64,000 nt of DNA, taken from IMG/VR virus record IMGVR_UViG_3300011977_000415, positions 1 to 64,000 of that record. The stretch is one strand, 5' to 3'. A program made the translations under genes and the position numbers. Positions within the stretch are counted from its first letter, which is position 1. The number at the start of each line of letters is the position of its first letter. The DNA comes from a virus (lineage: Duplodnaviria; Caudoviricetes). Under the pieces are notes generated by a model, which saw only the letters and a list, made by a program, of their open reading frames with translations, was not told the origin of the DNA and searched no databases. Below are positions 1-64,000 of this stretch, one piece after another.

Positions 1-558
1 ATGGCGATAGTTGTTGATACATGCTCATTGGTGATGATTGCCAAGAATTATCTTCCCTTGGATAAGGACGGACAGTTGTACTCATTCCTGGAAGAGGCGT
101 TCTCCCGCAAGGATTTGATGCTACTTGATGTGATTCTGGATGAATCAAAACGCACCTCCAAAGGAATTGCAGTTGAAAAGATGCCTTTCCTCAAAGACAA
201 GAAATTGGTCATTCCGACAAAGGATCTATTTCCATGTGCCCCAGAGAGATTCAGCAACATGATAGACAACAATTTCTGTGTAAGACTGAAGAAGCAGGAA
301 CTGACTGAAGAAGAATACATAGAGCAAAAGGAAGAATACCTTAAAACAGGTGATGCTAAGATTATCATTTATGCACTGAATGTACGACACTCGGACGCTA
401 TCCATCTGGAAGAGATGCAAGTAATGACGGAGGAAACAAGGCAGCAGAATGACGGTAAGTTGTTCAAGAAACTTCCTTTGTTGTGTGAGCAGATAGGGAT
501 TGGAACACTAACCGTTTCAGAATATCTGCATAGAAACGGGTTCTTTATTGACAAATAG
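1..558 (+). CDS. PIN-like domain protein (DUF4411-like)
   Basis: N-terminal VVDTCSL, central acidic residues, GDAKIIIYA and TEE motifs and C-terminal KLPLLCEQIGI fit PIN/DUF4411 proteins. Confidence 0.65.
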   Translation: MAIVVDTCSLVMIAKNYLPLDKDGQLYSFLEEAFSRKDLMLLDVILDESKRTSKGIAVEKMPFLKDKKLVIPTKDLFPCAPERFSNMIDNNFCVRLKKQELTEEEYIEQKEEYLKTGDAKIIIYALNVRHSDAIHLEEMQVMTEETRQQNDGKLFKKLPLLCEQIGIGTLTVSEYLHRNGFFIDK

Positions 559-720
559 CATAGATATTAGTATCATCTTATGACATCTTTCACGAAATCA
601 TATTATATTCGTGAATAAAACACTTGTTTTTCAAGAATAGAAATTGTTGAGGATTAGATATTTAAGACATTATTGCAATGCGGAAGGGGTGATGTGAACG
701 ACAAAAGACAAGGCGTTCTA

Positions 721-1350
721 TTAGAGTGGATGCTTGATAAGATTGAGAAGAATGGACGGGTCGATGGCTCGTCCTTTTTTTGTGTCTTTGAGTGTGAGGT
801 GCAGGTGGGGACCAGTACTGCGACCACTGTTGCCTGTCAGCGCGATGATGATGCCGGGACGGACGTGGGTGCCTTTGGTGACGAGAGTTTGGGAGAGGTG
901 GCAATAGCTGACGGTGAAGTCGCCGTGACGGAGGGTGACATAGAGGCCTGAACGTTTGTCCTTGCCTACCTTGATGACCTCGCCGTGCATCATGGCGTAT
1001 GTGGGTTCGTAATTTGCCTTCAAATCAAGCCCGTTGTGTAGGGCTTTTCTTTTTGTAAATGGGTCTCTGCGGTAGCCGAAAGGGCTGGTGACAGAGATAT
1101 GACGGAGTGGACTGACAAGTGCCGTGTGGCGGTCGGTCTGCTCCGTTTGGGTTTGTAATGGGGCAAAGGCAAGAGAGTCTCGCCGCTGATGCGGCGAGCA
1201 CGGAGGCAGTTGTTCGGATGTTGCGGACTGCGTCGTTTTTGGCACAGCCTTGCGGTGTACCTTAGTCTGTGTGACGGTATTGAACTGAGCGCATACTGTT
1301 GCTGATGAACAGAATATTGCTGCTATTGTGATGAGTAGAAATCGTTTCAT
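721..1350 (-). CDS. secreted M23 family metallopeptidase
   Basis: Signal peptide MKRFLLITIAAIFCSSATVCA; TSPFGYRRDPF, HNGLD, YCHLS and GNSGRSTGPHLH motifs; ATG at 1350 lies just after a minus-strand TACTTTTG box. Confidence 0.9.
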   Translation of the reverse strand: MKRFLLITIAAIFCSSATVCAQFNTVTQTKVHRKAVPKTTQSATSEQLPPCSPHQRRDSLAFAPLQTQTEQTDRHTALVSPLRHISVTSPFGYRRDPFTKRKALHNGLDLKANYEPTYAMMHGEVIKVGKDKRSGLYVTLRHGDFTVSYCHLSQTLVTKGTHVRPGIIIALTGNSGRSTGPHLHLTLKDTKKGRAIDPSILLNLIKHPL

Positions 1351-1530
1351 GGTGCAAAAGTAACAAGCAATTCTTTGACTGGCATAAAGAACAAAGGGAA
1401 GACAAGAAGATTGTAACATAATATAGCAATCGAGTTTGATTTTTGAGCAGAAATCAAACTCAAATAATAATAATCGTCAAAAATAACACGCATTATCTTA
1501 TGCAATTCTGCTTGTCTCTGAATAGGTATA

Positions 1531-1538
1531 TAACTTTG
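1531..1538 (+). promoter_or_regulatory. Bacteroidota sigma-70 -7 box for the long + strand operon
   Basis: TAACTTTG ~35 nt upstream of the ATG at 1571. Confidence 0.6.
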
Positions 1539-1570
1539 CATGAGTTTAATTTCAAATTCAAAGTTAAAGT

Positions 1571-2332
1571 ATGAAGCAAGTACGATTTGAAGAGAGCGAG
1601 GTGCCTTATCAGACACTGGCTCGTTTTGGTCTCACACAAGAGAAGATTGAAGACCTGCCCATGTGGGCGTTGGAAGATATTGGTCAGGGACGACGTTCAC
1701 CGTTGCTGCCCATTCAGGTGAATAATGATGAGGGCGAGACATTGAAGAGCCGCACCCGATTTGCGTTGGTCCGTATGGAGGACGGCAAGGTGGATGTGGT
1801 CTTCTATCCGCAGTTGGAGAAATCACCATTGGAGGCTTTTACTCAGGAACAGCAGGAGGACTTGCTGGCTGGAAAGGCTATCCTTGCCGATGTTAAGGAT
1901 GCTGATGGCAGGAGCAGCAAGGCTTTCGTGCAGATTGACACGGAGACCAATCAGGTGATGTCGGTACCTACGCCTGTCATCGGGCGCAACTTGGAGGTGC
2001 TGAAGGATGAACTGAAACTGAGTTCGGCAGAACTGACCGTGATGCAGAAGGGTGAGCCGCTCACGCTCATCATGGAGGACGAACAGGTGACGGTGGGTAT
2101 TGACCTGAACGATAAGACCGGCATAAGGATTAATCAAGGCGACAGTCAGAAGTGGAAGGAGAACACCAAGCGAGAGTGGGACAAATACACCTTCGGGTGC
2201 TATGGCTGTTGGGTAATGGGCGATGACGGTAATCTTGACTATGTGCCTGAAGAGGAATACACGGAAGAACTTTGGAATGAGCAGAAGAAGAATGGAGAGC
2301 GCAACCGCGCCTCTTTTTCCATGCACAAATAA
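1571..2332 (+). CDS. DUF4099-like protein of Bacteroidota conjugative elements
   Basis: F.E.EVPYQTL..FGLTQE.I.DLP...GRRSPLLP N-terminus. Confidence 0.6.
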   Translation: MKQVRFEESEVPYQTLARFGLTQEKIEDLPMWALEDIGQGRRSPLLPIQVNNDEGETLKSRTRFALVRMEDGKVDVVFYPQLEKSPLEAFTQEQQEDLLAGKAILADVKDADGRSSKAFVQIDTETNQVMSVPTPVIGRNLEVLKDELKLSSAELTVMQKGEPLTLIMEDEQVTVGIDLNDKTGIRINQGDSQKWKENTKREWDKYTFGCYGCWVMGDDGNLDYVPEEEYTEELWNEQKKNGERNRASFSMHK

Positions 2333-2355
2333 TCTACACATAATATAATAAGTAT

Positions 2356-2580
2356 ATGGCATCAAATAAATATTATCCAGAGGATGTGCTCGTCGAGAAG
2401 ATACAGAGCGGCGAGTATGGTTGGTTGGAGTATGTCAACCATCATTCTGCTGAATGGCAGGAAGAATATGAGAGCTATTGTCTGAACAACGGACTCTGCA
2501 TTTGTGAAGAGAGTGCGGAGCAGTTTGTCCATCACAAAGATGAGGAACTGGAGAAGGCAATAGAGAACGGTGAAGCATGA
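2356..2580 (+). CDS. small acidic hypothetical protein
   Basis: 74-aa ORF in operon, AT-rich leader. Confidence 0.6.
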   Translation: MASNKYYPEDVLVEKIQSGEYGWLEYVNHHSAEWQEEYESYCLNNGLCICEESAEQFVHHKDEELEKAIENGEA

Positions 2581-2617
2581 TAAATGAAGAGTGAAGAATG
2601 AAGAGTGAAGAATAAGT

Positions 2618-4213
2618 ATGGCGATAAGAAAGAATACGAATCCCCAACAGATGGACCTGCAACCAGAGATGCGTGACTTGCTCATGCGCAATGGTATGCA
2701 GGCTCATGTGGTGAGTAATGGCAGCGGCTATCAGCTTGTGGTGCAAGGGCATGACAGTCCGCTGCTTACCTATAACATCACCGAGAAGCAGATGTTGGCT
2801 CTGACCGACTGGGGTACGAATCATGCCAACAAGTTAGCCTACAATACCTTTACGGGCATTGTGGGCAACGACTTCTATATGCCCAAGAACTTCGTTCATG
2901 CACGCAATGCCAACGGTCGTGTAGCTATGGGGCTGCACGGCTATCGTGTTGGTATCGGCGAGTATGGACGGATGGGGCGCATCGATATGCCACCACCCTT
3001 TTTAGGTTGGACACCACGCAGTCAGGAGGGATTCCATCTTCGCAGAGTTGGAGGACGATTGTTCTTCCCCGAAGCCCCGATTGTGCCTGAACGTTGGGAC
3101 GGCAGAATGAAGCCTGGCGAATTGCAGAGCGGCGGTTATGGGTTCTATTATAAGGGACAGCAACAGAGTTATAGCCCTCAGCAACAGGATGTGCTGAAAG
3201 ATTTGGAGGGAATCATAATGCCTTCCATCAGCCGCACGAGAAGCACGGAGCCAGCCAAGCCTTATAAGGAACTGATTACCTCGCCTGTCTATTTCACCAA
3301 TGAGAAGTGGCAGGAGTGTCTGGCATCGCATGGCATCATCATTGATGAGAATGCGAAGACGCTGACCATTCAGTCGAACAGCGTCAATGCCGACATGGTG
3401 TATGACCTGACAGATGAGGAACTGAAGAAACTCACCTCCAACTCCATCAAGGAAGTGCCCGTCGTTCAACGCTTGGAACTGCTGAATGGCATCATCAAGG
3501 ACGACTTTGCTGACAAAATCCTGATGGACACACTGAATAGCAAGGAGCGCATCGACCTGCATCTGCATCCCGAACTTGAACAGGAGTTGCAGCAGCGTCA
3601 GCAACAAGACGAGGAACGGTTGCTTCCGTTGGAAGAGGACGAGACTGTCAGACGTGACGTGTTGCAAGGCGATGCCATGGTGAGAGGTGAAGACCTTGCC
3701 TTGATTAATGAGAACAAGGGTTGGTATCGTGAGGGAGCGCATGGGCGTGAAGTGAAAGTCGGTGACATCATGGTGGAGAAAGTGCCTCCGATGGAGGGAG
3801 ATAAGAAAGGCGAAGATAAGTATCGCATGACCGCCATTATCAATGGAGAAGCCATCACGCACGAAATCAAGCAGAAGGACTACGACAAGTTCTTGGCGGT
3901 GGATGACTACCATCGCATGAAACTCTTCTCCAAGGTTTTCAGTGAAGTGGATATGAAGACACGCCCCGAAACCAACGCCGGACTGGGCACGAAGATATTG
4001 GCGGCTCTGACGGCAGGAGCAGTCGTTACAGCAGAGGTGGCGCATGACATAAGCCACCATCATCACCATCCAGCCCCGGAGTTCTATGCAGAGCATCATG
4101 GCGGTCCACGTCCTTACTTCAAACCGGGAGTGGATTCGCCACAGGAGATTGCGGCAAGGTACTTTGAGGCAGAAGCAAATCATGTTGCCACGGAGATAAG
4201 GAGAGGATATTAA
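2618..4213 (+). CDS. hypothetical protein with His-rich C-terminal segment
   Basis: 531-aa ORF, codon usage like neighbours. Confidence 0.75.
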   Translation: MAIRKNTNPQQMDLQPEMRDLLMRNGMQAHVVSNGSGYQLVVQGHDSPLLTYNITEKQMLALTDWGTNHANKLAYNTFTGIVGNDFYMPKNFVHARNANGRVAMGLHGYRVGIGEYGRMGRIDMPPPFLGWTPRSQEGFHLRRVGGRLFFPEAPIVPERWDGRMKPGELQSGGYGFYYKGQQQSYSPQQQDVLKDLEGIIMPSISRTRSTEPAKPYKELITSPVYFTNEKWQECLASHGIIIDENAKTLTIQSNSVNADMVYDLTDEELKKLTSNSIKEVPVVQRLELLNGIIKDDFADKILMDTLNSKERIDLHLHPELEQELQQRQQQDEERLLPLEEDETVRRDVLQGDAMVRGEDLALINENKGWYREGAHGREVKVGDIMVEKVPPMEGDKKGEDKYRMTAIINGEAITHEIKQKDYDKFLAVDDYHRMKLFSKVFSEVDMKTRPETNAGLGTKILAALTAGAVVTAEVAHDISHHHHHPAPEFYAEHHGGPRPYFKPGVDSPQEIAARYFEAEANHVATEIRRGY

Positions 4214-4243
4214 CAATGTATAATTTACAATTTATAATTTATA

Positions 4244-5386
4244 ATGAGTAGTGAACTGACATACGATGACTTTCTGGACAGGTTGAGCATACAGGAAGTA
4301 CTGGTGGACGCAGGGTATCATCTGAACAAGAGAGATGGCTTGCGTTATCCGTCGTATGTGCGTACTGACAGTGAGGGCAGACGGGTGCGTGGTGATAAGT
4401 TCATTGTCACGCAGAATGGGAAATGTTGCTTCCAACCACCGCAGCAGAAGGTGTATAATGTCATTTCGTTCATCAAGGAGCATCCAGAAATGTTTTCAGA
4501 GAACAAGGTGGGAATGTCTCCTGACCGACTCGTCAACCTCGTCTGCAACCGACTGCTCAACCAACCCATAGAGGACAGACCATCGAAGATTACAGAACCA
4601 AGAAAGGACGGAAAGCCATTCAACCTGAATGACTACGACATCCACAAGTTCAATCCGCAGGACAGGGAAACGCAGAAAAGGTTTTATCCCTATTTTAAGT
4701 TCCGAGGCATCGACCTCTATACGCAGTATGCTTTTCATCGGCATTTCTGTCTGGCTACTAAGCATCGGACGGATGGACTTACCTTTGCCAACCTTGCCTT
4801 TCCGCTTGTACTGCCCAAGACACCCGACAAGACTGTGGGCTTTGAGGAACGAGGACGACCGAAGATGGACGGTAGCGGCGGTTACAAGGGCAAGGCAGAA
4901 GGAAGCAACAGCAGTGAAGGACTGTGGATTGCCAACCTCACGGGCGAGCCGTTGGATAAAGCAAGCGAAATTGTATGGTTTGAGAGTGCCTACGATGCCA
5001 TGGCAGAGTATCAGATAAATCCTGTAAAGATGGTGTATGTATCTACGGGCGGCACACCCACCGAGGGACAGATGCGAGGACTTCTGTCCGTTACTCCCAA
5101 CGCACGGCACTATTTGGGTTTTGACAAGGACGATGCAGGGCGGCAGTTTGTTGCAAACTTCAGGAAGGTGGCAGCAGAGATGGGCTTCCGTCACGAGCAT
5201 GTGCAAGCCTATCATCCATTGGGTTGCTACAAGGACTGGAACGATGCGCTGCTCAACAAGAAATCAGCAGAACTGATTGCCAAGGGCGAACCAGATACCT
5301 TCGACTATGCCGAGTTTATCGCAGCCGGCAAGGCAGAGAAACAAAGGGAAAAAGAAGAAAAGAACACATATCATAGAAGCGTATGA
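4244..5386 (+). CDS. Toprim-domain DNA primase-like protein
   Basis: WFESAYDAMA, STGG, YLGFDKDDAG and KDWNDAL toprim motifs. Confidence 0.85.
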   Translation: MSSELTYDDFLDRLSIQEVLVDAGYHLNKRDGLRYPSYVRTDSEGRRVRGDKFIVTQNGKCCFQPPQQKVYNVISFIKEHPEMFSENKVGMSPDRLVNLVCNRLLNQPIEDRPSKITEPRKDGKPFNLNDYDIHKFNPQDRETQKRFYPYFKFRGIDLYTQYAFHRHFCLATKHRTDGLTFANLAFPLVLPKTPDKTVGFEERGRPKMDGSGGYKGKAEGSNSSEGLWIANLTGEPLDKASEIVWFESAYDAMAEYQINPVKMVYVSTGGTPTEGQMRGLLSVTPNARHYLGFDKDDAGRQFVANFRKVAAEMGFRHEHVQAYHPLGCYKDWNDALLNKKSAELIAKGEPDTFDYAEFIAAGKAEKQREKEEKNTYHRSV

Positions 5387-5868
5387 GACAAGAAGATAAT
5401 AGCATCATCACCTTGTGCCCCAGCATCGGACAGTTTTTCATCAACGAACTGCCTCTGTTGCTGTTGTGCGTGGCAATGCTCCTAATCGGAGGATTGCCCG
5501 GTTGTGCATATAGTACCCTGTTGCTTGTCTTCAGCCTCCTGTTCTCCCTCTGTTTACTCTACCGATTCATCTATCTGAGGAGTATCCGCTACCATATCGG
5601 GAGCGAGCAACTCATCTGTGAGCACGGAGTGTTTCAGCGGAGCGTGAACTACATGGAGTTGTACCGAGTGGTGGACTTTGCCGAGCATCAGACATTGATA
5701 CAACAGTTATGCGGACTGAAAAGCGTGACCGTGTTGTCGATGGATAGAACGACACCGAAACTGGAAATGACCGGCATCAGCAACAGCTATGACGTGGTGA
5801 GTGTGATACGAACAAGAGTAGAAACGAACAAACGAAGAAAGGGCGTATATGAGATTACGAATAGATAA
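5383..5868 (+). CDS. bacterial PH-domain (bPH_2/DUF304-like) membrane protein
   Basis: Two TM helices followed by Y.I...L...GVF.....ELYRV.D....Q.LIQQL.GL..V. Confidence 0.75.
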   Translation: MRQEDNSIITLCPSIGQFFINELPLLLLCVAMLLIGGLPGCAYSTLLLVFSLLFSLCLLYRFIYLRSIRYHIGSEQLICEHGVFQRSVNYMELYRVVDFAEHQTLIQQLCGLKSVTVLSMDRTTPKLEMTGISNSYDVVSVIRTRVETNKRRKGVYEITNR

Positions 5869-6550
5869 GATTTGGTTCATTGTCGTGGCATTGGTACTGA
5901 GCGTGCCGTCAGCCCATGCACAGATTGTGACTGCCAACCCTTTGGAATGGATGGCATTAGCAGAGGGCAACGAAGCCATCAACGGTGAGATAGAGAAGGA
6001 AATCAAAGGTCAGACCAAGACTGCCCTGTTGCAGAATACCATCGCCGCAGAGTTCACCAAGATACACGAATGGGAGAAGAAGTACAACAGTTATCTGAAA
6101 ACCGCCAGTGGTTATGCCTCTTCCCTCAAAGCCTGTACCTATCTGTACGACGATGGAGTGAAGATATTCATCACCTTGTGTAAGATGCGCAAGGCCATCA
6201 ACAATAATCCGCAAGGCATCGTTGCCACCCTCTCGATGAACAACCTGTATATGGAGACCGCCACGGAATTGGTGTCCGTCTTCACACTGCTGAAAGATGC
6301 AGTCGCCAAAGGAGGCAAAGAGAACATGCTGACTGGTGCGGAAAGGAGCAAGACGCTGTGGGCACTGAACGACAAGCTGAGTGCCTTCAGCAAGAAGCTG
6401 CATCGTCTTTATCTGTCTATACGATATTACACCATGACCGATGTGTGGAACGGCGTGACGGCAGGGATGATAGACCGAAGCAATGGAGAGATAGCCACCC
6501 AAGCCCTTAGCAGATGGCGCAGAGCAGGACGTATGACCATCAGTGATTAA
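5849..6550 (+). CDS. secreted helical protein, TraI/VirB5-like (paralogue of 6568..7251)
   Basis: Signal peptide ending AHAQ; MLTGAER and YYTMTDVW...RWR motifs shared with next ORF. Confidence 0.5.
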   Translation: MRLRIDKIWFIVVALVLSVPSAHAQIVTANPLEWMALAEGNEAINGEIEKEIKGQTKTALLQNTIAAEFTKIHEWEKKYNSYLKTASGYASSLKACTYLYDDGVKIFITLCKMRKAINNNPQGIVATLSMNNLYMETATELVSVFTLLKDAVAKGGKENMLTGAERSKTLWALNDKLSAFSKKLHRLYLSIRYYTMTDVWNGVTAGMIDRSNGEIATQALSRWRRAGRMTISD

Positions 6551-6567
6551 CGATAAAGGAATCAGTC

Positions 6568-7251
6568 ATGAAGTATTTCATATCAATTGCCATTTTTATG
6601 TTTATATCATCTTTTGCAGGAGTGCGGGCGCAGAACGACCCGACTCTTGCGGGGATGATTCTGATGTACACCAACAAGGCGGAGAAAGAACTGAAGAATC
6701 AGGAGAAAGTGATGCTGCTACAATCCACCGGCCATATCTGGACCAAGGAGGAAGTGGAAGCCACTACCGACCTGCAGCGGGAGTTCAACAACTATCTGGA
6801 CTCCTTCCGTTCCATCGTCAGCTATGCCGCACAGATATATGGTTTCTATCACGAGATAGGTCAGTTGGTGGACAATATGGGTGGATTGGTGGCGCAGTTG
6901 GATGCCCATCCTGCCAACGGACTTGCCGTAGCCCTGTCAGCCAAGCGCAACAAGATATACCGCGAGCTGATTATGAACAGCATCGAGATAGTTAATGACA
7001 TACGCACGGTATGCCTGTCGGGCAACAAGATGACCGAGAAGGAGCGTGTGGAGATAGTCTTCGGCATCCGACCCAAACTGAAGAAGATGAACAAGCAGTT
7101 GAAGCGACTGACGAGGGCGGTGAAATACACCACCATGGGCGATGTTTGGATGGAGATAGACGAAGGGGCAAGACCCACCAAAGCGAACAAAGCCGAGATA
7201 GCAGCGGCTGCCAAGAGGCGGTGGAAGCAGGTGGGCAAGAACGTAAACTGA
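6568..7251 (+). CDS. secreted helical protein, TraI/VirB5-like
   Basis: Signal peptide ending VRAQ; KMTEKER and YTTMGDVW...RWK motifs. Confidence 0.5.
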   Translation: MKYFISIAIFMFISSFAGVRAQNDPTLAGMILMYTNKAEKELKNQEKVMLLQSTGHIWTKEEVEATTDLQREFNNYLDSFRSIVSYAAQIYGFYHEIGQLVDNMGGLVAQLDAHPANGLAVALSAKRNKIYRELIMNSIEIVNDIRTVCLSGNKMTEKERVEIVFGIRPKLKKMNKQLKRLTRAVKYTTMGDVWMEIDEGARPTKANKAEIAAAAKRRWKQVGKNVN

Positions 7252-7344
7252 TGGAGCAGCGAGAGCAGAGCCGAACTTGTTCGAGCTATGCCGAGTCGTG
7301 ACAGAAGAAGACGAAGTCAAACCGTGATTAAAAAACGATAAGAT

Positions 7345-8007
7345 ATGGGATTTTGGAGTTCATTATTGAAATATGGTGGCAAGGCGGCACGAGGTACTGG
7401 CCATGTCATCGGAGTAACTGGAAAGACCTTAGGCAGTGCGGCACTCCACCCGCAACGCACCCTTATGGGAGCCGGCAAGGCTATGCAGACGGCCGCAGTG
7501 GGTAGTGCCGCAGGCTATGTGACATGGGAGAAGCTGACCACAGACAAGAGCGTGGCACGCATCGTAGGTGATGCTGTCATCGGCGAGAATGCCACGGAAG
7601 CGGTGGCACAAACCGCCAACGATGTGCAACGTCTGACGGGCAAGGCTGGTGAAGCCGTTGATGCGGTGAACACTGTAGCCGGAAAGATGGACACCCAGTT
7701 CAGCGGCATCAGTGATTTCTTTAGGAATATGTTCGGAGGCGTAGGATGCGACATGATAGGCAATCTCTTTGGCAATATCGGCAAGGGCAACGTGTCGGGT
7801 ATGAGCATCGTCGGACTGGTGGCTGCCGCCTTCATGGTATTCGGACGCTTTGGTTGGATGAGCAAGATTGCGGGTGCCCTGCTTGGAGCGATGATCATCG
7901 GGAACAATTCTAAGGTGGCGCAAACTCTGCCTAACAGAGGCGGTACGTCTTCACATGGGCAGAACATGAAAGAAGCAGAGACCCAAAGCAGAGGGATGAA
8001 ACGATAA
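7345..8007 (+). CDS. Gly-rich membrane protein
   Basis: Hydrophobic Gly-rich hairpin near the C-terminus; basic tail SRGMKR. Confidence 0.7.
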   Translation: MGFWSSLLKYGGKAARGTGHVIGVTGKTLGSAALHPQRTLMGAGKAMQTAAVGSAAGYVTWEKLTTDKSVARIVGDAVIGENATEAVAQTANDVQRLTGKAGEAVDAVNTVAGKMDTQFSGISDFFRNMFGGVGCDMIGNLFGNIGKGNVSGMSIVGLVAAAFMVFGRFGWMSKIAGALLGAMIIGNNSKVAQTLPNRGGTSSHGQNMKEAETQSRGMKR

Positions 8008-8022
8008 CCAATATACAGTGAT

Positions 8023-8844
8023 ATGAGATATACAGAAGAAATGATACTGCGCTCATCGAGCGGCTACTGTATGCCGTTTGAGGAGCCTATAAAGCAGGAC
8101 GTGCAGATGTCCTTGGGTTACGGAGAGCAGAAAAATCCCGTGACGGGAGAAACATTCTTCCATCACGGCATAGACTTCTCAGTGAACCATTACCTGCTGT
8201 CGGCGGTGGCAACGGGAACCGTCTCTGCCATTGGGTCGGACGCGGAGCATGGCATCTACCAGACCATCCGCTACGGCAAATACGAAGTGACTTACAGGCA
8301 TCTCTCCAATGTCTTCGCCAACTTCTCCCAAAGCGTCAAGGCCGGTCAGACCATCGCCATCAGTGGCGACCTGCTGCACATGGAGGTGAGGTTTGACGGA
8401 GAGGAAATCAATCCGTTGGAGTTCCTCACCATGCTCTACGGCAATATCAAGGCATTGGAGCACAATTCCCAAATGGGCATCAATGAACTGGACATGAACA
8501 TCCCTTCACCCTACGACACCGACCGTCAGGAGATAGAGGCATTGATGCTCCGCTTCCTTCCCTCCTACTTCGAGGACCTTCAACAAGGAGCATACTCTCT
8601 GCCCGAACATACGGAGCAGTCGTTGAGAAACATCTTCTCGTTGGGAGCGAGCAAGCATTATTTCTACGAGACCATGCCGAGCATGGCTAATCCCTTGGGC
8701 ATCGGCAACCGCTGTATGCCTTTGGCGACTAAGGTGCAGAACCTGCTCATTGCCGACTTTCTCAACTATCTTGCCATGCGACATCAGGTATATCTCTCCA
8801 CGATGGACGAGGTGTTAAAAAAAAACTCCAAGAGCAAGCCCTGA
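8023..8844 (+). CDS. M23 family peptidase-domain protein without signal peptide; possible -1 frameshift extension to 9149
   Basis: FHHGIDF, YRHLS and LHMEVR motifs; A9 run at 8817-8825 near the 3' end. Confidence 0.8.
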   Translation: MRYTEEMILRSSSGYCMPFEEPIKQDVQMSLGYGEQKNPVTGETFFHHGIDFSVNHYLLSAVATGTVSAIGSDAEHGIYQTIRYGKYEVTYRHLSNVFANFSQSVKAGQTIAISGDLLHMEVRFDGEEINPLEFLTMLYGNIKALEHNSQMGINELDMNIPSPYDTDRQEIEALMLRFLPSYFEDLQQGAYSLPEHTEQSLRNIFSLGASKHYFYETMPSMANPLGIGNRCMPLATKVQNLLIADFLNYLAMRHQVYLSTMDEVLKKNSKSKP

Positions 8845-9149
8845 CGCATGACGGCATCATCGACCCTCTTGCCGACTTGGACGTGGATATCCAGAGCTTC
8901 GACATTCCGAGGATAGTGAGCGTCTATCCCGACCGGGCTGGCGTGAGATGGTGGACAAAGGCATGGTTCAATGGTAAGGAAGAGGGGGAACCCTCCGTGG
9001 AGATTGAGGAACGTATGGCCGTGCAGTTCATCCACTGCCAAGTGGACAAGGACGCATGGTTGGAGGAACACTATCCTAAGCAGATGGAGATATATCACAA
9101 TGCCATCGAGCAGACAAAGGAACAGATATTACAGCAGTATAATATATAA
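8826..9149 (+). CDS. hypothetical ORF, probably the -1 frame continuation of 8023..8844
   Basis: Frame is open from 8733 to 9149 and has only a TTG start (8877); reads KKLQEQALTHDGIIDPLADLDVDIQSFDIPR... from the A-run. Confidence 0.6.
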   Translation, partial: LQEQALTHDGIIDPLADLDVDIQSFDIPRIVSVYPDRAGVRWWTKAWFNGKEEGEPSVEIEERMAVQFIHCQVDKDAWLEEHYPKQMEIYHNAIEQTKEQILQQYNI

Positions 9150-9158
9150 ACAAGGTAT

Positions 9159-10958
9159 ATGGCAGTTAAGAACAGTCAGCGATTCGCAGAGATAGAGCGT
9201 CTGATGGGCGACTACTTCGGGTGTCACCTTGCCCCCGTGATGGGCAGGGTGCAACGGGACTTGTCCAACAGACAGGCAGACGAGATGCGAGCCTACTCCA
9301 ACAGTACGGCTGGCATCCTACGCTCATTGGCCACTGCCAATATGCCTGGTGATGACCCATACGCCACGCTGAAGATTACAGGCAAGTGGAACAGCAAGAC
9401 CACCGAAGACTATCTGGCGATGTGCAAGGAGGCTATTGTCGGCAACAAGGATATGCAGCGTGACCTTGCCGTGATGGCTGAGGAATGGCGCAAGGCGGTG
9501 GTGACGGAGATAGGACGAGAGCGGTACGATGCACTCTCTAAACAACTCGGTTGTGATTTGGCATACGCCTATATCGATCACCGCATGGAGCAGCTGATGA
9601 TAGAAAAAATGGTGAAAGACCGTATGCCAACATCTTCTGCCGACTATATCATCCGCAAGGCGGCACAAAGCAGTCTGTTCGGTCTGCCCTACGAACTGAA
9701 CAAGTCACCCCTTGCCGCAGAGATAGAAGCCAAAGGAGAGGCAGCCTATAAGCCCTCTCGAACAGATAAGGCAGCGGGATGGGCAGCCGGAGCGGGTGCC
9801 GATGTCGTGGCCATGGGAGGGATTGGCTCATGGGCAACCTTCGCCAAGTTTGTCGGTATCGATATGGTGATGAATGTCGGCATGGAGCACCTAAGCAAGA
9901 AAGGTAGCAGCCAAGAGGTCTGTGTCGAGGAGTGTATCAGCAAGGGAGTTTTCGGTACGGGCACCAACGTCTTCGCCTCATTCCGCAAACAGGCAAAAGT
10001 CATCAAGAACCACGAGAACAGCTATATCAAGGCTACCAACAGCCATTTCAAGAACAAGATTCCCACGAGCAATATCACTTTTATGGATTGGACGAAACAA
10101 ACCGAGCAGACCTCTTTTCCTTGGAACAAAGGTACGTTCCTTGACCCTCAGAGAAACGAAGCAACCAAACGTACAGGCAAGTACAAGGATGTGCCCTTGA
10201 TAGTTGCGCCTGGACAGGAAGACGAGTATCTGGAGGTTAAGGCGAGACTGGATGCAGAGGCTGAGAAGGAGAAGAAGGCAGAACCGAAAGAAACTCCTGA
10301 TTCATCGACTGAAGAGGCAACACCATCTGTAGTCCAGCAGGAGGAAACAGCCTTACAAACAAACGAAAATGGATGGGACGGGCTGTTGCAGAGTTTTGGA
10401 CTGAACGGCTTTTCAGACATCGGCAAGAACCTTGGTTATGTGTTGGCGATGCTGCCCGATGTACTGGTGGGACTGTTCACTGGCAAGACAAAATCGCTGA
10501 ATATGGACAATAGCCTCCTTCCTTTGGCCTCTATCGTGGCTGGAATGTTCGTGAAGAATCCTATACTGAAGATGCTGTTGATGGGTATGGGAGGTGCCAA
10601 TCTGCTCAACAAAGCGGGACATGAGGTGCTGGGCAGGAAACAGCAGGAAGGCATTGCACCTACAGTTAGTCCTGCTGCATCTCGCATTCAGTACCGCCAA
10701 TATCCTGATGAACCACTCAATCCTCGTATCAGCAACCCGATGCTGCAAGGGCGGTGTCTCGTTGCCAACATTGACCATGTGCCTTGTACCATTCAACTGC
10801 CTGACAGTGTGATTGGGGCGCATCAGTCGGGGGCATTGCCGCTGAATACATTGGCTAACGCCATACTTGCCAAGAACGACCAGATGCGACAGATGGCAGC
10901 AATGCAGTACGAAGAGCAGGCACGGGAGAGCGTGGTGCGACCGAGGGGAATACAGTGA
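9159..10958 (+). CDS. hypothetical protein (599 aa) with hydrophobic Gly-rich segments
   Basis: Long ORF in operon. Confidence 0.75.
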   Translation: MAVKNSQRFAEIERLMGDYFGCHLAPVMGRVQRDLSNRQADEMRAYSNSTAGILRSLATANMPGDDPYATLKITGKWNSKTTEDYLAMCKEAIVGNKDMQRDLAVMAEEWRKAVVTEIGRERYDALSKQLGCDLAYAYIDHRMEQLMIEKMVKDRMPTSSADYIIRKAAQSSLFGLPYELNKSPLAAEIEAKGEAAYKPSRTDKAAGWAAGAGADVVAMGGIGSWATFAKFVGIDMVMNVGMEHLSKKGSSQEVCVEECISKGVFGTGTNVFASFRKQAKVIKNHENSYIKATNSHFKNKIPTSNITFMDWTKQTEQTSFPWNKGTFLDPQRNEATKRTGKYKDVPLIVAPGQEDEYLEVKARLDAEAEKEKKAEPKETPDSSTEEATPSVVQQEETALQTNENGWDGLLQSFGLNGFSDIGKNLGYVLAMLPDVLVGLFTGKTKSLNMDNSLLPLASIVAGMFVKNPILKMLLMGMGGANLLNKAGHEVLGRKQQEGIAPTVSPAASRIQYRQYPDEPLNPRISNPMLQGRCLVANIDHVPCTIQLPDSVIGAHQSGALPLNTLANAILAKNDQMRQMAAMQYEEQARESVVRPRGIQ

Positions 10959-11040
10959 AGCCCGACAACAAAATTGTCGGGAACGGTGGCTTGGTAAGCC
11001 AATTATAGAATGTGATTGAGATAAACAAAAAGATAAAAGC

Positions 11041-13497
11041 ATGAAAGAGAAATCAGAATTTGAGAAGCGGACGGCGGAGAAGCAGGTGTCGCTGCTCACT
11101 GAGGCACTGACGAGTGCGGTGGATGCCAAGGGACATTGGTTGAATGCAAGCGGCAAACTCTATCCGAAGCTCTATCCCAAGGGCTTTTCGGTCAGTCCGT
11201 TCAATGCCCTTGTCCTTGCCCTTGACTCCGATGCCAAGGGTTGCAAGAGCAATCTGTTTACGCAGTTCTCCGAAGCGAAGGCACGGGGTGAGAGCGTGAG
11301 GGAGCATGAGAAAGGTGTGCCGTTCCTGTATTACAATTGGAATAAGTACGTCAACCGCAACAATCCCGACGATGTCATCACCAAGGAGGCATACGCAGAA
11401 CTGTCGGAACAGGACAAACAGCAGTACAAGGGAGTGAAAAACCGTGAGATCCGTGTGCTGTTCAATATCGACCAGACGCTACTGCCTATGGCTAACGAAA
11501 CAGCCTACACTACGGCATTGAAGAAGGATGGCACGGTGGAGGATAGAGGTTATGGCGACAAGGAGGACAAGCAGCTGCATGGGTGCGTCAACGGATTCCT
11601 TCAGAAGATGAAGGACAACCTCGTGAATGTACGTCAGGACGGCACGGGTGTGGCGCACTACGACACCGAGAAGGATGTCATCTACCTGCCACGGCAGCGT
11701 GACTTCGAGCACTACAATGACTATGTACAGGAGATGATGCGTCAGTTGGTGTCTGCCACCGGTCATCAGCAGCGGTTGGCACGTGAGGGCATGGTCATGA
11801 AGAACGGCAAAGCCCCGTCGGAGGATGCCGTGAAGAAGGAACGACTCATCACTGAGATAGCTTCGGGCGTGAAGATGCTCGAACTGGGACTGCCTGCCCG
11901 TCTGTCAAAGGACAGCCTTAGCATGGTGGACTATTGGACGAGGGAACTGAAGGAAGACCCTTGTCTGATTGATGCCATCGAGAGTGAGGTGAACGGTGCG
12001 CTGAAGGTGTTGAAGAAAGCCGAACTGGGTGAAAAGGTGGAGTATGCCACCGACCAGCATCAGCGAGAGACGGCGCAGATACAGGTGCAGTTGCCCAACC
12101 ACTACTTCGTAGCAGACGAAATCAAGCAGCATCCCAACGAGGAGCAGCGTACTGTGGTCATCGTGCGTAATGATGCCAGCAAGACCGCCGATGTGGTGCT
12201 GCCACAGGGTGCATCGTTGGAGGTGAACAACGAGATCAAGGGCATGAACAAGCAACGCTTCACCAATGCCTTGCAGAAAGAGGGTTATGACAACGTGCGT
12301 TTCTACAATCCCGACGGAGCCTTGGGCTTCCGTCCCGACGACAGTTATTTCGCCGACAAGAAAATCACGGTATCAAGACTGCGCAACTGGTCTATCGAAG
12401 ACCTATCCTCGTTGGATGCTTCTGAGGCCGTAACCCACAGCCGTGACATCGGTTTCGACAATGTGCAGTTGGTAAAGGATGACAAGGAGCGGTGGGCATT
12501 GTACATCAAGCCCGAAGGTAAGGAGGGCTTTGCCGTCTATCCCGACAAAGGAGACCTCAATCATTTCTTCACCACCTTGAAGCAGTCGATGGACAACATC
12601 GAGCGTGTGCGTGAGGAACTGGCACAGAAGTATTATGCTATGGCAGAGGCGAAACCCGACCTGAAGGTGGACATCTTCGGAGGTAATGAGCAGGAGGTTG
12701 ATTTGAACCGCATCCAGCGTGTGGCAGTATTCCGTGCCAAATCGGGCGAATGCCTGTGTGCAGCCACTATTGACGGCAAGAAGTTGCAGCCGAGAAGTGT
12801 CAGTCCGTCACAATGGCAACGATTGTGGGTGGCTCCTGACAGGGATTCCTACAAGCAGAACCTTGCCGCCTCGCTGTTTGCTGATGTATTGCAGAAAGAC
12901 AACAATGTCGAGCAAAGTACACAAGAGAAGCAGGAAGAAGCGACGGAGGTGAAGCAAGCGGAGACGGCAATTGTCGATAAGCATGATGAACAGAAGGAAG
13001 TGGTACTTAAGGAAGATAAAAGCTCTGAACAAAGGGAAGAGAAGAAACAAGAGGAAAAGAAAGAAGAAAAGAAGGATGAAAAGGCTGTCAAGGCTGCTGT
13101 CTCTCCCCTTGTCCAACAATATCTTGACTTGAAGAAGAAGCATCCTGATGCCATTCTTTTGTTTCGCTGCGGTGACTTCTATGAGACCTACAAGGATGAT
13201 GCGGTGAAGGCATCCAAAATATTGGGTATTACGCTGACAAAGAGCAATGGGCGCAAGGATGATGAAGGCAAGCCGTTGGCAATGGCAGGATTCCCATATC
13301 ATGCCCTCGACACCTATCTGCCGAAGCTCATTCGTGCTGGTGAACGGGTGGCCATCTGTGACCAGTTGGAAATGCCGAAGCAGACAACATCATCGAAGCG
13401 TGGAATTACGGAGATGGTGTCACCTGGAAAAGAGACAGGAAAGCAGATGGCACAGGAAAGTCAAGAAACAGAACAACACACCAGTCTAAGGAGATAG
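11041..13497 (+). CDS. polyvalent protein: ArdC-N ssDNA-binding domain + degenerate zincin (MPTase) + C-terminal MutS domain I
   Basis: FNALVL...[10 protein letters not shown]...EKG and LFNIDQT (ArdC-N); AHYD...D.I.LP....F then [10 protein letters not shown] where HExxH is expected; [24 protein letters not shown]...[30 protein letters not shown] (MutS_I). Confidence 0.8.
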
Positions 13498-13501
13498 GCT
13501 T

Positions 13502-15058
13502 ATGGGAAAGAACGCAGCGTATGCCGCACAATATGCGGAGGAAGCCAAAGAACAGATGCGGATGTATGGGATTCCTGCCTCCGTCATCTTGGCGCAAGCC
13601 ATACTGGAGAGCAGCAACGGACAGAGCCAACTGTCGCGCGAATGCAACAACCACTTTGGCATCAAGGCTACGGCATCGTGGTTGAAGAATGGCGGAGAGT
13701 ATGGAGTCTATACGGATGATAGGCCCAACGAGAAATTCTGTAAGTACAAAAGCGTGGGTGACAGTTATGAGCATCACTCGCAGTTCCTGAAGCAGAACAA
13801 GCGTTATGCGCAGTGCTTCACGCTGTCGCCTGACGACTACAAGGGATGGACGAAGGGCATTGAGCGTGCCGGCTATGCCACGGGCGGCGGTTATGCTGCA
13901 AGTCTGCAGCGCATCATTGAAGCCAACGGACTGGACAAGTATGACAGTGAGGTGATGGCTGAGATGCGGGCAGAAGGTCGGTCGTTCGGGGTGGAGAATA
14001 ATCCTCGTAGAGAAATGCCTGCTGCCCATGTACCGCAGTCTGCCGGGTATTCCTTTCCTGTGGAGCGAGAGGAGTTTCTCTTCATCACCTCGCCTTTCGG
14101 CAATCGCCAGGATCCGATGGATGCCACCAAGCAGCAGATGCACAAGGGCATTGACATCAAGACGAACCATGAGGCGGTGTTGGCCACGGAGAACGGCGGC
14201 AAGGTGGTGGCGGTGAACCATAATGCGAACACGGCAGGAGGGAAATCCGTCACCGTGGAATACAGCCGTGAGGATGGCAGCAAGGTGCAATGCTCCTACC
14301 TGCATCTGTCTGACATAGCAGTAAAGGTAGGTGACGTGGTTAATGCCAGTCAGAAGTTGGGGGTGTCGGGAAATACCGGCACCAGAACCACTGGCGAGCA
14401 TCTGCATTTCGGAGTGAAGAGTGTATCGGCTGACGGCTCAAAAAGGGATATGGATCCAGCCGCTTATCTGGCAGAAATCGGACAGAAAGGCAACATCAAG
14501 CTACAGGCCCTGCATAACGGCAATGACCTGTTGGCAAAATACAAGAGCAATGCGCCACAGGAGCAGAAGGTTTCGTCGGAGGACTGGATGAAGAAAATCC
14601 TTTCCTCGGAGGACAGCGGCGTGGGCATTTCGGGAACGAATGACCCTATACTCGACATGGCGATGACCACCTTCATGTCGCTGATGATGTTGGCAGCGCA
14701 GATTGACAGCAATGATGAGGAACGACAAAAAGGACTTATCTCTGCCATGGCAGCCAACCGGCTCGTAGATTTGACCTCGCTTGTTCCAGGCATGAGGCAA
14801 TGCACCATTACTGTGGGTGAGAACGGCAAGACTGTGCTTCATGCAGAGAGCGGTACGGTGAAGATTGACCGTGAACTGACCTCCTCGGAGATGAACCGCC
14901 TGTCGCTCATTTTGGGCAATGCCAATCTGTCGGAAGAAAGCAAACGGACGAAGATTGCGGGAATGGTGACAGGCATCGTGGCGACACAGCAGGCTTCGCA
15001 GAACTTCGAGCAAGGGATGGAGGCTGAGAGTCAACAACAAAATCTGCAAAGGAAATGA
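13502..15058 (+). CDS. GH73 glucosaminidase + M23 peptidase fusion
   Basis: IPASVILAQAILES, NNHFGIKA, GYAT (GH73); TSPFGNRQDP, HKGID, YLHLS, TGEHLHF (M23). Confidence 0.9.
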   Translation: MGKNAAYAAQYAEEAKEQMRMYGIPASVILAQAILESSNGQSQLSRECNNHFGIKATASWLKNGGEYGVYTDDRPNEKFCKYKSVGDSYEHHSQFLKQNKRYAQCFTLSPDDYKGWTKGIERAGYATGGGYAASLQRIIEANGLDKYDSEVMAEMRAEGRSFGVENNPRREMPAAHVPQSAGYSFPVEREEFLFITSPFGNRQDPMDATKQQMHKGIDIKTNHEAVLATENGGKVVAVNHNANTAGGKSVTVEYSREDGSKVQCSYLHLSDIAVKVGDVVNASQKLGVSGNTGTRTTGEHLHFGVKSVSADGSKRDMDPAAYLAEIGQKGNIKLQALHNGNDLLAKYKSNAPQEQKVSSEDWMKKILSSEDSGVGISGTNDPILDMAMTTFMSLMMLAAQIDSNDEERQKGLISAMAANRLVDLTSLVPGMRQCTITVGENGKTVLHAESGTVKIDRELTSSEMNRLSLILGNANLSEESKRTKIAGMVTGIVATQQASQNFEQGMEAESQQQNLQRK

Positions 15059-15237
15059 AAAGGATAGCAAGTCATCTGTGTACATTGCTGGTGGGTATGG
15101 TAGCTGTGGCAGGACACTTCATGCTTACCCAATGGCTTTTCGGTCAGACCGTGGCCATCATCTATCTCGGCTTCCAACTTATCATAGCAGCGTGGATAGT
15201 CTATGAACTGATACGTGCGCTAGTATATGATGATTGA
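15055..15237 (+). CDS. small two-TM membrane protein
   Basis: 60 aa, two hydrophobic helices, overlaps the upstream stop. Confidence 0.55.
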   Translation: MKRIASHLCTLLVGMVAVAGHFMLTQWLFGQTVAIIYLGFQLIIAAWIVYELIRALVYDD

Positions 15238-15309
15238 AAAGAGATTATTGTCATTGCTAAGACATTTCACTTGGACGATGGATATGTATAATTCAAATAG
15301 TATCGAGCA

Positions 15310-15915
15310 ATGATCAAATGTAATGTAACAGTGTGCGGAACGGTCAGCAAGGCTGCGACCTGCCGCACGAACAAGGAGGGCAAGGCATTCGTGAGCTTTG
15401 CCATGAACGTAGTCATTCCAGCGAAGAGCGGGATTAACAAGACCATCGAGGTGTCGGTCATCAAAGATGGGACACTGACGGAGGTGGGCAGCTGCAACAT
15501 CGGCGAACGCATTGAGGTAGCCGGTGTATTGGTACCAAGAAAATGGGGCGATGTCCTTTATTTCAACCTGTCGGCAAGCAGCATCAGCCACCAGCCTGAC
15601 GAGGCAGAGGACTGCATCAAGGGCGTGATGGAGTTCCGCGGCAAGGTGGGCAAGAGCATTGAGGACAAGACGGACAAGAATGGTGTGCCGTACTGCCAGT
15701 TCTCCGCTTTCAGCGCAGAGAAAGTACAGGACGGATTTGAATACATCTGGGTAAGTTTCTTCCTATTCGATGGCAAATGCGAGGCATGGCTGCAACCAGG
15801 CGTGAAAGCGAACATCAAAGGGGCATTGTCTGTCAGTGTCTTCAATGACAAACTGGACTTCTCCTGCCGAGTGTCTGAAATGAGCGAATATGTTCCGCAG
15901 CCCTATAATGGTTAA
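15310..15915 (+). CDS. tandem OB-fold SSB-like protein
   Basis: Two repeats of a V...G.V.K....T.K.G..F..F pattern. Confidence 0.6.
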   Translation: MIKCNVTVCGTVSKAATCRTNKEGKAFVSFAMNVVIPAKSGINKTIEVSVIKDGTLTEVGSCNIGERIEVAGVLVPRKWGDVLYFNLSASSISHQPDEAEDCIKGVMEFRGKVGKSIEDKTDKNGVPYCQFSAFSAEKVQDGFEYIWVSFFLFDGKCEAWLQPGVKANIKGALSVSVFNDKLDFSCRVSEMSEYVPQPYNG

Positions 15916-15921
15916 TTGACT

Positions 15922-17844
15922 ATGGGAAAGCCTTATGCTAAGGAAGGTCCGAGTGCCGAAGACAAGGCACTCGACCTGTTTGCCGATATGATGATTGAGC
16001 GTATTCAGTCGCTGTCGGGCAAAGACGGATGGAAAAAGCCCTGGTTTACTGAAGGTGCGTTGCAATGGCCGAAAAACCTGAACGGACGAGAATATAATGG
16101 CATGAACGCTATGATGTTGCTCCTGCATTGCGAGAAGGAGGGTTACAAGATTCCTCGCTTCTGTACCTTCGACCGCATACAGCAGTTTAACAAAACTGGC
16201 AAGAAAGACGAGGAACAGAAGCCCCGTGTGTCAGTACTGAAAGGTGAGCATTCTTTCCCCGTGATGCTCACCACGTTTACGGTGGTCAATAAGGAAACAA
16301 AGGAACACATCAAGTGGGAGGACTACAAACTGCTCTCTCAGGAAGAGCGCGAAAAGTACAATGTATATCCAAAGCTTCAGACTTACCATGTCTTCAATGT
16401 GGCGCAGACCAACCTGAAGGAGGTCAGACCAGAGTTTTGGGAGAAACTGGAACAGGAATACTCGATGCCCAAGGTAGAGAAGGACGAGCAGTTTGCCTTT
16501 GAACCCGTGGATAGGATGATAGCGGACAACCGTTGGATATGTCCCATCAAACCGATGTTCGGTGATTCCGCCTATTTCTCCATCAGCAAGAATGAGATTG
16601 TGATGCCTGAGAAAAGGCAGTTCAAGGATGGGGAGTCTTTCTACTCGAACCTTTTCCACGAGATGGGACACTCCACGGGTGCGGAGGGACAGTTAGACCG
16701 CATCAAGCCCGCTACCTTCGGCTCGGCAGAGTATGCACGCGAGGAACTGGTGGCAGAACTGACGGCTGCGCTGACCGCTCAGCGGTATGGCATGACAAAG
16801 CATCTGAAAGGAGATTCGGCTGCCTATTTGAAGTCTTGGCTGGATTCGCTGAAGGAGTCGCCGCAGTTCATCAAGACCACGCTACTCGATGTGAAAAAAG
16901 CTACCTCAATGCTCACGCAGCATATCGACAAGATTGCTATGGAGATAGACCAGGAGAAAAAGGCTGAGCAGGAAAACGGGCAAGGGAAAAGTTATCTATC
17001 CATAGATGACGGCGACCATGCAGTCTTGGCATATAATGGTTCTGCTGTATATATCCAGCATCATGAGAAGGAGGACTCTGTAAAGATTGCTGTGCCGACG
17101 AGTAACGGTCTGGAAGTGAAACTCTCTGTTCCTTACGACCACGGCAAAGACCTTGACACCAATTATCAGGAGGCTTTTGCCCAGTACAAAAGCCTGACAG
17201 AGCCTTCACAATCGAAAGAAAACGTCTATTATGCCTCCATCGCCTATCTCCAATCAACGGATGACACATCGGAACTGGATAAGCTAAAGGAGAAAGGTGA
17301 CTATCAAGGACTGCTGACGCTTGCCAAGGAATACTATGACGGGAACGGCATGGACGAGGAGCAGACCTACAGGAAGCCGTGCCAGAACAGAGGCGATGAC
17401 CTGCTAATAGAGGACAAGGACTTTGCAGTGGTCTATAACGGGAGTGTCGGCGGTACGTATGAGGTGTTCCTGAAGCATACGGAGCAAGAAGTGCGTGACC
17501 ATATCACTCGCTATGGCATAGGACGTGCCAGTGAGGACGTGAAGGCTGTGGCGAGGGAGATGACCGCCGAAGAGTTTTCGGAATTGGCGCAGCGAAAAAT
17601 GCCGATATTCCAAATGCCGAATGGTGGTTTGCTGAACCTGCAATATAACAAGGATAAGGATAGCCTGGATGTGGGGACTGTGACCAATGCAGGACTCTCT
17701 GTGAAGCATACCTTCCCTTTCAGCCACAACCATTCTATGGACGCAAACATCAGCTCTGCGTATGAGCAACTGCTTGACATGGAGGAGTACCAGAAGGAAG
17801 AGGTACAAGAGGAGCACGTTGCCAAGTCCGCTTTCCGAAGATGA
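15922..17844 (+). CDS. ardC: ArdC-family antirestriction protein (DUF1738 + zincin MPTase) with C-terminal extension
   Basis: WKKPW, PKNLNGREYNGMN, YHVFNVAQT, FHEMGHST, YAREELVAEL, SAAYLKSW. Confidence 0.85.
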   Translation: MGKPYAKEGPSAEDKALDLFADMMIERIQSLSGKDGWKKPWFTEGALQWPKNLNGREYNGMNAMMLLLHCEKEGYKIPRFCTFDRIQQFNKTGKKDEEQKPRVSVLKGEHSFPVMLTTFTVVNKETKEHIKWEDYKLLSQEEREKYNVYPKLQTYHVFNVAQTNLKEVRPEFWEKLEQEYSMPKVEKDEQFAFEPVDRMIADNRWICPIKPMFGDSAYFSISKNEIVMPEKRQFKDGESFYSNLFHEMGHSTGAEGQLDRIKPATFGSAEYAREELVAELTAALTAQRYGMTKHLKGDSAAYLKSWLDSLKESPQFIKTTLLDVKKATSMLTQHIDKIAMEIDQEKKAEQENGQGKSYLSIDDGDHAVLAYNGSAVYIQHHEKEDSVKIAVPTSNGLEVKLSVPYDHGKDLDTNYQEAFAQYKSLTEPSQSKENVYYASIAYLQSTDDTSELDKLKEKGDYQGLLTLAKEYYDGNGMDEEQTYRKPCQNRGDDLLIEDKDFAVVYNGSVGGTYEVFLKHTEQEVRDHITRYGIGRASEDVKAVAREMTAEEFSELAQRKMPIFQMPNGGLLNLQYNKDKDSLDVGTVTNAGLSVKHTFPFSHNHSMDANISSAYEQLLDMEEYQKEEVQEEHVAKSAFRR

Positions 17845-17908
17845 GAGTAGTATCGTAGTATATACTAATCGTAGGCTTTACTACTCATAGTAGGTACTAA
17901 CAATAGTC
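17845..17908. repeat. cluster of TAGTA/TACTA-type short repeats (parS-like site 1)
   Basis: gagtagtatcgtagtatatactaatcgtaggctttactactcatagtaggtactaacaatagt. Confidence 0.55.
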
Positions 17909-17941
17909 AGCCGCAAGGAGTAATGTCCCTGCGGCTGATTT
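17906..17941. terminator. bidirectional intrinsic terminator
   Basis: agtcagccgca...tgcggctgatt stem between convergent genes. Confidence 0.7.
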
Positions 17942-17950
17942 AATTTGGGG

Positions 17951-18322
17951 TCATTCCATATTATGAAGGAATGCTTGTAAATCCTCGTCTGGAATGCTCT
18001 TCAGTTTCACCGGCTTGAAGCCGTCCAACTGCTCCACTTGAAATATCTCGTCCACTCCATATTTGGAGCCATCCACCTTTACGCTCTCCATTTCATTGAC
18101 GGAGGTATAGCCATACTCCGTTTCATGCAGACCGCATACGATGGTGAACAACGTGGTGTCGTTACCTTCCGGCTGTCCTTCAAGTACGAACCAACGGACG
18201 TGTCCGATGAAGAATATTGCCACACAAACGGCATCCTTGCCTTTGCCGTCCTGTGAATACAGAGGATAGGATTTCAGTATCTCCTCCAATACGGGTGTAA
18301 TCAATCTGCTTGCCATAGTCAA
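17951..18322 (-). CDS. DUF2958-like protein
   Basis: PLYSQD...FF....WFVLE...L...EYGY.S..E...V pattern. Confidence 0.65.
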   Translation of the reverse strand: MTMASRLITPVLEEILKSYPLYSQDGKGKDAVCVAIFFIGHVRWFVLEGQPEGNDTTLFTIVCGLHETEYGYTSVNEMESVKVDGSKYGVDEIFQVEQLDGFKPVKLKSIPDEDLQAFLHNME

Positions 18323-18612
18323 TCGTTGTTAAGTGTTCTGTAATACATTCTGTTCTCTACAAGGTGTTCGATGGCCTCTGCTGCCAATCGGCACACCCAC
18401 TCGTCACGCTGGTCATAACGACCTTTTTGATAGTCGTTGGCAAGGCGTTCCAAGAAGGCAAACACCACCTTGCCCTTTTCGTTGATAAGATAGCGATGGT
18501 CATCTGCAAGGGCATTGCCTACCTTGGCGGCTGACCCCATCTGACCGTTTACGAACCGTGAGAAGCACTCGACAAATGCCTGCTCGTTTTCTGATAATCT
18601 GTGTAATTCCAT
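18319..18612 (-). CDS. hypothetical protein
   Basis: ORF coupled to the DUF2958-like gene; downstream of hairpin A. Confidence 0.65.
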   Translation of the reverse strand: MELHRLSENEQAFVECFSRFVNGQMGSAAKVGNALADDHRYLINEKGKVVFAFLERLANDYQKGRYDQRDEWVCRLAAEAIEHLVENRMYYRTLNND

Positions 18613-18670
18613 ACGCAAAGAAATTATTTGTTCAACTTGTTTTTCTTCCCTCCTTTTGAAGCCTTTCGGC

Positions 18671-18878
18671 TCCTCTTGTCGGGAACTGATTTTTCGTGCA
18701 TCAAAAGACTGCGGAATGAGGGCGATAAGGCAAGAAAACAGACGGAGGAGTTAATGAAATACCCAAATCTTTGATTTGCGGAAAGCTGTCGTTCAGTCCT
18801 CTGCCTGTTAGCATGGCGGTACTTGACCATTCGCCCGGGCAGTAACTTTGCAAAGAAAAATGGGCATCGGCAAGTGGA
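18671..18878 (+). promoter_or_regulatory. long imperfect hairpin A, candidate ssDNA (Frpo-like) promoter
   Basis: Nested pairs cttgtcg/cggcaag, atttttc/gaaaaat, actgc/gcagt, gggcga/tcgccc, aacag/ctgtt, caaatc/gatttg; TAACTTTG at 18843 on the right arm. Confidence 0.65.
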
Positions 18879-19006
18879 ATAGACACTACAAAACAGGAAA
18901 ATCATTGATTTTTAGTGCATTTTTCTTTATTTCTTTCTTTGATTTAGGATAAAATATATAACTTTGCCTCCGAAAAAGTGTCACAAGTGACAGTTTTTCG
19001 TAAAAT

Positions 19007-20269
19007 ATGATAGTAAACAGATATAGATACATAGAACAGTTGAGCCGTTCAAAGAACAACGGGCTCATAAAGATAATCACAGGATTGCGACGTTCAGGCA
19101 AGTCGTTCCTTCTGAAGAAACTCTTTCATCAGCATCTATTGGATGAGGGCGTGAGAGAAGACCATATTCTCGTCATCGACATGGAGAGTAGGAAGAACAG
19201 AGAGTTCAAGAACCCGGACTACCTGTTGGACTGGGTGGAAAAGATGATGATTGACTATGAGACTTATTATATCATCATCGACGAGGTGCAGGAGGTGGAA
19301 GACTTTGTAGAGGTGCTCTCTTCCTTGTCAGTTACCGAAGGGGCGGATGTGTATGTCACAGGCTCCAACTCGCGTTTCCTGTCCTCTGACCTGGTGACGG
19401 AATTCCGAGGCAGAGGTGACGAGATACATGTGTGGCCACTATCCTTCAAGGAGTTCATGACGGTGTATGATGGTTCGAAAGAAGACGGTTGGGCTGAATA
19501 CAGACTGTACGGAGGTTTGCCGCAACTACTTACACAGGTTGGGGATGAGAAGAAGGCTGATTTCCTGCGTCGCCTTTATCGCACGGTATATCTACGTGAC
19601 ATCTACGAGCGGAACAACATAGAACTGAGACCTGAATTTGAAGAATTGTCGAAGACCGTAGCATCCAGTATAGGAGCACCTGTCAATGCACTGAATATAG
19701 CCAATACGTTCAAGTCCGTAAGCAATGTGCAGAGCATAACCGACAAGACAGTGTCGGCTTATCTGGAATATATGCAGGATGCTTTCCTTATCGAAAAATC
19801 CGAAAGGTTCGACATCAAAGGACGGAAATACATAGGTTCGTTGTCCAAGTATTATTATCAGGACGTAGGTCTGAGGAATGCTATTCTGTCGTTCCGTCAG
19901 AGCGAGCCGACACATATCATGGAGAACGTCATCTACAATGAGATGCGTATGCGAGGATGGCTCGTGGATGTGGGTAACGTCTATCATCGAGTGAGGAATA
20001 CGGAAGGAAAGCAGCAGAGGGTGACATTGGAAGTGGATTTTGTCTGCAACAAAGGGAGCGAGCGGATCTACATCCAGTCGGCGTGGCGTATGCCCGATGC
20101 AGAAAAGATGGAACAGGAGAAACGGTCGTTGCGTCTTGTAGATGACTCTTTCCGCAAACTGCTGATCGTGGGAGAACATACCAAGCAGTGGAGCGACGAA
20201 AACGGCATACAGATAATGAGTATATATGACTTCCTGCTTGACTGGTCAAGTACTGAGAAACACGGATAA
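19007..20269 (+). CDS. AAA_14 ATPase with DUF4143 domain
   Basis: GLRRSGKS Walker A, IIIDEVQ, VTGSNS, YGGLP, ENVIYNE, EVDFV. Confidence 0.9.
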   Translation: MIVNRYRYIEQLSRSKNNGLIKIITGLRRSGKSFLLKKLFHQHLLDEGVREDHILVIDMESRKNREFKNPDYLLDWVEKMMIDYETYYIIIDEVQEVEDFVEVLSSLSVTEGADVYVTGSNSRFLSSDLVTEFRGRGDEIHVWPLSFKEFMTVYDGSKEDGWAEYRLYGGLPQLLTQVGDEKKADFLRRLYRTVYLRDIYERNNIELRPEFEELSKTVASSIGAPVNALNIANTFKSVSNVQSITDKTVSAYLEYMQDAFLIEKSERFDIKGRKYIGSLSKYYYQDVGLRNAILSFRQSEPTHIMENVIYNEMRMRGWLVDVGNVYHRVRNTEGKQQRVTLEVDFVCNKGSERIYIQSAWRMPDAEKMEQEKRSLRLVDDSFRKLLIVGEHTKQWSDENGIQIMSIYDFLLDWSSTEKHG

Positions 20270-20312
20270 AAAAAAGATATGCGCATAGAATATGCGTTAA
20301 TACATATATGAT

Positions 20313-20351
20313 TAAGGGAGGGCCTATCCATCACGGACAAGCCCTCCCTTT
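20313..20351. terminator. intrinsic terminator
   Basis: aagggagggc...gccctccctt stem between convergent genes. Confidence 0.7.
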
Positions 20352-20409
20352 CTAAAATTTATCAATGAAAAAAAAGTTTTAGTGCTCTTGTTCGGAGCTG
20401 TATGTCTGG

Positions 20410-21816
20410 CTATAGATACAGCAGGATTCTGGTATGGCGGTTCGCCTCATTGGGCGAGTAATCGTCAATGCCGCCATCGAAAATCTGAGAGATGGTGCCA
20501 TTTTCCATACCACGTTTCATCAGTTCCTCTGCAATGAATCTGGCACGGGAACGGCTGAGGTTATCATTGATGGCTTCACTGCCTGTGGCACTGTCGGCAG
20601 CGCCGATGACCTTAACTTTCAAGCCATATTTCTTGGCGATGCGTGCTACTTCGTCGAGATTGACGAGCTGTGACCTGTTGAGCAACCTGTCAGTGCCAAG
20701 TTCAAAGAAGAAATAGATGGGCGCACCTATGCAAGCCTTTCCTGAGTGGATGAGCGATAGGTAATCGTCTTCCGGCTCACCTTCAGCATTGCCATATTCT
20801 TCTGTACAAGAGGCGGACTCCATGACCTTTGTCTTTTGACCATTACCATACTTGTCTCTCATTCTTGCACGCAGCGAGTTGAGACCGCTGTAGTCGTTTC
20901 GAGGATAGCCATTTGTGACGGAAGAAGCGGCATCGTCAGAAAAGAGGTGGCCGTACTTGTCCAGAAGTCCCTCGATGGCAAGAATCTTGCGCAGCTGCTC
21001 CAGAGTCTGACAATCTCGATCGTGCTGGGCGTGATAGCGGCTGTTGCTGTCAGAAAGGGATGAGGCGTATGCCGAAAGCCATTCGTTCTGTGCGATGTAC
21101 GGGCGAGCGTCTATCACTCGCTTCCAGCCAGTCTTGCCGATGCGGACAGAGAGGCCGAGGGATGCGGACAGCAGATGGTCGCCAAGGCGGTGTGCCTTGC
21201 CATAGCCGTCAAAATCCTGCATGGTGGTCATGTTGCCTATCTCTGCCGTAACAGCAATGCGTGGGGAGAGATGATACTGCCCCTGTATGCCGTAGGAAAT
21301 GGCAAAGGGCTTGTGGGCATTCACCTTGTTGTGCAGCATACCCACGCCCACGTATGGAATGACACTCCATCTGGCAAGAGTGTGTACATCGTCCTTGTAG
21401 AGGTTGCCGAGGACATTCCACATGAAATCAGCACGCAGGTACTGGTAGTCCTGCGAGGAGTTGTTGCAGTCGTTGAACTGCATACCGCCATAGTTCAGAC
21501 GACCGCCGACGGAAGGTGTGAACCATTTGCCGATCGACACGGAGAATGCCGGTTTCATGCGACCGAATAGGTCGTTGCATCCGAGCGGTTTGCCGAGGAA
21601 GACCGTAGTTCCTCCTGCCGCTTGGACAAACCAGTTGTCCGTCCATGGCGAAGCTACCAATGCCCCTTTCATGTAGGAAGGTTTAAGCGGACGAAGCATA
21701 CCGTCTGCCGAAAGTCTGCATACAACGGTGGTGGTGTCCGCCGTGCGGTGATAGTCTTTGGCTTGCGCACCCAATGAAAGGGCGAAGCCAAGGGATAGAA
21801 TAAGTATTTTTCTCAT
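20410..21816 (-). CDS. OmpA family outer membrane protein
   Basis: Signal peptide; DNWFV...GKWFTP beta-barrel; C-terminal GAADSATGS...LSRSRA...NR. Confidence 0.85.
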   Translation of the reverse strand: MRKILILSLGFALSLGAQAKDYHRTADTTTVVCRLSADGMLRPLKPSYMKGALVASPWTDNWFVQAAGGTTVFLGKPLGCNDLFGRMKPAFSVSIGKWFTPSVGGRLNYGGMQFNDCNNSSQDYQYLRADFMWNVLGNLYKDDVHTLARWSVIPYVGVGMLHNKVNAHKPFAISYGIQGQYHLSPRIAVTAEIGNMTTMQDFDGYGKAHRLGDHLLSASLGLSVRIGKTGWKRVIDARPYIAQNEWLSAYASSLSDSNSRYHAQHDRDCQTLEQLRKILAIEGLLDKYGHLFSDDAASSVTNGYPRNDYSGLNSLRARMRDKYGNGQKTKVMESASCTEEYGNAEGEPEDDYLSLIHSGKACIGAPIYFFFELGTDRLLNRSQLVNLDEVARIAKKYGLKVKVIGAADSATGSEAINDNLSRSRARFIAEELMKRGMENGTISQIFDGGIDDYSPNEANRHTRILLYL

Positions 21817-21870
21817 GTTGTTCAATTTAATCTGGTGAATACTATAACAGGTGATACGTGACAGTGCCGC

Positions 21871-23322
21871 TTATCGTTTCTTCCTTTTGCCGGAAGAGGG
21901 GCGCATCATGCGTGCAGCTTTCATCATGCAACGGCGTGCCCAAGCGCGTTCATCCTCGTCATCGTCACGTCCCCATTTGAGGTCGGACGAACTGCCGCCA
22001 CCGCCATGACCTTCGGCAAAGGTGGTGGCATCATCGACGTAGCCGAGGAATAGAAGCGTGGCACAGTACATCACCTCCGTTCCATTCTCCGCAAAGGCCT
22101 GAAGCAGGGAACCGTCAAACACGTCCTTGCCCTCATTGGAAAGCCGTGCCACACGTTCGGAGAACTCGCTGACCATGTTTTCGAGAAGGGCATTTCTGAG
22201 AACGGTGTCCGCACCTTGTCGGATAGTATCGGAATATCTGTGTGCCTCCTGCCGCAACTCCTCCGTGCGCTCCTTCATGGCGGTCATCTCCTCACGCAGG
22301 GCATCGAGCTTGCGGTCAGCCTCTGAGAGCTTCTCCTGCTTGTCGTCCAGTTTCGACTGGATAGCGGACAGTTCCTGCTCCAGCTCTTGGACTTGCTGAC
22401 GGAGAGCATCAGGATTGTCGTGACCTGCAAGAATCTGCCGATGCAATTCAGCAAGTGCCGCCTCCTTCTCAGCCTTCTCCTGCAAGAGGTTGTTGACCAT
22501 TGAGGTGAGTCCTTTTACTCTCCGCTCTGCCAGACGGATGTCCGATTGGAGCGAGGCGAGTGTCCGCTGATGGGTGGCGACGGACTGCTCAATGGTGGTG
22601 CACTGTTCTGACAGCTGGCGGCGGTATTCTTCGGTGGTGCGGTGGCGTGCTCCCGTCTCTGAGACGGAAGTTCCGCGCTCCATGCCCCAACGCTTGTTGA
22701 CATCGGCAAATTCGCTGTGCAGGGCTTTCATCCTGGCAGAAAACTCGTACTTGTCCTTTCCGGCGAATATCTGTTTGTATGCAAACTTGCCGTCCTTGAT
22801 TGGCAAGAGGGTGCAGTGAACGTGCGGATTGGTTTCGTCCAAGTGTAAGATGAAAGCGACGATGTTCTCCTCACCGTATTTGTCCGCAACAAAGCGGTAA
22901 ACATCCTTTGCCCATTCCTCAATGTCCTTGCATCGGGTTAGATGCGAATTGTCCGCTCCGTGAGTGAGATTCACCTTCTGGTCACCGAATGCCAATTCTG
23001 TCATACGTTCTCGTGAGCCTCCGAAGATGAAATTGACCACTGTGCGGAAGCGTGGCTCTGCCAGTCCCTCGTTGGGGTCTTTGATTCCACGGCTCCGCAG
23101 GATGTCTGCCATGCGCTCCGGGATGCTTCGGCTCTTGTCTATAGGACAAACCTTGCCGCCCCGAACCTCGAAGTTGAGCCGCTCACGGCTGCGGTCGTAG
23201 TTGCCTGTTGATTCAGCGGATCCCCAACCCTTTTCCGTCCAACGGCGTTGGTGCTCGTTGCTCTGTGCTGTGGTGATTCCCTTAGATGGTCGGAAATCCA
23301 TAACCTGTTTTGGTGTTGCCAT
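21871..23322 (-). CDS. mobV: MobV/Pre family relaxase
   Basis: NEHQR motif I, NYD..R..LN motif II, HLDETNPHVH motif III, coiled-coil C-terminus. Confidence 0.9.
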   Translation of the reverse strand: MATPKQVMDFRPSKGITTAQSNEHQRRWTEKGWGSAESTGNYDRSRERLNFEVRGGKVCPIDKSRSIPERMADILRSRGIKDPNEGLAEPRFRTVVNFIFGGSRERMTELAFGDQKVNLTHGADNSHLTRCKDIEEWAKDVYRFVADKYGEENIVAFILHLDETNPHVHCTLLPIKDGKFAYKQIFAGKDKYEFSARMKALHSEFADVNKRWGMERGTSVSETGARHRTTEEYRRQLSEQCTTIEQSVATHQRTLASLQSDIRLAERRVKGLTSMVNNLLQEKAEKEAALAELHRQILAGHDNPDALRQQVQELEQELSAIQSKLDDKQEKLSEADRKLDALREEMTAMKERTEELRQEAHRYSDTIRQGADTVLRNALLENMVSEFSERVARLSNEGKDVFDGSLLQAFAENGTEVMYCATLLFLGYVDDATTFAEGHGGGGSSSDLKWGRDDDEDERAWARRCMMKAARMMRPSSGKRKKR

Positions 23323-23392
23323 AACCTATTTCCTTTTATGTGTGTACAACTCTCCTGTCTCCAGCTTGCTGCTTGTAAGGACAGCCTCCCGA

Positions 23393-23459
23393 TGGTCGGA
23401 GACCAAGAGGGGTATTAGGCTACCCAAATTCCCTCATTTCCGACCAACGGGCAAGCCCG
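23393..23459. other. inverted repeats upstream of mobV, candidate oriT
   Basis: TGGTCGGA...TCCGACCA with inner GAGGG/CCCTC, plus a cgggc aa gcccg hairpin; MOB_V oriTs typically lie just upstream of the relaxase gene. Confidence 0.4.
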
Positions 23460-23530
23460 ATTATTTTACAGCAATGGCAGACGTGTAAACACTGTGCCAG
23501 TAGAAAAGAAGAAGCGTTGTACGGTGATTA

Positions 23531-24415
23531 TTAGAGGTTAATACAGCCTTTTGATGGACAGGAGCCCTCTTGGTTGGCTACAATGGCAAGGAACGGTCGG
23601 CAGAGTGACTGAAACTGTGACTTGATGGCTGCGCTTTCCTGATGCAAGGCTGGTGAGCTGCCATCCAATGCCAATTCTGATATTGCCTTTGCCGCCTCGA
23701 TGAATGAGAGCCAGTCTCCTCCCAGGTCTTTGTAAAAGAAGGGAAGAAGGGAGGTAACGAGGGCGTTATCTGTTTCCTGCGAAAGCACCTGATGGAAGGT
23801 GGCTTCGCAGACAGCTGTGAGTGCAGTCATACAAAAGGCGTGTCCTACAGATTCGGGAATGTTTCTTCCGCATGGCACCTTGCCAATTGAATTGCCATTG
23901 TCGGCTTTCTGCAAGATAATGGCTACTTCCTCTGTTGCATCTTCGTAGAGTTGTTCACATTCCGAGGCGCAAGCCGATGCGGACATCTTGCCGCTTCGCC
24001 ATTCGTCCAATGCGGTACACATCTTCTGGCGGAACACATCCAAGGCTGCGTCAATCGGAGAAACGGCAGGTGTCTCAGCCAACATCGGGATGGTGATGAT
24101 TTGGCTCTTCGTGAGACGGGTGACGGAAATCTGGTTCATCTTCTCCAACTGCTCGATGAAGGTGCGGACAGTGGCGCGGTGCCAATGCCAGCATCCTGCC
24201 AGTTCGGTAATGGTGATTACAAACTGCCCGTTGGACAGGCTGAACTCCTGCTTGCACAGATCCTTGGGGATGTACTGTACAGAAGCCTTGTCTACAAGGT
24301 CAAGGTAGGCTTCGAGCTTCGACAGCCTTATCCCGGACCTCTCTTTCAAGAACTCCAACAGGGACATCCGTTCAGACATCTTGCCGGAACTCGTTCTATG
24401 TTTCTGTTTCTTCAT
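23531..24415 (-). CDS. hypothetical winged-helix protein
   Basis: GQFVITITELAGCWHWHRATVRTFIEQLEK wHTH-like motif. Confidence 0.65.
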   Translation of the reverse strand: MKKQKHRTSSGKMSERMSLLEFLKERSGIRLSKLEAYLDLVDKASVQYIPKDLCKQEFSLSNGQFVITITELAGCWHWHRATVRTFIEQLEKMNQISVTRLTKSQIITIPMLAETPAVSPIDAALDVFRQKMCTALDEWRSGKMSASACASECEQLYEDATEEVAIILQKADNGNSIGKVPCGRNIPESVGHAFCMTALTAVCEATFHQVLSQETDNALVTSLLPFFYKDLGGDWLSFIEAAKAISELALDGSSPALHQESAAIKSQFQSLCRPFLAIVANQEGSCPSKGCINL

Positions 24416-24494
24416 TTCAATAATCTGTTTGGTGAATACTGTTGTTTGTCGCCAGCTCCATTATACAAAAGGAACGGCATGATACAGGTGATAC

Positions 24495-24989
24495 TTAATA
24501 GTAGTATATGATGAGCATTTCTGTGTCTTCGAGGAGCATCTTGCGGTCAGCCTTGTTCTTCCACAGCGATATGACTATGCGCGAGGGATAGAACAGTGAT
24601 GCCAGAAGGACAAAGGAGATGGTGACAGCAAGCGTGAACAGATGAGGAGTGAAGACAAACACCACTGCCGCCAACGCGGCGATGCAGAAGGGTGTCCGCT
24701 CCTCGTGCAGACGCTGTAGCCACCTCTCCACATCCATAAAGACAAAGAATATGGCAAACGCTATGGTGGAAGCCACTACGCCTATGTCGTTATAGTGTAC
24801 ACAGAGGTAGAGGAAGTGGAACACGTACAGCAGGATGAGCAGCATCAACCGGTAGAGCTTCCTTGCTGTCACAAGCGCGGTCATGCGCAGATAGAACCGT
24901 GTCATAAACTGTCTGCGGCTTCTGTGCAGAATCATCGTCACAAAGAAGAACGCTGACATCAGGATGAGAAACAGTATCTTACTTGTCAT
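24495..24989 (-). CDS. hypothetical membrane protein
   Basis: Several TM helices. Confidence 0.7.
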   Translation of the reverse strand: MTSKILFLILMSAFFFVTMILHRSRRQFMTRFYLRMTALVTARKLYRLMLLILLYVFHFLYLCVHYNDIGVVASTIAFAIFFVFMDVERWLQRLHEERTPFCIAALAAVVFVFTPHLFTLAVTISFVLLASLFYPSRIVISLWKNKADRKMLLEDTEMLIIYYY

Positions 24990-25392
24990 AATATGTATAG
25001 CATGTGAATAATGGAAGTGGACTCAGGTCGGGCTGGACGACACCGTGTGTGGCAGTGGATATGATACGCTCCACATCCTCCAGTGTCAGTTCTCCCTTGA
25101 TTATTCTCTGACGGAAAGCTCCGTCGGTTGTCCGAAGGCTCTTGATAGCCTGTTCCAAGTCGTACTCGGCTATCTGCCACACTTGCCCTCTCGTGTAGGG
25201 GAAATGATGGTGGATGGCCTTGACCACAAGCACACGGCTGAGGATGTCGGTCATTCTGCCGTTCCTGACTATCGTGTGGTTGCGGACAGTGGCGATGCTC
25301 TCAATCTCCAGCCATGTGCGGTGACGGTCGAGAAGATGGATAATCTTCATGTAAAGCGTTTCCTTCATCAGATGGTCGGGAGCTTGTGGCAT
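24979..25392 (-). CDS. hypothetical protein (start uncertain)
   Basis: ORF in minus-strand operon. Confidence 0.55.
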   Translation of the reverse strand: MPQAPDHLMKETLYMKIIHLLDRHRTWLEIESIATVRNHTIVRNGRMTDILSRVLVVKAIHHHFPYTRGQVWQIAEYDLEQAIKSLRTTDGAFRQRIIKGELTLEDVERIISTATHGVVQPDLSPLPLFTCYTYYDK

Positions 25393-25470
25393 GACTTTGG
25401 CCTTTGTTGTGGACAACAGAATGGAGCGTTGTTGCGGTAGAACAGGACTGTCATCTGGCAAATGTAACTT

Positions 25471-25917
25471 TCAAATGAAGTCGAGCAGGACTTCCTCCTT
25501 GGGCTTCATGTATTTGAAGAACCCGTTCTTGCAATGCAGACTGAGGTCGAGGCATACATCTGCCGACATGTGCTCCAGCGAGTCATAGATGGTCACTTTT
25601 ATCTGGCTGACCATGCCACGCTCATCTGTGGAGCCGTTGACCTTGAACATCCGTCCGAAAGAAGGGTTGGAATAGGCACAGCAGCTGTGTCCGAACTCCG
25701 TATGACGGCTTGGAATGTGGTGATAGAGGATTATCATTTCCATCTCGTCTTCGAGCATATCCATCACCTCCTCTATCGTGAAAGGGGTGTTCAACTGGAA
25801 AGTAAGAAGCACGTAATCGTCATACTTGACAGGCTTCTCCATCTTGCGCTTGTCCAGCAGTTCTGGCAACTGCAAAGGCACGACGGCAAGGAAATCATCG
25901 CAAAACTGTTCTAACAT
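25471..25917 (-). CDS. hypothetical protein
   Basis: ORF in minus-strand operon. Confidence 0.65.
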   Translation of the reverse strand: MLEQFCDDFLAVVPLQLPELLDKRKMEKPVKYDDYVLLTFQLNTPFTIEEVMDMLEDEMEMIILYHHIPSRHTEFGHSCCAYSNPSFGRMFKVNGSTDERGMVSQIKVTIYDSLEHMSADVCLDLSLHCKNGFFKYMKPKEEVLLDFI

Positions 25918-25941
25918 AATCGTATTCTCTGTTTGGGGTGT

Positions 25942-27063
25942 TTATAATCTTGTGACATAAATCTTCATCATGAGCATGGGCATATCCGACAGGCGTTGCT
26001 TGTCGAGGTGCAGTTTCTTGGCCAGACCGTCCATCTCCTTGGGGAGCGCATCGGCTATTTTGTAGAGGTCTGCCTTGTCCTTGTCGGAGAGCACGCTCAC
26101 GGAAAGGTCATCCATCGTCATGAACGGCTGCATCATCATCAGGAGGTAGGCGTGCATGGTGTGCTCGTCCTTTACCCTGCCACTATTCAGATCCTCGATA
26201 GCCGCTTGTGCGTTGCGCAGCAGACGGTGGTTGGTGCGCATGGAGAGGTATATCATTGCATCCTTGTGGGACAAATCCTTGCGGTCGGCGGCACGGAGTA
26301 TCTCCCGACAGCAGTGTTCGGTGTTTCGTCTGATGTCACCGATGTCATCGTCAGCAAAATCCGGCAGGTATTGCAGGAAGGATTTGAAATACAAATGCTC
26401 TTCCTTGATGAAAGCGAGCAGGTCTTCCTTGCCGTGAATGCCTTGCTTGGCGGATTTTTGCAGGAACAGCAGGTAACGCTTCAGTACCGCCTGTTTACCA
26501 CCTTTATTATATATAGGCAGGCTATCCAAGGAAGCGAAGAATGGCTGTGCTTCCTTCACGGCTTGCTGTAGTTCCTCATCACCAACATGGGAAGAGGTCT
26601 GTTCTCTGAGATAGAGCAGGTCGTGAAAGGTGCGTTGCTTAGACATCGCCATACGGCACAGCTCGATGTGGATGGAGTCGTTCAACTCATGATATACCGT
26701 GAACGGGTATGAGTGGGCTTTCCTGACAGTGTCACGTGAGATGCACGATGTCACGGAATCGTCCAACACGCGCCATTCGTTGACAATCTTAACTAATGTC
26801 TGAATTGAGACCTTGCCGTTCTGTCGAAGAGTGGTCAGAAAGCCATGATACTCTCTGATGGCTTCATCGCTCGAATGGAACGACTTCGTGCCGTTTCCGT
26901 CTGAACATGCTGTCAGCATGACTACGGCAAACGCAGTGGCAATACAAATGGCAAGTCTGATACAGCCATGCGAGTTTGATTTTGCATTATGCAATATTTG
27001 CTTCATGCAATGGAGGTTGGTTTGTCCTCCGAAAAGTTGGGTTTCATATTTCATTGTTGTCAT
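25942..27063 (-). CDS. helical lipoprotein (start may be ~27006)
   Basis: Hydrophobic stretch and lipobox VVMLTAC. Confidence 0.7.
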   Translation of the reverse strand: MTTMKYETQLFGGQTNLHCMKQILHNAKSNSHGCIRLAICIATAFAVVMLTACSDGNGTKSFHSSDEAIREYHGFLTTLRQNGKVSIQTLVKIVNEWRVLDDSVTSCISRDTVRKAHSYPFTVYHELNDSIHIELCRMAMSKQRTFHDLLYLREQTSSHVGDEELQQAVKEAQPFFASLDSLPIYNKGGKQAVLKRYLLFLQKSAKQGIHGKEDLLAFIKEEHLYFKSFLQYLPDFADDDIGDIRRNTEHCCREILRAADRKDLSHKDAMIYLSMRTNHRLLRNAQAAIEDLNSGRVKDEHTMHAYLLMMMQPFMTMDDLSVSVLSDKDKADLYKIADALPKEMDGLAKKLHLDKQRLSDMPMLMMKIYVTRL

Positions 27064-27157
27064 TATTTTGAGTCTGATTTTGAAATTGACGGTGCAAAGT
27101 TAATGCGTTTCAGCGATATATTTGCAAGAATGACAGTAAGTTTAATCTTATTTGTGT

Positions 27158-27250
27158 ATCATACTTGCGAGTATGATTTTCAATGAAATCAAGTGAAAAG
27201 AAAATGGCAAATTATCGTGTTTAAGTATGATTTTTCGTTCAAGTATGATT
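27158..27250. promoter_or_regulatory. four AGTATGAT boxes (one palindromic pair, two direct) between divergent promoters
   Basis: ATCATACT-tgcg-AGTATGAT, then AAGTATGATT twice; TACCTTTG at 27270 and a minus-strand TAACTTTG near 27096-27103. Confidence 0.55.
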
Positions 27251-27308
27251 GTTTCTCGGAAAAATAGTGTACCTTTGCACTTGATTTCATTTAATAGCGT
27301 ACAACAGT

Positions 27309-27932
27309 ATGGCAAAAGTAGGTTACATCTTTATCGCCACCAATGGCGAAGAGTATGCAGAAGACAAGGCTTGGATGCAGCAATACGGCTGTGTTCAGGT
27401 GATAGAGGAACTGTCCGAACACGAGAGGCTGCGCCCGATGTGGAAGCAGCTCATATCGAGTCTGGAGCGCGGCGACGAGCTGGTGGTGTCGAGGTTCAGT
27501 AACGCACTGCGTGGCACCCGTGAACTGGCTACATTCATAGAATACTGCCGTGTGAAGGTGGTTCGCATCATCTCCATCCAAGACCGCATCGATACGTTTG
27601 ACGAACTTTTCCCCGACACCAAGCCCTCACAGGTCATCCGTATGTTCGGGTCACTCTCTGAGGAGTGTGCCGTGCTGCGCAAGGCATCGGCACACATCAT
27701 CCATCTGCAACAGAATATCCGGCCGCCCAAGAAGTCGGAAAGGGCACTGTCGAAACTGGAGCGTGAGAAGAATATCGTGAACATGTACAACGAGGGGCAC
27801 AGCATAGATGACATCTTTGCCATCAGCGGCTTCACAAGCCGAAGTTCCGTGTTCCGCATACTCAACAAGCATGGTGTGACGCTGAACCGTGGACCTCATA
27901 GTGGACCGCTGAAGAAAAGGAATAAAGAATAA
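27309..27932 (+). CDS. serine recombinase (resolvase)-like protein with divergent catalytic motifs and C-terminal HTH
   Basis: VGY..., RP.WKQL...L.RGD.LVV, IDT; GYIFIAT replaces the usual YxRxS. Confidence 0.75.
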   Translation: MAKVGYIFIATNGEEYAEDKAWMQQYGCVQVIEELSEHERLRPMWKQLISSLERGDELVVSRFSNALRGTRELATFIEYCRVKVVRIISIQDRIDTFDELFPDTKPSQVIRMFGSLSEECAVLRKASAHIIHLQQNIRPPKKSERALSKLEREKNIVNMYNEGHSIDDIFAISGFTSRSSVFRILNKHGVTLNRGPHSGPLKKRNKE

Positions 27933-27948
27933 ACAAAAAACAGATACA

Positions 27949-28632
27949 ATGAATAAGACATTCAACATCTACTGTGATGAAAGCACCCACATGGTGCATG
28001 ACGGTCATCCCTACATGCTTTTGGGATGTACAAGTATAGCATACACACAAATCCGCATGGCAAAAGATGCCATAAAAGATATTAAGAAGAAGCACGGCTA
28101 TAGTGATGAGCTGAAATGGACAAATGTCCACGAGGCCACGTATAAAGTCTATGCAGAGCTTATAGACTGGTTCTTTATGAATGACATGGAATTTAGGGCT
28201 GTGGTTGTTGACAAGAGTCAGATTGACGAGAAACGAGAAGACTATACGTTTAATGATTTCTACTTTCGCATGTACTACCAATTGCTGCATCACAAGATGG
28301 ACATGGATTATACATATAACATATATATGGATATCAAGGACACATGCAGTAGCGATAAGCTGGAGAGGCTCAGAAAAATAATGGAATACAACTCTTCCAT
28401 TGGCAGGTTTCAGTTTATACGTTCACACGAAAGTGTCTTCATCCAATTGGCAGATGTTCTAATGGGAGCCATCAACTACAACCTTAGATATGAAAAGGGA
28501 GAAGTTGAAGGAAGGGTGAGAGCCAAAATGAAGCTGATTGAAAAGATAAAAAAACACAGTAATATCAGTCTCAACACCACAACTCCCAAATTTAGAAAGA
28601 AGTTTAATTTGTTTTTTATCGCACTGAAATAG
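27949..28632 (+). CDS. DUF3800 family protein
   Basis: N-terminal IYCDES, ELKW, and C-terminal IQLADVLMGA (QxxD) signature. Confidence 0.85.
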   Translation: MNKTFNIYCDESTHMVHDGHPYMLLGCTSIAYTQIRMAKDAIKDIKKKHGYSDELKWTNVHEATYKVYAELIDWFFMNDMEFRAVVVDKSQIDEKREDYTFNDFYFRMYYQLLHHKMDMDYTYNIYMDIKDTCSSDKLERLRKIMEYNSSIGRFQFIRSHESVFIQLADVLMGAINYNLRYEKGEVEGRVRAKMKLIEKIKKHSNISLNTTTPKFRKKFNLFFIALK

Positions 28633-28635
28633 CCA

Positions 28636-29172
28636 ATGAGCAGTTTGAATATTATCAAGAAATACCCTGAGCTGCTGGAACTGGCATATCTCAGTGAACG
28701 AGAAAGAGAGCATGATCTTCATGCAATATTCAAGCGTGATATAGAAGATAACTGTCAATTCTCATTCAGAGGGTGGCGCATCTATCCTATAAAGACAGAT
28801 GGCGAGATTGACATGGCAAGATTGTTCAAGCATCTTACCTGTGAAGAAATCATGGTTGAGAACGAAGACGGTACGACTTATCCAAAGCGAGTATTCGAGA
28901 TGGCTCGTTCACAAAGGCTTCATTGGATAAATCACCATGTGAGAGAATTGACACCAGACAATCTGGATGTATTTACCATAGAAGAGAGGGACGGCAAAAA
29001 GCGTAAGGTCAAGAAAACATACATCTATGATAAAGTGGAAAAGTATGTTATTGTCTTGGAACAACAACGTAGCAACGGATTCTATCTGTTGACAGCATAC
29101 CATCTTAACAAAGAGTATGGACTAAAGGCTTTGGAAAAGAAGATGAAAAAGAGATTGCAGACACCACTATAA
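28636..29172 (+). CDS. conserved hypothetical protein, RelE/BECR-like nuclease candidate
   Basis: FKHLT...R..RLHWI...YVIVLE...YLLTAY pattern; translationally coupled to DUF3800. Confidence 0.55.
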   Translation: MSSLNIIKKYPELLELAYLSEREREHDLHAIFKRDIEDNCQFSFRGWRIYPIKTDGEIDMARLFKHLTCEEIMVENEDGTTYPKRVFEMARSQRLHWINHHVRELTPDNLDVFTIEERDGKKRKVKKTYIYDKVEKYVIVLEQQRSNGFYLLTAYHLNKEYGLKALEKKMKKRLQTPL

Positions 29173-29238
29173 AACGCAAGACCCGAATTGCATCAAAGGC
29201 AACCGGGTCTCGAAACTCCTTCTATCTATAGATGAGCG
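29171..29238 (-). ncRNA. candidate ~70-nt structured sRNA convergent with the DUF3800 operon
   Basis: Minus-strand TACCTTTG box at 29242-29249; two hairpins (GCUC-AUCUA/UAGA-GAGU; CGAGACCCGG/UCGGGUCUUG) followed by UUUU. Confidence 0.5.
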
Positions 29239-29366
29239 CTGCAAAGGTACGAATATTCTTTGAAATAACGAAGGTTTTTCATTGAATTCTTCTCGATTTT
29301 AACATTTGCAGGGCAGTATTGTAAGATAACAGGAAAGAAAATAGCATAATTTTACAGAAAATCGTA

Positions 29367-29666
29367 ATGGAAACATTCAAAGACGTTATATCAAGTGACC
29401 AACTTGTCTTGGTCGATTTCTTCGCCACCTGGTGCCAGCCATGCAAGATGATGCACCCCATCCTTGAGCAGGTGAAGGAAGTGTTGGGTGACAGAATCCG
29501 CATCATCAAGGTAGATGTGGACAAGTATGGGGTGACTGCAAGTCAGTATGGCATACAGTCTGTGCCCACATTGATGCTGTTCAGACGCGGCGAAGTGTTG
29601 TGGAGGACGAGCGGTGTGATGCAGAAATCAGAGTTGCTGGCAACGATTGACCCGTTTTTAAGATAA
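29367..29666 (+). CDS. trxA: thioredoxin
   Basis: VDFFATWCQPC, KVDVD, IQSVPTL. Confidence 0.95.
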   Translation: METFKDVISSDQLVLVDFFATWCQPCKMMHPILEQVKEVLGDRIRIIKVDVDKYGVTASQYGIQSVPTLMLFRRGEVLWRTSGVMQKSELLATIDPFLR

Positions 29667-29676
29667 AAGAGCAGAA

Positions 29677-30252
29677 ATGTCAAAATCTAAATTAAAGTCT
29701 GTCCTCATGTCCATGGACAAGAGTGAAATAATAAAAATGGTATTGGAACTTTATTCTGCACGGAAAGAGGCAAAGGAATATCTTGACTTCTATGCAGAGC
29801 CGAATGAGGGCCAGAAGCTGGAAGAGTATAAGCACATCATACGGGAAGAGTTCTATCCGAGCAGAAACAGAGAGCCAAAGACACGCTTCTCAGTGTGCCG
29901 CAAGGCATTGTCCGACTTCAAGAAACTGAAGCCTTCGGAAGATTCAGTCGCAGAATTGATGGTGTTCTATATGGAGAATGCCTGTCAGTTCACTTATGAC
30001 TATGGAGACATGTGGGAGCAATTCTATGATTCTGTTGAGAGTAATTTCGACAAGACATTGCGCCACATCGTGCTTTATGACCTTTGGGACAAGTATGATT
30101 CCCGAATCAAGCAATGCCTTCGTTGGGCAAGCCCTTGTGGATGGGGATTTCCTGACGCACTGAATGATATGTATGAGGAAATGAAGGCGCAAAATGAGGA
30201 ACTCCGAAAGAAATACAGGAATTTCAAGATGCCCATCAACGCTGATTATTAA
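29677..30252 (+). CDS. DUF6155-like helical protein
   Basis: LK..L..M.K.E....VLELY...EAKEYL...FTYDYGD.WE.FY.S pattern. Confidence 0.6.
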   Translation: MSKSKLKSVLMSMDKSEIIKMVLELYSARKEAKEYLDFYAEPNEGQKLEEYKHIIREEFYPSRNREPKTRFSVCRKALSDFKKLKPSEDSVAELMVFYMENACQFTYDYGDMWEQFYDSVESNFDKTLRHIVLYDLWDKYDSRIKQCLRWASPCGWGFPDALNDMYEEMKAQNEELRKKYRNFKMPINADY

Positions 30253-30266
30253 ACGAATATACTCAA

Positions 30267-30512
30267 ATGGGGAAACCAAAGAAAAAACATAAGAAAGCGA
30301 AACAACTGCCCTTAAGCAAAGAAGAGCAGATTTTTCAAGCGGCAAGAGACCTTGCAGCTGAAATTGGCATATCCTATTCTGAGGCATTAGGGTTTACTTT
30401 GGGCATAAAGGACGTAACGTATGGTTGGGAAGAAGACTATACGGAAGAAGAGTTTCAGGCACTGATTGACCACGCTGTGGGAGACACTGATTATGAGCAC
30501 ACCCTCTATTGA
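30267..30512 (+). CDS. hypothetical protein
   Basis: ORF in operon. Confidence 0.55.
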   Translation: MGKPKKKHKKAKQLPLSKEEQIFQAARDLAAEIGISYSEALGFTLGIKDVTYGWEEDYTEEEFQALIDHAVGDTDYEHTLY

Positions 30513-30696
30513 ATCATCTACACGAGAGGAACGTTTGGATTACGTTCTGAATGAATGGAGATGTCTGCACAACTGTGAGCTGTGCGGTAAGTGCCATATT
30601 CTGAAAGGCAGAAGCGAAGAAATACTCTATGCAGACTATATAGACGGCAAGCGGTCATATATGGATATAACATTAGAAATCAGAAGCAACAGATAA
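30493..30696 (+). CDS. small Cys-cluster protein
   Basis: CLHNCELCGKC motif. Confidence 0.6.
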   Translation: MSTPSIESSTREERLDYVLNEWRCLHNCELCGKCHILKGRSEEILYADYIDGKRSYMDITLEIRSNR

Positions 30697-31133
30697 TGAT
30701 GTCACAGAAATACATATATCCATCGTTGTTCCAAGAGGAAGAGCCGCAAGAAAGCGTTCCTGGTGATAAGAAAGAGTATGACCTGACGAATCTCTTTGAG
30801 AGATTGGCAAAGTCTGATTTTCGCAGCCGGTTCCATCTGTCCAAGCAAGACAGGGAGTATGTAATGGAAAAGGGATTGCCGACGATACGAAAACACGCAG
30901 AGGACTTTGTGGCAAAAAGACTTGCTCCGGCTGTCATACCGAACGACGGCAAGCAGACTCCCATGCGTGGGCATCCTGTTTTCCTGGCTCAACATGCCAC
31001 TGGCTGTTGTTACCGGGGATGCTTCTTCAAGTGGCATCACATCTCAGCAGGCAGGGCACTGACCAAGGAAGAACAGGAATATGCTGTTGCCGTATTGATG
31101 GCATGGATTGAAAAACAGATGAATAAAGGATGA
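30696..31133 (+). CDS. DUF4186 family protein
   Basis: FRSRFHL, NDGKQTPMRGHPVFLAQHATGCC, KWH. Confidence 0.85.
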   Translation: MMSQKYIYPSLFQEEEPQESVPGDKKEYDLTNLFERLAKSDFRSRFHLSKQDREYVMEKGLPTIRKHAEDFVAKRLAPAVIPNDGKQTPMRGHPVFLAQHATGCCYRGCFFKWHHISAGRALTKEEQEYAVAVLMAWIEKQMNKG

Positions 31134-31336
31134 AGATAGAAGAAGCCATAGTATATGTGATGGTAAAGCGAAATGGCGGCATGACAACCGACCAGATTGC
31201 CGATGCCATCAATCGTCATAGGCTGCACCTGAGAAAGGACGGTCAGCCTGTGACAAGCAAGCAGGTGTATGCAACAATCTGCCGTTTCCCTGAAATGTTC
31301 ACAAAAGAAGCTGGCAGAATCATGTTAATGATATGA
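31130..31336 (+). CDS. small winged-HTH protein
   Basis: EAI..V.......T..IAD.IN...L..RKDG......QV. Confidence 0.6.
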   Translation: MKIEEAIVYVMVKRNGGMTTDQIADAINRHRLHLRKDGQPVTSKQVYATICRFPEMFTKEAGRIMLMI

Positions 31337-31345
31337 CGTAACGAT

Positions 31346-31582
31346 ATGACAATAGATACAACCAACATGTGCTCACACCTTCAGAAGAAGTTGTTTGAAC
31401 CAGAAGGTGTGTATTATCCTATATGGCAAGCCATGCAGGATGATGAGACCTTGACAGCAGTGGTACGAAGCAGACAGCTGCACATCTACAGAAACGGGAA
31501 GAAAATTCTCGTTCTGGCAGGTAAGGCACAACCGAAGATTATAAGGGAAGACAAAATACAAGTGTTAATAACAAGATTATAA
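31346..31582 (+). CDS. hypothetical protein
   Basis: ORF in operon. Confidence 0.5.
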   Translation: MTIDTTNMCSHLQKKLFEPEGVYYPIWQAMQDDETLTAVVRSRQLHIYRNGKKILVLAGKAQPKIIREDKIQVLITRL

Positions 31583-31606
31583 ACAAAACATCAAATCATC
31601 AAAACA

Positions 31607-31786
31607 ATGGACGCAAAAGAAAAAGTATTGGCAACAATGAAAGAGGCTGGTCAGCCTCTCAACGCAGGTAAAATCGCAGAACTCAGCGGTCTCGACCGCA
31701 AAGAGGTAGATGCAGCCATGAAGCAGCTGAAAGCAGAGGGTGCAATCGTCTCTCCTGTGCGTTGCAAATGGGCACCTGCAGAGTAA
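31607..31786 (+). CDS. 59-aa winged-HTH protein (absent from the ORF track)
   Basis: Translated by hand: [59 protein letters not shown]. Confidence 0.75.
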
Positions 31787-31951
31787 GGTTTATACTGCTG
31801 TCTTGAAATATAGGCAGCAGTATCTTTATTTTTATCAAAATGTTAAGGTGAGGAATCTGAATATCCTTGCCTACGGACACAATTATCCGCTGCATCTTTT
31901 TGGGGTAAGGTGCAGACGTATGGCTGTCAGCGTATCTTGGTTTAAAGACGC

Positions 31952-32065
31952 TTAGCGGTCACGGCGGAAGTCGTTTCGTCTCTCTCCGCCGAACAAAGCT
32001 CTGAGCACATTGCCCAAAGCTCCGAACACGAAGTAGCAAACGATGATTGCAACAATATCGTCCAT
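31952..32065 (-). CDS. 37-aa single-TM peptide (absent from the ORF track)
   Basis: Translated by hand: MDDIVAIIVCYFVFGALGNVLRALFGGERRNDFRRDR; directly downstream of the SLOG gene. Confidence 0.45.
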   Translation of the reverse strand: MDDIVAIIVCYFVFGALGNVLRALFGGERRNDFRRDR

Positions 32066-32086
32066 AAGCATTTTCTGTTTTATGGG

Positions 32087-32578
32087 TTATACACTATTAT
32101 GAAGATTCACTATGTCCAATCCCTGCCTCTTGGCTTCTCTGACGGTGTAGAACGTGCCGCCCTTGGGATTGCCATCGAAGTAGGCTATGAGACGTGAACT
32201 GCGGTTGACCATATAGTCGTTGCGCCTCAGAAGGCAGCCATTGTAGTATTGCTCGCTCAATACGACCACGTCATCCACGATGCGCAGGATGGCATCATAC
32301 TTGGCTTGCTCTTCCTTGCTCCACCGGTCAGACTGACCACGGAACGGCACAACGGCTATCACCTGCAAGTCCTTCAACTCGCATTGCAACGAAAGGGCGG
32401 CTTCTGCCGCCAGCAGGTCAAATCCCATTGCCATGCCACAATAGAAATACCGGTAGCCGTCGGCATACGCCTTGGCTATCTCCGATTTGAGACATTGCTT
32501 CAACTCCCTCCGCTTGGCGAAAGGTACGCTGCGGTGTCCGCTGAAGCATACGGACACTGCCTTGTCGTACTTTGTCAT
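32087..32578 (-). CDS. SLOG superfamily protein (DUF1273/YspA-like)
   Basis: CFSGHR, GMAMGFDLLAAE, RRNDYMV, GGTFYTV. Confidence 0.85.
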   Translation of the reverse strand: MTKYDKAVSVCFSGHRSVPFAKRRELKQCLKSEIAKAYADGYRYFYCGMAMGFDLLAAEAALSLQCELKDLQVIAVVPFRGQSDRWSKEEQAKYDAILRIVDDVVVLSEQYYNGCLLRRNDYMVNRSSRLIAYFDGNPKGGTFYTVREAKRQGLDIVNLHNSV

Positions 32579-32581
32579 ACT

Positions 32582-33148
32582 TTACCTTACTTTATAATGT
32601 GTGCGTGCGAGGAACATACCGCCAATAACACATGCCCCGAGCCTTTCGAGTTGGTTGGCATACTTGGCATAGCTGAGACCCTTGGTTATCACATCGTCAA
32701 AGACCAACACCATTTTGTTGTCGAAGAACGGCTCATCAAACTCAACGACATTCGCCTTGCGGACTTCATCCTCGTTCTTGCGGTTATCGTGGATGGTCTT
32801 ACGCTCTCCGCATACCCTCACGTGCTCGTAGCCGTTTTCCGCTCCTGTCAATTCACACACCCTGTGGCAGAAAGCCTTGTAGCGGAGTTCGTTGCTCTCG
32901 CTTGTGGATGCTGGAACGGGGGCGAAGACGATGTTCACGCAACCCTTGCCGTAGAGTGTCAGCATATTCTCTGCGGTGCGCTGCGCCACTTCCTCGTAGG
33001 CTCTTCCGTCCTTGAAGTCAAACACTAATTGTCTGTCGGCAATCTCCTTCTCACCCACATTGCGGATGCGTGCGGGATAGTATTTGCAGAACCAAGTCTG
33101 AGGCTTGTCTAACTGCTTTTGGATTTGATAGTCATTCTTGTGTGCCAT
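32582..33148 (-). CDS. phosphoribosyltransferase (ComF-like PRTase domain)
   Basis: VPAS, VLVFDDVITKGLS PRPP-binding motif; ATG at 33148. Confidence 0.8.
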   Translation of the reverse strand: MAHKNDYQIQKQLDKPQTWFCKYYPARIRNVGEKEIADRQLVFDFKDGRAYEEVAQRTAENMLTLYGKGCVNIVFAPVPASTSESNELRYKAFCHRVCELTGAENGYEHVRVCGERKTIHDNRKNEDEVRKANVVEFDEPFFDNKMVLVFDDVITKGLSYAKYANQLERLGACVIGGMFLARTHYKVR

Positions 33149-33182
33149 TGCTCTTATGTTTTTTCTTCCCTTATTTCGGAGG

Positions 33183-33378
33183 CTTTTCCTGCCTGCCCAA
33201 GGGATATTTTTTGCTTTCCAAGAGTGATGGCGATCAAAAAGCCAAATCGGGAGCGAAAAATACGCTCTGCACGCAGAGGAAGATTTTTCGGTCAAATGCA
33301 ATGGACGATTTGGTGTTTGAACAATCGCCAGCATTACCTTTGCAAAACAATATCCGCAGCGGCAAGGCAGGCGAAAAG
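33183..33378 (+). promoter_or_regulatory. long imperfect hairpin B, candidate ssDNA promoter
   Basis: cttttc/gaaaag, ctgcct/aggcag, ggatatt/aatatcc, ttttgc/gcaaaa, tggcgat/atcgcca, ccaaatcg/cgatttgg, cgaaaaat/atttttcg, ctctgc/gcagag; TACCTTTG at 33335. Confidence 0.7.
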
Positions 33379-33559
33379 AAATCTGTTATGTAAAAGAGGA
33401 AACGGGCGGGATGGCGTGGGGCGAAGCTGTATATGGGGAAGGACGATAGTTGATATGAGGGAAAAAGAGAAAATCTTGTAATAGGGAACGACATTGCCTT
33501 TTATCAGCATGGAGACAGTCCTACAAGCAGAGAAAACTATTGCCCTAAAAATGAGTTGG

Positions 33560-33640
33560 ATAGTATTTTCTAAAAGTAGTATCGACTACGAATAGTATAA
33601 TAGTCGAATAGTTTTTACTACCATACTACGGATAGTAAAG
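33560..33640. repeat. TAGTA/TACTA repeat cluster downstream of the par operon (parS-like site 2)
   Basis: atagtattttctaaaagtagtatcgactacgaatagtataatagtcgaatagtttttactaccatactacggatagtaa. Confidence 0.6.
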
Positions 33641-33699
33641 TCTGTTTATAGAAGAGATAGCGGTATCATCGTCTGTTCGGCGATGATACCGCGCGGCAC

Positions 33700-33978
33700 T
33701 CATGTGTCATGCCGCTTTAGGTATTCTGTCATTGCCTCATTGACAATATCACGCAAGGACATCCCTTTCTTGATGGCGAGGTACTTCATCCTCGTGTGGA
33801 TGCTCTTGTTGATAAGGAAATTGCAATGCACCGGCACTTCGGTAGTCTCAGAAACAGACACAGGTGGTGCTGGTGTAGTTTCTGTGACTATCTGCTCCTT
33901 ACTCGGCTTCTTTGTGGAAGAAAGGAGTCCGTTGAGACCGCCTTTCATTCCCTCTTTCAACATACTGCTCTTGCTCAT
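33700..33978 (-). CDS. ribbon-helix-helix centromere-binding protein (ParG-like)
   Basis: Flexible N-terminus then HCNFLINKSIHTRMKYLAIKKGMSLRDIVNEAM; directly downstream of parA. Confidence 0.75.
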   Translation of the reverse strand: MSKSSMLKEGMKGGLNGLLSSTKKPSKEQIVTETTPAPPVSVSETTEVPVHCNFLINKSIHTRMKYLAIKKGMSLRDIVNEAMTEYLKRHDT

Positions 33979-33985
33979 GGCTATG

Positions 33986-34741
33986 CTATTTTAAGTTTAA
34001 CACTTCTTTTGCCAAAGACATATAATCACTGGCACCATTGGATTTGGGATTATACTCAAAGATAGTCTTGCCGTTGATGGGTGCTTCTGCCAAAGCCACA
34101 TTATCACGGATGACGGTCTTGAAAACCTTCTCGTGAAAACTGTCATTGACGATTTCCCTCACGCTTCGGTTCAACGTCTTGCGGCGATCGAACTGGGTGA
34201 TGACGATGCCGCCCACTTTAAGGTTGGAGTTGAGCCGCTCCTGAACGATGCGGATGATGTCCATCAACTTTGCCATACCTCTCATGGCAAGGTATTGCGC
34301 TTGAACAGGGATGATGATGTAGTCGGCTGCGGTGAGGGCATTCAAGGTCAGCAAGCCCAATGACGGTGGACAGTCGATGATGATGTAGTCGAAATGCTCT
34401 TTGGCGATGGCTTTGGTGATAAGTCCCTTCAAGATAAGCTCCCGTCCCGGCTCGCTGATAAGCTCTAACTCAGCCGCAGACAGGTCAAGGCATGAGGGTG
34501 AGACGGTGATGCCGTTGTGCAACTTGACCAACGGCAAGGTGTACTGTCCACACATTGCGCCATAGACTGTCTGTTCTTCCTCGATGGACAATCCCAAGGC
34601 TTCCGTGAGGTTGGCTTGTCCATCCATGTCAATAGCCAAGACGTTCTTCTTACTCAGTTGCAGAGCTGCCGCAAGGCTTACTGCGGTCGTACTTTTCCCT
34701 ACACCACCCTTGTGATTTAATACTGCAATTATCTGTGTCAT
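33986..34741 (-). CDS. parA: ParA/Soj Walker-type partition ATPase
   Basis: KGGVGKST, IDMDGQANLT, IIDCPPSLG. Confidence 0.92.
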   Translation of the reverse strand: MTQIIAVLNHKGGVGKSTTAVSLAAALQLSKKNVLAIDMDGQANLTEALGLSIEEEQTVYGAMCGQYTLPLVKLHNGITVSPSCLDLSAAELELISEPGRELILKGLITKAIAKEHFDYIIIDCPPSLGLLTLNALTAADYIIIPVQAQYLAMRGMAKLMDIIRIVQERLNSNLKVGGIVITQFDRRKTLNRSVREIVNDSFHEKVFKTVIRDNVALAEAPINGKTIFEYNPKSNGASDYMSLAKEVLNLK

Positions 34742-34746
34742 AACAT

Positions 34747-34858
34747 GATACTACTATTAGTGAATACTACTTTACTATTCTACTACTGATAGTACATACT
34801 AACCATAGTAAAAGCGGATTTACTACGATTAGTACGTACTACTCTCAGTTGATACTAC
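34747..34858. repeat. TAGTA/TACTA repeat cluster upstream of parA (parS-like site 3 / operator)
   Basis: About ten TACTA/TAGTA units in ~110 bp. Confidence 0.6.
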
Positions 34859-34860
34859 CC

Positions 34861-35286
34861 TCAGAAGGGAAGGTCTTCGCTCTTGTCCTGCGGTGCATCG
34901 GCTGGCGGTACGGGAGCCTCGCCCTCTGCCTTGGCTGCCTTGCGTGCCTTTGTTGCAGGTGTGTCGGTTGCATCCTTCTTCCCTGCATTGACAAAGGCGA
35001 TGGAGTCAGCTATGATGCTATGCTGTATGTGGTTCTCTCCGTTGCGGTCTGTCCAAATGGAAGAAGTCAGTGTGCCTTCCACAAGCACCATACGACCCTT
35101 GGTGAGGTATTCAGCCAAACGGATATGGTTCTCCTTGCTGCTCTTCACCCTTACCCAAGTGGTGATTTGCTTGCCCTTACTGTAGTCGTCCACTGCGATG
35201 TCAACAGCCATGAATGTTCCGTGTGTACCTGTGATGACGCGGCAATCCTTTGCTCCGATGCGTCCGATAGTGTGAGTGTAAATCAT
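34861..35286 (-). CDS. ssb: single-stranded DNA-binding protein
   Basis: IGRIG, TTWVRV, YLTKGRMVLVEGTL, acidic tail EDLPF. Confidence 0.9.
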   Translation of the reverse strand: MIYTHTIGRIGAKDCRVITGTHGTFMAVDIAVDDYSKGKQITTWVRVKSSKENHIRLAEYLTKGRMVLVEGTLTSSIWTDRNGENHIQHSIIADSIAFVNAGKKDATDTPATKARKAAKAEGEAPVPPADAPQDKSEDLPF

Positions 35287-35303
35287 AATGTGAAAATGTT
35301 ATA

Positions 35304-35340
35304 GTGGCAAGTTGGTTAGACTTGCCGTTACCTTGTTATT
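35304..35340. repeat. 37-bp direct repeat copy 1 (internal hairpin GGCAAGT/ACTTGCC)
   Basis: gtggcaagttggttagacttgccgttaccttgttatt; one mismatch to the copy at 35709. Confidence 0.9.
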
Positions 35341-35696
35341 TAAATGACTTTTCTTGTTGATTGAACATAAGCTATTGCTTCATTCATAATTTCTGCTCGT
35401 GACCTACTCTTGTTATCTTGCATCCACTCATCAATTTCAGATTTGAGGAACATGATACGTTTCCCCTTCTTATGGAATGGTATTTGTTTATTGCTTGTCC
35501 AACAATAGATTGTGTGTTCAACTGGATGGGTAGGGAGATACTCACTCAATTCGGAAACACTAAGCCATTCCAATCCCTTATCGGGCTGAATTTGAGTCAT
35601 TAGTGTGGAAAACTTTTCTTCTAAAATCTCCAGCTTGTTTATTACTAATGACAATGCTGATGGCAAGTCATTAAAACTCAATATTTGCTTTTCCAT
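35340..35696 (-). CDS. excisionase-like HTH_17 DNA-binding protein (AT-rich)
   Basis: WLSVSELSEYL...TIY.W.....IPF.K.GKR..F.KSEI.EW. Confidence 0.8.
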   Translation of the reverse strand: MEKQILSFNDLPSALSLVINKLEILEEKFSTLMTQIQPDKGLEWLSVSELSEYLPTHPVEHTIYCWTSNKQIPFHKKGKRIMFLKSEIDEWMQDNKSRSRAEIMNEAIAYVQSTRKVI

Positions 35697-35708
35697 ATCA
35701 ATATATGT

Positions 35709-35745
35709 GTGGCAAGTTGGTTAGGCTTGCCGTTACCTTGTTATT
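35709..35745. repeat. 37-bp direct repeat copy 2
   Basis: gtggcaagttggttaggcttgccgttaccttgttatt. Confidence 0.9.
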
Positions 35746-35974
35746 AATATCCTTTCTTCGTCTGCCTTGTATTGGCGACAAAAGACTTGTTGCTGCCTGT
35801 GAGACTGATAGAGCCGCAATTAACAAACTCTCCGTCGGAATAGACTCTGTACTTCTGTCCGCTTACCTCATGCTTCTGTTTGATGCGCTCTCGCATCCAC
35901 TTCTTGGCTGCGGTCAATGAGCAAAAGGTCTCGCTCTCCTTGGTCGTCTCGTCATATACGATGCACTGGGTCAT
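35744..35974 (-). CDS. hypothetical protein
   Basis: ORF in operon downstream of hairpin C. Confidence 0.6.
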   Translation of the reverse strand: MTQCIVYDETTKESETFCSLTAAKKWMRERIKQKHEVSGQKYRVYSDGEFVNCGSISLTGSNKSFVANTRQTKKGY

Positions 35975-35982
35975 ACATGCTC

Positions 35983-36537
35983 CTACTTCATCCATGCACC
36001 TATACTCGACGTGACATAGTCCAACTGACCGCCAAATATGTCGCTTGGCTCTATGTCGTATTGTCCATCCCTCACTTCCTTGTCCTCTCCAAGAAGCGAC
36101 AAGTTTCCGTCGGCATCCAAACGTGCTGCGTCTATGACGATGTCACGAGGCTCGTCAAAGAGATAACCTGCCACGATGGGCTGCTCTCCCTCGAAATGCA
36201 CCTCAAAGCCTCCGTCCACCTCCGTGCCGTACTTGCGAAGAGCCGCTTTCAGCTCGTCCTGCTCCCGGTGCTGCAATGCCTGGAGTTGTCCGTGGATAGT
36301 GAGGTCTTGCAGTTCTGCCTCTCGTTTGGTGTGGGTTGCCTCGCCGGTCTTGCAGTCGATGTCATACTTGTGGTAAACCACTGGGATATGGTCTGCCGAT
36401 GTGACAAGCCATGTGATGTTGTTCACTGAGAAGCCCTGTCTGGTGAGGAACTCCTCGATGTCTGAGCCGAGAAGGTGGTCGGCTACGTCAAGATACTCGA
36501 TGCGTGCGTCAGCATCATGCAGGATGATAATCTTCAT
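35983..36537 (-). CDS. hypothetical protein
   Basis: ORF with AT-rich leader, downstream of hairpin C. Confidence 0.7.
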   Translation of the reverse strand: MKIIILHDADARIEYLDVADHLLGSDIEEFLTRQGFSVNNITWLVTSADHIPVVYHKYDIDCKTGEATHTKREAELQDLTIHGQLQALQHREQDELKAALRKYGTEVDGGFEVHFEGEQPIVAGYLFDEPRDIVIDAARLDADGNLSLLGEDKEVRDGQYDIEPSDIFGGQLDYVTSSIGAWMK

Positions 36538-36688
36538 TGCCTTTCTATTTTTAGTGATACAAATAAGTTTGTCGCCCATGTCGCTGGACTTGTTTAACTA
36601 CGTTGAAGAAACTTACGCTCAGCATAGTGAATAAATTCCCTCTGCGTTCGCTTAACCGTTTCTTTCTCTTCCCTCCTTTCGAGACCTT

Positions 36689-36876
36689 TCAGCCTGTGGA
36701 GGGATATTTTCTGCTCCCACAAGCCGCAAGAAAAGACATAAAGACAAATTATGTGTGAAGAATACTCTTTTCCGAGGAAAAGGAAGATTGTTCACAGTCA
36801 CAAGACCTCAAGCAGAATTTGACGATTGTCTCAGACGCGGCTAACTTTGCAGGAAATATGCCTACCACTGCGCTGA
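36689..36876 (+). promoter_or_regulatory. long imperfect hairpin C, candidate ssDNA promoter
   Basis: tcagc/gctga, atattttctgc/gcaggaaatat, agccgc/gcggct, agaca/tgtct, caaatt/aatttg, tgtgaa/ttcaca, cttttcc/ggaaaag; TTTG(36818)-N20-TAACTTTG(36842) full consensus on the right arm. Confidence 0.7.
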
Positions 36877-36957
36877 TTGGAAGAAGATTATTGATATTGG
36901 CTGCAAGAGGAATGATGTGTTATATATAAAGAGGTAAGAAGAAAGATTGAAACAGTA

Positions 36958-37940
36958 AGGGTGGGCAGTGAAGTGTTTGCAGGTCTGCTGTACCGACATA
37001 AAGCGAGTGTGTTGGCTGACCGGGATGCAAGTCATCAAAGCTTCAGCCTTGATAGCTTGTAGCACGGACAGACAATTCTCTCGCGTCGGTACTTCGGCAT
37101 ACTGTCAGCTTTGGCTAATAGCAACGTGTTGCCATCAGCCAAGGATGTCTGTATGACGACAGACCATGTAACGCTTCGCAAAGGCGTGGGGCAAAGCAGT
37201 ATAATTTAGAAGTAGATAGTAACGTATATCAGGCAAGAAGAGACAGTTGCGCAACGGACAAATCGGGCACTCCTGTCAGCATGACAAATGTGCCTTGTCC
37301 TTGCCGCAGGACACTGAGGCAGATTGGACGTAGCAGACATGTCTGCCACATTCAATATGCCTGAGTGGACAAGAACTGCCTCTTGTATAGCAGAAGAGAA
37401 ATTGTAAAACAGTTGATTAGTGGTAAAGGTGGTATGGGTGGGCAGAATGGCATTACACGGACATTGCCGAAGCCCGATAATGGGACAGCCAGACAGCAAT
37501 AAAGGCAGTTATCAGAAGTGTCAGTTTCTGATAGTGACATTGTTGGCTGCCTGTCACATGGGATTCGTGCGGTGTCCGTACAGTAATGCCGTTCTGAAGG
37601 TGTGGGGCGAAGCGATACAACGCACTTGGACGAAACCACCGCTTATAACAGAAAATATTTTGCAGTCAAAGAGAAGAAGAATAGTAAAGCAGGTGTGGGT
37701 GGGTAGTGAAGCTGTCGCAAGATTGACGGTCTGAATATCAAGGCGAGTGGATAGCCAGTAAAGGACACAATTATCAGAAGCCTCGGCTTCGGCATCTTGT
37801 GGCATAGATGGCAGTCCTCTCGCGTTCAGACCTTGGCATACTGTCTTTCTTGGCTAATAGCGACTTTGTCGCCATCAGCCGGGAATATCTGTATGCCAAC
37901 CATCTTGGTGACGTTTCGCAAATGGTGAGGGACGAAGTGG
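36958..37940 (+). other. array of four structured non-coding modules (two are diverged ~220-bp direct repeats)
   Basis: Modules 36968-37179, 37234-37385, 37443-37596 and 37706-37919; compensatory changes between modules 1 and 4. Confidence 0.65.
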
Positions 37941-38089
37941 TTAGAATAAAGGAAGACGGCGTTGCCGTTATGGTTAATAAATGCACATGGTTGTTATTAG
38001 AGAAGATTATCACACGCTATAACAGCAGATTGATGTCCCTGAGCAAAACAAAAGCGACCCGAAGGTCGCCTTGTTATGGAGAGGAAAGG

Positions 38090-38476
38090 CTATTTCTTGC
38101 CTTTCTTGGTTGCTGGCTTGGCCGGCTCTTCCGCAGGAGTCTCCTCCTTGTCGGGACACTCGTAGAACTTGGTTGCAACCATGATGATTCTGGAGTGCTT
38201 CACGCCATCCTTGTCTGTCCACTCCTCTGGCTTGAAGAAACCCTCGACGGTGAGCAACGTGCCCTTGGTGAGCTTGTCGAATGATTCGGTGTGCTCGTTC
38301 TTGCGCCATGCCTCCATATTCATGAAAGCCGATACGCGGTTGGTTTCCTCGCCGTTCTTCTCCTGACGGCCTACTGCCAATGAGAAGCGTGCTACGCTGG
38401 CGTTTGCGAACTGACGGATTTCTGCATCCTTACCTACGAAACCTGAAACTGTGAAGTTGTTCTCGATCTTTTTCAT
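38090..38476 (-). CDS. ssb: single-stranded DNA-binding protein lacking an acidic tail
   Basis: SGFVGKDAEIR, ARFSLAV, LTKGTLLTVEG, WTDKDG; ends in basic KKGKK. Confidence 0.8.
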   Translation of the reverse strand: MKKIENNFTVSGFVGKDAEIRQFANASVARFSLAVGRQEKNGEETNRVSAFMNMEAWRKNEHTESFDKLTKGTLLTVEGFFKPEEWTDKDGVKHSRIIMVATKFYECPDKEETPAEEPAKPATKKGKK

Positions 38477-38478
38477 TT

Positions 38479-38728
38479 TGAATTGAATTTAAAAGTGAAA
38501 CTTAATTTTTACATGCATTCAAAAGCAGGGATGTGGCACCATGTGGGAAGCACCATGAAAATCGTTCGCAATACTCTTTTTGTCGTTGGCGGTAAGGGAG
38601 AAAAAGGAAGATTACGCACTATTTTATTGGTCACAGCGATAGCGGCCACACAAGAAGGAGGAAGTCCTTCGCAGCATCACGCTACCTTTGCATGGTAAAA
38701 ATAAGTGGCTTTCAAATAGCTCAATTCA
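38479..38728 (+). promoter_or_regulatory. long imperfect hairpin D, candidate ssDNA promoter
   Basis: tgaattga/tcaattca, atttttac-atgca/tgcat-g-gtaaaaat, tgtgg/ccaca, tctttt/aaaagga; TACCTTTG at 38683. Confidence 0.65.
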
Positions 38729-39305
38729 GAAAAAGACGGGGCCAAACAATGGAACAAAGGTTGTAAGCAAGGAGGCAATCCGTATGCAACAGACAGGGGC
38801 ACTGCTATGGCTGTATGCCTGGAGAAACGAAGCGGGAAATCCGACCTTACAGCTGTATCATCAGAAGAGTGAGGAGCATGAACACTGATGCACGATGAAC
38901 GACAAGCCTAAGGGTCAGCTTAGCAATAGAGGCATCAAGCCAAAAGAGGACAGACATCAGAGGATTGGCGATAGCACTGTCATCATGCTAAGACCAAGTT
39001 CTGTGTCCGACAAGGAAGAGTCGCAAAAGACAGACGAGTAAAACCAAAAGGCGAAATGACCATTCCTATAACAAGGTACAGAGACGCTTAAAACGGCGAA
39101 GGGACTTTGGCGACGTATCGCTATACAGGTGTCGAAGCATCGCTTCTATAACAGGACTGGAGCAAGTGAGCAAACCGCACAACTTGCTCCCAAGGTATTT
39201 CAGTTACAACAGCCATAACCTCATTGGAGGATTGTCCTAAAAGAGTTTTTGCAGTCAAAGGAAGAAAGAGTCTGCAAGCCACATAGCCAACAGACTCTCT
39301 CCTGA

Positions 39306-39488
39306 TTATTCACAGATGACAACATCATCCTTGTACTCCGTCACTTCCTTGCCGTTGATGAGCTGGACAATGACCTCACAACCCAAGTCCTCGACAATCG
39401 TTCCCTCTGTCTGACCTCTTCGGGGATAAAGCAAGGTGCAGAAACACCCTACAACGCCGTCCAACTGCTCCATGTCTATCGTTGCCAT
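39306..39488 (-). CDS. small hypothetical protein
   Basis: 60-aa ORF coupled to the upstream gene; agagtctg/cagactct hairpin downstream. Confidence 0.55.
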   Translation of the reverse strand: MATIDMEQLDGVVGCFCTLLYPRRGQTEGTIVEDLGCEVIVQLINGKEVTEYKDDVVICE

Positions 39489-39503
39489 ATCCGTTCCTCC
39501 TTG

Positions 39504-40088
39504 TTAGCCGAATGTGATTGGATTGATGCAGAAATTCGTGTCCTCTGCCTCATACTCGTATTCATTGATGAAGTCAATCATCTTCTGTTCGCTTCTTCCG
39601 TCCTGTGAGACACCAGTCTTCTCACACCACAACTTGATAGCATCACCAAAGGTGGAGTAAGCACCCTCACAATCCTCAAAGAGTTCTCCGTATGCAGTGA
39701 CGTAGCACTCTTCGGGGAAGAAGTCGTTCTCATCGTGCGTATAGAAGATGTCGCAACCTGGCTCAACCTCTCGCCAACTGATTGAAAGTTCATCGCCAAG
39801 TGCCTTGTTCACCTCCTCAAAGAACAAGTCGCATGAAGACCAAGCACTTTCGGTGTCAAAGGACAAGAGGGCATAATCGTCTTCCACGTTCTCCTCATAC
39901 TCTGCCCAATAGATGTGTCCTCTCACCGAGATGCCTTTCTTCTCGTAGTCAATGCCATAGTGTTCTGCCAAGAGATACAGATACACATTATTACTGTTCA
40001 CCTCCAACTCTTGGAGTGTGTTCCAAAGGTCTGCCACGGCTTTGCGTGAGCCTGTCACCTTGTACTGAGTGTCGCAAATGTTAGCCAT
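39504..40088 (-). CDS. YubB/DUF1281-like ferredoxin-fold protein
   Basis: MAN.C N-terminus and FDTESAWS...W...EPGC motif resembling the YubB F.TAW.P...EPG pattern. Confidence 0.5.
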   Translation of the reverse strand: MANICDTQYKVTGSRKAVADLWNTLQELEVNSNNVYLYLLAEHYGIDYEKKGISVRGHIYWAEYEENVEDDYALLSFDTESAWSSCDLFFEEVNKALGDELSISWREVEPGCDIFYTHDENDFFPEECYVTAYGELFEDCEGAYSTFGDAIKLWCEKTGVSQDGRSEQKMIDFINEYEYEAEDTNFCINPITFG

Positions 40089-40115
40089 AAGATAAAATTT
40101 TTATTTTCTTCCCTT

Positions 40116-40334
40116 ATGTAGAACCAACTACCATCGGGATTGATTAAAGAATTATGTTGCCCCAAAAGGTGTTATGGCTCATCAATGCAAGGTTTTGCCG
40201 TCAAATACTACCTCTGCCACAATCAGAGCGTGGAGATTTCACGGACAAACCACAGGCACCGACCTTGCAGGATGAACGCCATGACAGGTACCTTTGCAAC
40301 ACAATTCTTATCAAAGCCCGATGGGGTGGTACAT
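40116..40334 (+). promoter_or_regulatory. long imperfect hairpin E, candidate ssDNA promoter
   Basis: ccatcggg/cccgatgg, ttgat/atcaa, aagaatt/aattctt, tgttgc/gcaaca, aaaggt/accttt, tgttatggc/gccatgaca, tgcaaggt/accttgca; CTTG-N21-TACCTTTG(40289). Confidence 0.7.
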
Positions 40335-40397
40335 GGCAGACTGCATGGTACAGCAGTGTGAAGTGACGTTATAGGTGGAGATAAGGCTATAAGAGGT

Positions 40398-40616
40398 TTT
40401 TGCAGTCAAAGGAGAAAAGAGTCCACAAAGTGCAGTATCTACAGGACAAAAACACTTTAGTTTACCTTGGTTAGCTCTTATATATATGCTAACCTAAAGT
40501 AAACTGTATATATGTCCGTCTAAAACCCGAAAACCGTACGGGTCAGCTTACGTCAGAAACAGAAGTATAGAACCATAGAAGTGGTTCAAGAAGTCTTTCT
40601 TCCTTTGACTGCAAAA
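40398..40616. repeat. inverted pair of TTTTGCAGTCAAAG boxes enclosing an AT-rich palindrome
   Basis: Direct copies at 37658, 39247 and 40398, inverted copy at 40603; inner agtttac..ggttagc/gctaacc..gtaaact. Confidence 0.7.
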
Positions 40617-40865
40617 TATTATCTTTGCACGAATCATAATTGCCCTGTAGGATTTAATATAATTTAACACTCTTTGTTGAATGCAAGGAAGAACAGCTTC
40701 AATATGCTGAATATCAGTAGTATAACATTGTGTTAACCCTTAATCTGTAGAAAAGGATGTTATCATACAAAGTAATGTCCATTTGTACTTTTTCTATATG
40801 GTTTTATACTTACATTTGCATATCATTTGTATCTTGATAACAGTAACTAACTGATTATCAATATA

Positions 40866-41403
40866 CTTTATATTTGAGTAATATGAAATATGAAGTGCTG
40901 GAGGAACGTCCCGTAGACAAACAGACTGGTGTTGTGAGTGATGCCATTATTAGGCTTACTGGACAGAAAACCTCCCAATGGTATCCAGACACACTCCGCA
41001 TGGTTATTTATGAGGATTATGCTACCGGCAACATTTATAGATTTCTGAGCGACGATTTCACTCATTCCTACCTTACTATAGCGGAACTCTATAGAGAGCG
41101 CTGGCAAGTGGAATGTTTCTTCAAATGGATTAAACAACGACTGCATATCAAGTCGTTCTACGGAACGAGCCAGAATGCTGTATTCTCGCAGATTTGGATC
41201 GCCATATGCGATTATCTGCTGCTTGCCATTGCTAAGAAAGTATATCATATTGATCAAAATCTTTATATCTTATCGGCTGCCATTGGTAAAGTTCTCTTTG
41301 AAAGGAAACCTTTAGGTGAGCTATTTGTTAAGCCCAAACGTCCTCAGAATGACTCCGATAATGGTCAGTTGACCTTATGGGAAAATTTCTTTGGACAGTA
41401 GTG
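40866..41403 (+). pseudogene. IS4-family transposase C-terminal remnant with right end
   Basis: YRERWQVECFFKWIKQRLHIKSFYG; terminus GGACAGTAG; N-terminus absent. Confidence 0.8.
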
Positions 41404-41930
41404 TTTCCTATGTTTTTTTCTGTATCAAAACCGTAGTCGGACAAGATATCTCGGTATAAGTATTCATTTGGGGCATCTTGATTGGTATAGTTATAATAAC
41501 ACTTGCTTCTTGCAACAATTCCATATGTCTTGTGCCAAGCTAAATCGGCGAACCCTAAATATACAGGAAAAGTCAGATGTTGAACATTATAATCTACCAT
41601 ATTGGCAAGATTCAATTAACTTACTTTATTTAATGCAGTTATCAAGTTAGCTTCGCGAAGATAGAAAAGATTGAATAGTTGGATTACGCCTTCAAGCAGT
41701 TCACCTTTGGCGGCATAGTATTCCGAGAACAACCTACCGATGCATTCCATAGTAGGATCAGAGGAAAACTCATACCAATCTGCTCTAAGCTCACCATCAT
41801 CAAAAACACTAAGTTGCTTCAATTCTTCAGGAGAATTTATTGCTGCATGATCGGGACGCTTAAAGTTTGCGGCACCAGGGTTCTTCATGACAACAGATCC
41901 TTTAACTTCCCACGAATTACCGAATTTCAA
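41404..41930 (-). pseudogene. frameshifted/truncated hypothetical gene
   Basis: Two consecutive partial ORFs (41616..41930, 41328..41615) running into the IS end; VVMKNPG motif. Confidence 0.45.
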
Positions 41931-41996
41931 AATAGTCCTCCATCTAATGCCATCACTCGTTCAACCTAACTTTGTATAATGTGTAAAAACTTTCAT

Positions 41997-42983
41997 TTAT
42001 CTGTTCTCCTTATTTATTAAGTTTACTACAACTTTTACCATTACGTCTTTCTCCTCAGTGCGACTTTCTGCAATCATTAATGTCAAAGCCACAAGTGTGT
42101 TGTCGGCAATTCGCTTATGCCCATCTTGTCCATAAAGAATGCCGTTCTTTTCCATAAACCACAAGAACAACATGGCAGCAATACGCTTGTTGCCATCACT
42201 GAACGAATGGTTTTTCACAACGAGATAAAGTAGCATGGCTGCTTTTTCTTCTATTGATGGGTAAAGCTCTTCTCCGCCAAATGTTTGGTAAATCTGTCCA
42301 ATACTACTCTTGAAAGAGTCATCTTTCTCATTTGCAAACCATTTGCTGGCACCAAATTTTTCCTTCAAAGCTTCGATTGCTTCCATTGCATTGCCATATG
42401 TCGCACGAAAAGGCTCTCCTTTTGTCGTTTGCTCTATGTTGAGCGACTGAAAATCATATTTGTCAAGAGTGTCAAGTGCATAAACATAATCGCTTATAAC
42501 ATTAAAGAGGCCTTCATACTCTCCATTTGTTACGCTCTGCTGCAGAATGATTGCTCGCGACATGAGTTGAACAACATTTTTCAAATCTTCATAGTGGTCA
42601 AGACGCCTCTGGTTGACAACATAACCTTTGATCAGGTATTGTTTTAGAATTGATGTTGCCCATTTTCTAAAAGATGTAGCATTTTTGCTATTCACTCGAT
42701 AACCTACCGATATAACCATGTCAAGGTTATAGAATGGTATATCGCGAACTATCTTTCTGCTACCCTCAAAACGAACCTGTGCATTTTTTGCACAGGTTGA
42801 GATCTCATCCAACTCCTCTACCTTATATATGTTTCTGATATGACGAACAATAGACGTTCTGTCTACTCCAAACAACTCAGCCATTTGGTTTTGAGTCAGC
42901 CATACAGTATCTTTTTCAAGCTTTACATTCAGTTCGACCTTTCCGTCTGCAGAACGATATATCTCTATTTTGTTTTCTTCCAT
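41997..42983 (-). CDS. RhuM-family/Fic-Doc fusion protein
   Basis: TVWLTQ.QMAELF, YNLD.VISVGYRVNS (RhuM); KNHSFSDGNKR (Fic motif). Confidence 0.9.
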   Translation of the reverse strand: MEENKIEIYRSADGKVELNVKLEKDTVWLTQNQMAELFGVDRTSIVRHIRNIYKVEELDEISTCAKNAQVRFEGSRKIVRDIPFYNLDMVISVGYRVNSKNATSFRKWATSILKQYLIKGYVVNQRRLDHYEDLKNVVQLMSRAIILQQSVTNGEYEGLFNVISDYVYALDTLDKYDFQSLNIEQTTKGEPFRATYGNAMEAIEALKEKFGASKWFANEKDDSFKSSIGQIYQTFGGEELYPSIEEKAAMLLYLVVKNHSFSDGNKRIAAMLFLWFMEKNGILYGQDGHKRIADNTLVALTLMIAESRTEEKDVMVKVVVNLINKENR

Positions 42984-42994
42984 ATCAATAGTTG

Positions 42995-43135
42995 TCAGTC
43001 TTGTTTGTATAACTCCCATAGGCTTTTTGCCCATTCTTTCATTGTTTGTCGCAATGATTTTGGTTCCATCACTTCTATCATATTTCCTGCATGAAGTAAC
43101 TCCATGACAAAATCATAAGTTGGACGAAGCCTCAA
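42995..43135 (-). pseudogene. C-terminal fragment of a WYL-domain (WCX) protein
   Basis: Translated by hand: LRLRPTYDFVMELLHAGNMIEVMEPKSLRQTMKEWAKSLWELYKQD; begins right after the abiEi stop codon. Confidence 0.65.
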
Positions 43136-43903
43136 TTATCCCTCATATTCTTCCATTTCTTTTGGAATGGTCATGTTATATTTACGATTAAATGTACCAT
43201 TGGTAGCAGCTTGGATTTTCCCAGTCCCGACATCTATCTTTTCGGGATGCAGTTCTTCGAACCAAAAATGACCTGCCTTTTCAGCCATATACAGAAACAT
43301 CCTCTTTACTCTGTTGTTGTCCAAAGTTTCCAACAAGTGCTGTACAACATCAGAACGTATGGTGGTCAGTTGCTCCATAACATAGTACAGATCCATGTAA
43401 CTGTATGACTTTGGAGCCAAGATTAGACACTCCAAGAACGCTTGTTCTGGAGAAGAAACATATAACGTGCCACTGTCCGTAACTCTTTCTATTGTCTCTG
43501 TATACGAGAAGGCATTTGTGTGAAACACCCGGAAGGTAGCGTCATAGACATCACTTTGCATCCATAATGGTGTCTTGAACGTTGGTGCTGCCACCATCAG
43601 AACAGGCTTTCCCATTGGTACATAATGGTTGAACCCCGTATATTCCAAGGCAGACATTGCAGCCACTCTGAGGGTGCCACCCATCTGTTTGTTATATGAC
43701 GCTATGGCATCATAAGCGTTCAAACGGGCACCAGTGCGACACATCACACCTTTGCATATAGCTGTCAGCCATCCAGAGTCTCTGTATTTCTTTTGCAGTT
43801 GGACTGAATAGCCTTTCTTCTTTAGCCAGTCAGCAAACAACAGTCCTGTCGGTGCGGTATTGGCAAGCAGTTGGTTTATTTTTGTTCCGTATAATATATC
43901 CAT
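43136..43903 (-). CDS. type IV TA AbiEi-family antitoxin (AbiEi_3-like), no toxin adjacent
   Basis: KINQLL, GYS.QL..KY..SGWL, SSPEQAFLE, VKRMFLYMAE, W...L. Confidence 0.8.
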   Translation of the reverse strand: MDILYGTKINQLLANTAPTGLLFADWLKKKGYSVQLQKKYRDSGWLTAICKGVMCRTGARLNAYDAIASYNKQMGGTLRVAAMSALEYTGFNHYVPMGKPVLMVAAPTFKTPLWMQSDVYDATFRVFHTNAFSYTETIERVTDSGTLYVSSPEQAFLECLILAPKSYSYMDLYYVMEQLTTIRSDVVQHLLETLDNNRVKRMFLYMAEKAGHFWFEELHPEKIDVGTGKIQAATNGTFNRKYNMTIPKEMEEYEG

Positions 43904-44239
43904 AGTTTATTGCAAAGCTAAATATCTAACTGCAAAGATAGATGTTTTTATCCTTCCTTGCAAGAAATGAGCTAGAAAAATCGCCTTGAAATAAACCAAA
44001 AGTGTATTTTGACGCATAATTACCAACCAAAGAACTTTCCTCCATCATCATAAGTTTTCTCCCAATCGGATTTGCCCCACAACGTTCGTTTTATGGCTCA
44101 AAAATTCGTGTGTGCTATCCGTGTACAACATAATAAAAGATAAAGGTAAAGGCTTCCCTAACTGGTTGTAATCAATATTCCACAATGTTTATCGGGTAAG
44201 CCTATATTTGGGCTCATTTAAGAAAATAGACCATTAAAT

Positions 44240-44510
44240 AGGGCCTGCTGAATTATTATCTGATCACAGACAGAGGGTAGCAGACGTAGTCCCTCATAGT
44301 GACGATAATGATGAAAAATCTCCATATTTCGGTCAGGACAAGACAAAGTTCCCTCAGGAACTTCATCACATTTTTGACGAAGTAGCACATTCCAGTCCAG
44401 CATCGTGCTGTATCTGGAAGCTTGGCTCTTATGTCATTGGCTCGATAGATTCTCTTGCCGGTACCGAATGAGCATTCGATTTCGTTGCACGCCAACATCG
44501 CAGACACCTT
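44240..44510 (-). pseudogene. IS5-like transposase C-terminal remnant with terminal repeat
   Basis: NEIECSFGTGKR.Y....I.AKL..T...W; end motif gggcctgctgaa near 44241. Confidence 0.65.
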
Positions 44511-44589
44511 TATCATGATCATGATTTTTGATTAGTAATAACAAGCCTTAATAATTACTTGACTAATTCAAAATTTCATGTACCTTTGC

Positions 44590-44664
44590 AAGAAAGGACA
44601 TTATCGGAATAAACGAGCCCGTCTTTAGACGTCCCAACGTTGGTATCCGACAATGTCTTTTCTT
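44590..44664 (+). ncRNA. candidate small structured RNA or leader
   Basis: TACCTTTG at 44581, then AAGAAAGGACATT/AATGTCTTTTCTT and TCGGA/TCCGA stems; no ORF downstream. Confidence 0.35.
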
Positions 44665-44940
44665 CGTTCACGGCTTGATTATAGTAAAACATTTCGTCAT
44701 TATAATGTTGGATAAGCACATTTGATGATTACTGAGTCGAGCCATTATCTTTGGCACAACTTTATTCGTAGATATAATCTTTATCTGGATAAAGTGACTA
44801 CGGTTTCTGTTGACTTTGAGAAAATCTCCATATGGTTTGATAGCAGAAACTCGTAAAAACATGGTTTTAGAGAAAAACCTAAGATATTTGGCAGGAAATG
44901 AAAATTTCTCATTATCTTTGTAGCATAAAAACACAATTGT

Positions 44941-45165
44941 ATGGAAGATGTAAACAGAATTAAATTGGTTCTCGTAGAGAAAAAACGTACCAGCAAATGG
45001 CTGGCAGAGCAGCTCGGTGTTAACCCCTCGACTGTCAGCAAGTGGTGTACGAACTCTTCCCAACCAGACCTTGCGTGTATATTAAAGATTGCAGATCTAC
45101 TGGAAGTTGACTTAAAAGAACTCTTTGTGAGAGAGTACAAACAATATCTCCTTTCTCAGAAGTAA
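44941..45165 (+). CDS. XRE-family HTH regulator
   Basis: NRIK.VL.EK....KWLAEQLGV...TVSKWCTN..QP.L. Confidence 0.9.
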   Translation: MEDVNRIKLVLVEKKRTSKWLAEQLGVNPSTVSKWCTNSSQPDLACILKIADLLEVDLKELFVREYKQYLLSQK

Positions 45166-45333
45166 AATATACTTCGGTAGAACTATCGTAGCAAAGGACA
45201 AATAAGGGCGTACACGTAGATGTAGGACAGGCCTTCGACATCCTTTTAGGAGAGGCTAAACCAAAGGCAAAAAGAGACCAATAACACCCAAGAAGAGAGT
45301 AAGATAAAAGTAAAACAATAAAAAAGTGAAGAT

Positions 45334-48300
45334 ATGATAGCATTCATTGATACGGAGGTGAATCCGCAGACGAAGAAGGTGGCGGATTACGGGGCAGTGA
45401 GGGAGGATGGTGCGGTGTTGCACTCTCACTCCAAGGCTGACTTCGATGCCTTTGTGTCAAGATGCGATACAATATGTGGACACAATATCATCAATCATGA
45501 CCTGAAATATACCGCGTTAAGGGGAAATCCGACGATTGTGGATACGCTATTCCTGTCGCCGTTGCTGTTCCCTAAGCGACCTTATCACCACTTGGTAAAG
45601 GACGATAAGTTGCAGGTGGATGAACTGAACAATCCCGTGAATGATGCGATAAAGGCTCGTAACTTGCTGAATGACGAAGTGGCGGCTTGGAATCAGTTAT
45701 CACCCTATAGACAGAAAATCTACTATTACCTGTTGAATGAAACTAAAGAGTTCGGAGGTTTCTTTAAGCATATCGGATATTCGCCAAATGTAAGTTGGAT
45801 ATCATCAATATTTGCATCTAAACCGGATTGGATACAATTAATTCTGAAGGAATACGATGGGAAGATATGCAACCATGCAGACTTCTACACCTTGGTCAAG
45901 CAGTATCCCATAGAGTTGGCCTATTGTTTGGCTGTGATTGGCGCTGACGACATCTTTTCGATAACTCCAGCATGGGTGATACGCAACTATCCACAGGTGG
46001 TGAATGTGATGAACATACTGTGCAATACGTCTTGCGGAGATTGTGAGTATTGTCATCAACGGTTGAATGCGCACTACGGACTGAAAGAGTTCTTTGGTTA
46101 TGGTGAGTTTCGTATTTTTGATGGCGTTCCTATGCAGCAACAAGCTGTGGAGGCGGCCATCCGTGGCGAGTCGTTACTGACGATTTTCCCAACGGGAGGC
46201 GGCAAGTCGCTGACTTTCCAGTTACCCGCTTTGATGGCTGGAAGGAATACACATGGGTTGACCGTAGTTATTTCACCATTACAGTCGCTGATGAAAGACC
46301 AAGTGGACAACCTCGCGGAACGTGGTATTAGCGACGCGGTGACCATCAACGGATTGTTAGACCCTATCGAACGGGCAACTGCTATCGAACAGGTGGCTGA
46401 CGGAACAGCCAATCTGCTCTATATTGCTCCAGAAATGTTGCGTAGCAAGACCATTGAGCGTCTGTTGATGGGACGCCATGTTGTTCGCTTTGTGATAGAT
46501 GAGGCCCACTGCTTCTCTGCATGGGGGCACGATTTCCGTGTGGACTACTTGTATATCGGTGATTTCATTCGCCAGTTGCAAGAAAAAAAACAATTGAAAC
46601 GGCCTATTGCGGTATCGTGTTTTACAGCAACAGCCAAACAAAAGGTTATTAGCGACATTTGTGACTACTTCAGGGCAAAGTTGGGCTTGGAACTGAAAGT
46701 GTTTGCCGCTAATGCTGAGCGTAAAAACCTGCGCTATTCTGTGCTTCACGCTGATACGGCTGATGAGAAATATAACCTATTGCGCTCATTGATTCTTGAT
46801 CATAACTGCCCCTCGATAGTGTATGTTTCTCGTACTCGACGAACCCGTGAATTGGCACAGCATTTGGTCAACGACGGCATACGTGCCTTGCCTTTCAACG
46901 GAAAGATGGAGGCTGCGGAGAAGATTAAGAACCAGAATGCTTTTATGAGTGGCGATGCACAGGTGATTATAGCCACGTCTGCCTTTGGAATGGGGGTTGA
47001 CAAGAAAGACGTAGGGTTGGTGGTTCACTATAACATCAGCGACTCTTTGGAAAATTATGTGCAGGAAGCTGGACGTGCTGGACGAGACCCGCAGATGCAG
47101 GCTGAATGCTTTGTATTGTATGCAGACAGCGACCTCGACAAGCACTTTATTCTCCTTAACCAAACCAAACTTAGTATCAGCGAGATTCAGCAGGTTTGGA
47201 AAGCCATCAAGGATCTTACAGCAAAGCGAGATAAGGTAAGTTGTTCGCCATTGGACATTGCACGCCAGGCTGGATGGGGAGACGAAATAGATGACATAGA
47301 AACCCGAGTGAAAGCTGCCATTGCGGCCCTTGAAGATGCTGGATTCATACAACGTGGCAGTAATTCACCGCATGTGTTTGCTACGGGCATTGCTGTGAAG
47401 AATATGGATGAAGCCCGCCGCAAGCTAACCATCTCACCTCTCTTTGATGAGCAGTCACGCGAGGAAGCAGCTCGTATTATCAAGTCGTTAATAAGTGCTC
47501 GTGCAACAGCTGAAGGAAGAGGTGCTGAGGCTGAAAGTCGGGTTGACTATCTGGCAGACATCCTTGGTATGAACAAGGCGACTGTCATTCGCAATATCAA
47601 TCTGATGCGGCAGAATGGTATTCTAGCTGACAGCCGCGATATGCAGGCATGGATTACCAAGAGTACGACGGTGAGGAACCTTGATACCATACTACGATTG
47701 GAGCAGTTTATGTTACAACAATTTTCAGAAGAATCACGTCGGTTTAACTACAAGGAATTAAATGAGGAGGCTCAGAAGGCCGGAATGACTTACTCCAATG
47801 TCAAACGACTGAGGATGTTACTGCACTTCATGACGCTGAAAGGGTACATTTACAAACAGGAGCACAGCATTACTGGTTATGTCAACATAAGACTTCAGTC
47901 ATCAATGGAGGTAAAAAAAGCTCGATTTGAACGACGGATGGATATTTGCAGGTTTGTCGTGGATCGTTTGAGTACACAAAAAGACAGCAACAAGGATATG
48001 ATACTTATCAACTTTTCTGTTATAGAACTACTCCAGCAGTTCATTGCCAGTCGCCGGGAAACGATGTTTTCGGACAATGATAAGCCCACAATTGCAGACA
48101 TCGAAGAAGCACTGCTATATCTTACCAAAACGGAACTGATGAAGATTGAAGGCGGATTTATCGTTCTCTATAATACCATGCAAATTGGACGTCTCGTAGC
48201 AACACGTACCAGATATGGCAAAGAGCAGTATCGTTTGTTGGATGAATTCTATAAACAACGCATTCGCCAGATTCATATCGTAGGCGAATATGCCAATCTG

Positions 48301-50067
48301 ATGGTTCGTGACTACAATGCAGCGTTGCGTTTCGTCAACGACTACTTTACAATGGACTTCCGCAAGTTCATCAAACAGTATTTCAAAGAAGAACGCAGGG
48401 CGCAGATTGACCAGAACATCACTCCAGCCAAATACAACAAACTCTTTGGCGAACTCTCTAACCGCCAATGCGAGATTATCGACGACAAGGAGTCGAAATA
48501 TATCGTTGTCGCAGCAGGTCCGGGAAGCGGAAAGACGCGGGTACTGGTGCACAAGTTGGCCTCGCTGTTGCTGCTGGAGGATGTGAAGCACGAGCAACTG
48601 TTGATGCTCACTTTCTCAAGAGCTGCGGCAACTGAATTCAAGAAACGACTCATAGAATTGGTGGGTAATGCCGCACATTATGTGGACATCAAGACCTTCC
48701 ATTCCTATAGTTTCGACCTTGTTGGCAAGCAGGGCAGTCTGGATGAGGCGAAAGATGTGGTACGCCTTGCGGCAGAGATGATTGAAAATGGTGAGGTAGA
48801 AGCATCGAAGATTGCCAAGAGCGTGCTTGTCATTGACGAGGCGCAGGATATGGGACAGGATGACTTCCGATTGGTGCAGGCTCTGATGCGCCAGAACGAG
48901 GAGATGCGAGTCGTTGCTGTGGGTGATGACGACCAGAACATCTATGGTTTCCGCGGTTCCGACTCACGATACATGTTGTCGCTCGTCGAGCAAGAAGGTA
49001 CTCAGACTACGATTGGGCGAACACAGAGTGAGCAGGCTCGACCGAAGGTCAAGTTGTATGAGATGACAGACAATTATCGTTCTGCAAAAGCGGTAGTTGA
49101 TTGTGCCAACCGCTATGTACTACGGATACCTGGCCGTTTGAAGCATACTTCCATACAATCAGCGACAGGGGAAGATGGCAAGGTGATGACTTTGAAGTCA
49201 CTTTTAGATGCAGAAATAAAGGTAGAGGGAAGTACCGCGATACTAACCCGTACCAACGAGGAAACAATGCAGGTTGCCTACGAGTTGGGGCAGCGAGGAT
49301 TGCATGCCACAATTGCGCAGTCGTTGGGAGGTTTCCGTTTTGGAAATCTTGCAGAAGTGCGTTACTTCCTTAAACAGTTTGGCGGGAAAGGTGATGTGAC
49401 TCTTTCAAAGGAGAGGTGGCAAGAAGCCAAACAGCGTACACTGGAAACCTATGCGGCAAGTTCTTGTCTCAGTATTATGCGGCATTTCTTTTCAGACTTC
49501 GAGATAACGCACAAATTCTATTATCGTAGTGATTTGCGTGAATACATCTTTGAGTCGAATATTGAAGATTTCATTGCAGCTGATGATAAGTCTGTATTTG
49601 TGAGCACTATCCACAAAGCAAAGGGTCGTGAGTTTGATACTGTGTATCTCTTGTCGCCAATACCTGATGGGAGGGATATCAATGATATGCGGACTTATTA
49701 CGTGGGGCTCACTCGTGCAAAACGAAACCTGTATCTTGTTACGAATCCTCCCAAGGAGTATTCATCAATATCCATTGCATTGAATATGCATGATGTCTGG
49801 CTTGACTTCTTCAAGGAGCGCAAGAATGTTGTGCTTCGTCTCAGAAGCGGTGACAGTTTGCAATACAAGGATGGCTATTTATTAAATGAAGATGGCATCA
49901 ATGTCGCGGCGCTCTCTGTCTCTGGCAAGGATAAATTGAAAGCCTGGACGGATAAAGGCTATGAGGTGACAAGTGCGAATGTGATTTATACGTTGGCTTG
50001 GAAGCCCCAAAACTATAATACGGAATATGCAGTTTGTTTGGCAAATGTGGTCTTATCTAAAAAATAA
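45334..50067 (+). CDS. RecQ-family helicase fused to an N-terminal DEDD-like domain and a C-terminal UvrD-like SF1 helicase
   Basis: FIDTE/GHNI..HD; PTGGGKS, DEAHC.S.WGHDFR, QEAGRAGRD (RecQ); AGPGSGKT, DEAQD, VGDDDQNIY.FRG, NYRS, TIHKAKGREF, YVGLTRAK (UvrD). Confidence 0.9.
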   Translation: MIAFIDTEVNPQTKKVADYGAVREDGAVLHSHSKADFDAFVSRCDTICGHNIINHDLKYTALRGNPTIVDTLFLSPLLFPKRPYHHLVKDDKLQVDELNNPVNDAIKARNLLNDEVAAWNQLSPYRQKIYYYLLNETKEFGGFFKHIGYSPNVSWISSIFASKPDWIQLILKEYDGKICNHADFYTLVKQYPIELAYCLAVIGADDIFSITPAWVIRNYPQVVNVMNILCNTSCGDCEYCHQRLNAHYGLKEFFGYGEFRIFDGVPMQQQAVEAAIRGESLLTIFPTGGGKSLTFQLPALMAGRNTHGLTVVISPLQSLMKDQVDNLAERGISDAVTINGLLDPIERATAIEQVADGTANLLYIAPEMLRSKTIERLLMGRHVVRFVIDEAHCFSAWGHDFRVDYLYIGDFIRQLQEKKQLKRPIAVSCFTATAKQKVISDICDYFRAKLGLELKVFAANAERKNLRYSVLHADTADEKYNLLRSLILDHNCPSIVYVSRTRRTRELAQHLVNDGIRALPFNGKMEAAEKIKNQNAFMSGDAQVIIATSAFGMGVDKKDVGLVVHYNISDSLENYVQEAGRAGRDPQMQAECFVLYADSDLDKHFILLNQTKLSISEIQQVWKAIKDLTAKRDKVSCSPLDIARQAGWGDEIDDIETRVKAAIAALEDAGFIQRGSNSPHVFATGIAVKNMDEARRKLTISPLFDEQSREEAARIIKSLISARATAEGRGAEAESRVDYLADILGMNKATVIRNINLMRQNGILADSRDMQAWITKSTTVRNLDTILRLEQFMLQQFSEESRRFNYKELNEEAQKAGMTYSNVKRLRMLLHFMTLKGYIYKQEHSITGYVNIRLQSSMEVKKARFERRMDICRFVVDRLSTQKDSNKDMILINFSVIELLQQFIASRRETMFSDNDKPTIADIEEALLYLTKTELMKIEGGFIVLYNTMQIGRLVATRTRYGKEQYRLLDEFYKQRIRQIHIVGEYANLMVRDYNAALRFVNDYFTMDFRKFIKQYFKEERRAQIDQNITPAKYNKLFGELSNRQCEIIDDKESKYIVVAAGPGSGKTRVLVHKLASLLLLEDVKHEQLLMLTFSRAAATEFKKRLIELVGNAAHYVDIKTFHSYSFDLVGKQGSLDEAKDVVRLAAEMIENGEVEASKIAKSVLVIDEAQDMGQDDFRLVQALMRQNEEMRVVAVGDDDQNIYGFRGSDSRYMLSLVEQEGTQTTIGRTQSEQARPKVKLYEMTDNYRSAKAVVDCANRYVLRIPGRLKHTSIQSATGEDGKVMTLKSLLDAEIKVEGSTAILTRTNEETMQVAYELGQRGLHATIAQSLGGFRFGNLAEVRYFLKQFGGKGDVTLSKERWQEAKQRTLETYAASSCLSIMRHFFSDFEITHKFYYRSDLREYIFESNIEDFIAADDKSVFVSTIHKAKGREFDTVYLLSPIPDGRDINDMRTYYVGLTRAKRNLYLVTNPPKEYSSISIALNMHDVWLDFFKERKNVVLRLRSGDSLQYKDGYLLNEDGINVAALSVSGKDKLKAWTDKGYEVTSANVIYTLAWKPQNYNTEYAVCLANVVLSKK

Positions 50068-50300
50068 AAATTCCCCAGGAAGAAACACTTCTCATCTACT
50101 CTTCTTGGGATGGTTATTACAAGGATCCAGAGCAGGTGAAAGCCAACCCAAAGTACAAGGAGTTCCGTGAAATGTTCCACAATGTTGTGGACATCCACAC
50201 ATCTGGCCATGCAGACCGCCAGACAATCGAGAAAGTAATCAAAACAGTTAATCCAAAAGAAGTTATCTGCATTCACAAGGAGGCAGATGCAAAAATATAA
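50068..50300 (+). pseudogene. C-terminal fragment of a beta-CASP/RNase J-like MBL hydrolase
   Basis: Translated by hand: ...LIYSSWDGYY...IHTSGHADRQTIEKVIKTVNPKEVICIH; no start or N-terminus. Confidence 0.7.
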
Positions 50301-50324
50301 GTAAGTGTACAGAATTAAATTGAT

Positions 50325-51137
50325 ATGGAAAGACAGTTGTTAAAAGACACGTGTGTTCGAGAAAATGGAGGAAGTCGCTATGCCGAATTATTTTGCAGCC
50401 TCTCTAAACTACACGAGGATGAACTTGATGATGGGAGTGGTAATGCATTAGAAGAATTCAAGTACATTGATTCCTCTACTGCATTGGGAGTCAACTTCTT
50501 TCTTCTGTATGAACAAATTCATCCTAAAGCCAATATAATTTTCGAGTGGGATAAAAGTTCTCCGTTGAAGGTCGGTGGCAAATCAAATATAGACATTAGA
50601 GTACAAGAAGACAAGATAATCACTTTTTACGAGTCAAAATTTCTTGAACCATATTATATGTGCAATTCACGGTTCACAGAATCTTACTCCCTAAAAGAGA
50701 ACTACTATGACCACTGGAAGTTTACTGACGAAGAACTGGTAAGTATATTAAGGGATTTTCAGTCTTTCACTTATTATAATGCATCACAGTTATTCCGTCA
50801 TCTGCTTGCAATAGTAAATCATATTGTACATAATAAGGATCTTTATAAGGACATTACATCAGTTGTCCTAAATAGCATCTCATGGAAAATGGAAGATGAA
50901 TACCTTAACCTGCTTAATCTGTCACGCAGGTCAAGAAGTTATGCAATCAAACGGATGAACATCCTTAAACAAGAAGAAACGGATGTTAAAGATATGATTC
51001 AAAGATTTATAGATCATTATGTCACAGATATTATTCCAAAGGATATAACATTGTCATTTGAGACAAGCACGTACAATAACAATGTTAGTTTGATTAATAA
51101 CCATAAAGAGTTCAAAAACCGTTATTTCATACGATGA
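50325..51137 (+). CDS. PD-(D/E)XK restriction-endonuclease-like protein
   Basis: SSTALGVNFF, FEW, SNIDI, ESKFLE, QL.RHLL. Confidence 0.65.
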   Translation: MERQLLKDTCVRENGGSRYAELFCSLSKLHEDELDDGSGNALEEFKYIDSSTALGVNFFLLYEQIHPKANIIFEWDKSSPLKVGGKSNIDIRVQEDKIITFYESKFLEPYYMCNSRFTESYSLKENYYDHWKFTDEELVSILRDFQSFTYYNASQLFRHLLAIVNHIVHNKDLYKDITSVVLNSISWKMEDEYLNLLNLSRRSRSYAIKRMNILKQEETDVKDMIQRFIDHYVTDIIPKDITLSFETSTYNNNVSLINNHKEFKNRYFIR

Positions 51138-51703
51138 AAATTCTTCAAATCTCAGACACCCACAACAGACATAATGAACTGACCAATCTTCCAGAAGCTG
51201 ATGTTATCATCCATTGTGGCGACTTCACAGAACAAGGCACAGAGGAAGAGGTTCTTGACTTCTTGAATTGGTTTATAGAATTGCCTTACAAGCACAAGAT
51301 ATTCATCACCGGAAATCATGATTTGTGTCTATGGGACGCAGAAGGTATCGAAGACCTTCCTGAAAACGTTCACTTCCTCCAGGATCGAGGATGTGAAATA
51401 GAGGGGATTCAATTCTTCGGACTTGCATACAATCACCCAGAAAGGCACATTCCCAATGAAGAAATAGATGTCCTTGTGACCCATGAACCGCCCGTAATGA
51501 TCCTTGATGAATCATCGGGAACCCATTGGGGCAATGCACCTCTAAGGAACAGAGTGTTTGAGATTAAGCCCAAGTATCACTTGTTTGGTCATGCACACGA
51601 TGCTTTTGGCACAGAAAAGCAAGAAGGAATTGTCTTTTCGAATGCTGCCATGCTCGATGACAATTATAAATCTCGACGAAAAGGCAAACTTTTTATTTTA
51701 TAA
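51134..51703 (+). CDS. calcineurin-like metallophosphoesterase
   Basis: SDTH, HCGD, GNHD, THEPP, FGHAH. Confidence 0.9.
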   Translation: MKILQISDTHNRHNELTNLPEADVIIHCGDFTEQGTEEEVLDFLNWFIELPYKHKIFITGNHDLCLWDAEGIEDLPENVHFLQDRGCEIEGIQFFGLAYNHPERHIPNEEIDVLVTHEPPVMILDESSGTHWGNAPLRNRVFEIKPKYHLFGHAHDAFGTEKQEGIVFSNAAMLDDNYKSRRKGKLFIL

Positions 51704-51706
51704 CGA

Positions 51707-51749
51707 AGAAGCAGACATCTGGTAATACAATCAGCCAAATGTCTGCTTC
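51707..51749. terminator. bidirectional terminator
   Basis: gaagcagacat...atgtctgcttc between convergent genes. Confidence 0.7.
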
Positions 51750-51755
51750 CTTGCT

Positions 51756-52934
51756 TTAGTATAACAATCCAAAGCTCCACAAAGGTAGGAACTGTCCGCT
51801 TGCATATTCCGTATCATCACGGACGATGTAAGCGTTCTCCACGTCCTTTACCTGCTTCAGTCCTTTCTTCTTGCCACCCACCTCAAAGGTGTATTCACCA
51901 ATCTGGAAGTCTGACACTTTGGAAGAGATCACTTCCTGGTTCAGTCTTGTCTGATTGAAGAAGAAGGTCTCGCGGACATTACCGATGTTGGCGTTCTCAC
52001 CGGTCATGGTATATATCATATTGGTATTGTCAAGATATACCTTCTCGGTCTTGCCCAATCCACGCATACCACCTGTGCAATCACGGAGCTGTCCGATCAT
52101 TCCTGCTTTCTCCATATACAGCAGGTAATTCGGAATATCGTTGCGACTAACCTTTATCTCATTGGCAAGGGATGATGCCTCTGGCTTGTAAGGAACATTG
52201 CTTGCGATGATGCCAAGCATACGGCGAAGTTTTCTGCCTGTTGCAGGTGTCATGTTGGCATACTGCGGTATGTCAACCTCCATGGTCAGACGGATTACCT
52301 GCTGAAGGCGCTGCTGGAAGTAGCCTTCGAGTGAGAAAGGATAATATCCCTCGCGAAGATACTGCTCGAACAAAGGAAGAGGATGCTCTACTCCTTCTAT
52401 CTGTACCTTGCCCTCCAGGACTTCCTTTAAGGAACGTACTGGAGTCTTTATGCCATGGAACAGTTCAAGGAACTCACGGAACGAAAGACCCTGCATGTCG
52501 TTGAGAAGAACACGACGGCTAAGGTCGGCTTCACCTTCCAGAATATCCAGAACGGAGGAACCTGTGAAGAACACATGAAGTTTTGGATGGGAGTCGTAGA
52601 TCTGCTTCAGTTCTGTCGACCATCCCTCGTACTTGTGAACCTCGTCGATGTAAAGCCATTCTCCACCCTCACGGACAAACTGGGCTGCAGTGTCTATGAG
52701 CGTGTGGGTTGAGAAATAACTGTGGTCAGCCGAAACATACAGGCTTTTATCCTGGATGTCCTCGGCTTGCTCCTTGATGTGCTGGAGAACCATCGTGGAC
52801 TTTCCTACACCACGAGGTCCCATCAGACCGACAAGTCTTGCCTCCCATGGCAGCTTGTCATACATATAACGCTTGAAGTCAGTTGAAACGAGGTTCAGCT
52901 GTTCCTTCATAAATTCAGTCAATGTCAAATCCAT
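51756..52934 (-). CDS. AAA_14 family ATP-binding protein
   Basis: GPRGVGKS, IDEVHKY, FTGSS, DLSRR, RETFF, FEVGGK. Confidence 0.9.
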   Translation of the reverse strand: MDLTLTEFMKEQLNLVSTDFKRYMYDKLPWEARLVGLMGPRGVGKSTMVLQHIKEQAEDIQDKSLYVSADHSYFSTHTLIDTAAQFVREGGEWLYIDEVHKYEGWSTELKQIYDSHPKLHVFFTGSSVLDILEGEADLSRRVLLNDMQGLSFREFLELFHGIKTPVRSLKEVLEGKVQIEGVEHPLPLFEQYLREGYYPFSLEGYFQQRLQQVIRLTMEVDIPQYANMTPATGRKLRRMLGIIASNVPYKPEASSLANEIKVSRNDIPNYLLYMEKAGMIGQLRDCTGGMRGLGKTEKVYLDNTNMIYTMTGENANIGNVRETFFFNQTRLNQEVISSKVSDFQIGEYTFEVGGKKKGLKQVKDVENAYIVRDDTEYASGQFLPLWSFGLLY

Positions 52935-52950
52935 AGTAGAATGTATTTAG

Positions 52951-53035
52951 ATGCACCTTGAAAAGTGCAAGTTTAACCTCAATATGCACGATGGGAAGCG
53001 CAGATTAAAACACAATATGCACTCTCCAAGGTGCA
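52951..53035. repeat. three TGCAC-N8-G(T/C)GCA palindromes at exact 33-bp period
   Basis: ATGCAC starts at 52951, 52984 and 53017. Confidence 0.8.
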
Positions 53036-53211
53036 AATTTAGCACTTTTGAGTTAAATAACCAAGCAAAATCATGTCAAAACACTTTGTTTTATAGAAAA
53101 TTAGCATAGAAACTGTCAATACAGATTGACAACAGGTACTACCCCCTATAAATGATACTTTATAAGGCTTGATGATACCCTAATTTTTGGGTGTTTAATT
53201 GGGTGTAAAAA

Positions 53212-53238
53212 AAAACTCGCTGAAAATCAGCGAGTTTT
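53212..53238 (-). terminator. terminator downstream of the tRNA 3' end remnant
   Basis: aaaactcgctga-aaa-tcagcgagtttt, with a T-tract on the minus strand. Confidence 0.75.
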
Positions 53239-53251
53239 GCGGAGAGAGAGG
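53238..53251 (-). other. prophage att core = duplicated 3' end of a tRNA-Ser
   Basis: Minus strand CCTCTCTCTCCGCA matches a typical tRNA-Ser acceptor end; flanked by a terminator and an integrase; no GTTCGAA T-loop upstream. Confidence 0.65.
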
Positions 53252-53369
53252 AAGCGTAACCCATGAGTTTACACAATCCCAATGCGTGCCACAATGCCGT
53301 AAAACCTTGATTTGATGTTTTGTTGTGGTGTTTTATAGTGCCACACAATACCATATTTGCCCCGAAAAA

Positions 53370-53420
53370 TCGTGTACATTTTCGTGTACGTGGTTTTTTG
53401 GGGCTTTTTTCGTGTACATT
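53370..53420. repeat. TCGTGTAC repeats, probable integrase arm-type sites
   Basis: Three copies between att and the integrase 3' end. Confidence 0.5.
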
Positions 53421-53421
53421 G

Positions 53422-54696
53422 TCATAAATCATTGAATCGCGACATCGCACGTTCTTTCAGTTCATCAACAATCGCCATGTATGGTTTCATGGCTTTCATG
53501 TCGGCGTGTCCCGTCCATTTCATTATCACCTCGGACGGGATGCCAAGTTGCAACGCCGTAACAACAAACGTGCGCCGCCCGCAATGGGTGGTGAGCAACG
53601 CCCATTTCGGCATCACTTGTTCGATTCGTTCGTTCCCTTGGAAATAAACAATCCGGATGGGTTCATCAATTCCGCATACTTGCCCCAAGATTTTCAAACG
53701 GGCGTTCATTTTCACGTTCGATATTACAGGCAACGCCAAACCATCCTTGATGTCATCATCCTTGTATTTGTCCAATATCGCCTTGGCGTGGTCGTTCAAT
53801 TCGATGCGCAACCCATCATGCGTTTTTTGCGTTACCACATCAAAAAAGCCATCCTTGATGTCGGTGCGTTTGAGTTTGGCAACATCCGAATATCGCAATC
53901 CGGTGAAGCAGCAGAACAAGAACACATCCCGGACGCGCGCAAGGCTTGATTGTGTGGGCGCGAATTGCCATGATTCAAGGCGCGATATTTCATCACGGGT
54001 TAAGTAAATGATTTCCTTGTTCCCGTCCACGCCTTTCATCTTTGGTTTGAACGTGTCATGCAAATTGCCGGGGTAATACCCTTTTTTCGCCGCCCATCGC
54101 AAAAACCACCGCAAGAACGAAAGGTTCTTGGAAATGGTGGTGTTCCGCAAATCCTTTCGGAGCAATGAATCAACGTAACCTTGCAATTTGCGTTCGGTCA
54201 ATGCCGGGAACGAAATATTTGGGTCGTATTCATAAAGATGTCGCCGGAGGGCGGCAAACTTTTCGTGTGTTGAATCCGTCCATTGATTACGTTTGCCCAT
54301 TTCATCCGTGAATAGGTCGTAAACCTTGAAGAAGTTATCATTGCAAGATGGCAAATCGGCATTCGTTTTTGTCTTGCGTCCAACCATATCATTGAACAAA
54401 TCCTTGATTTCGCCCGGCGTTGGTGTGCGCTTTTCAAGCAGTTCATAACGGGCGATGATTTCATTCACCACCGATTGCCATTCATCAATGGTGCGGTTAA
54501 TGGCATCGGCATTCGGTGATGATGGCAGCGCGCGCCCTGTGGCGGCATCCCAATCATCGGCATCAATGTTTTGCCCCAATGGAAAATCCAATGGGCGTTC
54601 GCCGTGCAACGTTATGCGCATACGGATGGCAAGGTTCTTTGATTGCCCGGCGGTGCGCTTGTGCAACAAGAATCTTATTGTTCGTTTGATGTGCAT
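53422..54696 (-). CDS. int: tyrosine integrase
   Basis: Arm-binding N-terminus; TGLRYSD, KT, HCGRRTF, TGH, Y catalytic residues. Confidence 0.95.
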   Translation of the reverse strand: MHIKRTIRFLLHKRTAGQSKNLAIRMRITLHGERPLDFPLGQNIDADDWDAATGRALPSSPNADAINRTIDEWQSVVNEIIARYELLEKRTPTPGEIKDLFNDMVGRKTKTNADLPSCNDNFFKVYDLFTDEMGKRNQWTDSTHEKFAALRRHLYEYDPNISFPALTERKLQGYVDSLLRKDLRNTTISKNLSFLRWFLRWAAKKGYYPGNLHDTFKPKMKGVDGNKEIIYLTRDEISRLESWQFAPTQSSLARVRDVFLFCCFTGLRYSDVAKLKRTDIKDGFFDVVTQKTHDGLRIELNDHAKAILDKYKDDDIKDGLALPVISNVKMNARLKILGQVCGIDEPIRIVYFQGNERIEQVMPKWALLTTHCGRRTFVVTALQLGIPSEVIMKWTGHADMKAMKPYMAIVDELKERAMSRFNDL

Positions 54697-54977
54697 GGTT
54701 GTTCAATATACATTTCGCCAACGCCAAGAAGCAGCCACGCCGGATTCACGCCGAAATCCAAGCAGATGCCCGAAAGCGCGTCAAGGTCAATAATTCGGTA
54801 TGTCATCGCGTCCGTTCCCATCGTGTTTCTTATACAACTGTATTTTGTGCGGTTCAAATTATGTTTCCGGCAAAATCCACGCAATCCCAACGTTTTGCCG
54901 GATTCAACCGCATTGTCAAGGGCTTGAAAGAACCTTGCTTGTATGGCTTGGGATTCGGGGCTAATATTCTTTTTCAT
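54675..54977 (-). CDS. phage hypothetical (HTH-like) protein
   Basis: RFF.AL, FC....L, GVNPAWLLLG.G.M. Confidence 0.6.
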   Translation of the reverse strand: MKKNISPESQAIQARFFQALDNAVESGKTLGLRGFCRKHNLNRTKYSCIRNTMGTDAMTYRIIDLDALSGICLDFGVNPAWLLLGVGEMYIEQPCTSNEQ

Positions 54978-55540
54978 CGCGCGTGCGTGCGTATATTATC
55001 AATAATGATATGGAACACCGGGTAACTTATCAAATAGGCGTTATCGGCATTTATTTGCGCCGAAAGCGTGCCTTGTTGAAGTACATTGCCGGAGAAAACA
55101 ACACGTTCAAGGTTGCCGATGCCCGCAAGCCTTTGGAAAACGGAATCGGTGGCGGCATCATCCGCCTTGCAATAATACGAAGCATCAAACGTTATTTGTG
55201 GCTTGGCATCAATTCCGTTGATGAGTTTGAACGAAACGTGTTTGTATGTGGTATCGTTCACCACAACATCATCCACGCGCAAACCTTGCAACAGGGCATC
55301 GAACCCATCAGCACGACCATCCCGGAACAAGGATTGCAAATCGCGTTGGTAATCACCAAACAGTTGCGCTTCCTTTATGGGGTTAAATGTGGTGTCCGCA
55401 ACCGCGCAATAATGCTGAATGATTGAATCCATTCGGCATTGCCTTTCGCATTCATGCGCCGGGCGTGGTGCGTTGTGTGTGCATGAGCATTGCAACACCA
55501 ATGCAAATGCAGCCAAAAGAAGTTTCATTTGCCTTGCCAT
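54974..55540 (-). CDS. phage lipoprotein
   Basis: Hydrophobic N-terminus and CSC lipobox-like motif; lysogeny-side location. Confidence 0.6.
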   Translation of the reverse strand: MARQMKLLLAAFALVLQCSCTHNAPRPAHECERQCRMDSIIQHYCAVADTTFNPIKEAQLFGDYQRDLQSLFRDGRADGFDALLQGLRVDDVVVNDTTYKHVSFKLINGIDAKPQITFDASYYCKADDAATDSVFQRLAGIGNLERVVFSGNVLQQGTLSAQINADNAYLISYPVFHIIIDNIRTHAR

Positions 55541-55719
55541 TCCGCCATCTTTTGTTTGTAGTCAATTATCATTGAATCAAACAACGCCTTGTCCACGGTC
55601 GTTGTTGGTTCGCCTTTGAGTGATGCCAATTCAAGGGCATCAAAGATTGCTTCCGGCATCACGGAATAATAAGACGGGTTGCCGTAATAATCGGCAACGT
55701 TGATTGTGATTGTTTCCAT
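55525..55719 (-). CDS. small hypothetical protein
   Basis: 64-aa ORF coupled to neighbours. Confidence 0.55.
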   Translation of the reverse strand: METITINVADYYGNPSYYSVMPEAIFDALELASLKGEPTTTVDKALFDSMIIDYKQKMAEWQGK

Positions 55720-55721
55720 TC

Positions 55722-56123
55722 TTATCCTTGTTTAGTTAGATTATCAATGATTGCCAAAAGGCGGTCAATGTGTTCTTGCGCCTTTTGCAACGACAATTCC
55801 TTTGATGCAAGCAATTCAACCAACTTGGATAATTCGCTTTGCATCGCCACATCGGCGGCATTCTTGATGTTGTCGCCCATCACGTTGGCTTGTTCCACAT
55901 TGCCACCATACATGACTGGGGAATCAATAATGCAATCCGAATAGAGTTCGGAAAGCCTTTGTTTTAGTTTATCCGAATAAGGGGAACGCCCCGTAATAAC
56001 ATCGGATAGATATGTTTTGGACACACCCAATTCTTTTGCAATGTCTTGTTGGGTCATCCTTTTCTTGTATTTAATGGTTTCAATCCATTCACGAATGGCG
56101 TTTTTTTCGTCTTTATTGCCCAT
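55722..56123 (-). CDS. CI-like XRE repressor
   Basis: MTQQDIAKELGVSKTYLSDVITGR HTH, coiled-coil C-terminus, divergent from early lytic genes. Confidence 0.8.
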   Translation of the reverse strand: MGNKDEKNAIREWIETIKYKKRMTQQDIAKELGVSKTYLSDVITGRSPYSDKLKQRLSELYSDCIIDSPVMYGGNVEQANVMGDNIKNAADVAMQSELSKLVELLASKELSLQKAQEHIDRLLAIIDNLTKQG

Positions 56124-56146
56124 ATACGTATCTTTTTTATATTAAA

Positions 56147-56163
56147 TCCGAAAATAATTCGGA
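56147..56163. promoter_or_regulatory. operator palindrome TCCGAA-N5-TTCGGA
   Basis: Second full copy at 55936-55952 inside the repressor gene; half-sites near 55972 and 56178; facing -7 boxes near 56194 (+) and 56223-56230 (-). Confidence 0.6.
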
Positions 56164-56283
56164 TAATGTTTGCACAATCCGAATTTAATACGTACATTTG
56201 CAGCACGTAATTAAAAACAATGCAAATATAAATAAATAATTAACTCGCAAAAATAGCAAAAAATACTCAATTTGAAGAATAAC

Positions 56284-56868
56284 ATGGAAGAATTTAAGGA
56301 AATTAAAGGTTATGAGGGCTTGTATATGGCATCAACATACGGTTTTATATATAAAATCCGTGATGGGAAGCCCTATAAGCGCATCGGCATTCCAAGAACA
56401 GATGGTGGACATAATTACACAATAACCAAGTTGTTTGATATGAACAAAGTTCGGAAAGATGTTTGTGTACACCGTATTATTGCCGAAACATTTTTGCCAA
56501 ATCCGAATAATTATCCATGCGTGAATCATATTGATGGAAATAAGCACAACAACCGGGTTGATAATCTTGAATGGGTTACATATTCTGATAACACAAAGAA
56601 AGCGTATGAAATTGGTGCATACGATGGATGCAAGGTGATTCCGGGGCATGAACAATTTTCATTCTTGCTTGGATGGTCACAAGTTCGCCAAGGCGATTTG
56701 CAAGAGGTAAAGGATGAAATTCTTACATCCTTGAACCTAAAACAAAAAGTTTCATGGTATCAACGCTTATATGGAAACATTGAACCCAAGATAACGGAGT
56801 ATTGGAAGATTGAAGAAATATTTCATAAACATGGAATAACCCAAATTTGGGGAGTTCCGCAAAACTAA
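56284..56868 (+). CDS. NUMOD4-HNH homing endonuclease fused to a Cro-like domain
   Basis: FKEIKGYEGLY..S..G (NUMOD4); VHR.IA..F, VNHIDGNK.NN.V.NLEW.T..N (HNH_3); last ~70 aa align with ORF 56875..57093. Confidence 0.85.
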   Translation: MEEFKEIKGYEGLYMASTYGFIYKIRDGKPYKRIGIPRTDGGHNYTITKLFDMNKVRKDVCVHRIIAETFLPNPNNYPCVNHIDGNKHNNRVDNLEWVTYSDNTKKAYEIGAYDGCKVIPGHEQFSFLLGWSQVRQGDLQEVKDEILTSLNLKQKVSWYQRLYGNIEPKITEYWKIEEIFHKHGITQIWGVPQN

Positions 56869-56874
56869 AAGAAC

Positions 56875-57093
56875 ATGAACAAAGAACAATTTTCATTTAA
56901 CAATGGTTGGATGCAGTTACGCCAAGCGGACATCGCGGCTTGTCGTAAAGAACTGATGGTCGCATTCAACGTAACAACCCGCGCGGCGTTTTTGCAGCGG
57001 TTGAAAGGCAATGTCATCCCGAACGTGCTTGAAGCACACAATGTGGAAAAGGTGTTTGCCAAGTACGGAATAAAGGATGTGTGGGGGGAATGA
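56875..57093 (+). CDS. Cro-like small DNA-binding protein
   Basis: 72 aa, first lytic-side position, helical HTH-like pattern. Confidence 0.6.
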   Translation: MNKEQFSFNNGWMQLRQADIAACRKELMVAFNVTTRAAFLQRLKGNVIPNVLEAHNVEKVFAKYGIKDVWGE

Positions 57094-57479
57094 TTATGGA
57101 CACCGTGAAACTTACCAAACGCGAATCCGAAATTGCGGAATTGTTCGCTTGGGGCGCAAGCAAAAAGGATATTGCAAATCGCCTTTTCATTTCGGAACGT
57201 ACAGTTGAAAACCACGCCCGGAACATATTCATCAAAACCGGGTGTCAAAAGGTCAATGAATTATCCGCGTGGTGGTTTTGCACGAAGTTCCACATTTCAT
57301 TCGATTTGTCGCCATTCAAGCGCAAGTTCATCACATGGTGTTTGCTTGCCGTAATGATGCCAACAATCATCAACCACGATAATGTGGTAATGCGTTTCCG
57401 CACGCAAAGCAGAACAACCCGTGTACAACGTTCACGCCGTGAATCGGAAGATGGAACGGCAAGTTTTCAAATCATCTAA
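57090..57479 (+). CDS. LuxR-type HTH protein
   Basis: LTKRESEIAEL...G...K.IA..LFISERTVENH..NI..K. Confidence 0.85.
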   Translation: MIMDTVKLTKRESEIAELFAWGASKKDIANRLFISERTVENHARNIFIKTGCQKVNELSAWWFCTKFHISFDLSPFKRKFITWCLLAVMMPTIINHDNVVMRFRTQSRTTRVQRSRRESEDGTASFQII

Positions 57480-57490
57480 AATTCGCAACA

Positions 57491-57694
57491 ATGGAAAAAT
57501 TCATTTCAGTATTTCAAATCATCACCGCGATATTCATTTTCCTTTTCGCGGTTGGCACAACAATCCGTTGCATCGTCAATGGAAGCGATGTTTTTTACAT
57601 CATCATGTTCACGTTGATGGCGTTGGTCGGTCGTTCAATGTTACGTTACACGATTGCAGAATACAAGGAGTTGAAGCATGGAAATAACAAGTAA
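57491..57694 (+). CDS. small two-TM membrane protein
   Basis: Two hydrophobic helices. Confidence 0.55.
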   Translation: MEKFISVFQIITAIFIFLFAVGTTIRCIVNGSDVFYIIMFTLMALVGRSMLRYTIAEYKELKHGNNK

Positions 57695-57953
57695 CACCCG
57701 CATCATTGATTTGACCGTTGGGCAACTGATGGATATAATTGCAAAGGCACAAGCCCCGGCGGTTGAACAAGCCCCGGAGCAAACGAAACGCCTTGTGTAT
57801 GGAATTTCCGGGATTGCACAATTGTTCAATTGCAGCATGACAACGGCAAACCGCATCAAGGCATCCGGGCGCATTGATGATGCAATCACGCAACATGGGC
57901 GTATCATCGTGGTGGATGCCGACAAAGCATTGGTTCTATTTAATAACAAATAA
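57678..57953 (+). CDS. DUF3853 family (excisionase-like) protein
   Basis: VYGISGIAQLFNCS..TANRIK.SG.ID.AI.Q.GR.I.VD. Confidence 0.85.
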   Translation: MEITSNTRIIDLTVGQLMDIIAKAQAPAVEQAPEQTKRLVYGISGIAQLFNCSMTTANRIKASGRIDDAITQHGRIIVVDADKALVLFNNK

Positions 57954-57964
57954 AATTCGCAACA

Positions 57965-59923
57965 ATGAAACAAGTAATTTTGAAGTCCTTGACCCTTTGC
58001 AATTTCAAGGGTGAACAGGCAAGAACAACGAATTTCAATCCGGATGTTACCACCATTTCCGGCGGCAACGGATTGGGAAAATCACGCCATTTCGATGCGT
58101 TCATTTGGTTGCTATTTGGTAAGGATGCACGCGACCGAAAGGATTATGAAATCAAAACCCGCGTGAATGGTGAAGAATTGCACAAATGCGAGTGCAGCGT
58201 TACGGGCGTGGTTGATGTGGATGGTGAAACAATCACATTGAAGCGTTCATTCGTGGAAGATTGGGTGAAGCCACGCGGGCAAGTGGAACAAGTGTACAAG
58301 GGAAATCACACGGAATGTTGGTGGAATGATACCCCGGTGAACGTGTCGGAATACGACAAGCGCATCCAATCAATCGTTGATTCATCGGTTTTCAAGATGA
58401 TTACAAACCCGGCGTTTTTCGTGGGCATGAAATGGCAATTGCAGCGCGAACAGTTGTTCCAACTCGCGGGCGTTGTTACTGATGCCGAAATCGCGGCGGG
58501 CAACCCACAATTCGCCGTGTTGCTTGATGTCATTTCCGGCAAATCCCTTGCCGACCACAAAAAGGAATTGGCGGCACGAAAAAAGCGTTATACGGAAGAA
58601 TTGAAGCAGATTCAACCGCGTATTGACCAAACCCAAAAGATGAAGCCCGAACCGGAAGATTTCGCCGCCATTGAAGCGCAAATTGCGGACATTGACAAGC
58701 AGATTGCCGAAATTGATGCACAAATTGCCGATATAAACACCGCCATTCGCAAGCAATACGAAGCGGAACAGGTAAGGCAAAACCGCGTGAATAGTCTTAC
58801 CCAACAGGCACAACAAATCGTGTTCGATGCAAAATCATTGGCGCAAGAAGCGGCATTCACCGCCAATGCAAAACGCCGCGAACATGTGAATACCATCCAT
58901 GTGTTGCAAGGTGATTTGGATGCAAAGCGTGGTGAAGTACAAAAGGCACAATTGGACATCGCACGCATCAACCGCGACATCGAAAAGGCACGCGAAAAAC
59001 AATCCACGTTGCGCGATGAATGGTTTGCCGAAAACGGCAAGGAATACGCCGGGGAAACAACGTGTCCGCATTGCGGGCAAGCCTTGCCGGATGATATGAT
59101 TGCAAAAGCAAAGCAATTGTTTGACGATGCCAAGGTTGCCAAATGTGCCGAAATTACCAATAAGGGCAAGGAACTTGGCGCGATAATCGCCGGATATGAA
59201 AATGATGTTGCCGCCCGACAAGAAGCCATCAACATTGCCAAATCAAGCATCGAACAGTTGAACGCCGACATCAAGGCTTTGCAAACCGAACTTGACGCAA
59301 TGCCCGAAAAGGCGGCATCCACCATCAACCCCGAAGAAATCCCGGCATGGGTGGAATTGCAAAAGCAGATTGCCGACATCAAGGCGACCATTTCAACCGA
59401 CAACACGGGCGTTGATACAAGCGCATTGCAAACCGCCAAGGCTGACTTGAACAGGCAACGCAACGAATTGTCCACACGCCTTGCAAAGCGTGGCGCAATC
59501 AAGCGTTGCGATGATGAAATCACCAACCTTGAAGCACGTGGCAAAGAGTTGTCGCAAGCCATCGCCGACATTGAACGCGATGAATACACGGTTGAACAAT
59601 TCACCCGCGCCAAGATTGACGAATGCGAAAAGCGCATCAACGCCAAGTTCAAATTCGTAACATTCCGGTTGTTCGATTACACCTTAGATGGCAACCCGGT
59701 TGAAACGTGCATCCCGTTGTGTGATGGCGTGCCGTATGGCAGCGCGAACACCGCAAGCCAAGTGAATGCCGGATTGGACATCATCAACGCCTTATGTGGT
59801 TATTACGGCATTTGCGCGCCAATCTTCATTGACAACCGCGAATCGGTAAACAACATCATTCCCGTACAAAGTCAAATTATTAACCTTGTCGTAACCAACG
59901 ACAACAAATTGACCGTATCATGA
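57965..59923 (+). CDS. SbcC/Rad50-like SMC ATPase
   Basis: NFKG, GGNGLGKS, long coiled coil with CPHCGQ hook, PIFIDNRES. Confidence 0.85.
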   Translation: MKQVILKSLTLCNFKGEQARTTNFNPDVTTISGGNGLGKSRHFDAFIWLLFGKDARDRKDYEIKTRVNGEELHKCECSVTGVVDVDGETITLKRSFVEDWVKPRGQVEQVYKGNHTECWWNDTPVNVSEYDKRIQSIVDSSVFKMITNPAFFVGMKWQLQREQLFQLAGVVTDAEIAAGNPQFAVLLDVISGKSLADHKKELAARKKRYTEELKQIQPRIDQTQKMKPEPEDFAAIEAQIADIDKQIAEIDAQIADINTAIRKQYEAEQVRQNRVNSLTQQAQQIVFDAKSLAQEAAFTANAKRREHVNTIHVLQGDLDAKRGEVQKAQLDIARINRDIEKAREKQSTLRDEWFAENGKEYAGETTCPHCGQALPDDMIAKAKQLFDDAKVAKCAEITNKGKELGAIIAGYENDVAARQEAINIAKSSIEQLNADIKALQTELDAMPEKAASTINPEEIPAWVELQKQIADIKATISTDNTGVDTSALQTAKADLNRQRNELSTRLAKRGAIKRCDDEITNLEARGKELSQAIADIERDEYTVEQFTRAKIDECEKRINAKFKFVTFRLFDYTLDGNPVETCIPLCDGVPYGSANTASQVNAGLDIINALCGYYGICAPIFIDNRESVNNIIPVQSQIINLVVTNDNKLTVS

Positions 59924-60588
59924 AAATATATTCAACAAAGGATTATTCGCGTTTTTCATTTCTTGATAACAATCGGATTGTAAAAAGTAGTCATGTTGAT
60001 ATGTTGAAAAAATCAATCAAGAACATTGACTTGACGAAGTATAATCCAATCAAGGTTGATGCTAATTTGCGTATCATAGATGGACAACATAGATTCCATG
60101 CGTGTATGGAATTGGGATTACCTATATATTATGTTGTACTAAATGGTGTTGATGCTGAGCAAGCAATGATAATTGACAACCAAAACAACAAGAAATGGGA
60201 AATGATGGATTGGTTGCGTTACAGGGCAAACAAGAATGGTGGTTGTTATAAACAGTTGCTTGATTTTATACAACAAACATGCACAACCATTAGTAACGCA
60301 ATGGTAATATTTCCGGCTAAGGCAATAAATGCGGCAACATTGAAAGCCGGGACAACCGATTTCGGCGTTAATGAAAAAGCCTTTGATATTGTACATTTCT
60401 TGCAATCACAAGAAGTTAAGACATTATCATTTAGAAACAAAGAGCATTTAATTTGGCGATTAGAATTGCATTTTGACGAATACTCAAAAAGGCAAATGGA
60501 CAAATTGAAACGAAAGATTCTTTTAGTTCCCGAATGTGCAAATTACAAACAATACCTTACCGTTTTTTCAAACATAATAAAAAAATGA
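59920..60588 (+). CDS. ParB/Srx N-terminal domain protein (AT-rich insert)
   Basis: NR.....V..L..SI....PI.V.....IIDGQHR..A. Confidence 0.75.
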   Translation: MKIYSTKDYSRFSFLDNNRIVKSSHVDMLKKSIKNIDLTKYNPIKVDANLRIIDGQHRFHACMELGLPIYYVVLNGVDAEQAMIIDNQNNKKWEMMDWLRYRANKNGGCYKQLLDFIQQTCTTISNAMVIFPAKAINAATLKAGTTDFGVNEKAFDIVHFLQSQEVKTLSFRNKEHLIWRLELHFDEYSKRQMDKLKRKILLVPECANYKQYLTVFSNIIKK

Positions 60589-61553
60589 ACGAATTACAAA
60601 AAACCAATGGTGGCGCAATGATGCAGACCACCACCACAACAAGCCCGGCTTTCAATTTCTTTGACCCGGTGCAGTTTGACACCATGCAACGTGTGTGCAG
60701 TTTCTTTGCATCGTCCGACCTTGTGCCGGACAATTACAAGGCACAATTGAAGCCATTACCCGCCGGGGCTGATGAAAACACCATCGCCGCAATCAAGGCG
60801 GAAAACACCGCAATCAAAACAAAGGCGGTTGCTAATTGCATGATTGCAGTTGAAGTGGCATCGCGCATCGGCGCAAGCCCATTGATGGTGATGCAAAACA
60901 TGGCGGTGATTTATGGTCGCCCATCTTGGTCGTCCAAGTTCTTAATCGCCACCGTCAATTCGTGCGGTCGCTTTGAACCGCTTCAATTCCGGTTTATCGA
61001 CAAGGGCGCGTTGGGCATGGTGGATTACACGGATTACATATATAACCCGCAAACACGCCGAAAGGATGCCATAACAAAGCAATTCGATGGCAAGAAGATT
61101 CACGACATCGAATGTGTGGCATACACCACGAAGCGTGGTTCGGATGGCGTGTTGGAATCATCCCCGGTGTCGGTTCGCCTTGCCGTTCAAGAGGGTTGGT
61201 ACACCAAGAACGGAAGCAAGTGGCAAACAATGACAAAGCAAATGTTGATGTACCGCGCCGCGTCCATGTGGACGAACGCTTATGCCCCGGAACTTTCGAT
61301 GGGTATGCGTACCGTTGAGGAACAACAGGACATTTACACCGAATATGAGGATGTAACCGCCGAAGTTGCCGCCGAAAAGGAAAACAACGCAAACAAGAAG
61401 CGCATTTCCCTTGACATGGGCAACGGCAAAACACAAGTTGTGGACACGGAAACAGGCGAAATTCAGCCCGAAAAACCCGCGGCAAAGGAAACGCCCGACA
61501 ACGCGCCGAAAGCCCCGGAAAAGGCAAATAACACCCCAAATCCGGGATTCTAA
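60585..61553 (+). CDS. RecT/Redbeta-like single-strand annealing protein
   Basis: S.LVP..Y, ANC.IA, PLMVMQN..VI.GRPSWSS.F, KW.TM...ML.YRA. Confidence 0.75.
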   Translation: MNELQKTNGGAMMQTTTTTSPAFNFFDPVQFDTMQRVCSFFASSDLVPDNYKAQLKPLPAGADENTIAAIKAENTAIKTKAVANCMIAVEVASRIGASPLMVMQNMAVIYGRPSWSSKFLIATVNSCGRFEPLQFRFIDKGALGMVDYTDYIYNPQTRRKDAITKQFDGKKIHDIECVAYTTKRGSDGVLESSPVSVRLAVQEGWYTKNGSKWQTMTKQMLMYRAASMWTNAYAPELSMGMRTVEEQQDIYTEYEDVTAEVAAEKENNANKKRISLDMGNGKTQVVDTETGEIQPEKPAAKETPDNAPKAPEKANNTPNPGF

Positions 61554-61572
61554 CAATTAAACCGAAAGGCAA

Positions 61573-62313
61573 ATGGAATTGAAAGTATTGGGTTCAAGCA
61601 GCAAGGGCAATTGTTACTTGCTTGACAACGGCAATGAAGCATTGATGATTGAATGCGGCATCGCGTTCAAGAACGTGCAAAAGGCGGTGGATTTTGACAT
61701 CAACCGCATTGCCGGGTGCATCATTTCACACGAACATGGCGACCATGCAAAGCATGTGGGCAAATGCCTTGATGCGCGAATCCCGTGTTACATGTCCGCC
61801 GGGACACGAAACGCCCTTGGGTTGGCATCGCATCCGTTGGCACACGCGATGGATGAACAGGTGTTGAACGTTATCGGCAATTTCGGCGTGATGCCGTTTG
61901 CCACCCAACACGATGCCGCCGACCCGTTCGGGTTCTTAATCTATCACCCGGAATGTGGAATGACATTGTTTGCGACTGACACATATTATTTGGCATACAC
62001 ATTCGCCGGATTGAACAACGTCATGATTGAATGCAATTATCGTCTTGACATCCTGGAGGCAAACATTGAATCCGGAAAGTTGAACCCGGCATTGAGAAAC
62101 CGAACAATCAAGTCACACATGTCTTTCGACACATGCAAGGAAACGTTGCTTGCCAACGACTTGTCAAAGGTCAACAACATCGTTTTGATTCACCTTTCAT
62201 CCGGCAATGCCTATGCCGCCGCATTCCGTGACGGCATACAGAAAGCGACACATAAGAATGTTCATGTTGCCGAACCGGGGTTGGAAATTCTATTTAATAA
62301 AACACCATTCTAA
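61573..62313 (+). CDS. MBL-fold metallo-hydrolase (YycJ-like exonuclease)
   Basis: LGSSSKGN, SHEHGDH, HDA, TDT, IECNY, SHMS, HLS. Confidence 0.9.
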   Translation: MELKVLGSSSKGNCYLLDNGNEALMIECGIAFKNVQKAVDFDINRIAGCIISHEHGDHAKHVGKCLDARIPCYMSAGTRNALGLASHPLAHAMDEQVLNVIGNFGVMPFATQHDAADPFGFLIYHPECGMTLFATDTYYLAYTFAGLNNVMIECNYRLDILEANIESGKLNPALRNRTIKSHMSFDTCKETLLANDLSKVNNIVLIHLSSGNAYAAAFRDGIQKATHKNVHVAEPGLEILFNKTPF

Positions 62314-62324
62314 AAAAGAAAAAA

Positions 62325-62858
62325 ATGAAAAAGATTGAAGTTTTCAAAAAAGAGAATCCGAACGAAGTCATTGCAGTATGCAACGACCTTTCGGAAGCAA
62401 GTGAAACCATCATCAACGAATGCCAGGATGATGACGATTTGACGGTGTTCGACTTTGACACCCGCGAAGTGGAAGAAAAAGAACCCGCCGAGATTTGCCC
62501 GGATTTTGCGTCATCATGCAAATACCTTGGCATATCCGATGAATTTGCCTTTGATTGCGCCGATGAACATGTCAAGGCAATGCAGTCACTTTACATGCTT
62601 GTTATCATCGCCCAGGCTTGGAACAAGATTGACAACTTCGTTCCGGACTATTCGAACCGCGACCAATGGAAATATTTTCCTTGGTTTATCTATGACAAAG
62701 GACATGCGGGGTTCGTTTTTGCGGGTACGTATAGTGCGCCATCGGCTACGCATGCGTCTTTCGGGTCGCGGCTTTGCTTTAAATCGTCAAATCGCGCTCG
62801 CCAATTCGGTGAAATGTTCACCGAATTATACAACGACTTTCTTTTGCTGAACAAATAA
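62325..62858 (+). CDS. phage protein with a DGR variable-region-like C-terminal segment
   Basis: KYFPWF...FVFAGTYSAPSATHASFGSRLCFKS; alternating NCG/NNT codons. Confidence 0.6.
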   Translation: MKKIEVFKKENPNEVIAVCNDLSEASETIINECQDDDDLTVFDFDTREVEEKEPAEICPDFASSCKYLGISDEFAFDCADEHVKAMQSLYMLVIIAQAWNKIDNFVPDYSNRDQWKYFPWFIYDKGHAGFVFAGTYSAPSATHASFGSRLCFKSSNRARQFGEMFTELYNDFLLLNK

Positions 62859-62869
62859 AATATTTCATC

Positions 62870-63319
62870 ATGGACAAAACACTTGGAAAGGACATCGCGA
62901 ATCTTGTCGCACGCGAAGCGTTCTTGAAAGACAATTGCGACAAAGTTGAAGAAAAGGGTTATATGAAGCCCTATTCGCCGGAAGAATTGCAAGGACACAA
63001 AGAGAAACTTGCCAATGTTTCGATTGAGATTGCCGAAATCGAAGCCGAAAAGAAACAAGTTGAAGCCGACTTCAAGGGACGTTTGAAACCCTTGAAAGAA
63101 GCCCGTGCAAACATGGTTTCCAACATCAAGGCAAAGGCGGAATACGTTACCGAACCATGTTATCGTTTTACCGACCGCGAAGAAAAACAAACGGGTTATT
63201 ACAACGCCAACGGCGATTTGGTGGAATTGCGCCCGGCAACCGCCGAAGAATTACAACCGACCCTTTTCATGACCCCGAATTTTATCAATAACCCCGCCAA
63301 GGATGGCACAAATGATTAA
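62870..63319 (+). CDS. phage hypothetical coiled-coil protein
   Basis: ORF in early operon. Confidence 0.7.
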   Translation: MDKTLGKDIANLVAREAFLKDNCDKVEEKGYMKPYSPEELQGHKEKLANVSIEIAEIEAEKKQVEADFKGRLKPLKEARANMVSNIKAKAEYVTEPCYRFTDREEKQTGYYNANGDLVELRPATAEELQPTLFMTPNFINNPAKDGTND

Positions 63320-63325
63320 AGCATT

Positions 63326-64000
63326 ATGAACAACGAAAAAATGATTTTCAACATTGCACCCGGAATGAACGAAGTTGTCATCCGCGAGGGTGCAGCACCC
63401 AAAGTTCTTGACCCCAAAGCCCCGGTCAAGATGAACGTGAACGGCACAATCAACGCCCCGTTTGAATACCTATCAAAGCGCATTGATTGCATCAAACAAA
63501 AGGAATGCCACATCATCGTGAACCGCGAAAAAATAACCATTCAACTTGTGGTGAACGAATCGGACGAATACACCCGTGGCACAATTGCCGGAACATTGCA
63601 GTATCATCCCAAGTTTGAAGAATTTGGCATCAATGCGGGCAAGGTATGGTCGCCGTTCGATTTCGCGATGTTTTGCAAGATGAACCGGGCGTTCTTTGCT
63701 GATAAAAACGCGAACATGAGCCTTGTTTCGGCGTGCAAGAATTTCACCGCAAAGGTGAATAACCAAATTGAACGTGCAATACAGGAAAACGGCAACCGCA
63801 CGGACAATTTCGCCCAAGTGGTCAATTCTAACTTGCCCGAACAATTCACCCTTTCCATTCCAATTTTCAAGGGTGGCAAAAAGGAAGATTTGGTTGTGGA
63901 AACATTTGCCAAGATTGACGGTCGCAATGTTGCGTTTGTCTTGTTGTCGCCGGGCGCGGAAGAAACGCTTGAAGATTTGCGCGACAAGGCAATTGATGAA
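63326..64000 (+). CDS. phage hypothetical protein, truncated by the window end
   Basis: Open frame MNNEKMIFNIAPGMNEVVIREG... to the end of the window. Confidence 0.7.
   Translation, partial: MNNEKMIFNIAPGMNEVVIREGAAPKVLDPKAPVKMNVNGTINAPFEYLSKRIDCIKQKECHIIVNREKITIQLVVNESDEYTRGTIAGTLQYHPKFEEFGINAGKVWSPFDFAMFCKMNRAFFADKNANMSLVSACKNFTAKVNNQIERAIQENGNRTDNFAQVVNSNLPEQFTLSIPIFKGGKKEDLVVETFAKIDGRNVAFVLLSPGAEETLEDLRDKAIDE

Follow-up and report, generated by a model that had tools for sequence, protein, structure and literature searches.

Five hairpins with promoter boxes facing away from their genes: probable single-stranded-DNA promoters of a Bacteroidales mobile element

In this work, we address the question of why five long hairpins, each placed ahead of a minus-strand operon, carry a Bacteroidota promoter box on the strand that points away from the genes. 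The window, meaning the whole stretch of DNA that was analysed, comprises 64,000 nucleotides (positions 1 to 64,000 of the IMG/VR record IMGVR_UViG_3300011977_000415). Conjugative and mobilizable elements carry antibiotic-resistance and polysaccharide-utilisation genes among gut Bacteroidales, and to our knowledge the establishment of such elements in a new cell is almost unstudied. Hairpins acting as promoters on single-stranded DNA are, as far as we know, demonstrated only in E. coli plasmids, and no report of such promoters in Bacteroidota was found in the literature searched. We consider it probable that these hairpins serve as promoters on single-stranded DNA, of the Frpo/ssi kind, for an integrative mobilizable or conjugative element of Bacteroidales. 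Judged from sequence, it is most likely that they turn on ssb and genes of the anti-restriction type solely in the single-stranded stage of conjugation. The hairpins and the genes behind them are as follows, with folding energies calculated with DNA parameters for both strands.

Hairpin A, 18671..18878, plus strand: -7 box 18843-18850, TTG 18823-18825 (spacer 17); apical variant, plus strand, ATAC at 18759 and GGAAAGCT at 18780; dG -33.6 kcal/mol on the plus strand (z -2.6), -27.0 on the minus strand.
Operon behind hairpin A, 17951..18618, minus strand: a 99-aa protein without assigned function and a DUF2958 protein (Pfam).
Hairpin B, 33183..33378, plus strand: -7 box 33335-33342, TTTG 33309-33312 (spacer 22); apical motif, plus strand, AATAC at 33259 and GGAAGATT at 33278; dG -44.7 kcal/mol on the plus strand (z -5.9), -38.0 on the minus strand.
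Operon behind hairpin B, 32087..33148, minus strand: a weakly PRTase-like protein (188 aa) and a YpsA-family SLOG protein (Pfam, NCBIfam).
Hairpin C, 36689..36876, plus strand: -7 box 36842-36849, TTTG 36818-36821 (spacer 20); apical motif, plus strand, AATAC at 36761 and GGAAGATT at 36782; dG -37.8 kcal/mol on the plus strand (z -7.0), -29.1 on the minus strand.
Operon behind hairpin C, 33700..36579, minus strand: a 184-198-aa protein, an 83-aa protein, HTH_17, SSB, ParA and a ParG-like 92-aa protein.
Hairpin D, 38479..38728, plus strand: -7 box 38683-38690, without TTG at -33; apical motif, plus strand, AATAC at 38570 and GGAAGATT at 38606; dG -36.7 kcal/mol on the plus strand (z -3.4), -37.3 on the minus strand.
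Gene behind hairpin D, 38090..38476, minus strand: SSB (Pfam).
Hairpin E, 40116..40334, plus strand: -7 box 40289-40296, CTTG 40264-40267 (spacer 21); apical motif, plus strand, AATAC at 40204 and GGAGATT at about 40232; dG -54.7 kcal/mol on the plus strand (z -9.8), -52.4 on the minus strand.
Genes behind hairpin E, 39306..40088, minus strand: open reading frames for proteins of 194 aa and 60 aa.

Folding of both strands bore out the earlier description of these five stretches as long imperfect hairpins, which an exact-seed inverted-repeat search of the window did not recover because their arms are too imperfect. The plus strand folds better than the minus strand in A, B, C and E and ties with it in D. 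Two points weigh against a reading as single-stranded-DNA promoters: the fold of hairpin A is statistically the weakest of all, and hairpin D lacks both the -33 TTG and the strand bias. Missing from the earlier account was a conserved apical motif, AATAC/GGAAGATT.

Motif search located an exact TA[AC]CTTTGCA on the plus strand of the 3' arm in every hairpin, where the -7 box had been predicted, with the left arm bulged across from it each time, also as described. The TTTG-N20 spacing proposed for hairpin C and the CTTG-N21 spacing proposed for hairpin E were found as stated. These elements agree with the Bacteroides primary-sigma consensus, reportedly -33 TTTG / -7 TAnnTTTG according to Bayley et al. 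2000. Ordinary Bacteroides primary-sigma promoters have the same two elements at similar spacing, but they occupy the gene strand, with 30-60 nt between them and the start codon, and are not part of long hairpins, whereas the five boxes face away from the genes; promoters of the ordinary kind elsewhere in the window (1531, 27102, 27270) are on the gene strand. No exact TAnnTTTG was present on the minus strand ahead of any of the five operons (0/5), which speaks against transcription of these genes from conventional minus-strand promoters, an outcome that the earlier note had named as damaging to its proposal. The box is kept on the strand directed away from the genes, and the sequence at the mirrored site of the gene strand is degenerate.

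A strict motif scan gave matches in more than 116 metagenome stretches, a set selected with the box in the search pattern, so the conservation of the box within it is partly circular. Eight new hairpin types, obtained as model matches and not selected for the box, contained it exactly in five cases and with one mismatch in three; at least five of the eight also had (GA)CCTTG or CTTG about 19-22 nt 5' of it. Of 64 family members, 57 have a more stable fold on the box strand than on its complement, with a mean gain of 5.5 kcal/mol, in agreement with the claim that the box lies on the better-folding strand. On this strand G.T pairs outnumber A.C pairs by 122 to 35 (27 rows vs 2), and the covariance-model score is far lower on the opposite strand (43 vs 206 bits).

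The stems covary strongly among homologues, as the covariance model proposed earlier was meant to reveal. In cluster 1 there are 21 double-change pairs, compared with 3.5 +/- 1.6 after shuffling and 1-5 when the pairing is slid. The covariance-model alignment of 35 members and 63 pairs has 88.8% of its cells paired vs 58.7% when shuffled, and compensatory double-change cells number 591 vs 180 shuffled in the family alignment, which was fitted to the covariance-model structure. The resulting architecture is a hairpin of 190-320 nt in which the -33 segment, GACCTTG / CAAGGTT, is a paired and sequence-conserved helix, the spacer between -33 and -7 is a covarying helix, and the AnnTTT core of the -7 box is unpaired, facing a non-conserved loop of 5-9 nt and clamped by TGC/GCA. 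Close to the apex, an internal loop of the form AAT-AC / GGAAG-ATT is also conserved. By its predicted structure, the hairpin mimics an open promoter complex.

Plasmid search matches were nearly all from Bacteroidales (Bacteroides, Parabacteroides, Phocaeicola), with one from Butyricicoccus. A phylum-wide model search gave no match in 150 other genomes sampled, with only 18 candidates scored per genome, and the known copies of genome G001 were missed by it too, so that its outcome is uninformative on distribution. Hairpin B scored 41.9 bits against covariance model R1 and has orthologues in L002-L004, as does hairpin C (90-97% identity); relatives of hairpin E were found with R1 in L043, L059, L087 and L100.

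A minus-strand operon follows each hairpin, as had been noted, and Pfam supports DUF2958, YpsA-SLOG, two SSB genes, HTH_17 and ParA among the genes behind the window hairpins. For the proposed PRTase-SLOG operon the SLOG part holds (Pfam YpsA), while the PRTase part is weak (E 0.01); a PRTase-like cluster nevertheless recurs behind hairpins in 8 metagenome loci. The DUF2958 protein of hairpin A has a homologue behind a related hairpin in L050, and in a B. stercorirosoris relative a three-recombinase insert sits between hairpin A and its operon. Genes of the hairpin C operon were called by Pfam and from the RefSeq annotation of an identical record; the operon terminates at a strong predicted stem, 33660-33692, and the protein behind this hairpin had no relatives among viral contigs and just 4 loci in species genomes. 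The D-type cluster has six members, all with an SSB gene behind them; in the window, 3 nt separate the start codon of this gene from the hairpin base, and the mirrored start site lies about 34 nt upstream of that codon. Neither protein behind hairpin E, which is separated from the right end of the element by about 280 nt, matched a Pfam or NCBIfam family, and the YubB-like identity suggested for the gene at 39504-40088 was rejected on this ground.

Across the family, an SSB gene is found behind the 5' arm at 10 loci, and other 5' arms lead to ArdA, DUF4326, DUF6926, LPD11, YpsA, DUF2958, PcfK/PcfJ and N6 methylase genes; SSB, ArdA, PcfK/J and methylase are of the leading-region types that a Frpo-like reading predicts. 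All 35 homology-supported start codons lie at least 30 nt downstream of the mirrored start site, the geometry expected if transcription runs out of the hairpin into the gene, and every copy is 30-150 nt ahead of a correctly oriented gene.

The reference for the strand presumed to be transferred was a relaxase gene of the window.

MobV-family relaxase gene, 21871..23322, minus strand: Pfam Mob_Pre; NCBIfam NF041497, 186 bits vs a cut-off of 100.

This gene is co-oriented with all hairpin-driven genes of the window, and relaxase genes are likewise co-oriented in six other contexts; co-oriented relaxase or coupling-protein genes were recorded in L081, L045, L082, L056, L032, L069 and two CTnDOT-like elements of G001. 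The relaxase gene is typically the last to enter the recipient (PMC11541004), from which we derive that its template strand is the transferred strand. The co-orientation fits the box (plus) strand as the one transferred, although it is weak evidence, being common in mobile elements. The B. stercorirosoris relative has, 40-60 kb away, a coupling protein and a MOBP-type relaxase of opposite orientation, whose membership of the same element is uncertain. Some hairpin copies are remote from oriT or occupy the lagging end; in some relatives the hairpin follows the coupling-protein gene or comes about 19 kb after the tra operon. No inverted repeat with a nick motif could be assigned as oriT upstream of the MobV gene (23323-23530), and the literature searched held nothing usable on the polarity of Bacteroides oriT. 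We infer that the plus strand is transferred, that RNA polymerase starts on it and that, in the duplex, the promoter either falls silent or is redirected.

Under the mechanism that we propose, the plus strand would enter the recipient single-stranded and each hairpin region would fold back on itself, rebuilding a promoter of the host sigma-A type with the 3' arm as the non-template strand. The -33 GACCTTG / CAAGGTT duplex and the spacer helix would present the AnnTTT core of TAnnTTTG, held in the internal loop closed by TGC/GCA, as a pre-melted, open-complex-like site. RNA polymerase would initiate about 7 nt beyond the box with the 5' arm as template, and leave the hairpin base into the minus-sense ssb, HTH, ParA, PRTase-SLOG, DUF2958 and other genes before the complementary strand exists. 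Expression would be transient, and the same transcripts may prime complementary-strand synthesis, as reported for Frpo. All computable predictions of the single-stranded-DNA promoter interpretation put forward in the earlier note held, namely strand bias, covariation, box strand, genes, geometry and relaxase co-orientation.

Frpo1/Frpo2 of plasmid F and ssi1-3 of ColIb-P9/pESBL are the class 1 single-stranded-DNA promoters (Masai and Arai 1997, as cited in PMC11541004 and PMC12672017), and both pESBL and F have several hairpin promoters, each ahead of an early operon (PMC12672017). The likeness to the window hairpins, drawn from architecture as described and not from direct sequence comparison, with no sequence relation apparent, is fourfold: a long imperfect hairpin forms on the template strand for ssb and anti-defence genes, both promoter elements are restored by its stem, an early operon follows each of several copies, and the genes are oriented in such a way that only the folded strand can drive them. 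In contrast to the TTGACA/TATAAT of Frpo/ssi, the window hairpins use the Bacteroidota -33 TTG / -7 TAnnTTTG, with the -7 core in a strictly conserved internal loop with the TGC/GCA clamp; they also differ in the conserved loop near the apex and in being hosted by integrative elements as well as plasmids. In front of klcA, ardA and M.EcoGIX, pESBL and F carry class 2 and 3 promoters, which were found by homology-independent hairpin mining ahead of early operons (PMC12672017), a logic common to the present analysis; they show that hairpins without sequence relation to one another can have the same function within a single plasmid. Those promoters carry 5'-RACE and early-conjugation RNA-seq support in E. 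coli, whereas the window hairpins are predicted from sequence.

RNA-polymerase-dependent single-strand origins include ssoA-type origins of rolling-circle plasmids, the ICEBs1 sso and the minus-strand origin of filamentous phages. At such origins the folded single strand offers a promoter-like duplex to the host RNA polymerase, which makes a short primer; at ssoA, synthesis ends at a loop signal. It is unlikely that the five hairpins are replication origins of this sso/ssi type, producing a primer and no mRNA, even though the fold, strand and promoter logic would be identical, several copies over about 22 kb would suit discontinuous priming, and a second family of plus strand-biased structures lies between hairpins C and D. 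Frpo itself was first described as a primer site also (cited in PMC12672017). Single-strand origins, however, are not placed to express genes, whereas here synthesis would leave the hairpin base into correctly oriented genes; the copies track operon starts, not a regular spacing, and the genes behind them are those known as needed early. The primer and promoter roles are, moreover, not mutually exclusive.

Since the -33/-7 pair is consensus-like, the boxes could fire in the duplex too, rightward and away from the genes, which would be unlike reports for Frpo. As the whole explanation, with ordinary duplex promoters making antisense or small regulatory RNA against the upstream operon and the repeats serving protein binding or termination, this appears very unlikely. 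In its favour are elements recognisable in duplex DNA and, past box C, an ORF-poor structured region of 1 kb that folds better on the plus strand. However, the far 5' arm is the pairing and covarying partner of the sequence 3' of the box, an arrangement that an ordinary promoter would not need, and the core of the box is kept specifically unpaired. The 3' end of a converging gene is usually 5-20 nt to the right of the hairpin, with no conserved plus-strand ORF there, and the hairpins far exceed the length of a terminator. Duplex firing may instead be one half of a direction-switching promoter, a speculative and rather doubtful extension, in which the folded strand would express establishment genes leftward, the duplex would give rightward antisense silencing, and the apical AC/GGAAG loop would be a docking site. 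If so, once the duplex forms, the early promoters would be lost and the early operons actively silenced, through RNA antisense to the upstream operon, and a docked host or element factor would act on the folded form only.

It is highly improbable that the structure belongs to RNA, as a leader of the minus operon or a plus-sense ncRNA, and not to DNA. Covariation by itself cannot separate RNA from single-stranded DNA, and contigs from RNA libraries (three runs) cover most of 33000-40650; these give neither strand nor transcript start nor level, with possible DNA carry-over, and two of the three runs have identical tables and may be one data set filed twice. A single raw-read run gave zero reads on the stretch. 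The strand bias excludes a minus-sense leader, while a plus-sense RNA would need a promoter within the minus-strand genes and would bear a purposeless promoter motif in its own 3' arm. Rfam gave no match at gathering score within the window and no relevant one in 17500-42000 even with E as high as 5. Copies of oriT and terminators were rejected as identities on length, copy number and the conserved promoter.

If the five hairpins are indeed single-stranded-DNA promoters, gene expression early after entry, off the incoming single strand, would not be peculiar to enterobacterial plasmids and would be a convergent solution resting on a very different sigma consensus. The conserved bubble would then be a naturally pre-opened site on which the reading of TAnnTTTG by the Bacteroides sigma could be studied. 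The hairpins would flag which uncharacterised genes are likely to act in early establishment or anti-defence, and the motif together with the covariance model would make a practical finder of such gene sets in gut metagenomes.

Further structured sequence was seen in the window to the right of hairpin C. About 1 kb of ORF-poor sequence 3' of box C has its better fold on the plus strand. The second family of structured repeats, at about 36960-37940, is biased to the plus strand and had been overlooked in the earlier note.

The earlier note described five long imperfect hairpins (A, 18671-18878; B, 33183-33378; C, 36689-36876; D, 38479-38728; E, 40116-40334), and all of them fold with DNA parameters, with z-scores against dinucleotide shuffles of -2.6, -5.9, -7.0, -3.4 and -9.8, respectively. 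The Bacteroidota -7 box (TAnnTTTG) is present, as had been stated, on the + strand of the right (3') arm, as exact TA[AC]CTTTGCA in all five; the 5' arm is non-complementary to the box in every copy, in agreement with the bulge seen at the same place of each left arm. Four hairpins (A, B, C and E) have a TTG 17-22 nt before the box, a range which covers the -33 spacing reported for C and E; hairpin D has none at this distance. Preferential folding of the + strand holds for A, B, C and E (gain over the complement of 6.6, 6.7, 8.7 and 2.3 kcal/mol) and fails for D (-0.6 kcal/mol). As to ordinary minus-strand promoters, which the same note had set against its reading, no exact TAnnTTTG was found on the gene strand upstream of the five operons, nor on the minus strand throughout 34065-43912, where all credible genes are minus-sense. 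At 1531, 27102 and 27270, elsewhere in the window, ordinary promoters share the strand of their gene, are 30-60 nt away from its start codon and have no strong fold around them.

In the RefSeq annotation of L149 (NZ_OY725908.1), small 'hypothetical proteins', probably artefacts of inverted repeats, are placed within hairpins B, D and E; this 'plasmid' record also contains ordinary chromosomal genes.

8734-8985 of L149, + strand, 'hypothetical protein'
14105-14290 of L149, + strand, 'hypothetical protein'
15746-15958 of L149, + strand, 'hypothetical protein'

When the five copies were aligned, a further conserved motif emerged close to the apex (AATAC, then a stem-loop, then GGAAGATT); joined to the box, it served as the family search pattern. 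It matched in 4 of 401 Bacteroidales species genomes (reversed control, 0), and more than 116 metagenome stretches were among the matches listed, by record name mostly human-gut, rumen, other gut or fermentation samples. A hairpin enclosing both motif and box was found in 64 of 75 unique cores, 57 of which (at least 150 nt, dG of -30 kcal/mol or lower) formed the clustering set. Of the 64, 57 are more stable as the box strand than as the complement (mean margin 5.5 kcal/mol), and the G-T wobbles held responsible for such a preference are indeed in excess on the box strand (G.T 122 vs A.C 35), G.T being higher in 27 alignment rows and lower in 2. This strand bias speaks against a structured RNA, a disfavoured explanation which also needs a promoter inside opposing genes.

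Covariation was analysed in a subfamily of 14 sequences (71-98% identical) aligned with MAFFT, for which RNAalifold gave 73 pairs with 96.6% of cells paired. Both sides had changed in 21 pairs, compared with 3.5 ± 1.6 after shuffling and 1-5 with slid partners; the double changes come mostly from one divergent member, yet about 18 different pairs are affected. The earlier note had proposed a covariance model of the five copies; one made from this subfamily matched other subfamilies, hairpin B of the window and copies missed by the strict pattern. The resulting 35-row alignment was fitted to the model and is thus biased toward the structure, but its margin over the controls is large: 88.8% of cells are paired (58.7% shuffled, 37-46% slid), double-change cells number 591 vs 180 shuffled, and the covariation score is 0.627 vs 0.164, with four to six pair types at many positions. 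The model recovered eight hairpin types not matched by the box-containing pattern, and these have the box all the same: it is exact in 5 and has one mismatch in 3, and at least five carry (GA)CCTTG or CTTG about 19-22 nt upstream of it. A cluster-1-type hairpin adjoining two integrase genes (L146 6722-6894, G355:C25:169721-169893) has its box decayed to TAACTTCT and its fold retained (-49.2 vs -39.6 kcal/mol).

From the base upwards, a variable stem is followed by a conserved 5'-arm TGC paired with the GCA after the box, and then by an internal loop in which AnnTTT of the box faces 5-9 nt whose sequence is not fixed and never complementary to the box; the T of the box TA is paired. Above are a covarying spacer helix, the sequence-conserved duplex CAAGGTT/GACCTTG bearing the -33 TTG, more covarying helices and a covarying stem-loop closing the hairpin. 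Near the apex, AAT/ATT pairing leaves AC opposite GGAAG in an internal loop about 50 nt upstream of the box, conserved in all five hairpins, for example:

33259-33285, + strand, apical AC/GGAAG loop
36761-36789, + strand, apical AC/GGAAG loop
38570-38613, + strand, apical AC/GGAAG loop

Invariant across subfamilies otherwise unrelated, this loop may act like an upstream element or bind a factor. In sigma-70-type initiation the RNA polymerase open complex combines a duplex upstream element with a single-stranded non-template melting element, and by analogy the hairpin layout matches that state of the DNA.

The hairpins had been proposed to head minus-strand operons. Opposite-strand genes adjoining the 5' arm, assigned by homology, are in line with this: in 35 of 35 homology-supported cases, including SSB genes with the start codon inside the 5' arm, the start codon is downstream of the mirrored start site (the predicted RNA start 7 nt past the box, projected onto the 5' arm), leaving leaders of at least 30 nt (median near 70 nt). 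SSB genes at 10 loci stand behind hairpins of several unrelated subtypes, and at 8 loci a PRTase-like protein is encoded behind the hairpin; further genes are ArdA, DUF4326, DUF6926, LPD11, YpsA-SLOG and DUF2958. The model also matches two CTnDOT-like conjugative elements of Bacteroides stercorirosoris, with PcfK and PcfJ behind the hairpin in one, and DUF4120, DUF4121, an N6 DNA methylase and a SprT-like protein in the other. In the same species three consecutive tyrosine-recombinase genes stand exactly between hairpin A and the DUF2958 operon:

L013:2912-6178 (G001:C65:82912-86178), tyrosine-recombinase insert, recombinase-in-trio type

The separation of the two by this insert fits an assignment of hairpin A to the DUF2958 operon as its putative part.

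Folds, covariation, architecture and gene placement support the reading as single-stranded DNA promoters to the limit of sequence analysis, and the hairpins are quite likely a phylum-adapted form of this known device. A priming-only role, as a single-strand origin, would rest on the same mechanism, and priming and transcription may occur side by side; the tight link of hairpins to gene starts speaks for transcription. Ordinary rightward promoters in duplex DNA are possible, since the elements are consensus-like, and such firing would be interesting in itself; however, they leave unexplained both the covariation of the sequence past the box with the far 5' arm and the preserved unpaired state of the box, and no conserved + strand genes lie downstream.

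The earlier note knew of no such family in this phylum, and likewise our literature search on Frpo or single-strand promoters in Bacteroides/Bacteroidota returned no relevant paper. A leading-region survey sought Frpo-like sites by sigma-70 hexamers, with Bacteroid* unmentioned (PMC11541004). The closest experimental parallel to hairpins A-E is pESBL and F, where a hairpin promoter heads each of six early operons; these promoters fall into three unrelated classes and are supported by 5'-RACE (PMC12672017).

Since the relaxase gene is typically the last to enter the recipient (PMC11541004), by our own derivation the transferred strand would be its template, and genes readable from that strand would be co-oriented with it. 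Hairpin-driven genes are co-oriented with the MobV relaxase gene in the window and in L081:

21871-23322, minus strand, MobV-family relaxase gene

The same orientation was found for relaxase or coupling-protein genes in L045, L082, L056, L032, L069 and both CTnDOT-like elements, and we infer that the box strand is the transferred one. Against this, a B. stercorirosoris contig has an opposed MOBP-type relaxase and coupling protein 40-60 kb to the left, which may or may not be part of the same element; the contig contains no CTnDOT-type TraJ. Proximity to oriT is not general: some hairpins come after the coupling-protein gene, and those of the CTnDOT-like elements are separated from the relaxase gene by about 19 kb, on the far side of the tra genes.

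A second structured-repeat family occupies 36958-37940, an ORF-poor kilobase between hairpins C and D:

about 36968-37180, second-family copy
about 37428-37640, second-family copy
about 37706-37920, second-family copy

These repeats lack TAnnTTTG, have strings such as GGCATACTGTC and CTTGGCTAATAGC in common and are much more stable when the + strand folds (e.g. -54.3 vs -42.8 kcal/mol). They may serve as priming sites on single-stranded DNA, or represent a non-coding RNA encoded downstream of box C.

The IMG/VR record is 105 kb long with a provirus label, and the window covers its first 64 kb. Positions 800-40616 show 92-97% synteny with a chromosomal element of B. stercorirosoris DSM 26884, in whose genome ordinary chromosomal genes follow the equivalent of about 40616, so the mobile element ends, on its right side, about 280 nt past hairpin E. 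Its genes include two of ArdC type, a lysozyme/M23 gene, ParA, two SSB genes, an HTH_17 gene and the MobV-family relaxase gene. B. finegoldii and Phocaeicola massiliensis records contain a 7.5-kb block identical to that of the window. Isolate assemblies labelled as ten different species, and also a pig metagenome, contain 33000-40650 in full (every sampled word), which points to one element spread very recently.

The remainder, 40617-64000, carries Fic/RhuM, AbiEi, 1577-aa DEAD+UvrD helicase, AAA_14 and RecT/SMC-like genes and an integrase gene (53422-54696), and probably belongs to another integrated element or a prophage; the 'provirus' label would then not hold for the left 40 kb. Near the right end of the element an approximately 50-nt unit (TTTACCTTGGTTAGCT..TATATATATGCTAACC..) is found at 40461-40513, with related copies near 40387-40423 and 39237-39272 and, in B. 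stercorirosoris, at G001:C65 110148-110200 and 110270-110320; these repeats may together serve as arm sites for a recombinase.

Follow-up and report, generated by a model that had tools for sequence, protein, structure and literature searches.

The window analyzed here, a stretch of 64,000 nucleotides taken as a whole, covers the initial 64 kb of an IMG/VR "provirus" record that is 105,364 bp long; the remainder of the record (64-105 kb) is a genuine prophage, with genes for terminase, an SPP1-type portal, capsid and tail. The part that bears the array described below looks like a conjugative or mobilizable Bacteroidales element: alongside the relaxase and Toprim_2 genes listed in Table 1, it encodes two ArdC-like proteins, parA/parG, two ssb genes, a PRTase-SLOG pair and a 1577-aa helicase of the RecQ+UvrD type. 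No T4SS genes were found in the 64-kb window, and the genes at 27.3-31.1 kb lie on the plus strand. To the left of the array, beyond a long hairpin, begins a minus-strand operon in which the first gene is followed by a 76-aa gene, an HTH_17 gene, the second ssb, parA and parG; to its right an ssb paralogue converges on the array, and the intrinsic terminator of that gene, which is weak as a terminator on the plus strand, is kept in most of the SSB loci.

The stretch 36800-38000 is present at 100% identity in records labeled Bacteroides finegoldii (NZ_OY725908, strain TSDC17.2-1.1) and Phocaeicola massiliensis (OY726012) and at 92-98% identity in B. stercorirosoris DSM 26884 (locus L006; related loci are given by such numbers throughout). 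BLAST against plasmids and phages returned only two Bacteroidales records, both 100% identical, and one trivial phage match, and a search of viral contigs for homologues via the flanking protein found none. The B. finegoldii "plasmid" record is apparently a chromosomal contig with PULs. Within the 105-kb record, there are no further copies besides the array itself and one "empty" site.

Table 1. The array, the promoter hairpins and genes discussed in the text, by position in the 64,000-nt window.
Feature	Position	Strand	Remarks
Primase-like gene and adjacent 531-aa ORF	2618-5386		
Toprim_2 protein	4244-5386		
Mob_Pre relaxase	21871-23322	-	inside minus-strand operon 20410-27063
Paralogous hairpin	33185-33375		-7 box at 33335; 71% identical to hairpin 36688-36880
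"Empty" clamp GGGCGGGATGGCGTGGGGCGAAGC	33404-33427	+	62 nt past the -7 box of the paralogous hairpin
First gene of the operon that the hairpin is predicted to serve	35983-36579	-	198 aa, without a Pfam family
Long imperfect hairpin, Frpo-like candidate ssDNA promoter	36688-36880	+	about 190 nt; boxes on 3' arm, -33 TTTG at 36818-36821 and -7 TAACTTTG at 36842-36849
Spacer between hairpin and first clamp	36881-36958	+	unstructured (z +1.45), fast-evolving
Module 1	36959-37197	+	three-way junction 36968-37179
Module 1 clamps	36959-36965; 37183-37197	+	5' GGGTGGG; 3' GGCGTGGGGCAAAGC
Module 2	37234-37385	+	branched, spacer-type, without G-tract clamps; equally stable on both strands
Module 3	37436-37613	+	154-nt rod 37443-37596, 62 pairs
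Module 3 clamps	37436-37442; 37599-37613	+	5' GGGTGGG; 3' GGTGTGGGGCGAAGC
TTTTGCAGTCAAAG box	37658-37671	+	in spacer; again at 39247 and 40398; inverted at 40603-40620
Module 4	37697-37938	+	three-way junction 37706-37919
Module 4 clamps	37697-37703; 37924-37938	+	5' GGGTGGG; 3' GGTGAGGGACGAAGT
ssb intrinsic terminator	38051-38072	-	hairpin then TTTTGTTTTG; right boundary of the array
ssb paralogue	38090-38476	-	128 aa, SSB domain, lysine-rich C-terminus; convergent with the array
Third hairpin	38496-38712		-7 box at 38683
Fourth hairpin	40131-40330		-7 box at 40289

Four folded modules and their G-tract clamps

A preliminary description of this DNA had proposed four consecutive folded modules without a credible ORF, and both points are borne out. 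As RNA, the plus strand of 36955-37945 folds to -385 kcal/mol against -311 +/- 6.8 kcal/mol for dinucleotide shuffles (z -10.8), and the modules taken singly reach z -7.6 (module 1), -7.2 (module 2), -9.6 (module 3) and -6.7 (module 4), against values near zero (z -0.9 to +1.5) for the spacers 36870-36957 and 37614-37696 and for two control stretches at 38700-39127. The minus strand gives z -9.2 with RNA parameters, DNA parameters give z -9.9 on the plus and -7.7 on the minus strand, and in a genome-wide scan with 200-nt folds the array is among a handful of plus-strand outliers. Modules 1 and 4 are direct repeats (72-75% identical) that fold as three-way junctions, and module 3 is indeed a rod of very nearly the 155 nt that had been proposed. 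Module 2, for which the same topology as in modules 1 and 4 had been claimed, is branched as described, but it stands outside the clamped family, having no G-tracts and a stability indifferent to strand. The array is C-poor and G-rich (G-skew +0.21). The early argument that G-T pairs point to the plus strand also holds: modules 1, 3 and 4 each have 6-7 of them on the plus strand against 1-5 on the minus strand, and substitutions pass through G.T. Such pairs make up about 9% of module pairs as compared with about 5% in the neighboring hairpins.

Comparison with L006 shows the modules to be the better preserved part, with identities of 98.4, 96.3, 94.7 and 91.7% for modules 1 to 4 and far less in the spacers; about 27 of 69 positions differ in the spacer ahead of module 1 as against 4 of 248 in module 1 itself, and the changes in modules 1 and 4 mostly fall on unpaired bases or exchange T.G with C.G or G.T for A.T. 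The sole ORF of note (37420-37734, 104 aa), a PGAP annotation that appears as "hypothetical" in NZ_OY725908, is interrupted in the L006 copy by an in-frame stop; no other ORF of more than 100 aa lies wholly inside the array, and the short ones all overlap folds. Contigs from three RNA libraries, two of them apparently the same data, span 32-41 kb including the array; they are strandless, may stem from DNA carry-over and carry no information on ends or expression level. A search of the 105-kb record for antisense targets yielded nothing except the 14-18-nt repeated box and, in the relaxase gene, a single match of 16 nt.

Modules 1, 3 and 4 each stand between G-runs, of GGGYGGG type on the 5' side and GG(N)GNGGG type on the 3' side, which makes four runs per module. 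The 5' clamp, GGGTGGG, sits 0-2 nt ahead of the closing helix, and the 3' clamp, GG(C/T)G(T/A)GGG(G/A)C(A/G)AAG, 2-4 nt past it. Among 80 loci retrieved through the ssb homologue there are 29 distinct clamped modules, with GGG[T/C]GGG as the 5' clamp and GGGNGGG, GGNGNGGG, GGGNNGGG or GGTTGGG as the 3' clamp; the bodies so enclosed range from a 31-nt hairpin (the "mini" form of the L012 group, at 5020-5090 in L012) through the 154-nt rod to three-way junctions of 170-230 nt. Members found by the covariance model described below, for example those of L035 and L060, are clamped as well, and single G-runs lapse in L026 and L016. The loops within the clamps are 1-2 nt long and variable (T, C, A, AT), the G-runs are constant and a bulged run (GGNG) is frequent; such constancy of the runs beside variable loops is the pattern that a quadruplex, rather than a sequence-specific site, would leave. 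The four G-runs could form a G-quadruplex whose long central loop is the module body. Next to the hairpin, these runs appear to be the constant part, because the clamp persists without any body at 33404-33427 or with only a 31-nt hairpin.

The Neisseria pilE G4 (G3TG3TTG3TG3) resembles the clamps in having two G3-N-G3 halves, and the mini form, G3TG3-hairpin-G3TG3, is built like a quadruplex-duplex hybrid. The clamps differ from both in that a fold of 30-230 nt serves as the central loop and the third run frequently carries a bulge (GGNG), and the quadruplex here is putative. Searched as a pattern in 401 Bacteroidales genomes, the clamps gave, beyond G001, only five chance-like matches, and the exact 3' clamp pattern had 36 matches in viral contigs, about the estimated chance number. 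We also considered target-site duplications as the origin of the clamps and rejected them: the empty site retains both halves and there are no dispersed copies.

A covarying family with one architecture

Modules 1 and 4 had been described as diverged repeats with compensatory base changes, and this is amply confirmed when the two copies of L006 are added: 90.2% of cells in the alignment pair, as compared with 33-42% when the partners are slid, and 11 pairs are changed on both sides as compared with 0-4. The helix GTACCGAC/GTCGGTAC, which corresponds to GGTCTGAA/TTCAGACC, adds four further double changes, counted by hand in a region where the alignment is one base out of register.

A covariance model (R1) built from window-type modules (1 and 4) only matched, over its full length, sequence-unrelated groups at many loci in Bacteroidales, with scores of 48-96 bits (E 1e-23 to 1e-11) and weaker matches in L029, L032 and L037; rod and mini forms scored 22-45 bits, module 3 among them at 41 bits. 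All full-length matches elsewhere lie on the strand equivalent to the plus strand of the window, and 5 of 60 sampled Bacteroides species genomes contain matches. In a 20-member alignment, which was fitted to R1 and is hence biased toward the model, 90.2% of cells are paired (37-41% slid), 74 of 81 pairs are double-changed (24-35 slid) and the covariation score is 0.596 (about 0.09 slid).

One architecture is common to the large modules in at least eight groups of unrelated sequence. A closing helix P1 of 14-20 bp, often starting GTGAA/TTCGC, leads into a tight junction (J12, 2-5 nt; J23, 0-1 nt, with 3 in L043; J31, 0-2 nt); P2 opens with a 6-9-bp segment, P2a, followed by a bulge of 5-6 nt on the 5' side only, and measures 59-116 nt in total, and P3 measures 65-72 nt (34 in L038). 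The second P1 pair is U.G in 14 of 19 sequences. No conserved loop or junction sequence was seen across the module bodies. The Rfam search proposed in the preliminary description returned no family: at the gathering score there was no match in the 64-kb window or in ten related loci, and at E<=10 the stretch 36400-38400 matched just snoJ33 and MicX, both noise. STAXI, Bacteroides-1, Bacteroides-2 and Bacteroidales-1 are among the families thus left without a match.

Candidate hairpin promoters beside the clamps

The consensus promoter that had been placed at 36818-36849 is a full match to the Bacteroides -33/-7 promoter (TTTG-N20-TAACTTTG, one of six in 64 kb), but it is not free-standing, being part of the 3' arm of the roughly 190-nt hairpin that adjoins the array. 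The 5' arm of this hairpin leads into the minus-strand gene whose start is at 36579. All four hairpins of the window share this design, with minus-strand genes on the side of the 5' arm, TA(A/C)CTTTG on the 3' arm and no ORF in the plus direction; in three of the four, including the one beside the array, the -7 box lies opposite an internal loop. The genes reached from the 5' arms include ssb, ssb2 and the PRTase-SLOG pair, and homologous hairpins are present in other loci. Reading the hairpin as a divergent, duplicated promoter was rejected, the complement of the -7 box being missing on the opposite arm in all but one of the four hairpins. Upstream of the RecQ/UvrD-type helicase in the B. finegoldii record, no hairpin promoter was found.

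This arrangement makes the hairpin a candidate for the geometry of Frpo and of the pESBL ssDNA promoters, in which folding of the single plus strand would rebuild a duplex promoter aimed at the minus-strand genes, and it suggests that Bacteroidales elements may use Frpo-type hairpin promoters on their own -33/-7 consensus. Because such a geometry serves minus-strand genes, the promoter is no longer a specific argument for an RNA product. Judged in silico, the boxes of an ssDNA promoter are found in hairpin 36688-36880 and not in the array modules; TTTG-N18-22-TAnnTTTG is absent from 36850-38100 on either strand.

The hairpins and the clamps are coupled by distance. Among the loci with upstream sequence inspected, the distance from the -7 box to the first clamp is 43-110 nt in the window (twice), in L006, L012, L015, L016, L020 and L024 and again in L026, L038, L042, L049, L051 and L061, and in L136 the first clamp lies about 95 nt past the hairpin. 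In L136, a Bacteroides genome, a similar hairpin follows a minus-strand pair of 188 and 167 aa that begins like the PRTase-SLOG operon, and a full junction module occupies the site equivalent to the empty one at 33404; as the same site is empty in one place and filled in the other, clamp bodies evidently come and go. Locus L139 has neither a clamp nor an ssb within its 2.7 kb. Arrays continue to the terminator of the next gene, in L015 in the order hairpin, mini, B, A, B, A, ssb terminator (A being a clamped and B an unclamped module, A a junction) and in L049 in the order hairpin, clamped, clamped, unclamped. No clamp follows the window hairpins at 38.5 kb and 40.1 kb, and the 600 nt beyond the 38.5-kb hairpin are purine-rich and unstructured.

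Possible readings: folds of the transferred strand or structured RNAs

The ssDNA promoters known from conjugative plasmids offer the closest comparison. The Frpo/ssi promoters of F, ColIb-P9 and pESBL and the ssp2 element are likewise long folds of the transferred strand near ssb and anti-restriction genes; those of pESBL have been mapped by 5' RACE (PMC12672017). At the ssp2 stem-loop of F, complementary synthesis stalls at the end of the stem, and this roadblock is resolved by UvrD, the delay prolonging zygotic induction (bioRxiv 10.64898/2026.01.09.698686). The hairpin adjoining the array shares the Frpo geometry, whereas the array modules differ from Frpo and ssp2 in being devoid of promoter boxes, branched, clamped by G-runs and arranged in tandem; the array also comes from Bacteroidales with their TTTG/TAnnTTTG type of promoter, and sequence similarity was neither expected nor, beyond the two identical Bacteroidales records, seen in the plasmid search. 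The STAXI motif (Weinberg et al., 2010; PMC2864571), which comprises 2-3 tandem folds and for which the authors left RNA versus ssDNA open and assigned no function, is similar in its tandem conserved folds beside ssb, anti-restriction and integrase genes; it differs in being a small pseudoknot with UUCG loops, while the units of the array are 150-260 nt long, mostly three-way junctions, and have G-run clamps. Inspected by eye, the module folds show no enrichment of GNRA, UNCG or GNA tetraloops, so that the tetraloop argument used for STAXI cannot serve either way. Primosome or primase sites of the G4 and phiX types are also folded ssDNA signals on the transferred or lagging strand that are read by shape, but those known are hairpins of about 40-150 nt and not clamped three-way junctions. 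The array is a member of neither the Frpo/ssi-ssp2 group nor STAXI, and searches of the literature on Bacteroides sRNAs, CTn-linked RNAs, leading-region quadruplexes and Bacteroidales plasmids turned up no description of it; it is a real, strongly supported and hitherto undescribed feature.

The explanation that we find most attractive, while rating it at somewhat short of an even chance, is that the modules fold on the transferred strand and act in cis, shielding or insulating the hairpin promoter. After conjugative entry the plus strand would be single-stranded and each module would fold locally; in the clamped modules, each a self-contained fold with a closing helix of 17-20 bp and usually a three-way junction, the four G-runs would lock the base as a quadruplex that has the fold for its central loop. 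Synthesis of the complementary strand, like read-through from ssb, would arrive from the 3' side and reach the array before the hairpin; the modules would act as physical barriers or insulators, prolonging the time during which the hairpin and its operon are single-stranded and active. After conversion to duplex, the modules might also halt outward transcription from the same promoter toward ssb. The plus strand is probably the transferred one, because the minus-strand genes read toward the relaxase operon as leading-region genes read toward oriT, and a barrier to incoming synthesis is suggested by the position of the modules 3' of the promoter hairpin.

Several observations favor this use of the single strand: the hairpin promoters point away from ORFs and their 5' arms lead into minus-strand genes, the first clamp sits at a set distance past the hairpin, the clamp survives without a body, the bodies vary (junction, rod, hairpin) with no loop sequence conserved, the plus strand still folds as DNA (z -9.9), the context includes a relaxase operon, two copies of ArdC, two ssb genes and parA/parG, and the ssp2 roadblock of F is a precedent. 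Position, strand, the empty clamp, varied bodies, unconserved loops and variable copy number are all accounted for. Against it, a barrier needs stability only, yet the architecture is precise across unrelated sequences and the conserved U.G at the second P1 pair goes unexplained; the two together look more like a recognized three-dimensional fold. The reading is further weakened by the higher share of G.T pairs in the modules than in hairpins assumed to fold as DNA, by the two of four window hairpins (38.5 and 40.1 kb) that are clampless, by the lack of T4SS genes in the window, where oriT was not located either, and by the plus-strand genes at 27.3-31.1 kb.

Both alternatives of the preliminary description, ssDNA structures and an ncRNA array, survive, and they come out nearly equal; the rolling-circle sso variant of the former has no support, as no RCR replicon and no sso motifs were seen. 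A structured ncRNA, which we regard as a serious if tentative possibility, would be transcribed from the duplex-state promoter at 36818-36849 on the plus strand through the array to the terminator at 38054-38069, in the region of the ssb terminator, with the closing helices and G-runs as processing or stabilizing ends, giving RNAs of about 170-250 nt that would act in trans, e.g., by binding protein. Most covarying folds in intergenic DNA behind a promoter prove to be RNAs, and here a full-consensus Bacteroides promoter lies 43-110 nt upstream in the examined loci, the covariation is very strong and the architecture fixed, wobble pairs are conserved with a G.U share above that of the adjacent hairpins, the structure is specific to the plus strand and the array is C-poor and G-rich. 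The RNA-library contigs of two studies that cross the array point weakly the same way, being strandless and open to DNA carry-over, and for the comparable STAXI motif the authors leaned to RNA (Weinberg et al., 2010; PMC2864571). A plus-strand RNA very probably exists, because the same promoter, when duplex, must fire rightward into the array. On the other side, the hairpin already accounts for the promoter, the modules lack promoters and terminators of their own, no conserved loop or junction sequence offers itself to a partner, GNRA/UNCG loops are not enriched by eye, complementarity to the rest of the element is at chance save for the repeated 14-nt box, no Rfam family matches, and a bodiless clamp is kept at the equivalent position.

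Three further explanations are much less probable. Recognition by shape would suit a fixed architecture with free sequence, and so the modules might be ssi sites that load the host primosome (PriA) or the Toprim primase of the element and start complementary-strand synthesis; location and strand agree, a Toprim_2 protein is encoded in the window, and tandem or multiple ssi sites reportedly occur on plasmids. We nevertheless consider this improbable: priming beside the hairpin would make it duplex sooner, three or four tandem sites with none elsewhere on the 105-kb record are odd for priming, and we know of no ssi site with G-run clamps. In F, moreover, a primer is already provided by the Frpo-type hairpin (Masai and Arai, 1997, as related in papers that cite it). 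A promoter followed by a G-skewed stretch bearing G-runs could also be the leader of an origin, its G-rich transcript priming DNA synthesis by way of a stable RNA-DNA hybrid or hybrid quadruplex, and parA/parG imply that the element may replicate autonomously. ColE1 RNA II and mitochondrial CSBII are the models for such a leader, which is very unlikely here: the same clamps occur at two window sites as well as at many loci on chromosomes, neither an antisense control RNA nor origin features were seen, and the primase-like gene with its adjacent 531-aa ORF lies elsewhere (2618-5386). Least probable of all, with hardly any weight in our estimate, is a set of decaying miniature transposable elements, with terminal inverted repeats and G-rich target duplications, or a functionless neutral repeat; the closing helix does resemble terminal inverted repeats, the clamps are imperfect direct repeats and one site is seen both occupied and empty, but there are no copies elsewhere in the record, matches are few (the 5 of 60 Bacteroides genomes for the model, and only the chance-like pattern matches beyond G001 in the 401), and of two new loci checked L136 has the hairpin context and L139 lacks clamp and ssb in its 2.7 kb. 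The internal helices, moreover, covary strongly, the modules are better conserved than the spacers, and the empty site retains both clamp halves.

Returning to the two leading explanations, we tentatively suggest that the array represents an undescribed class of G-quadruplex-clamped three-way junctions, which may be timers or insulators of ssDNA promoters, tunable by the number of modules, or else G4-capped stable RNAs. With its covariance model and more than 20 members, the family is open to direct tests. Bacteroidales conjugative and mobilizable elements carry resistance and fitness genes through the human gut, and the establishment of such elements in new cells is almost unstudied beyond the plasmids of E. 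coli; this locus suggests a second dedicated layer in that process, in which folded modules with quadruplex-like clamps, variable in copy number, are added onto hairpin promoters. If the modules are RNAs, they would constitute a family that is new, covaries strongly and is capped by an unusual G-rich motif, quadruplexes in bacterial RNA being, to our knowledge, otherwise thought to be avoided. If they act on the single strand, they would extend the recent finding that DNA structure times early expression after transfer.

Hairpins preceding minus-strand genes

In each of the four imperfect hairpins in the window (see table), the 3' arm bears the Bacteroides TA(A/C)CTTTG box and the apex is AATAC...GGAAGATT; homologues of these hairpins are present in many of the Bacteroidales loci fetched via an ssb homologue. 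These hairpins are candidate Bacteroidales counterparts of Frpo, the single-stranded-DNA promoter hairpin of the F plasmid.

The ~600 nt 3' of the ssb hairpin (38700-39250) are non-coding, with purines abundant on the + strand (AT skew up to +0.30), and are without structure (z, fold energy relative to dinucleotide shuffles, about 0 to +1.5). This unstructured, purine-rich stretch is opposite in character to the folded array.

Features of the window and a related locus
Feature	Position	Strand	Remarks
Imperfect hairpin, ~190-217 nt	33185-33375	+	precedes minus-strand genes
Imperfect hairpin, ~190-217 nt	36688-36880	+	precedes minus-strand genes
Imperfect hairpin, ~190-217 nt	38496-38712	+	precedes minus-strand genes
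Imperfect hairpin, ~190-217 nt	40131-40330	+	precedes minus-strand genes
TTTTGCAGTCAAAG box, direct	37658-37671	+	non-coding stretch
TTTTGCAGTCAAAG box, direct	39247-39260	+	non-coding stretch
TTTTGCAGTCAAAG box, direct	40398-40411	+	non-coding stretch
TTTTGCAGTCAAAG box, 18 nt	40603-40620	inverted	non-coding stretch
Second SSB paralogue	34861-35286	-	acidic C-terminal tip ...SEDLPF
SSB paralogue adjoining array	38090-38476	-	lysine-rich C-terminus ...PATKKGKK
1577-aa helicase-domain protein	45334-50067	+	RecQ-type (DEAD/Helicase_C) and UvrD-type domains
Helicase homologue, 54% identical	L003 13201-18075	-	B. finegoldii record

Module 3 and its spacer

In NZ_OY725908, PGAP annotates a hypothetical protein (WP_224204806.1; window 37420-37734, + strand) whose reading frame overlaps module 3 of the array; a stop codon breaks this frame in B. 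stercorirosoris, and the gene call is probably spurious. The spacer 3' of module 3 (37623-37638) is perfectly complementary over 16 nt to the relaxase gene (22830-22845; E 0.025 within the record), a match that may be due to chance.

The record beyond the window

The 64-105 kb part of the full record, G000 (stretches L133 and L134), is a true prophage, encoding terminase, SPP1 portal, capsid E, tail, C5 methylase and antirepressor; the record is therefore either a prophage linked to a relaxase/ArdC/ssb/parA element or a composite. Also outside the window, positions 90351-90750 (+ strand; L132 850-1250) fold strongly (z down to -4.4 in a 200-nt scan), overlap a 192-aa ORF and had no match in Rfam.

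SSB paralogues and the helicase

The two SSB paralogues of the window have unlike C-termini, the acidic tip of the second resembling that of host SSBs. In the 1577-aa protein, the helicase domains sit C-terminal to a long N-terminal stretch; its B. finegoldii homologue is encoded on the strand opposite to that of the window copy, a few kb past the ssb module on the side where the array lies. A helicase of this RecQ/UvrD type would in principle be capable of resolving both quadruplexes and hairpins.
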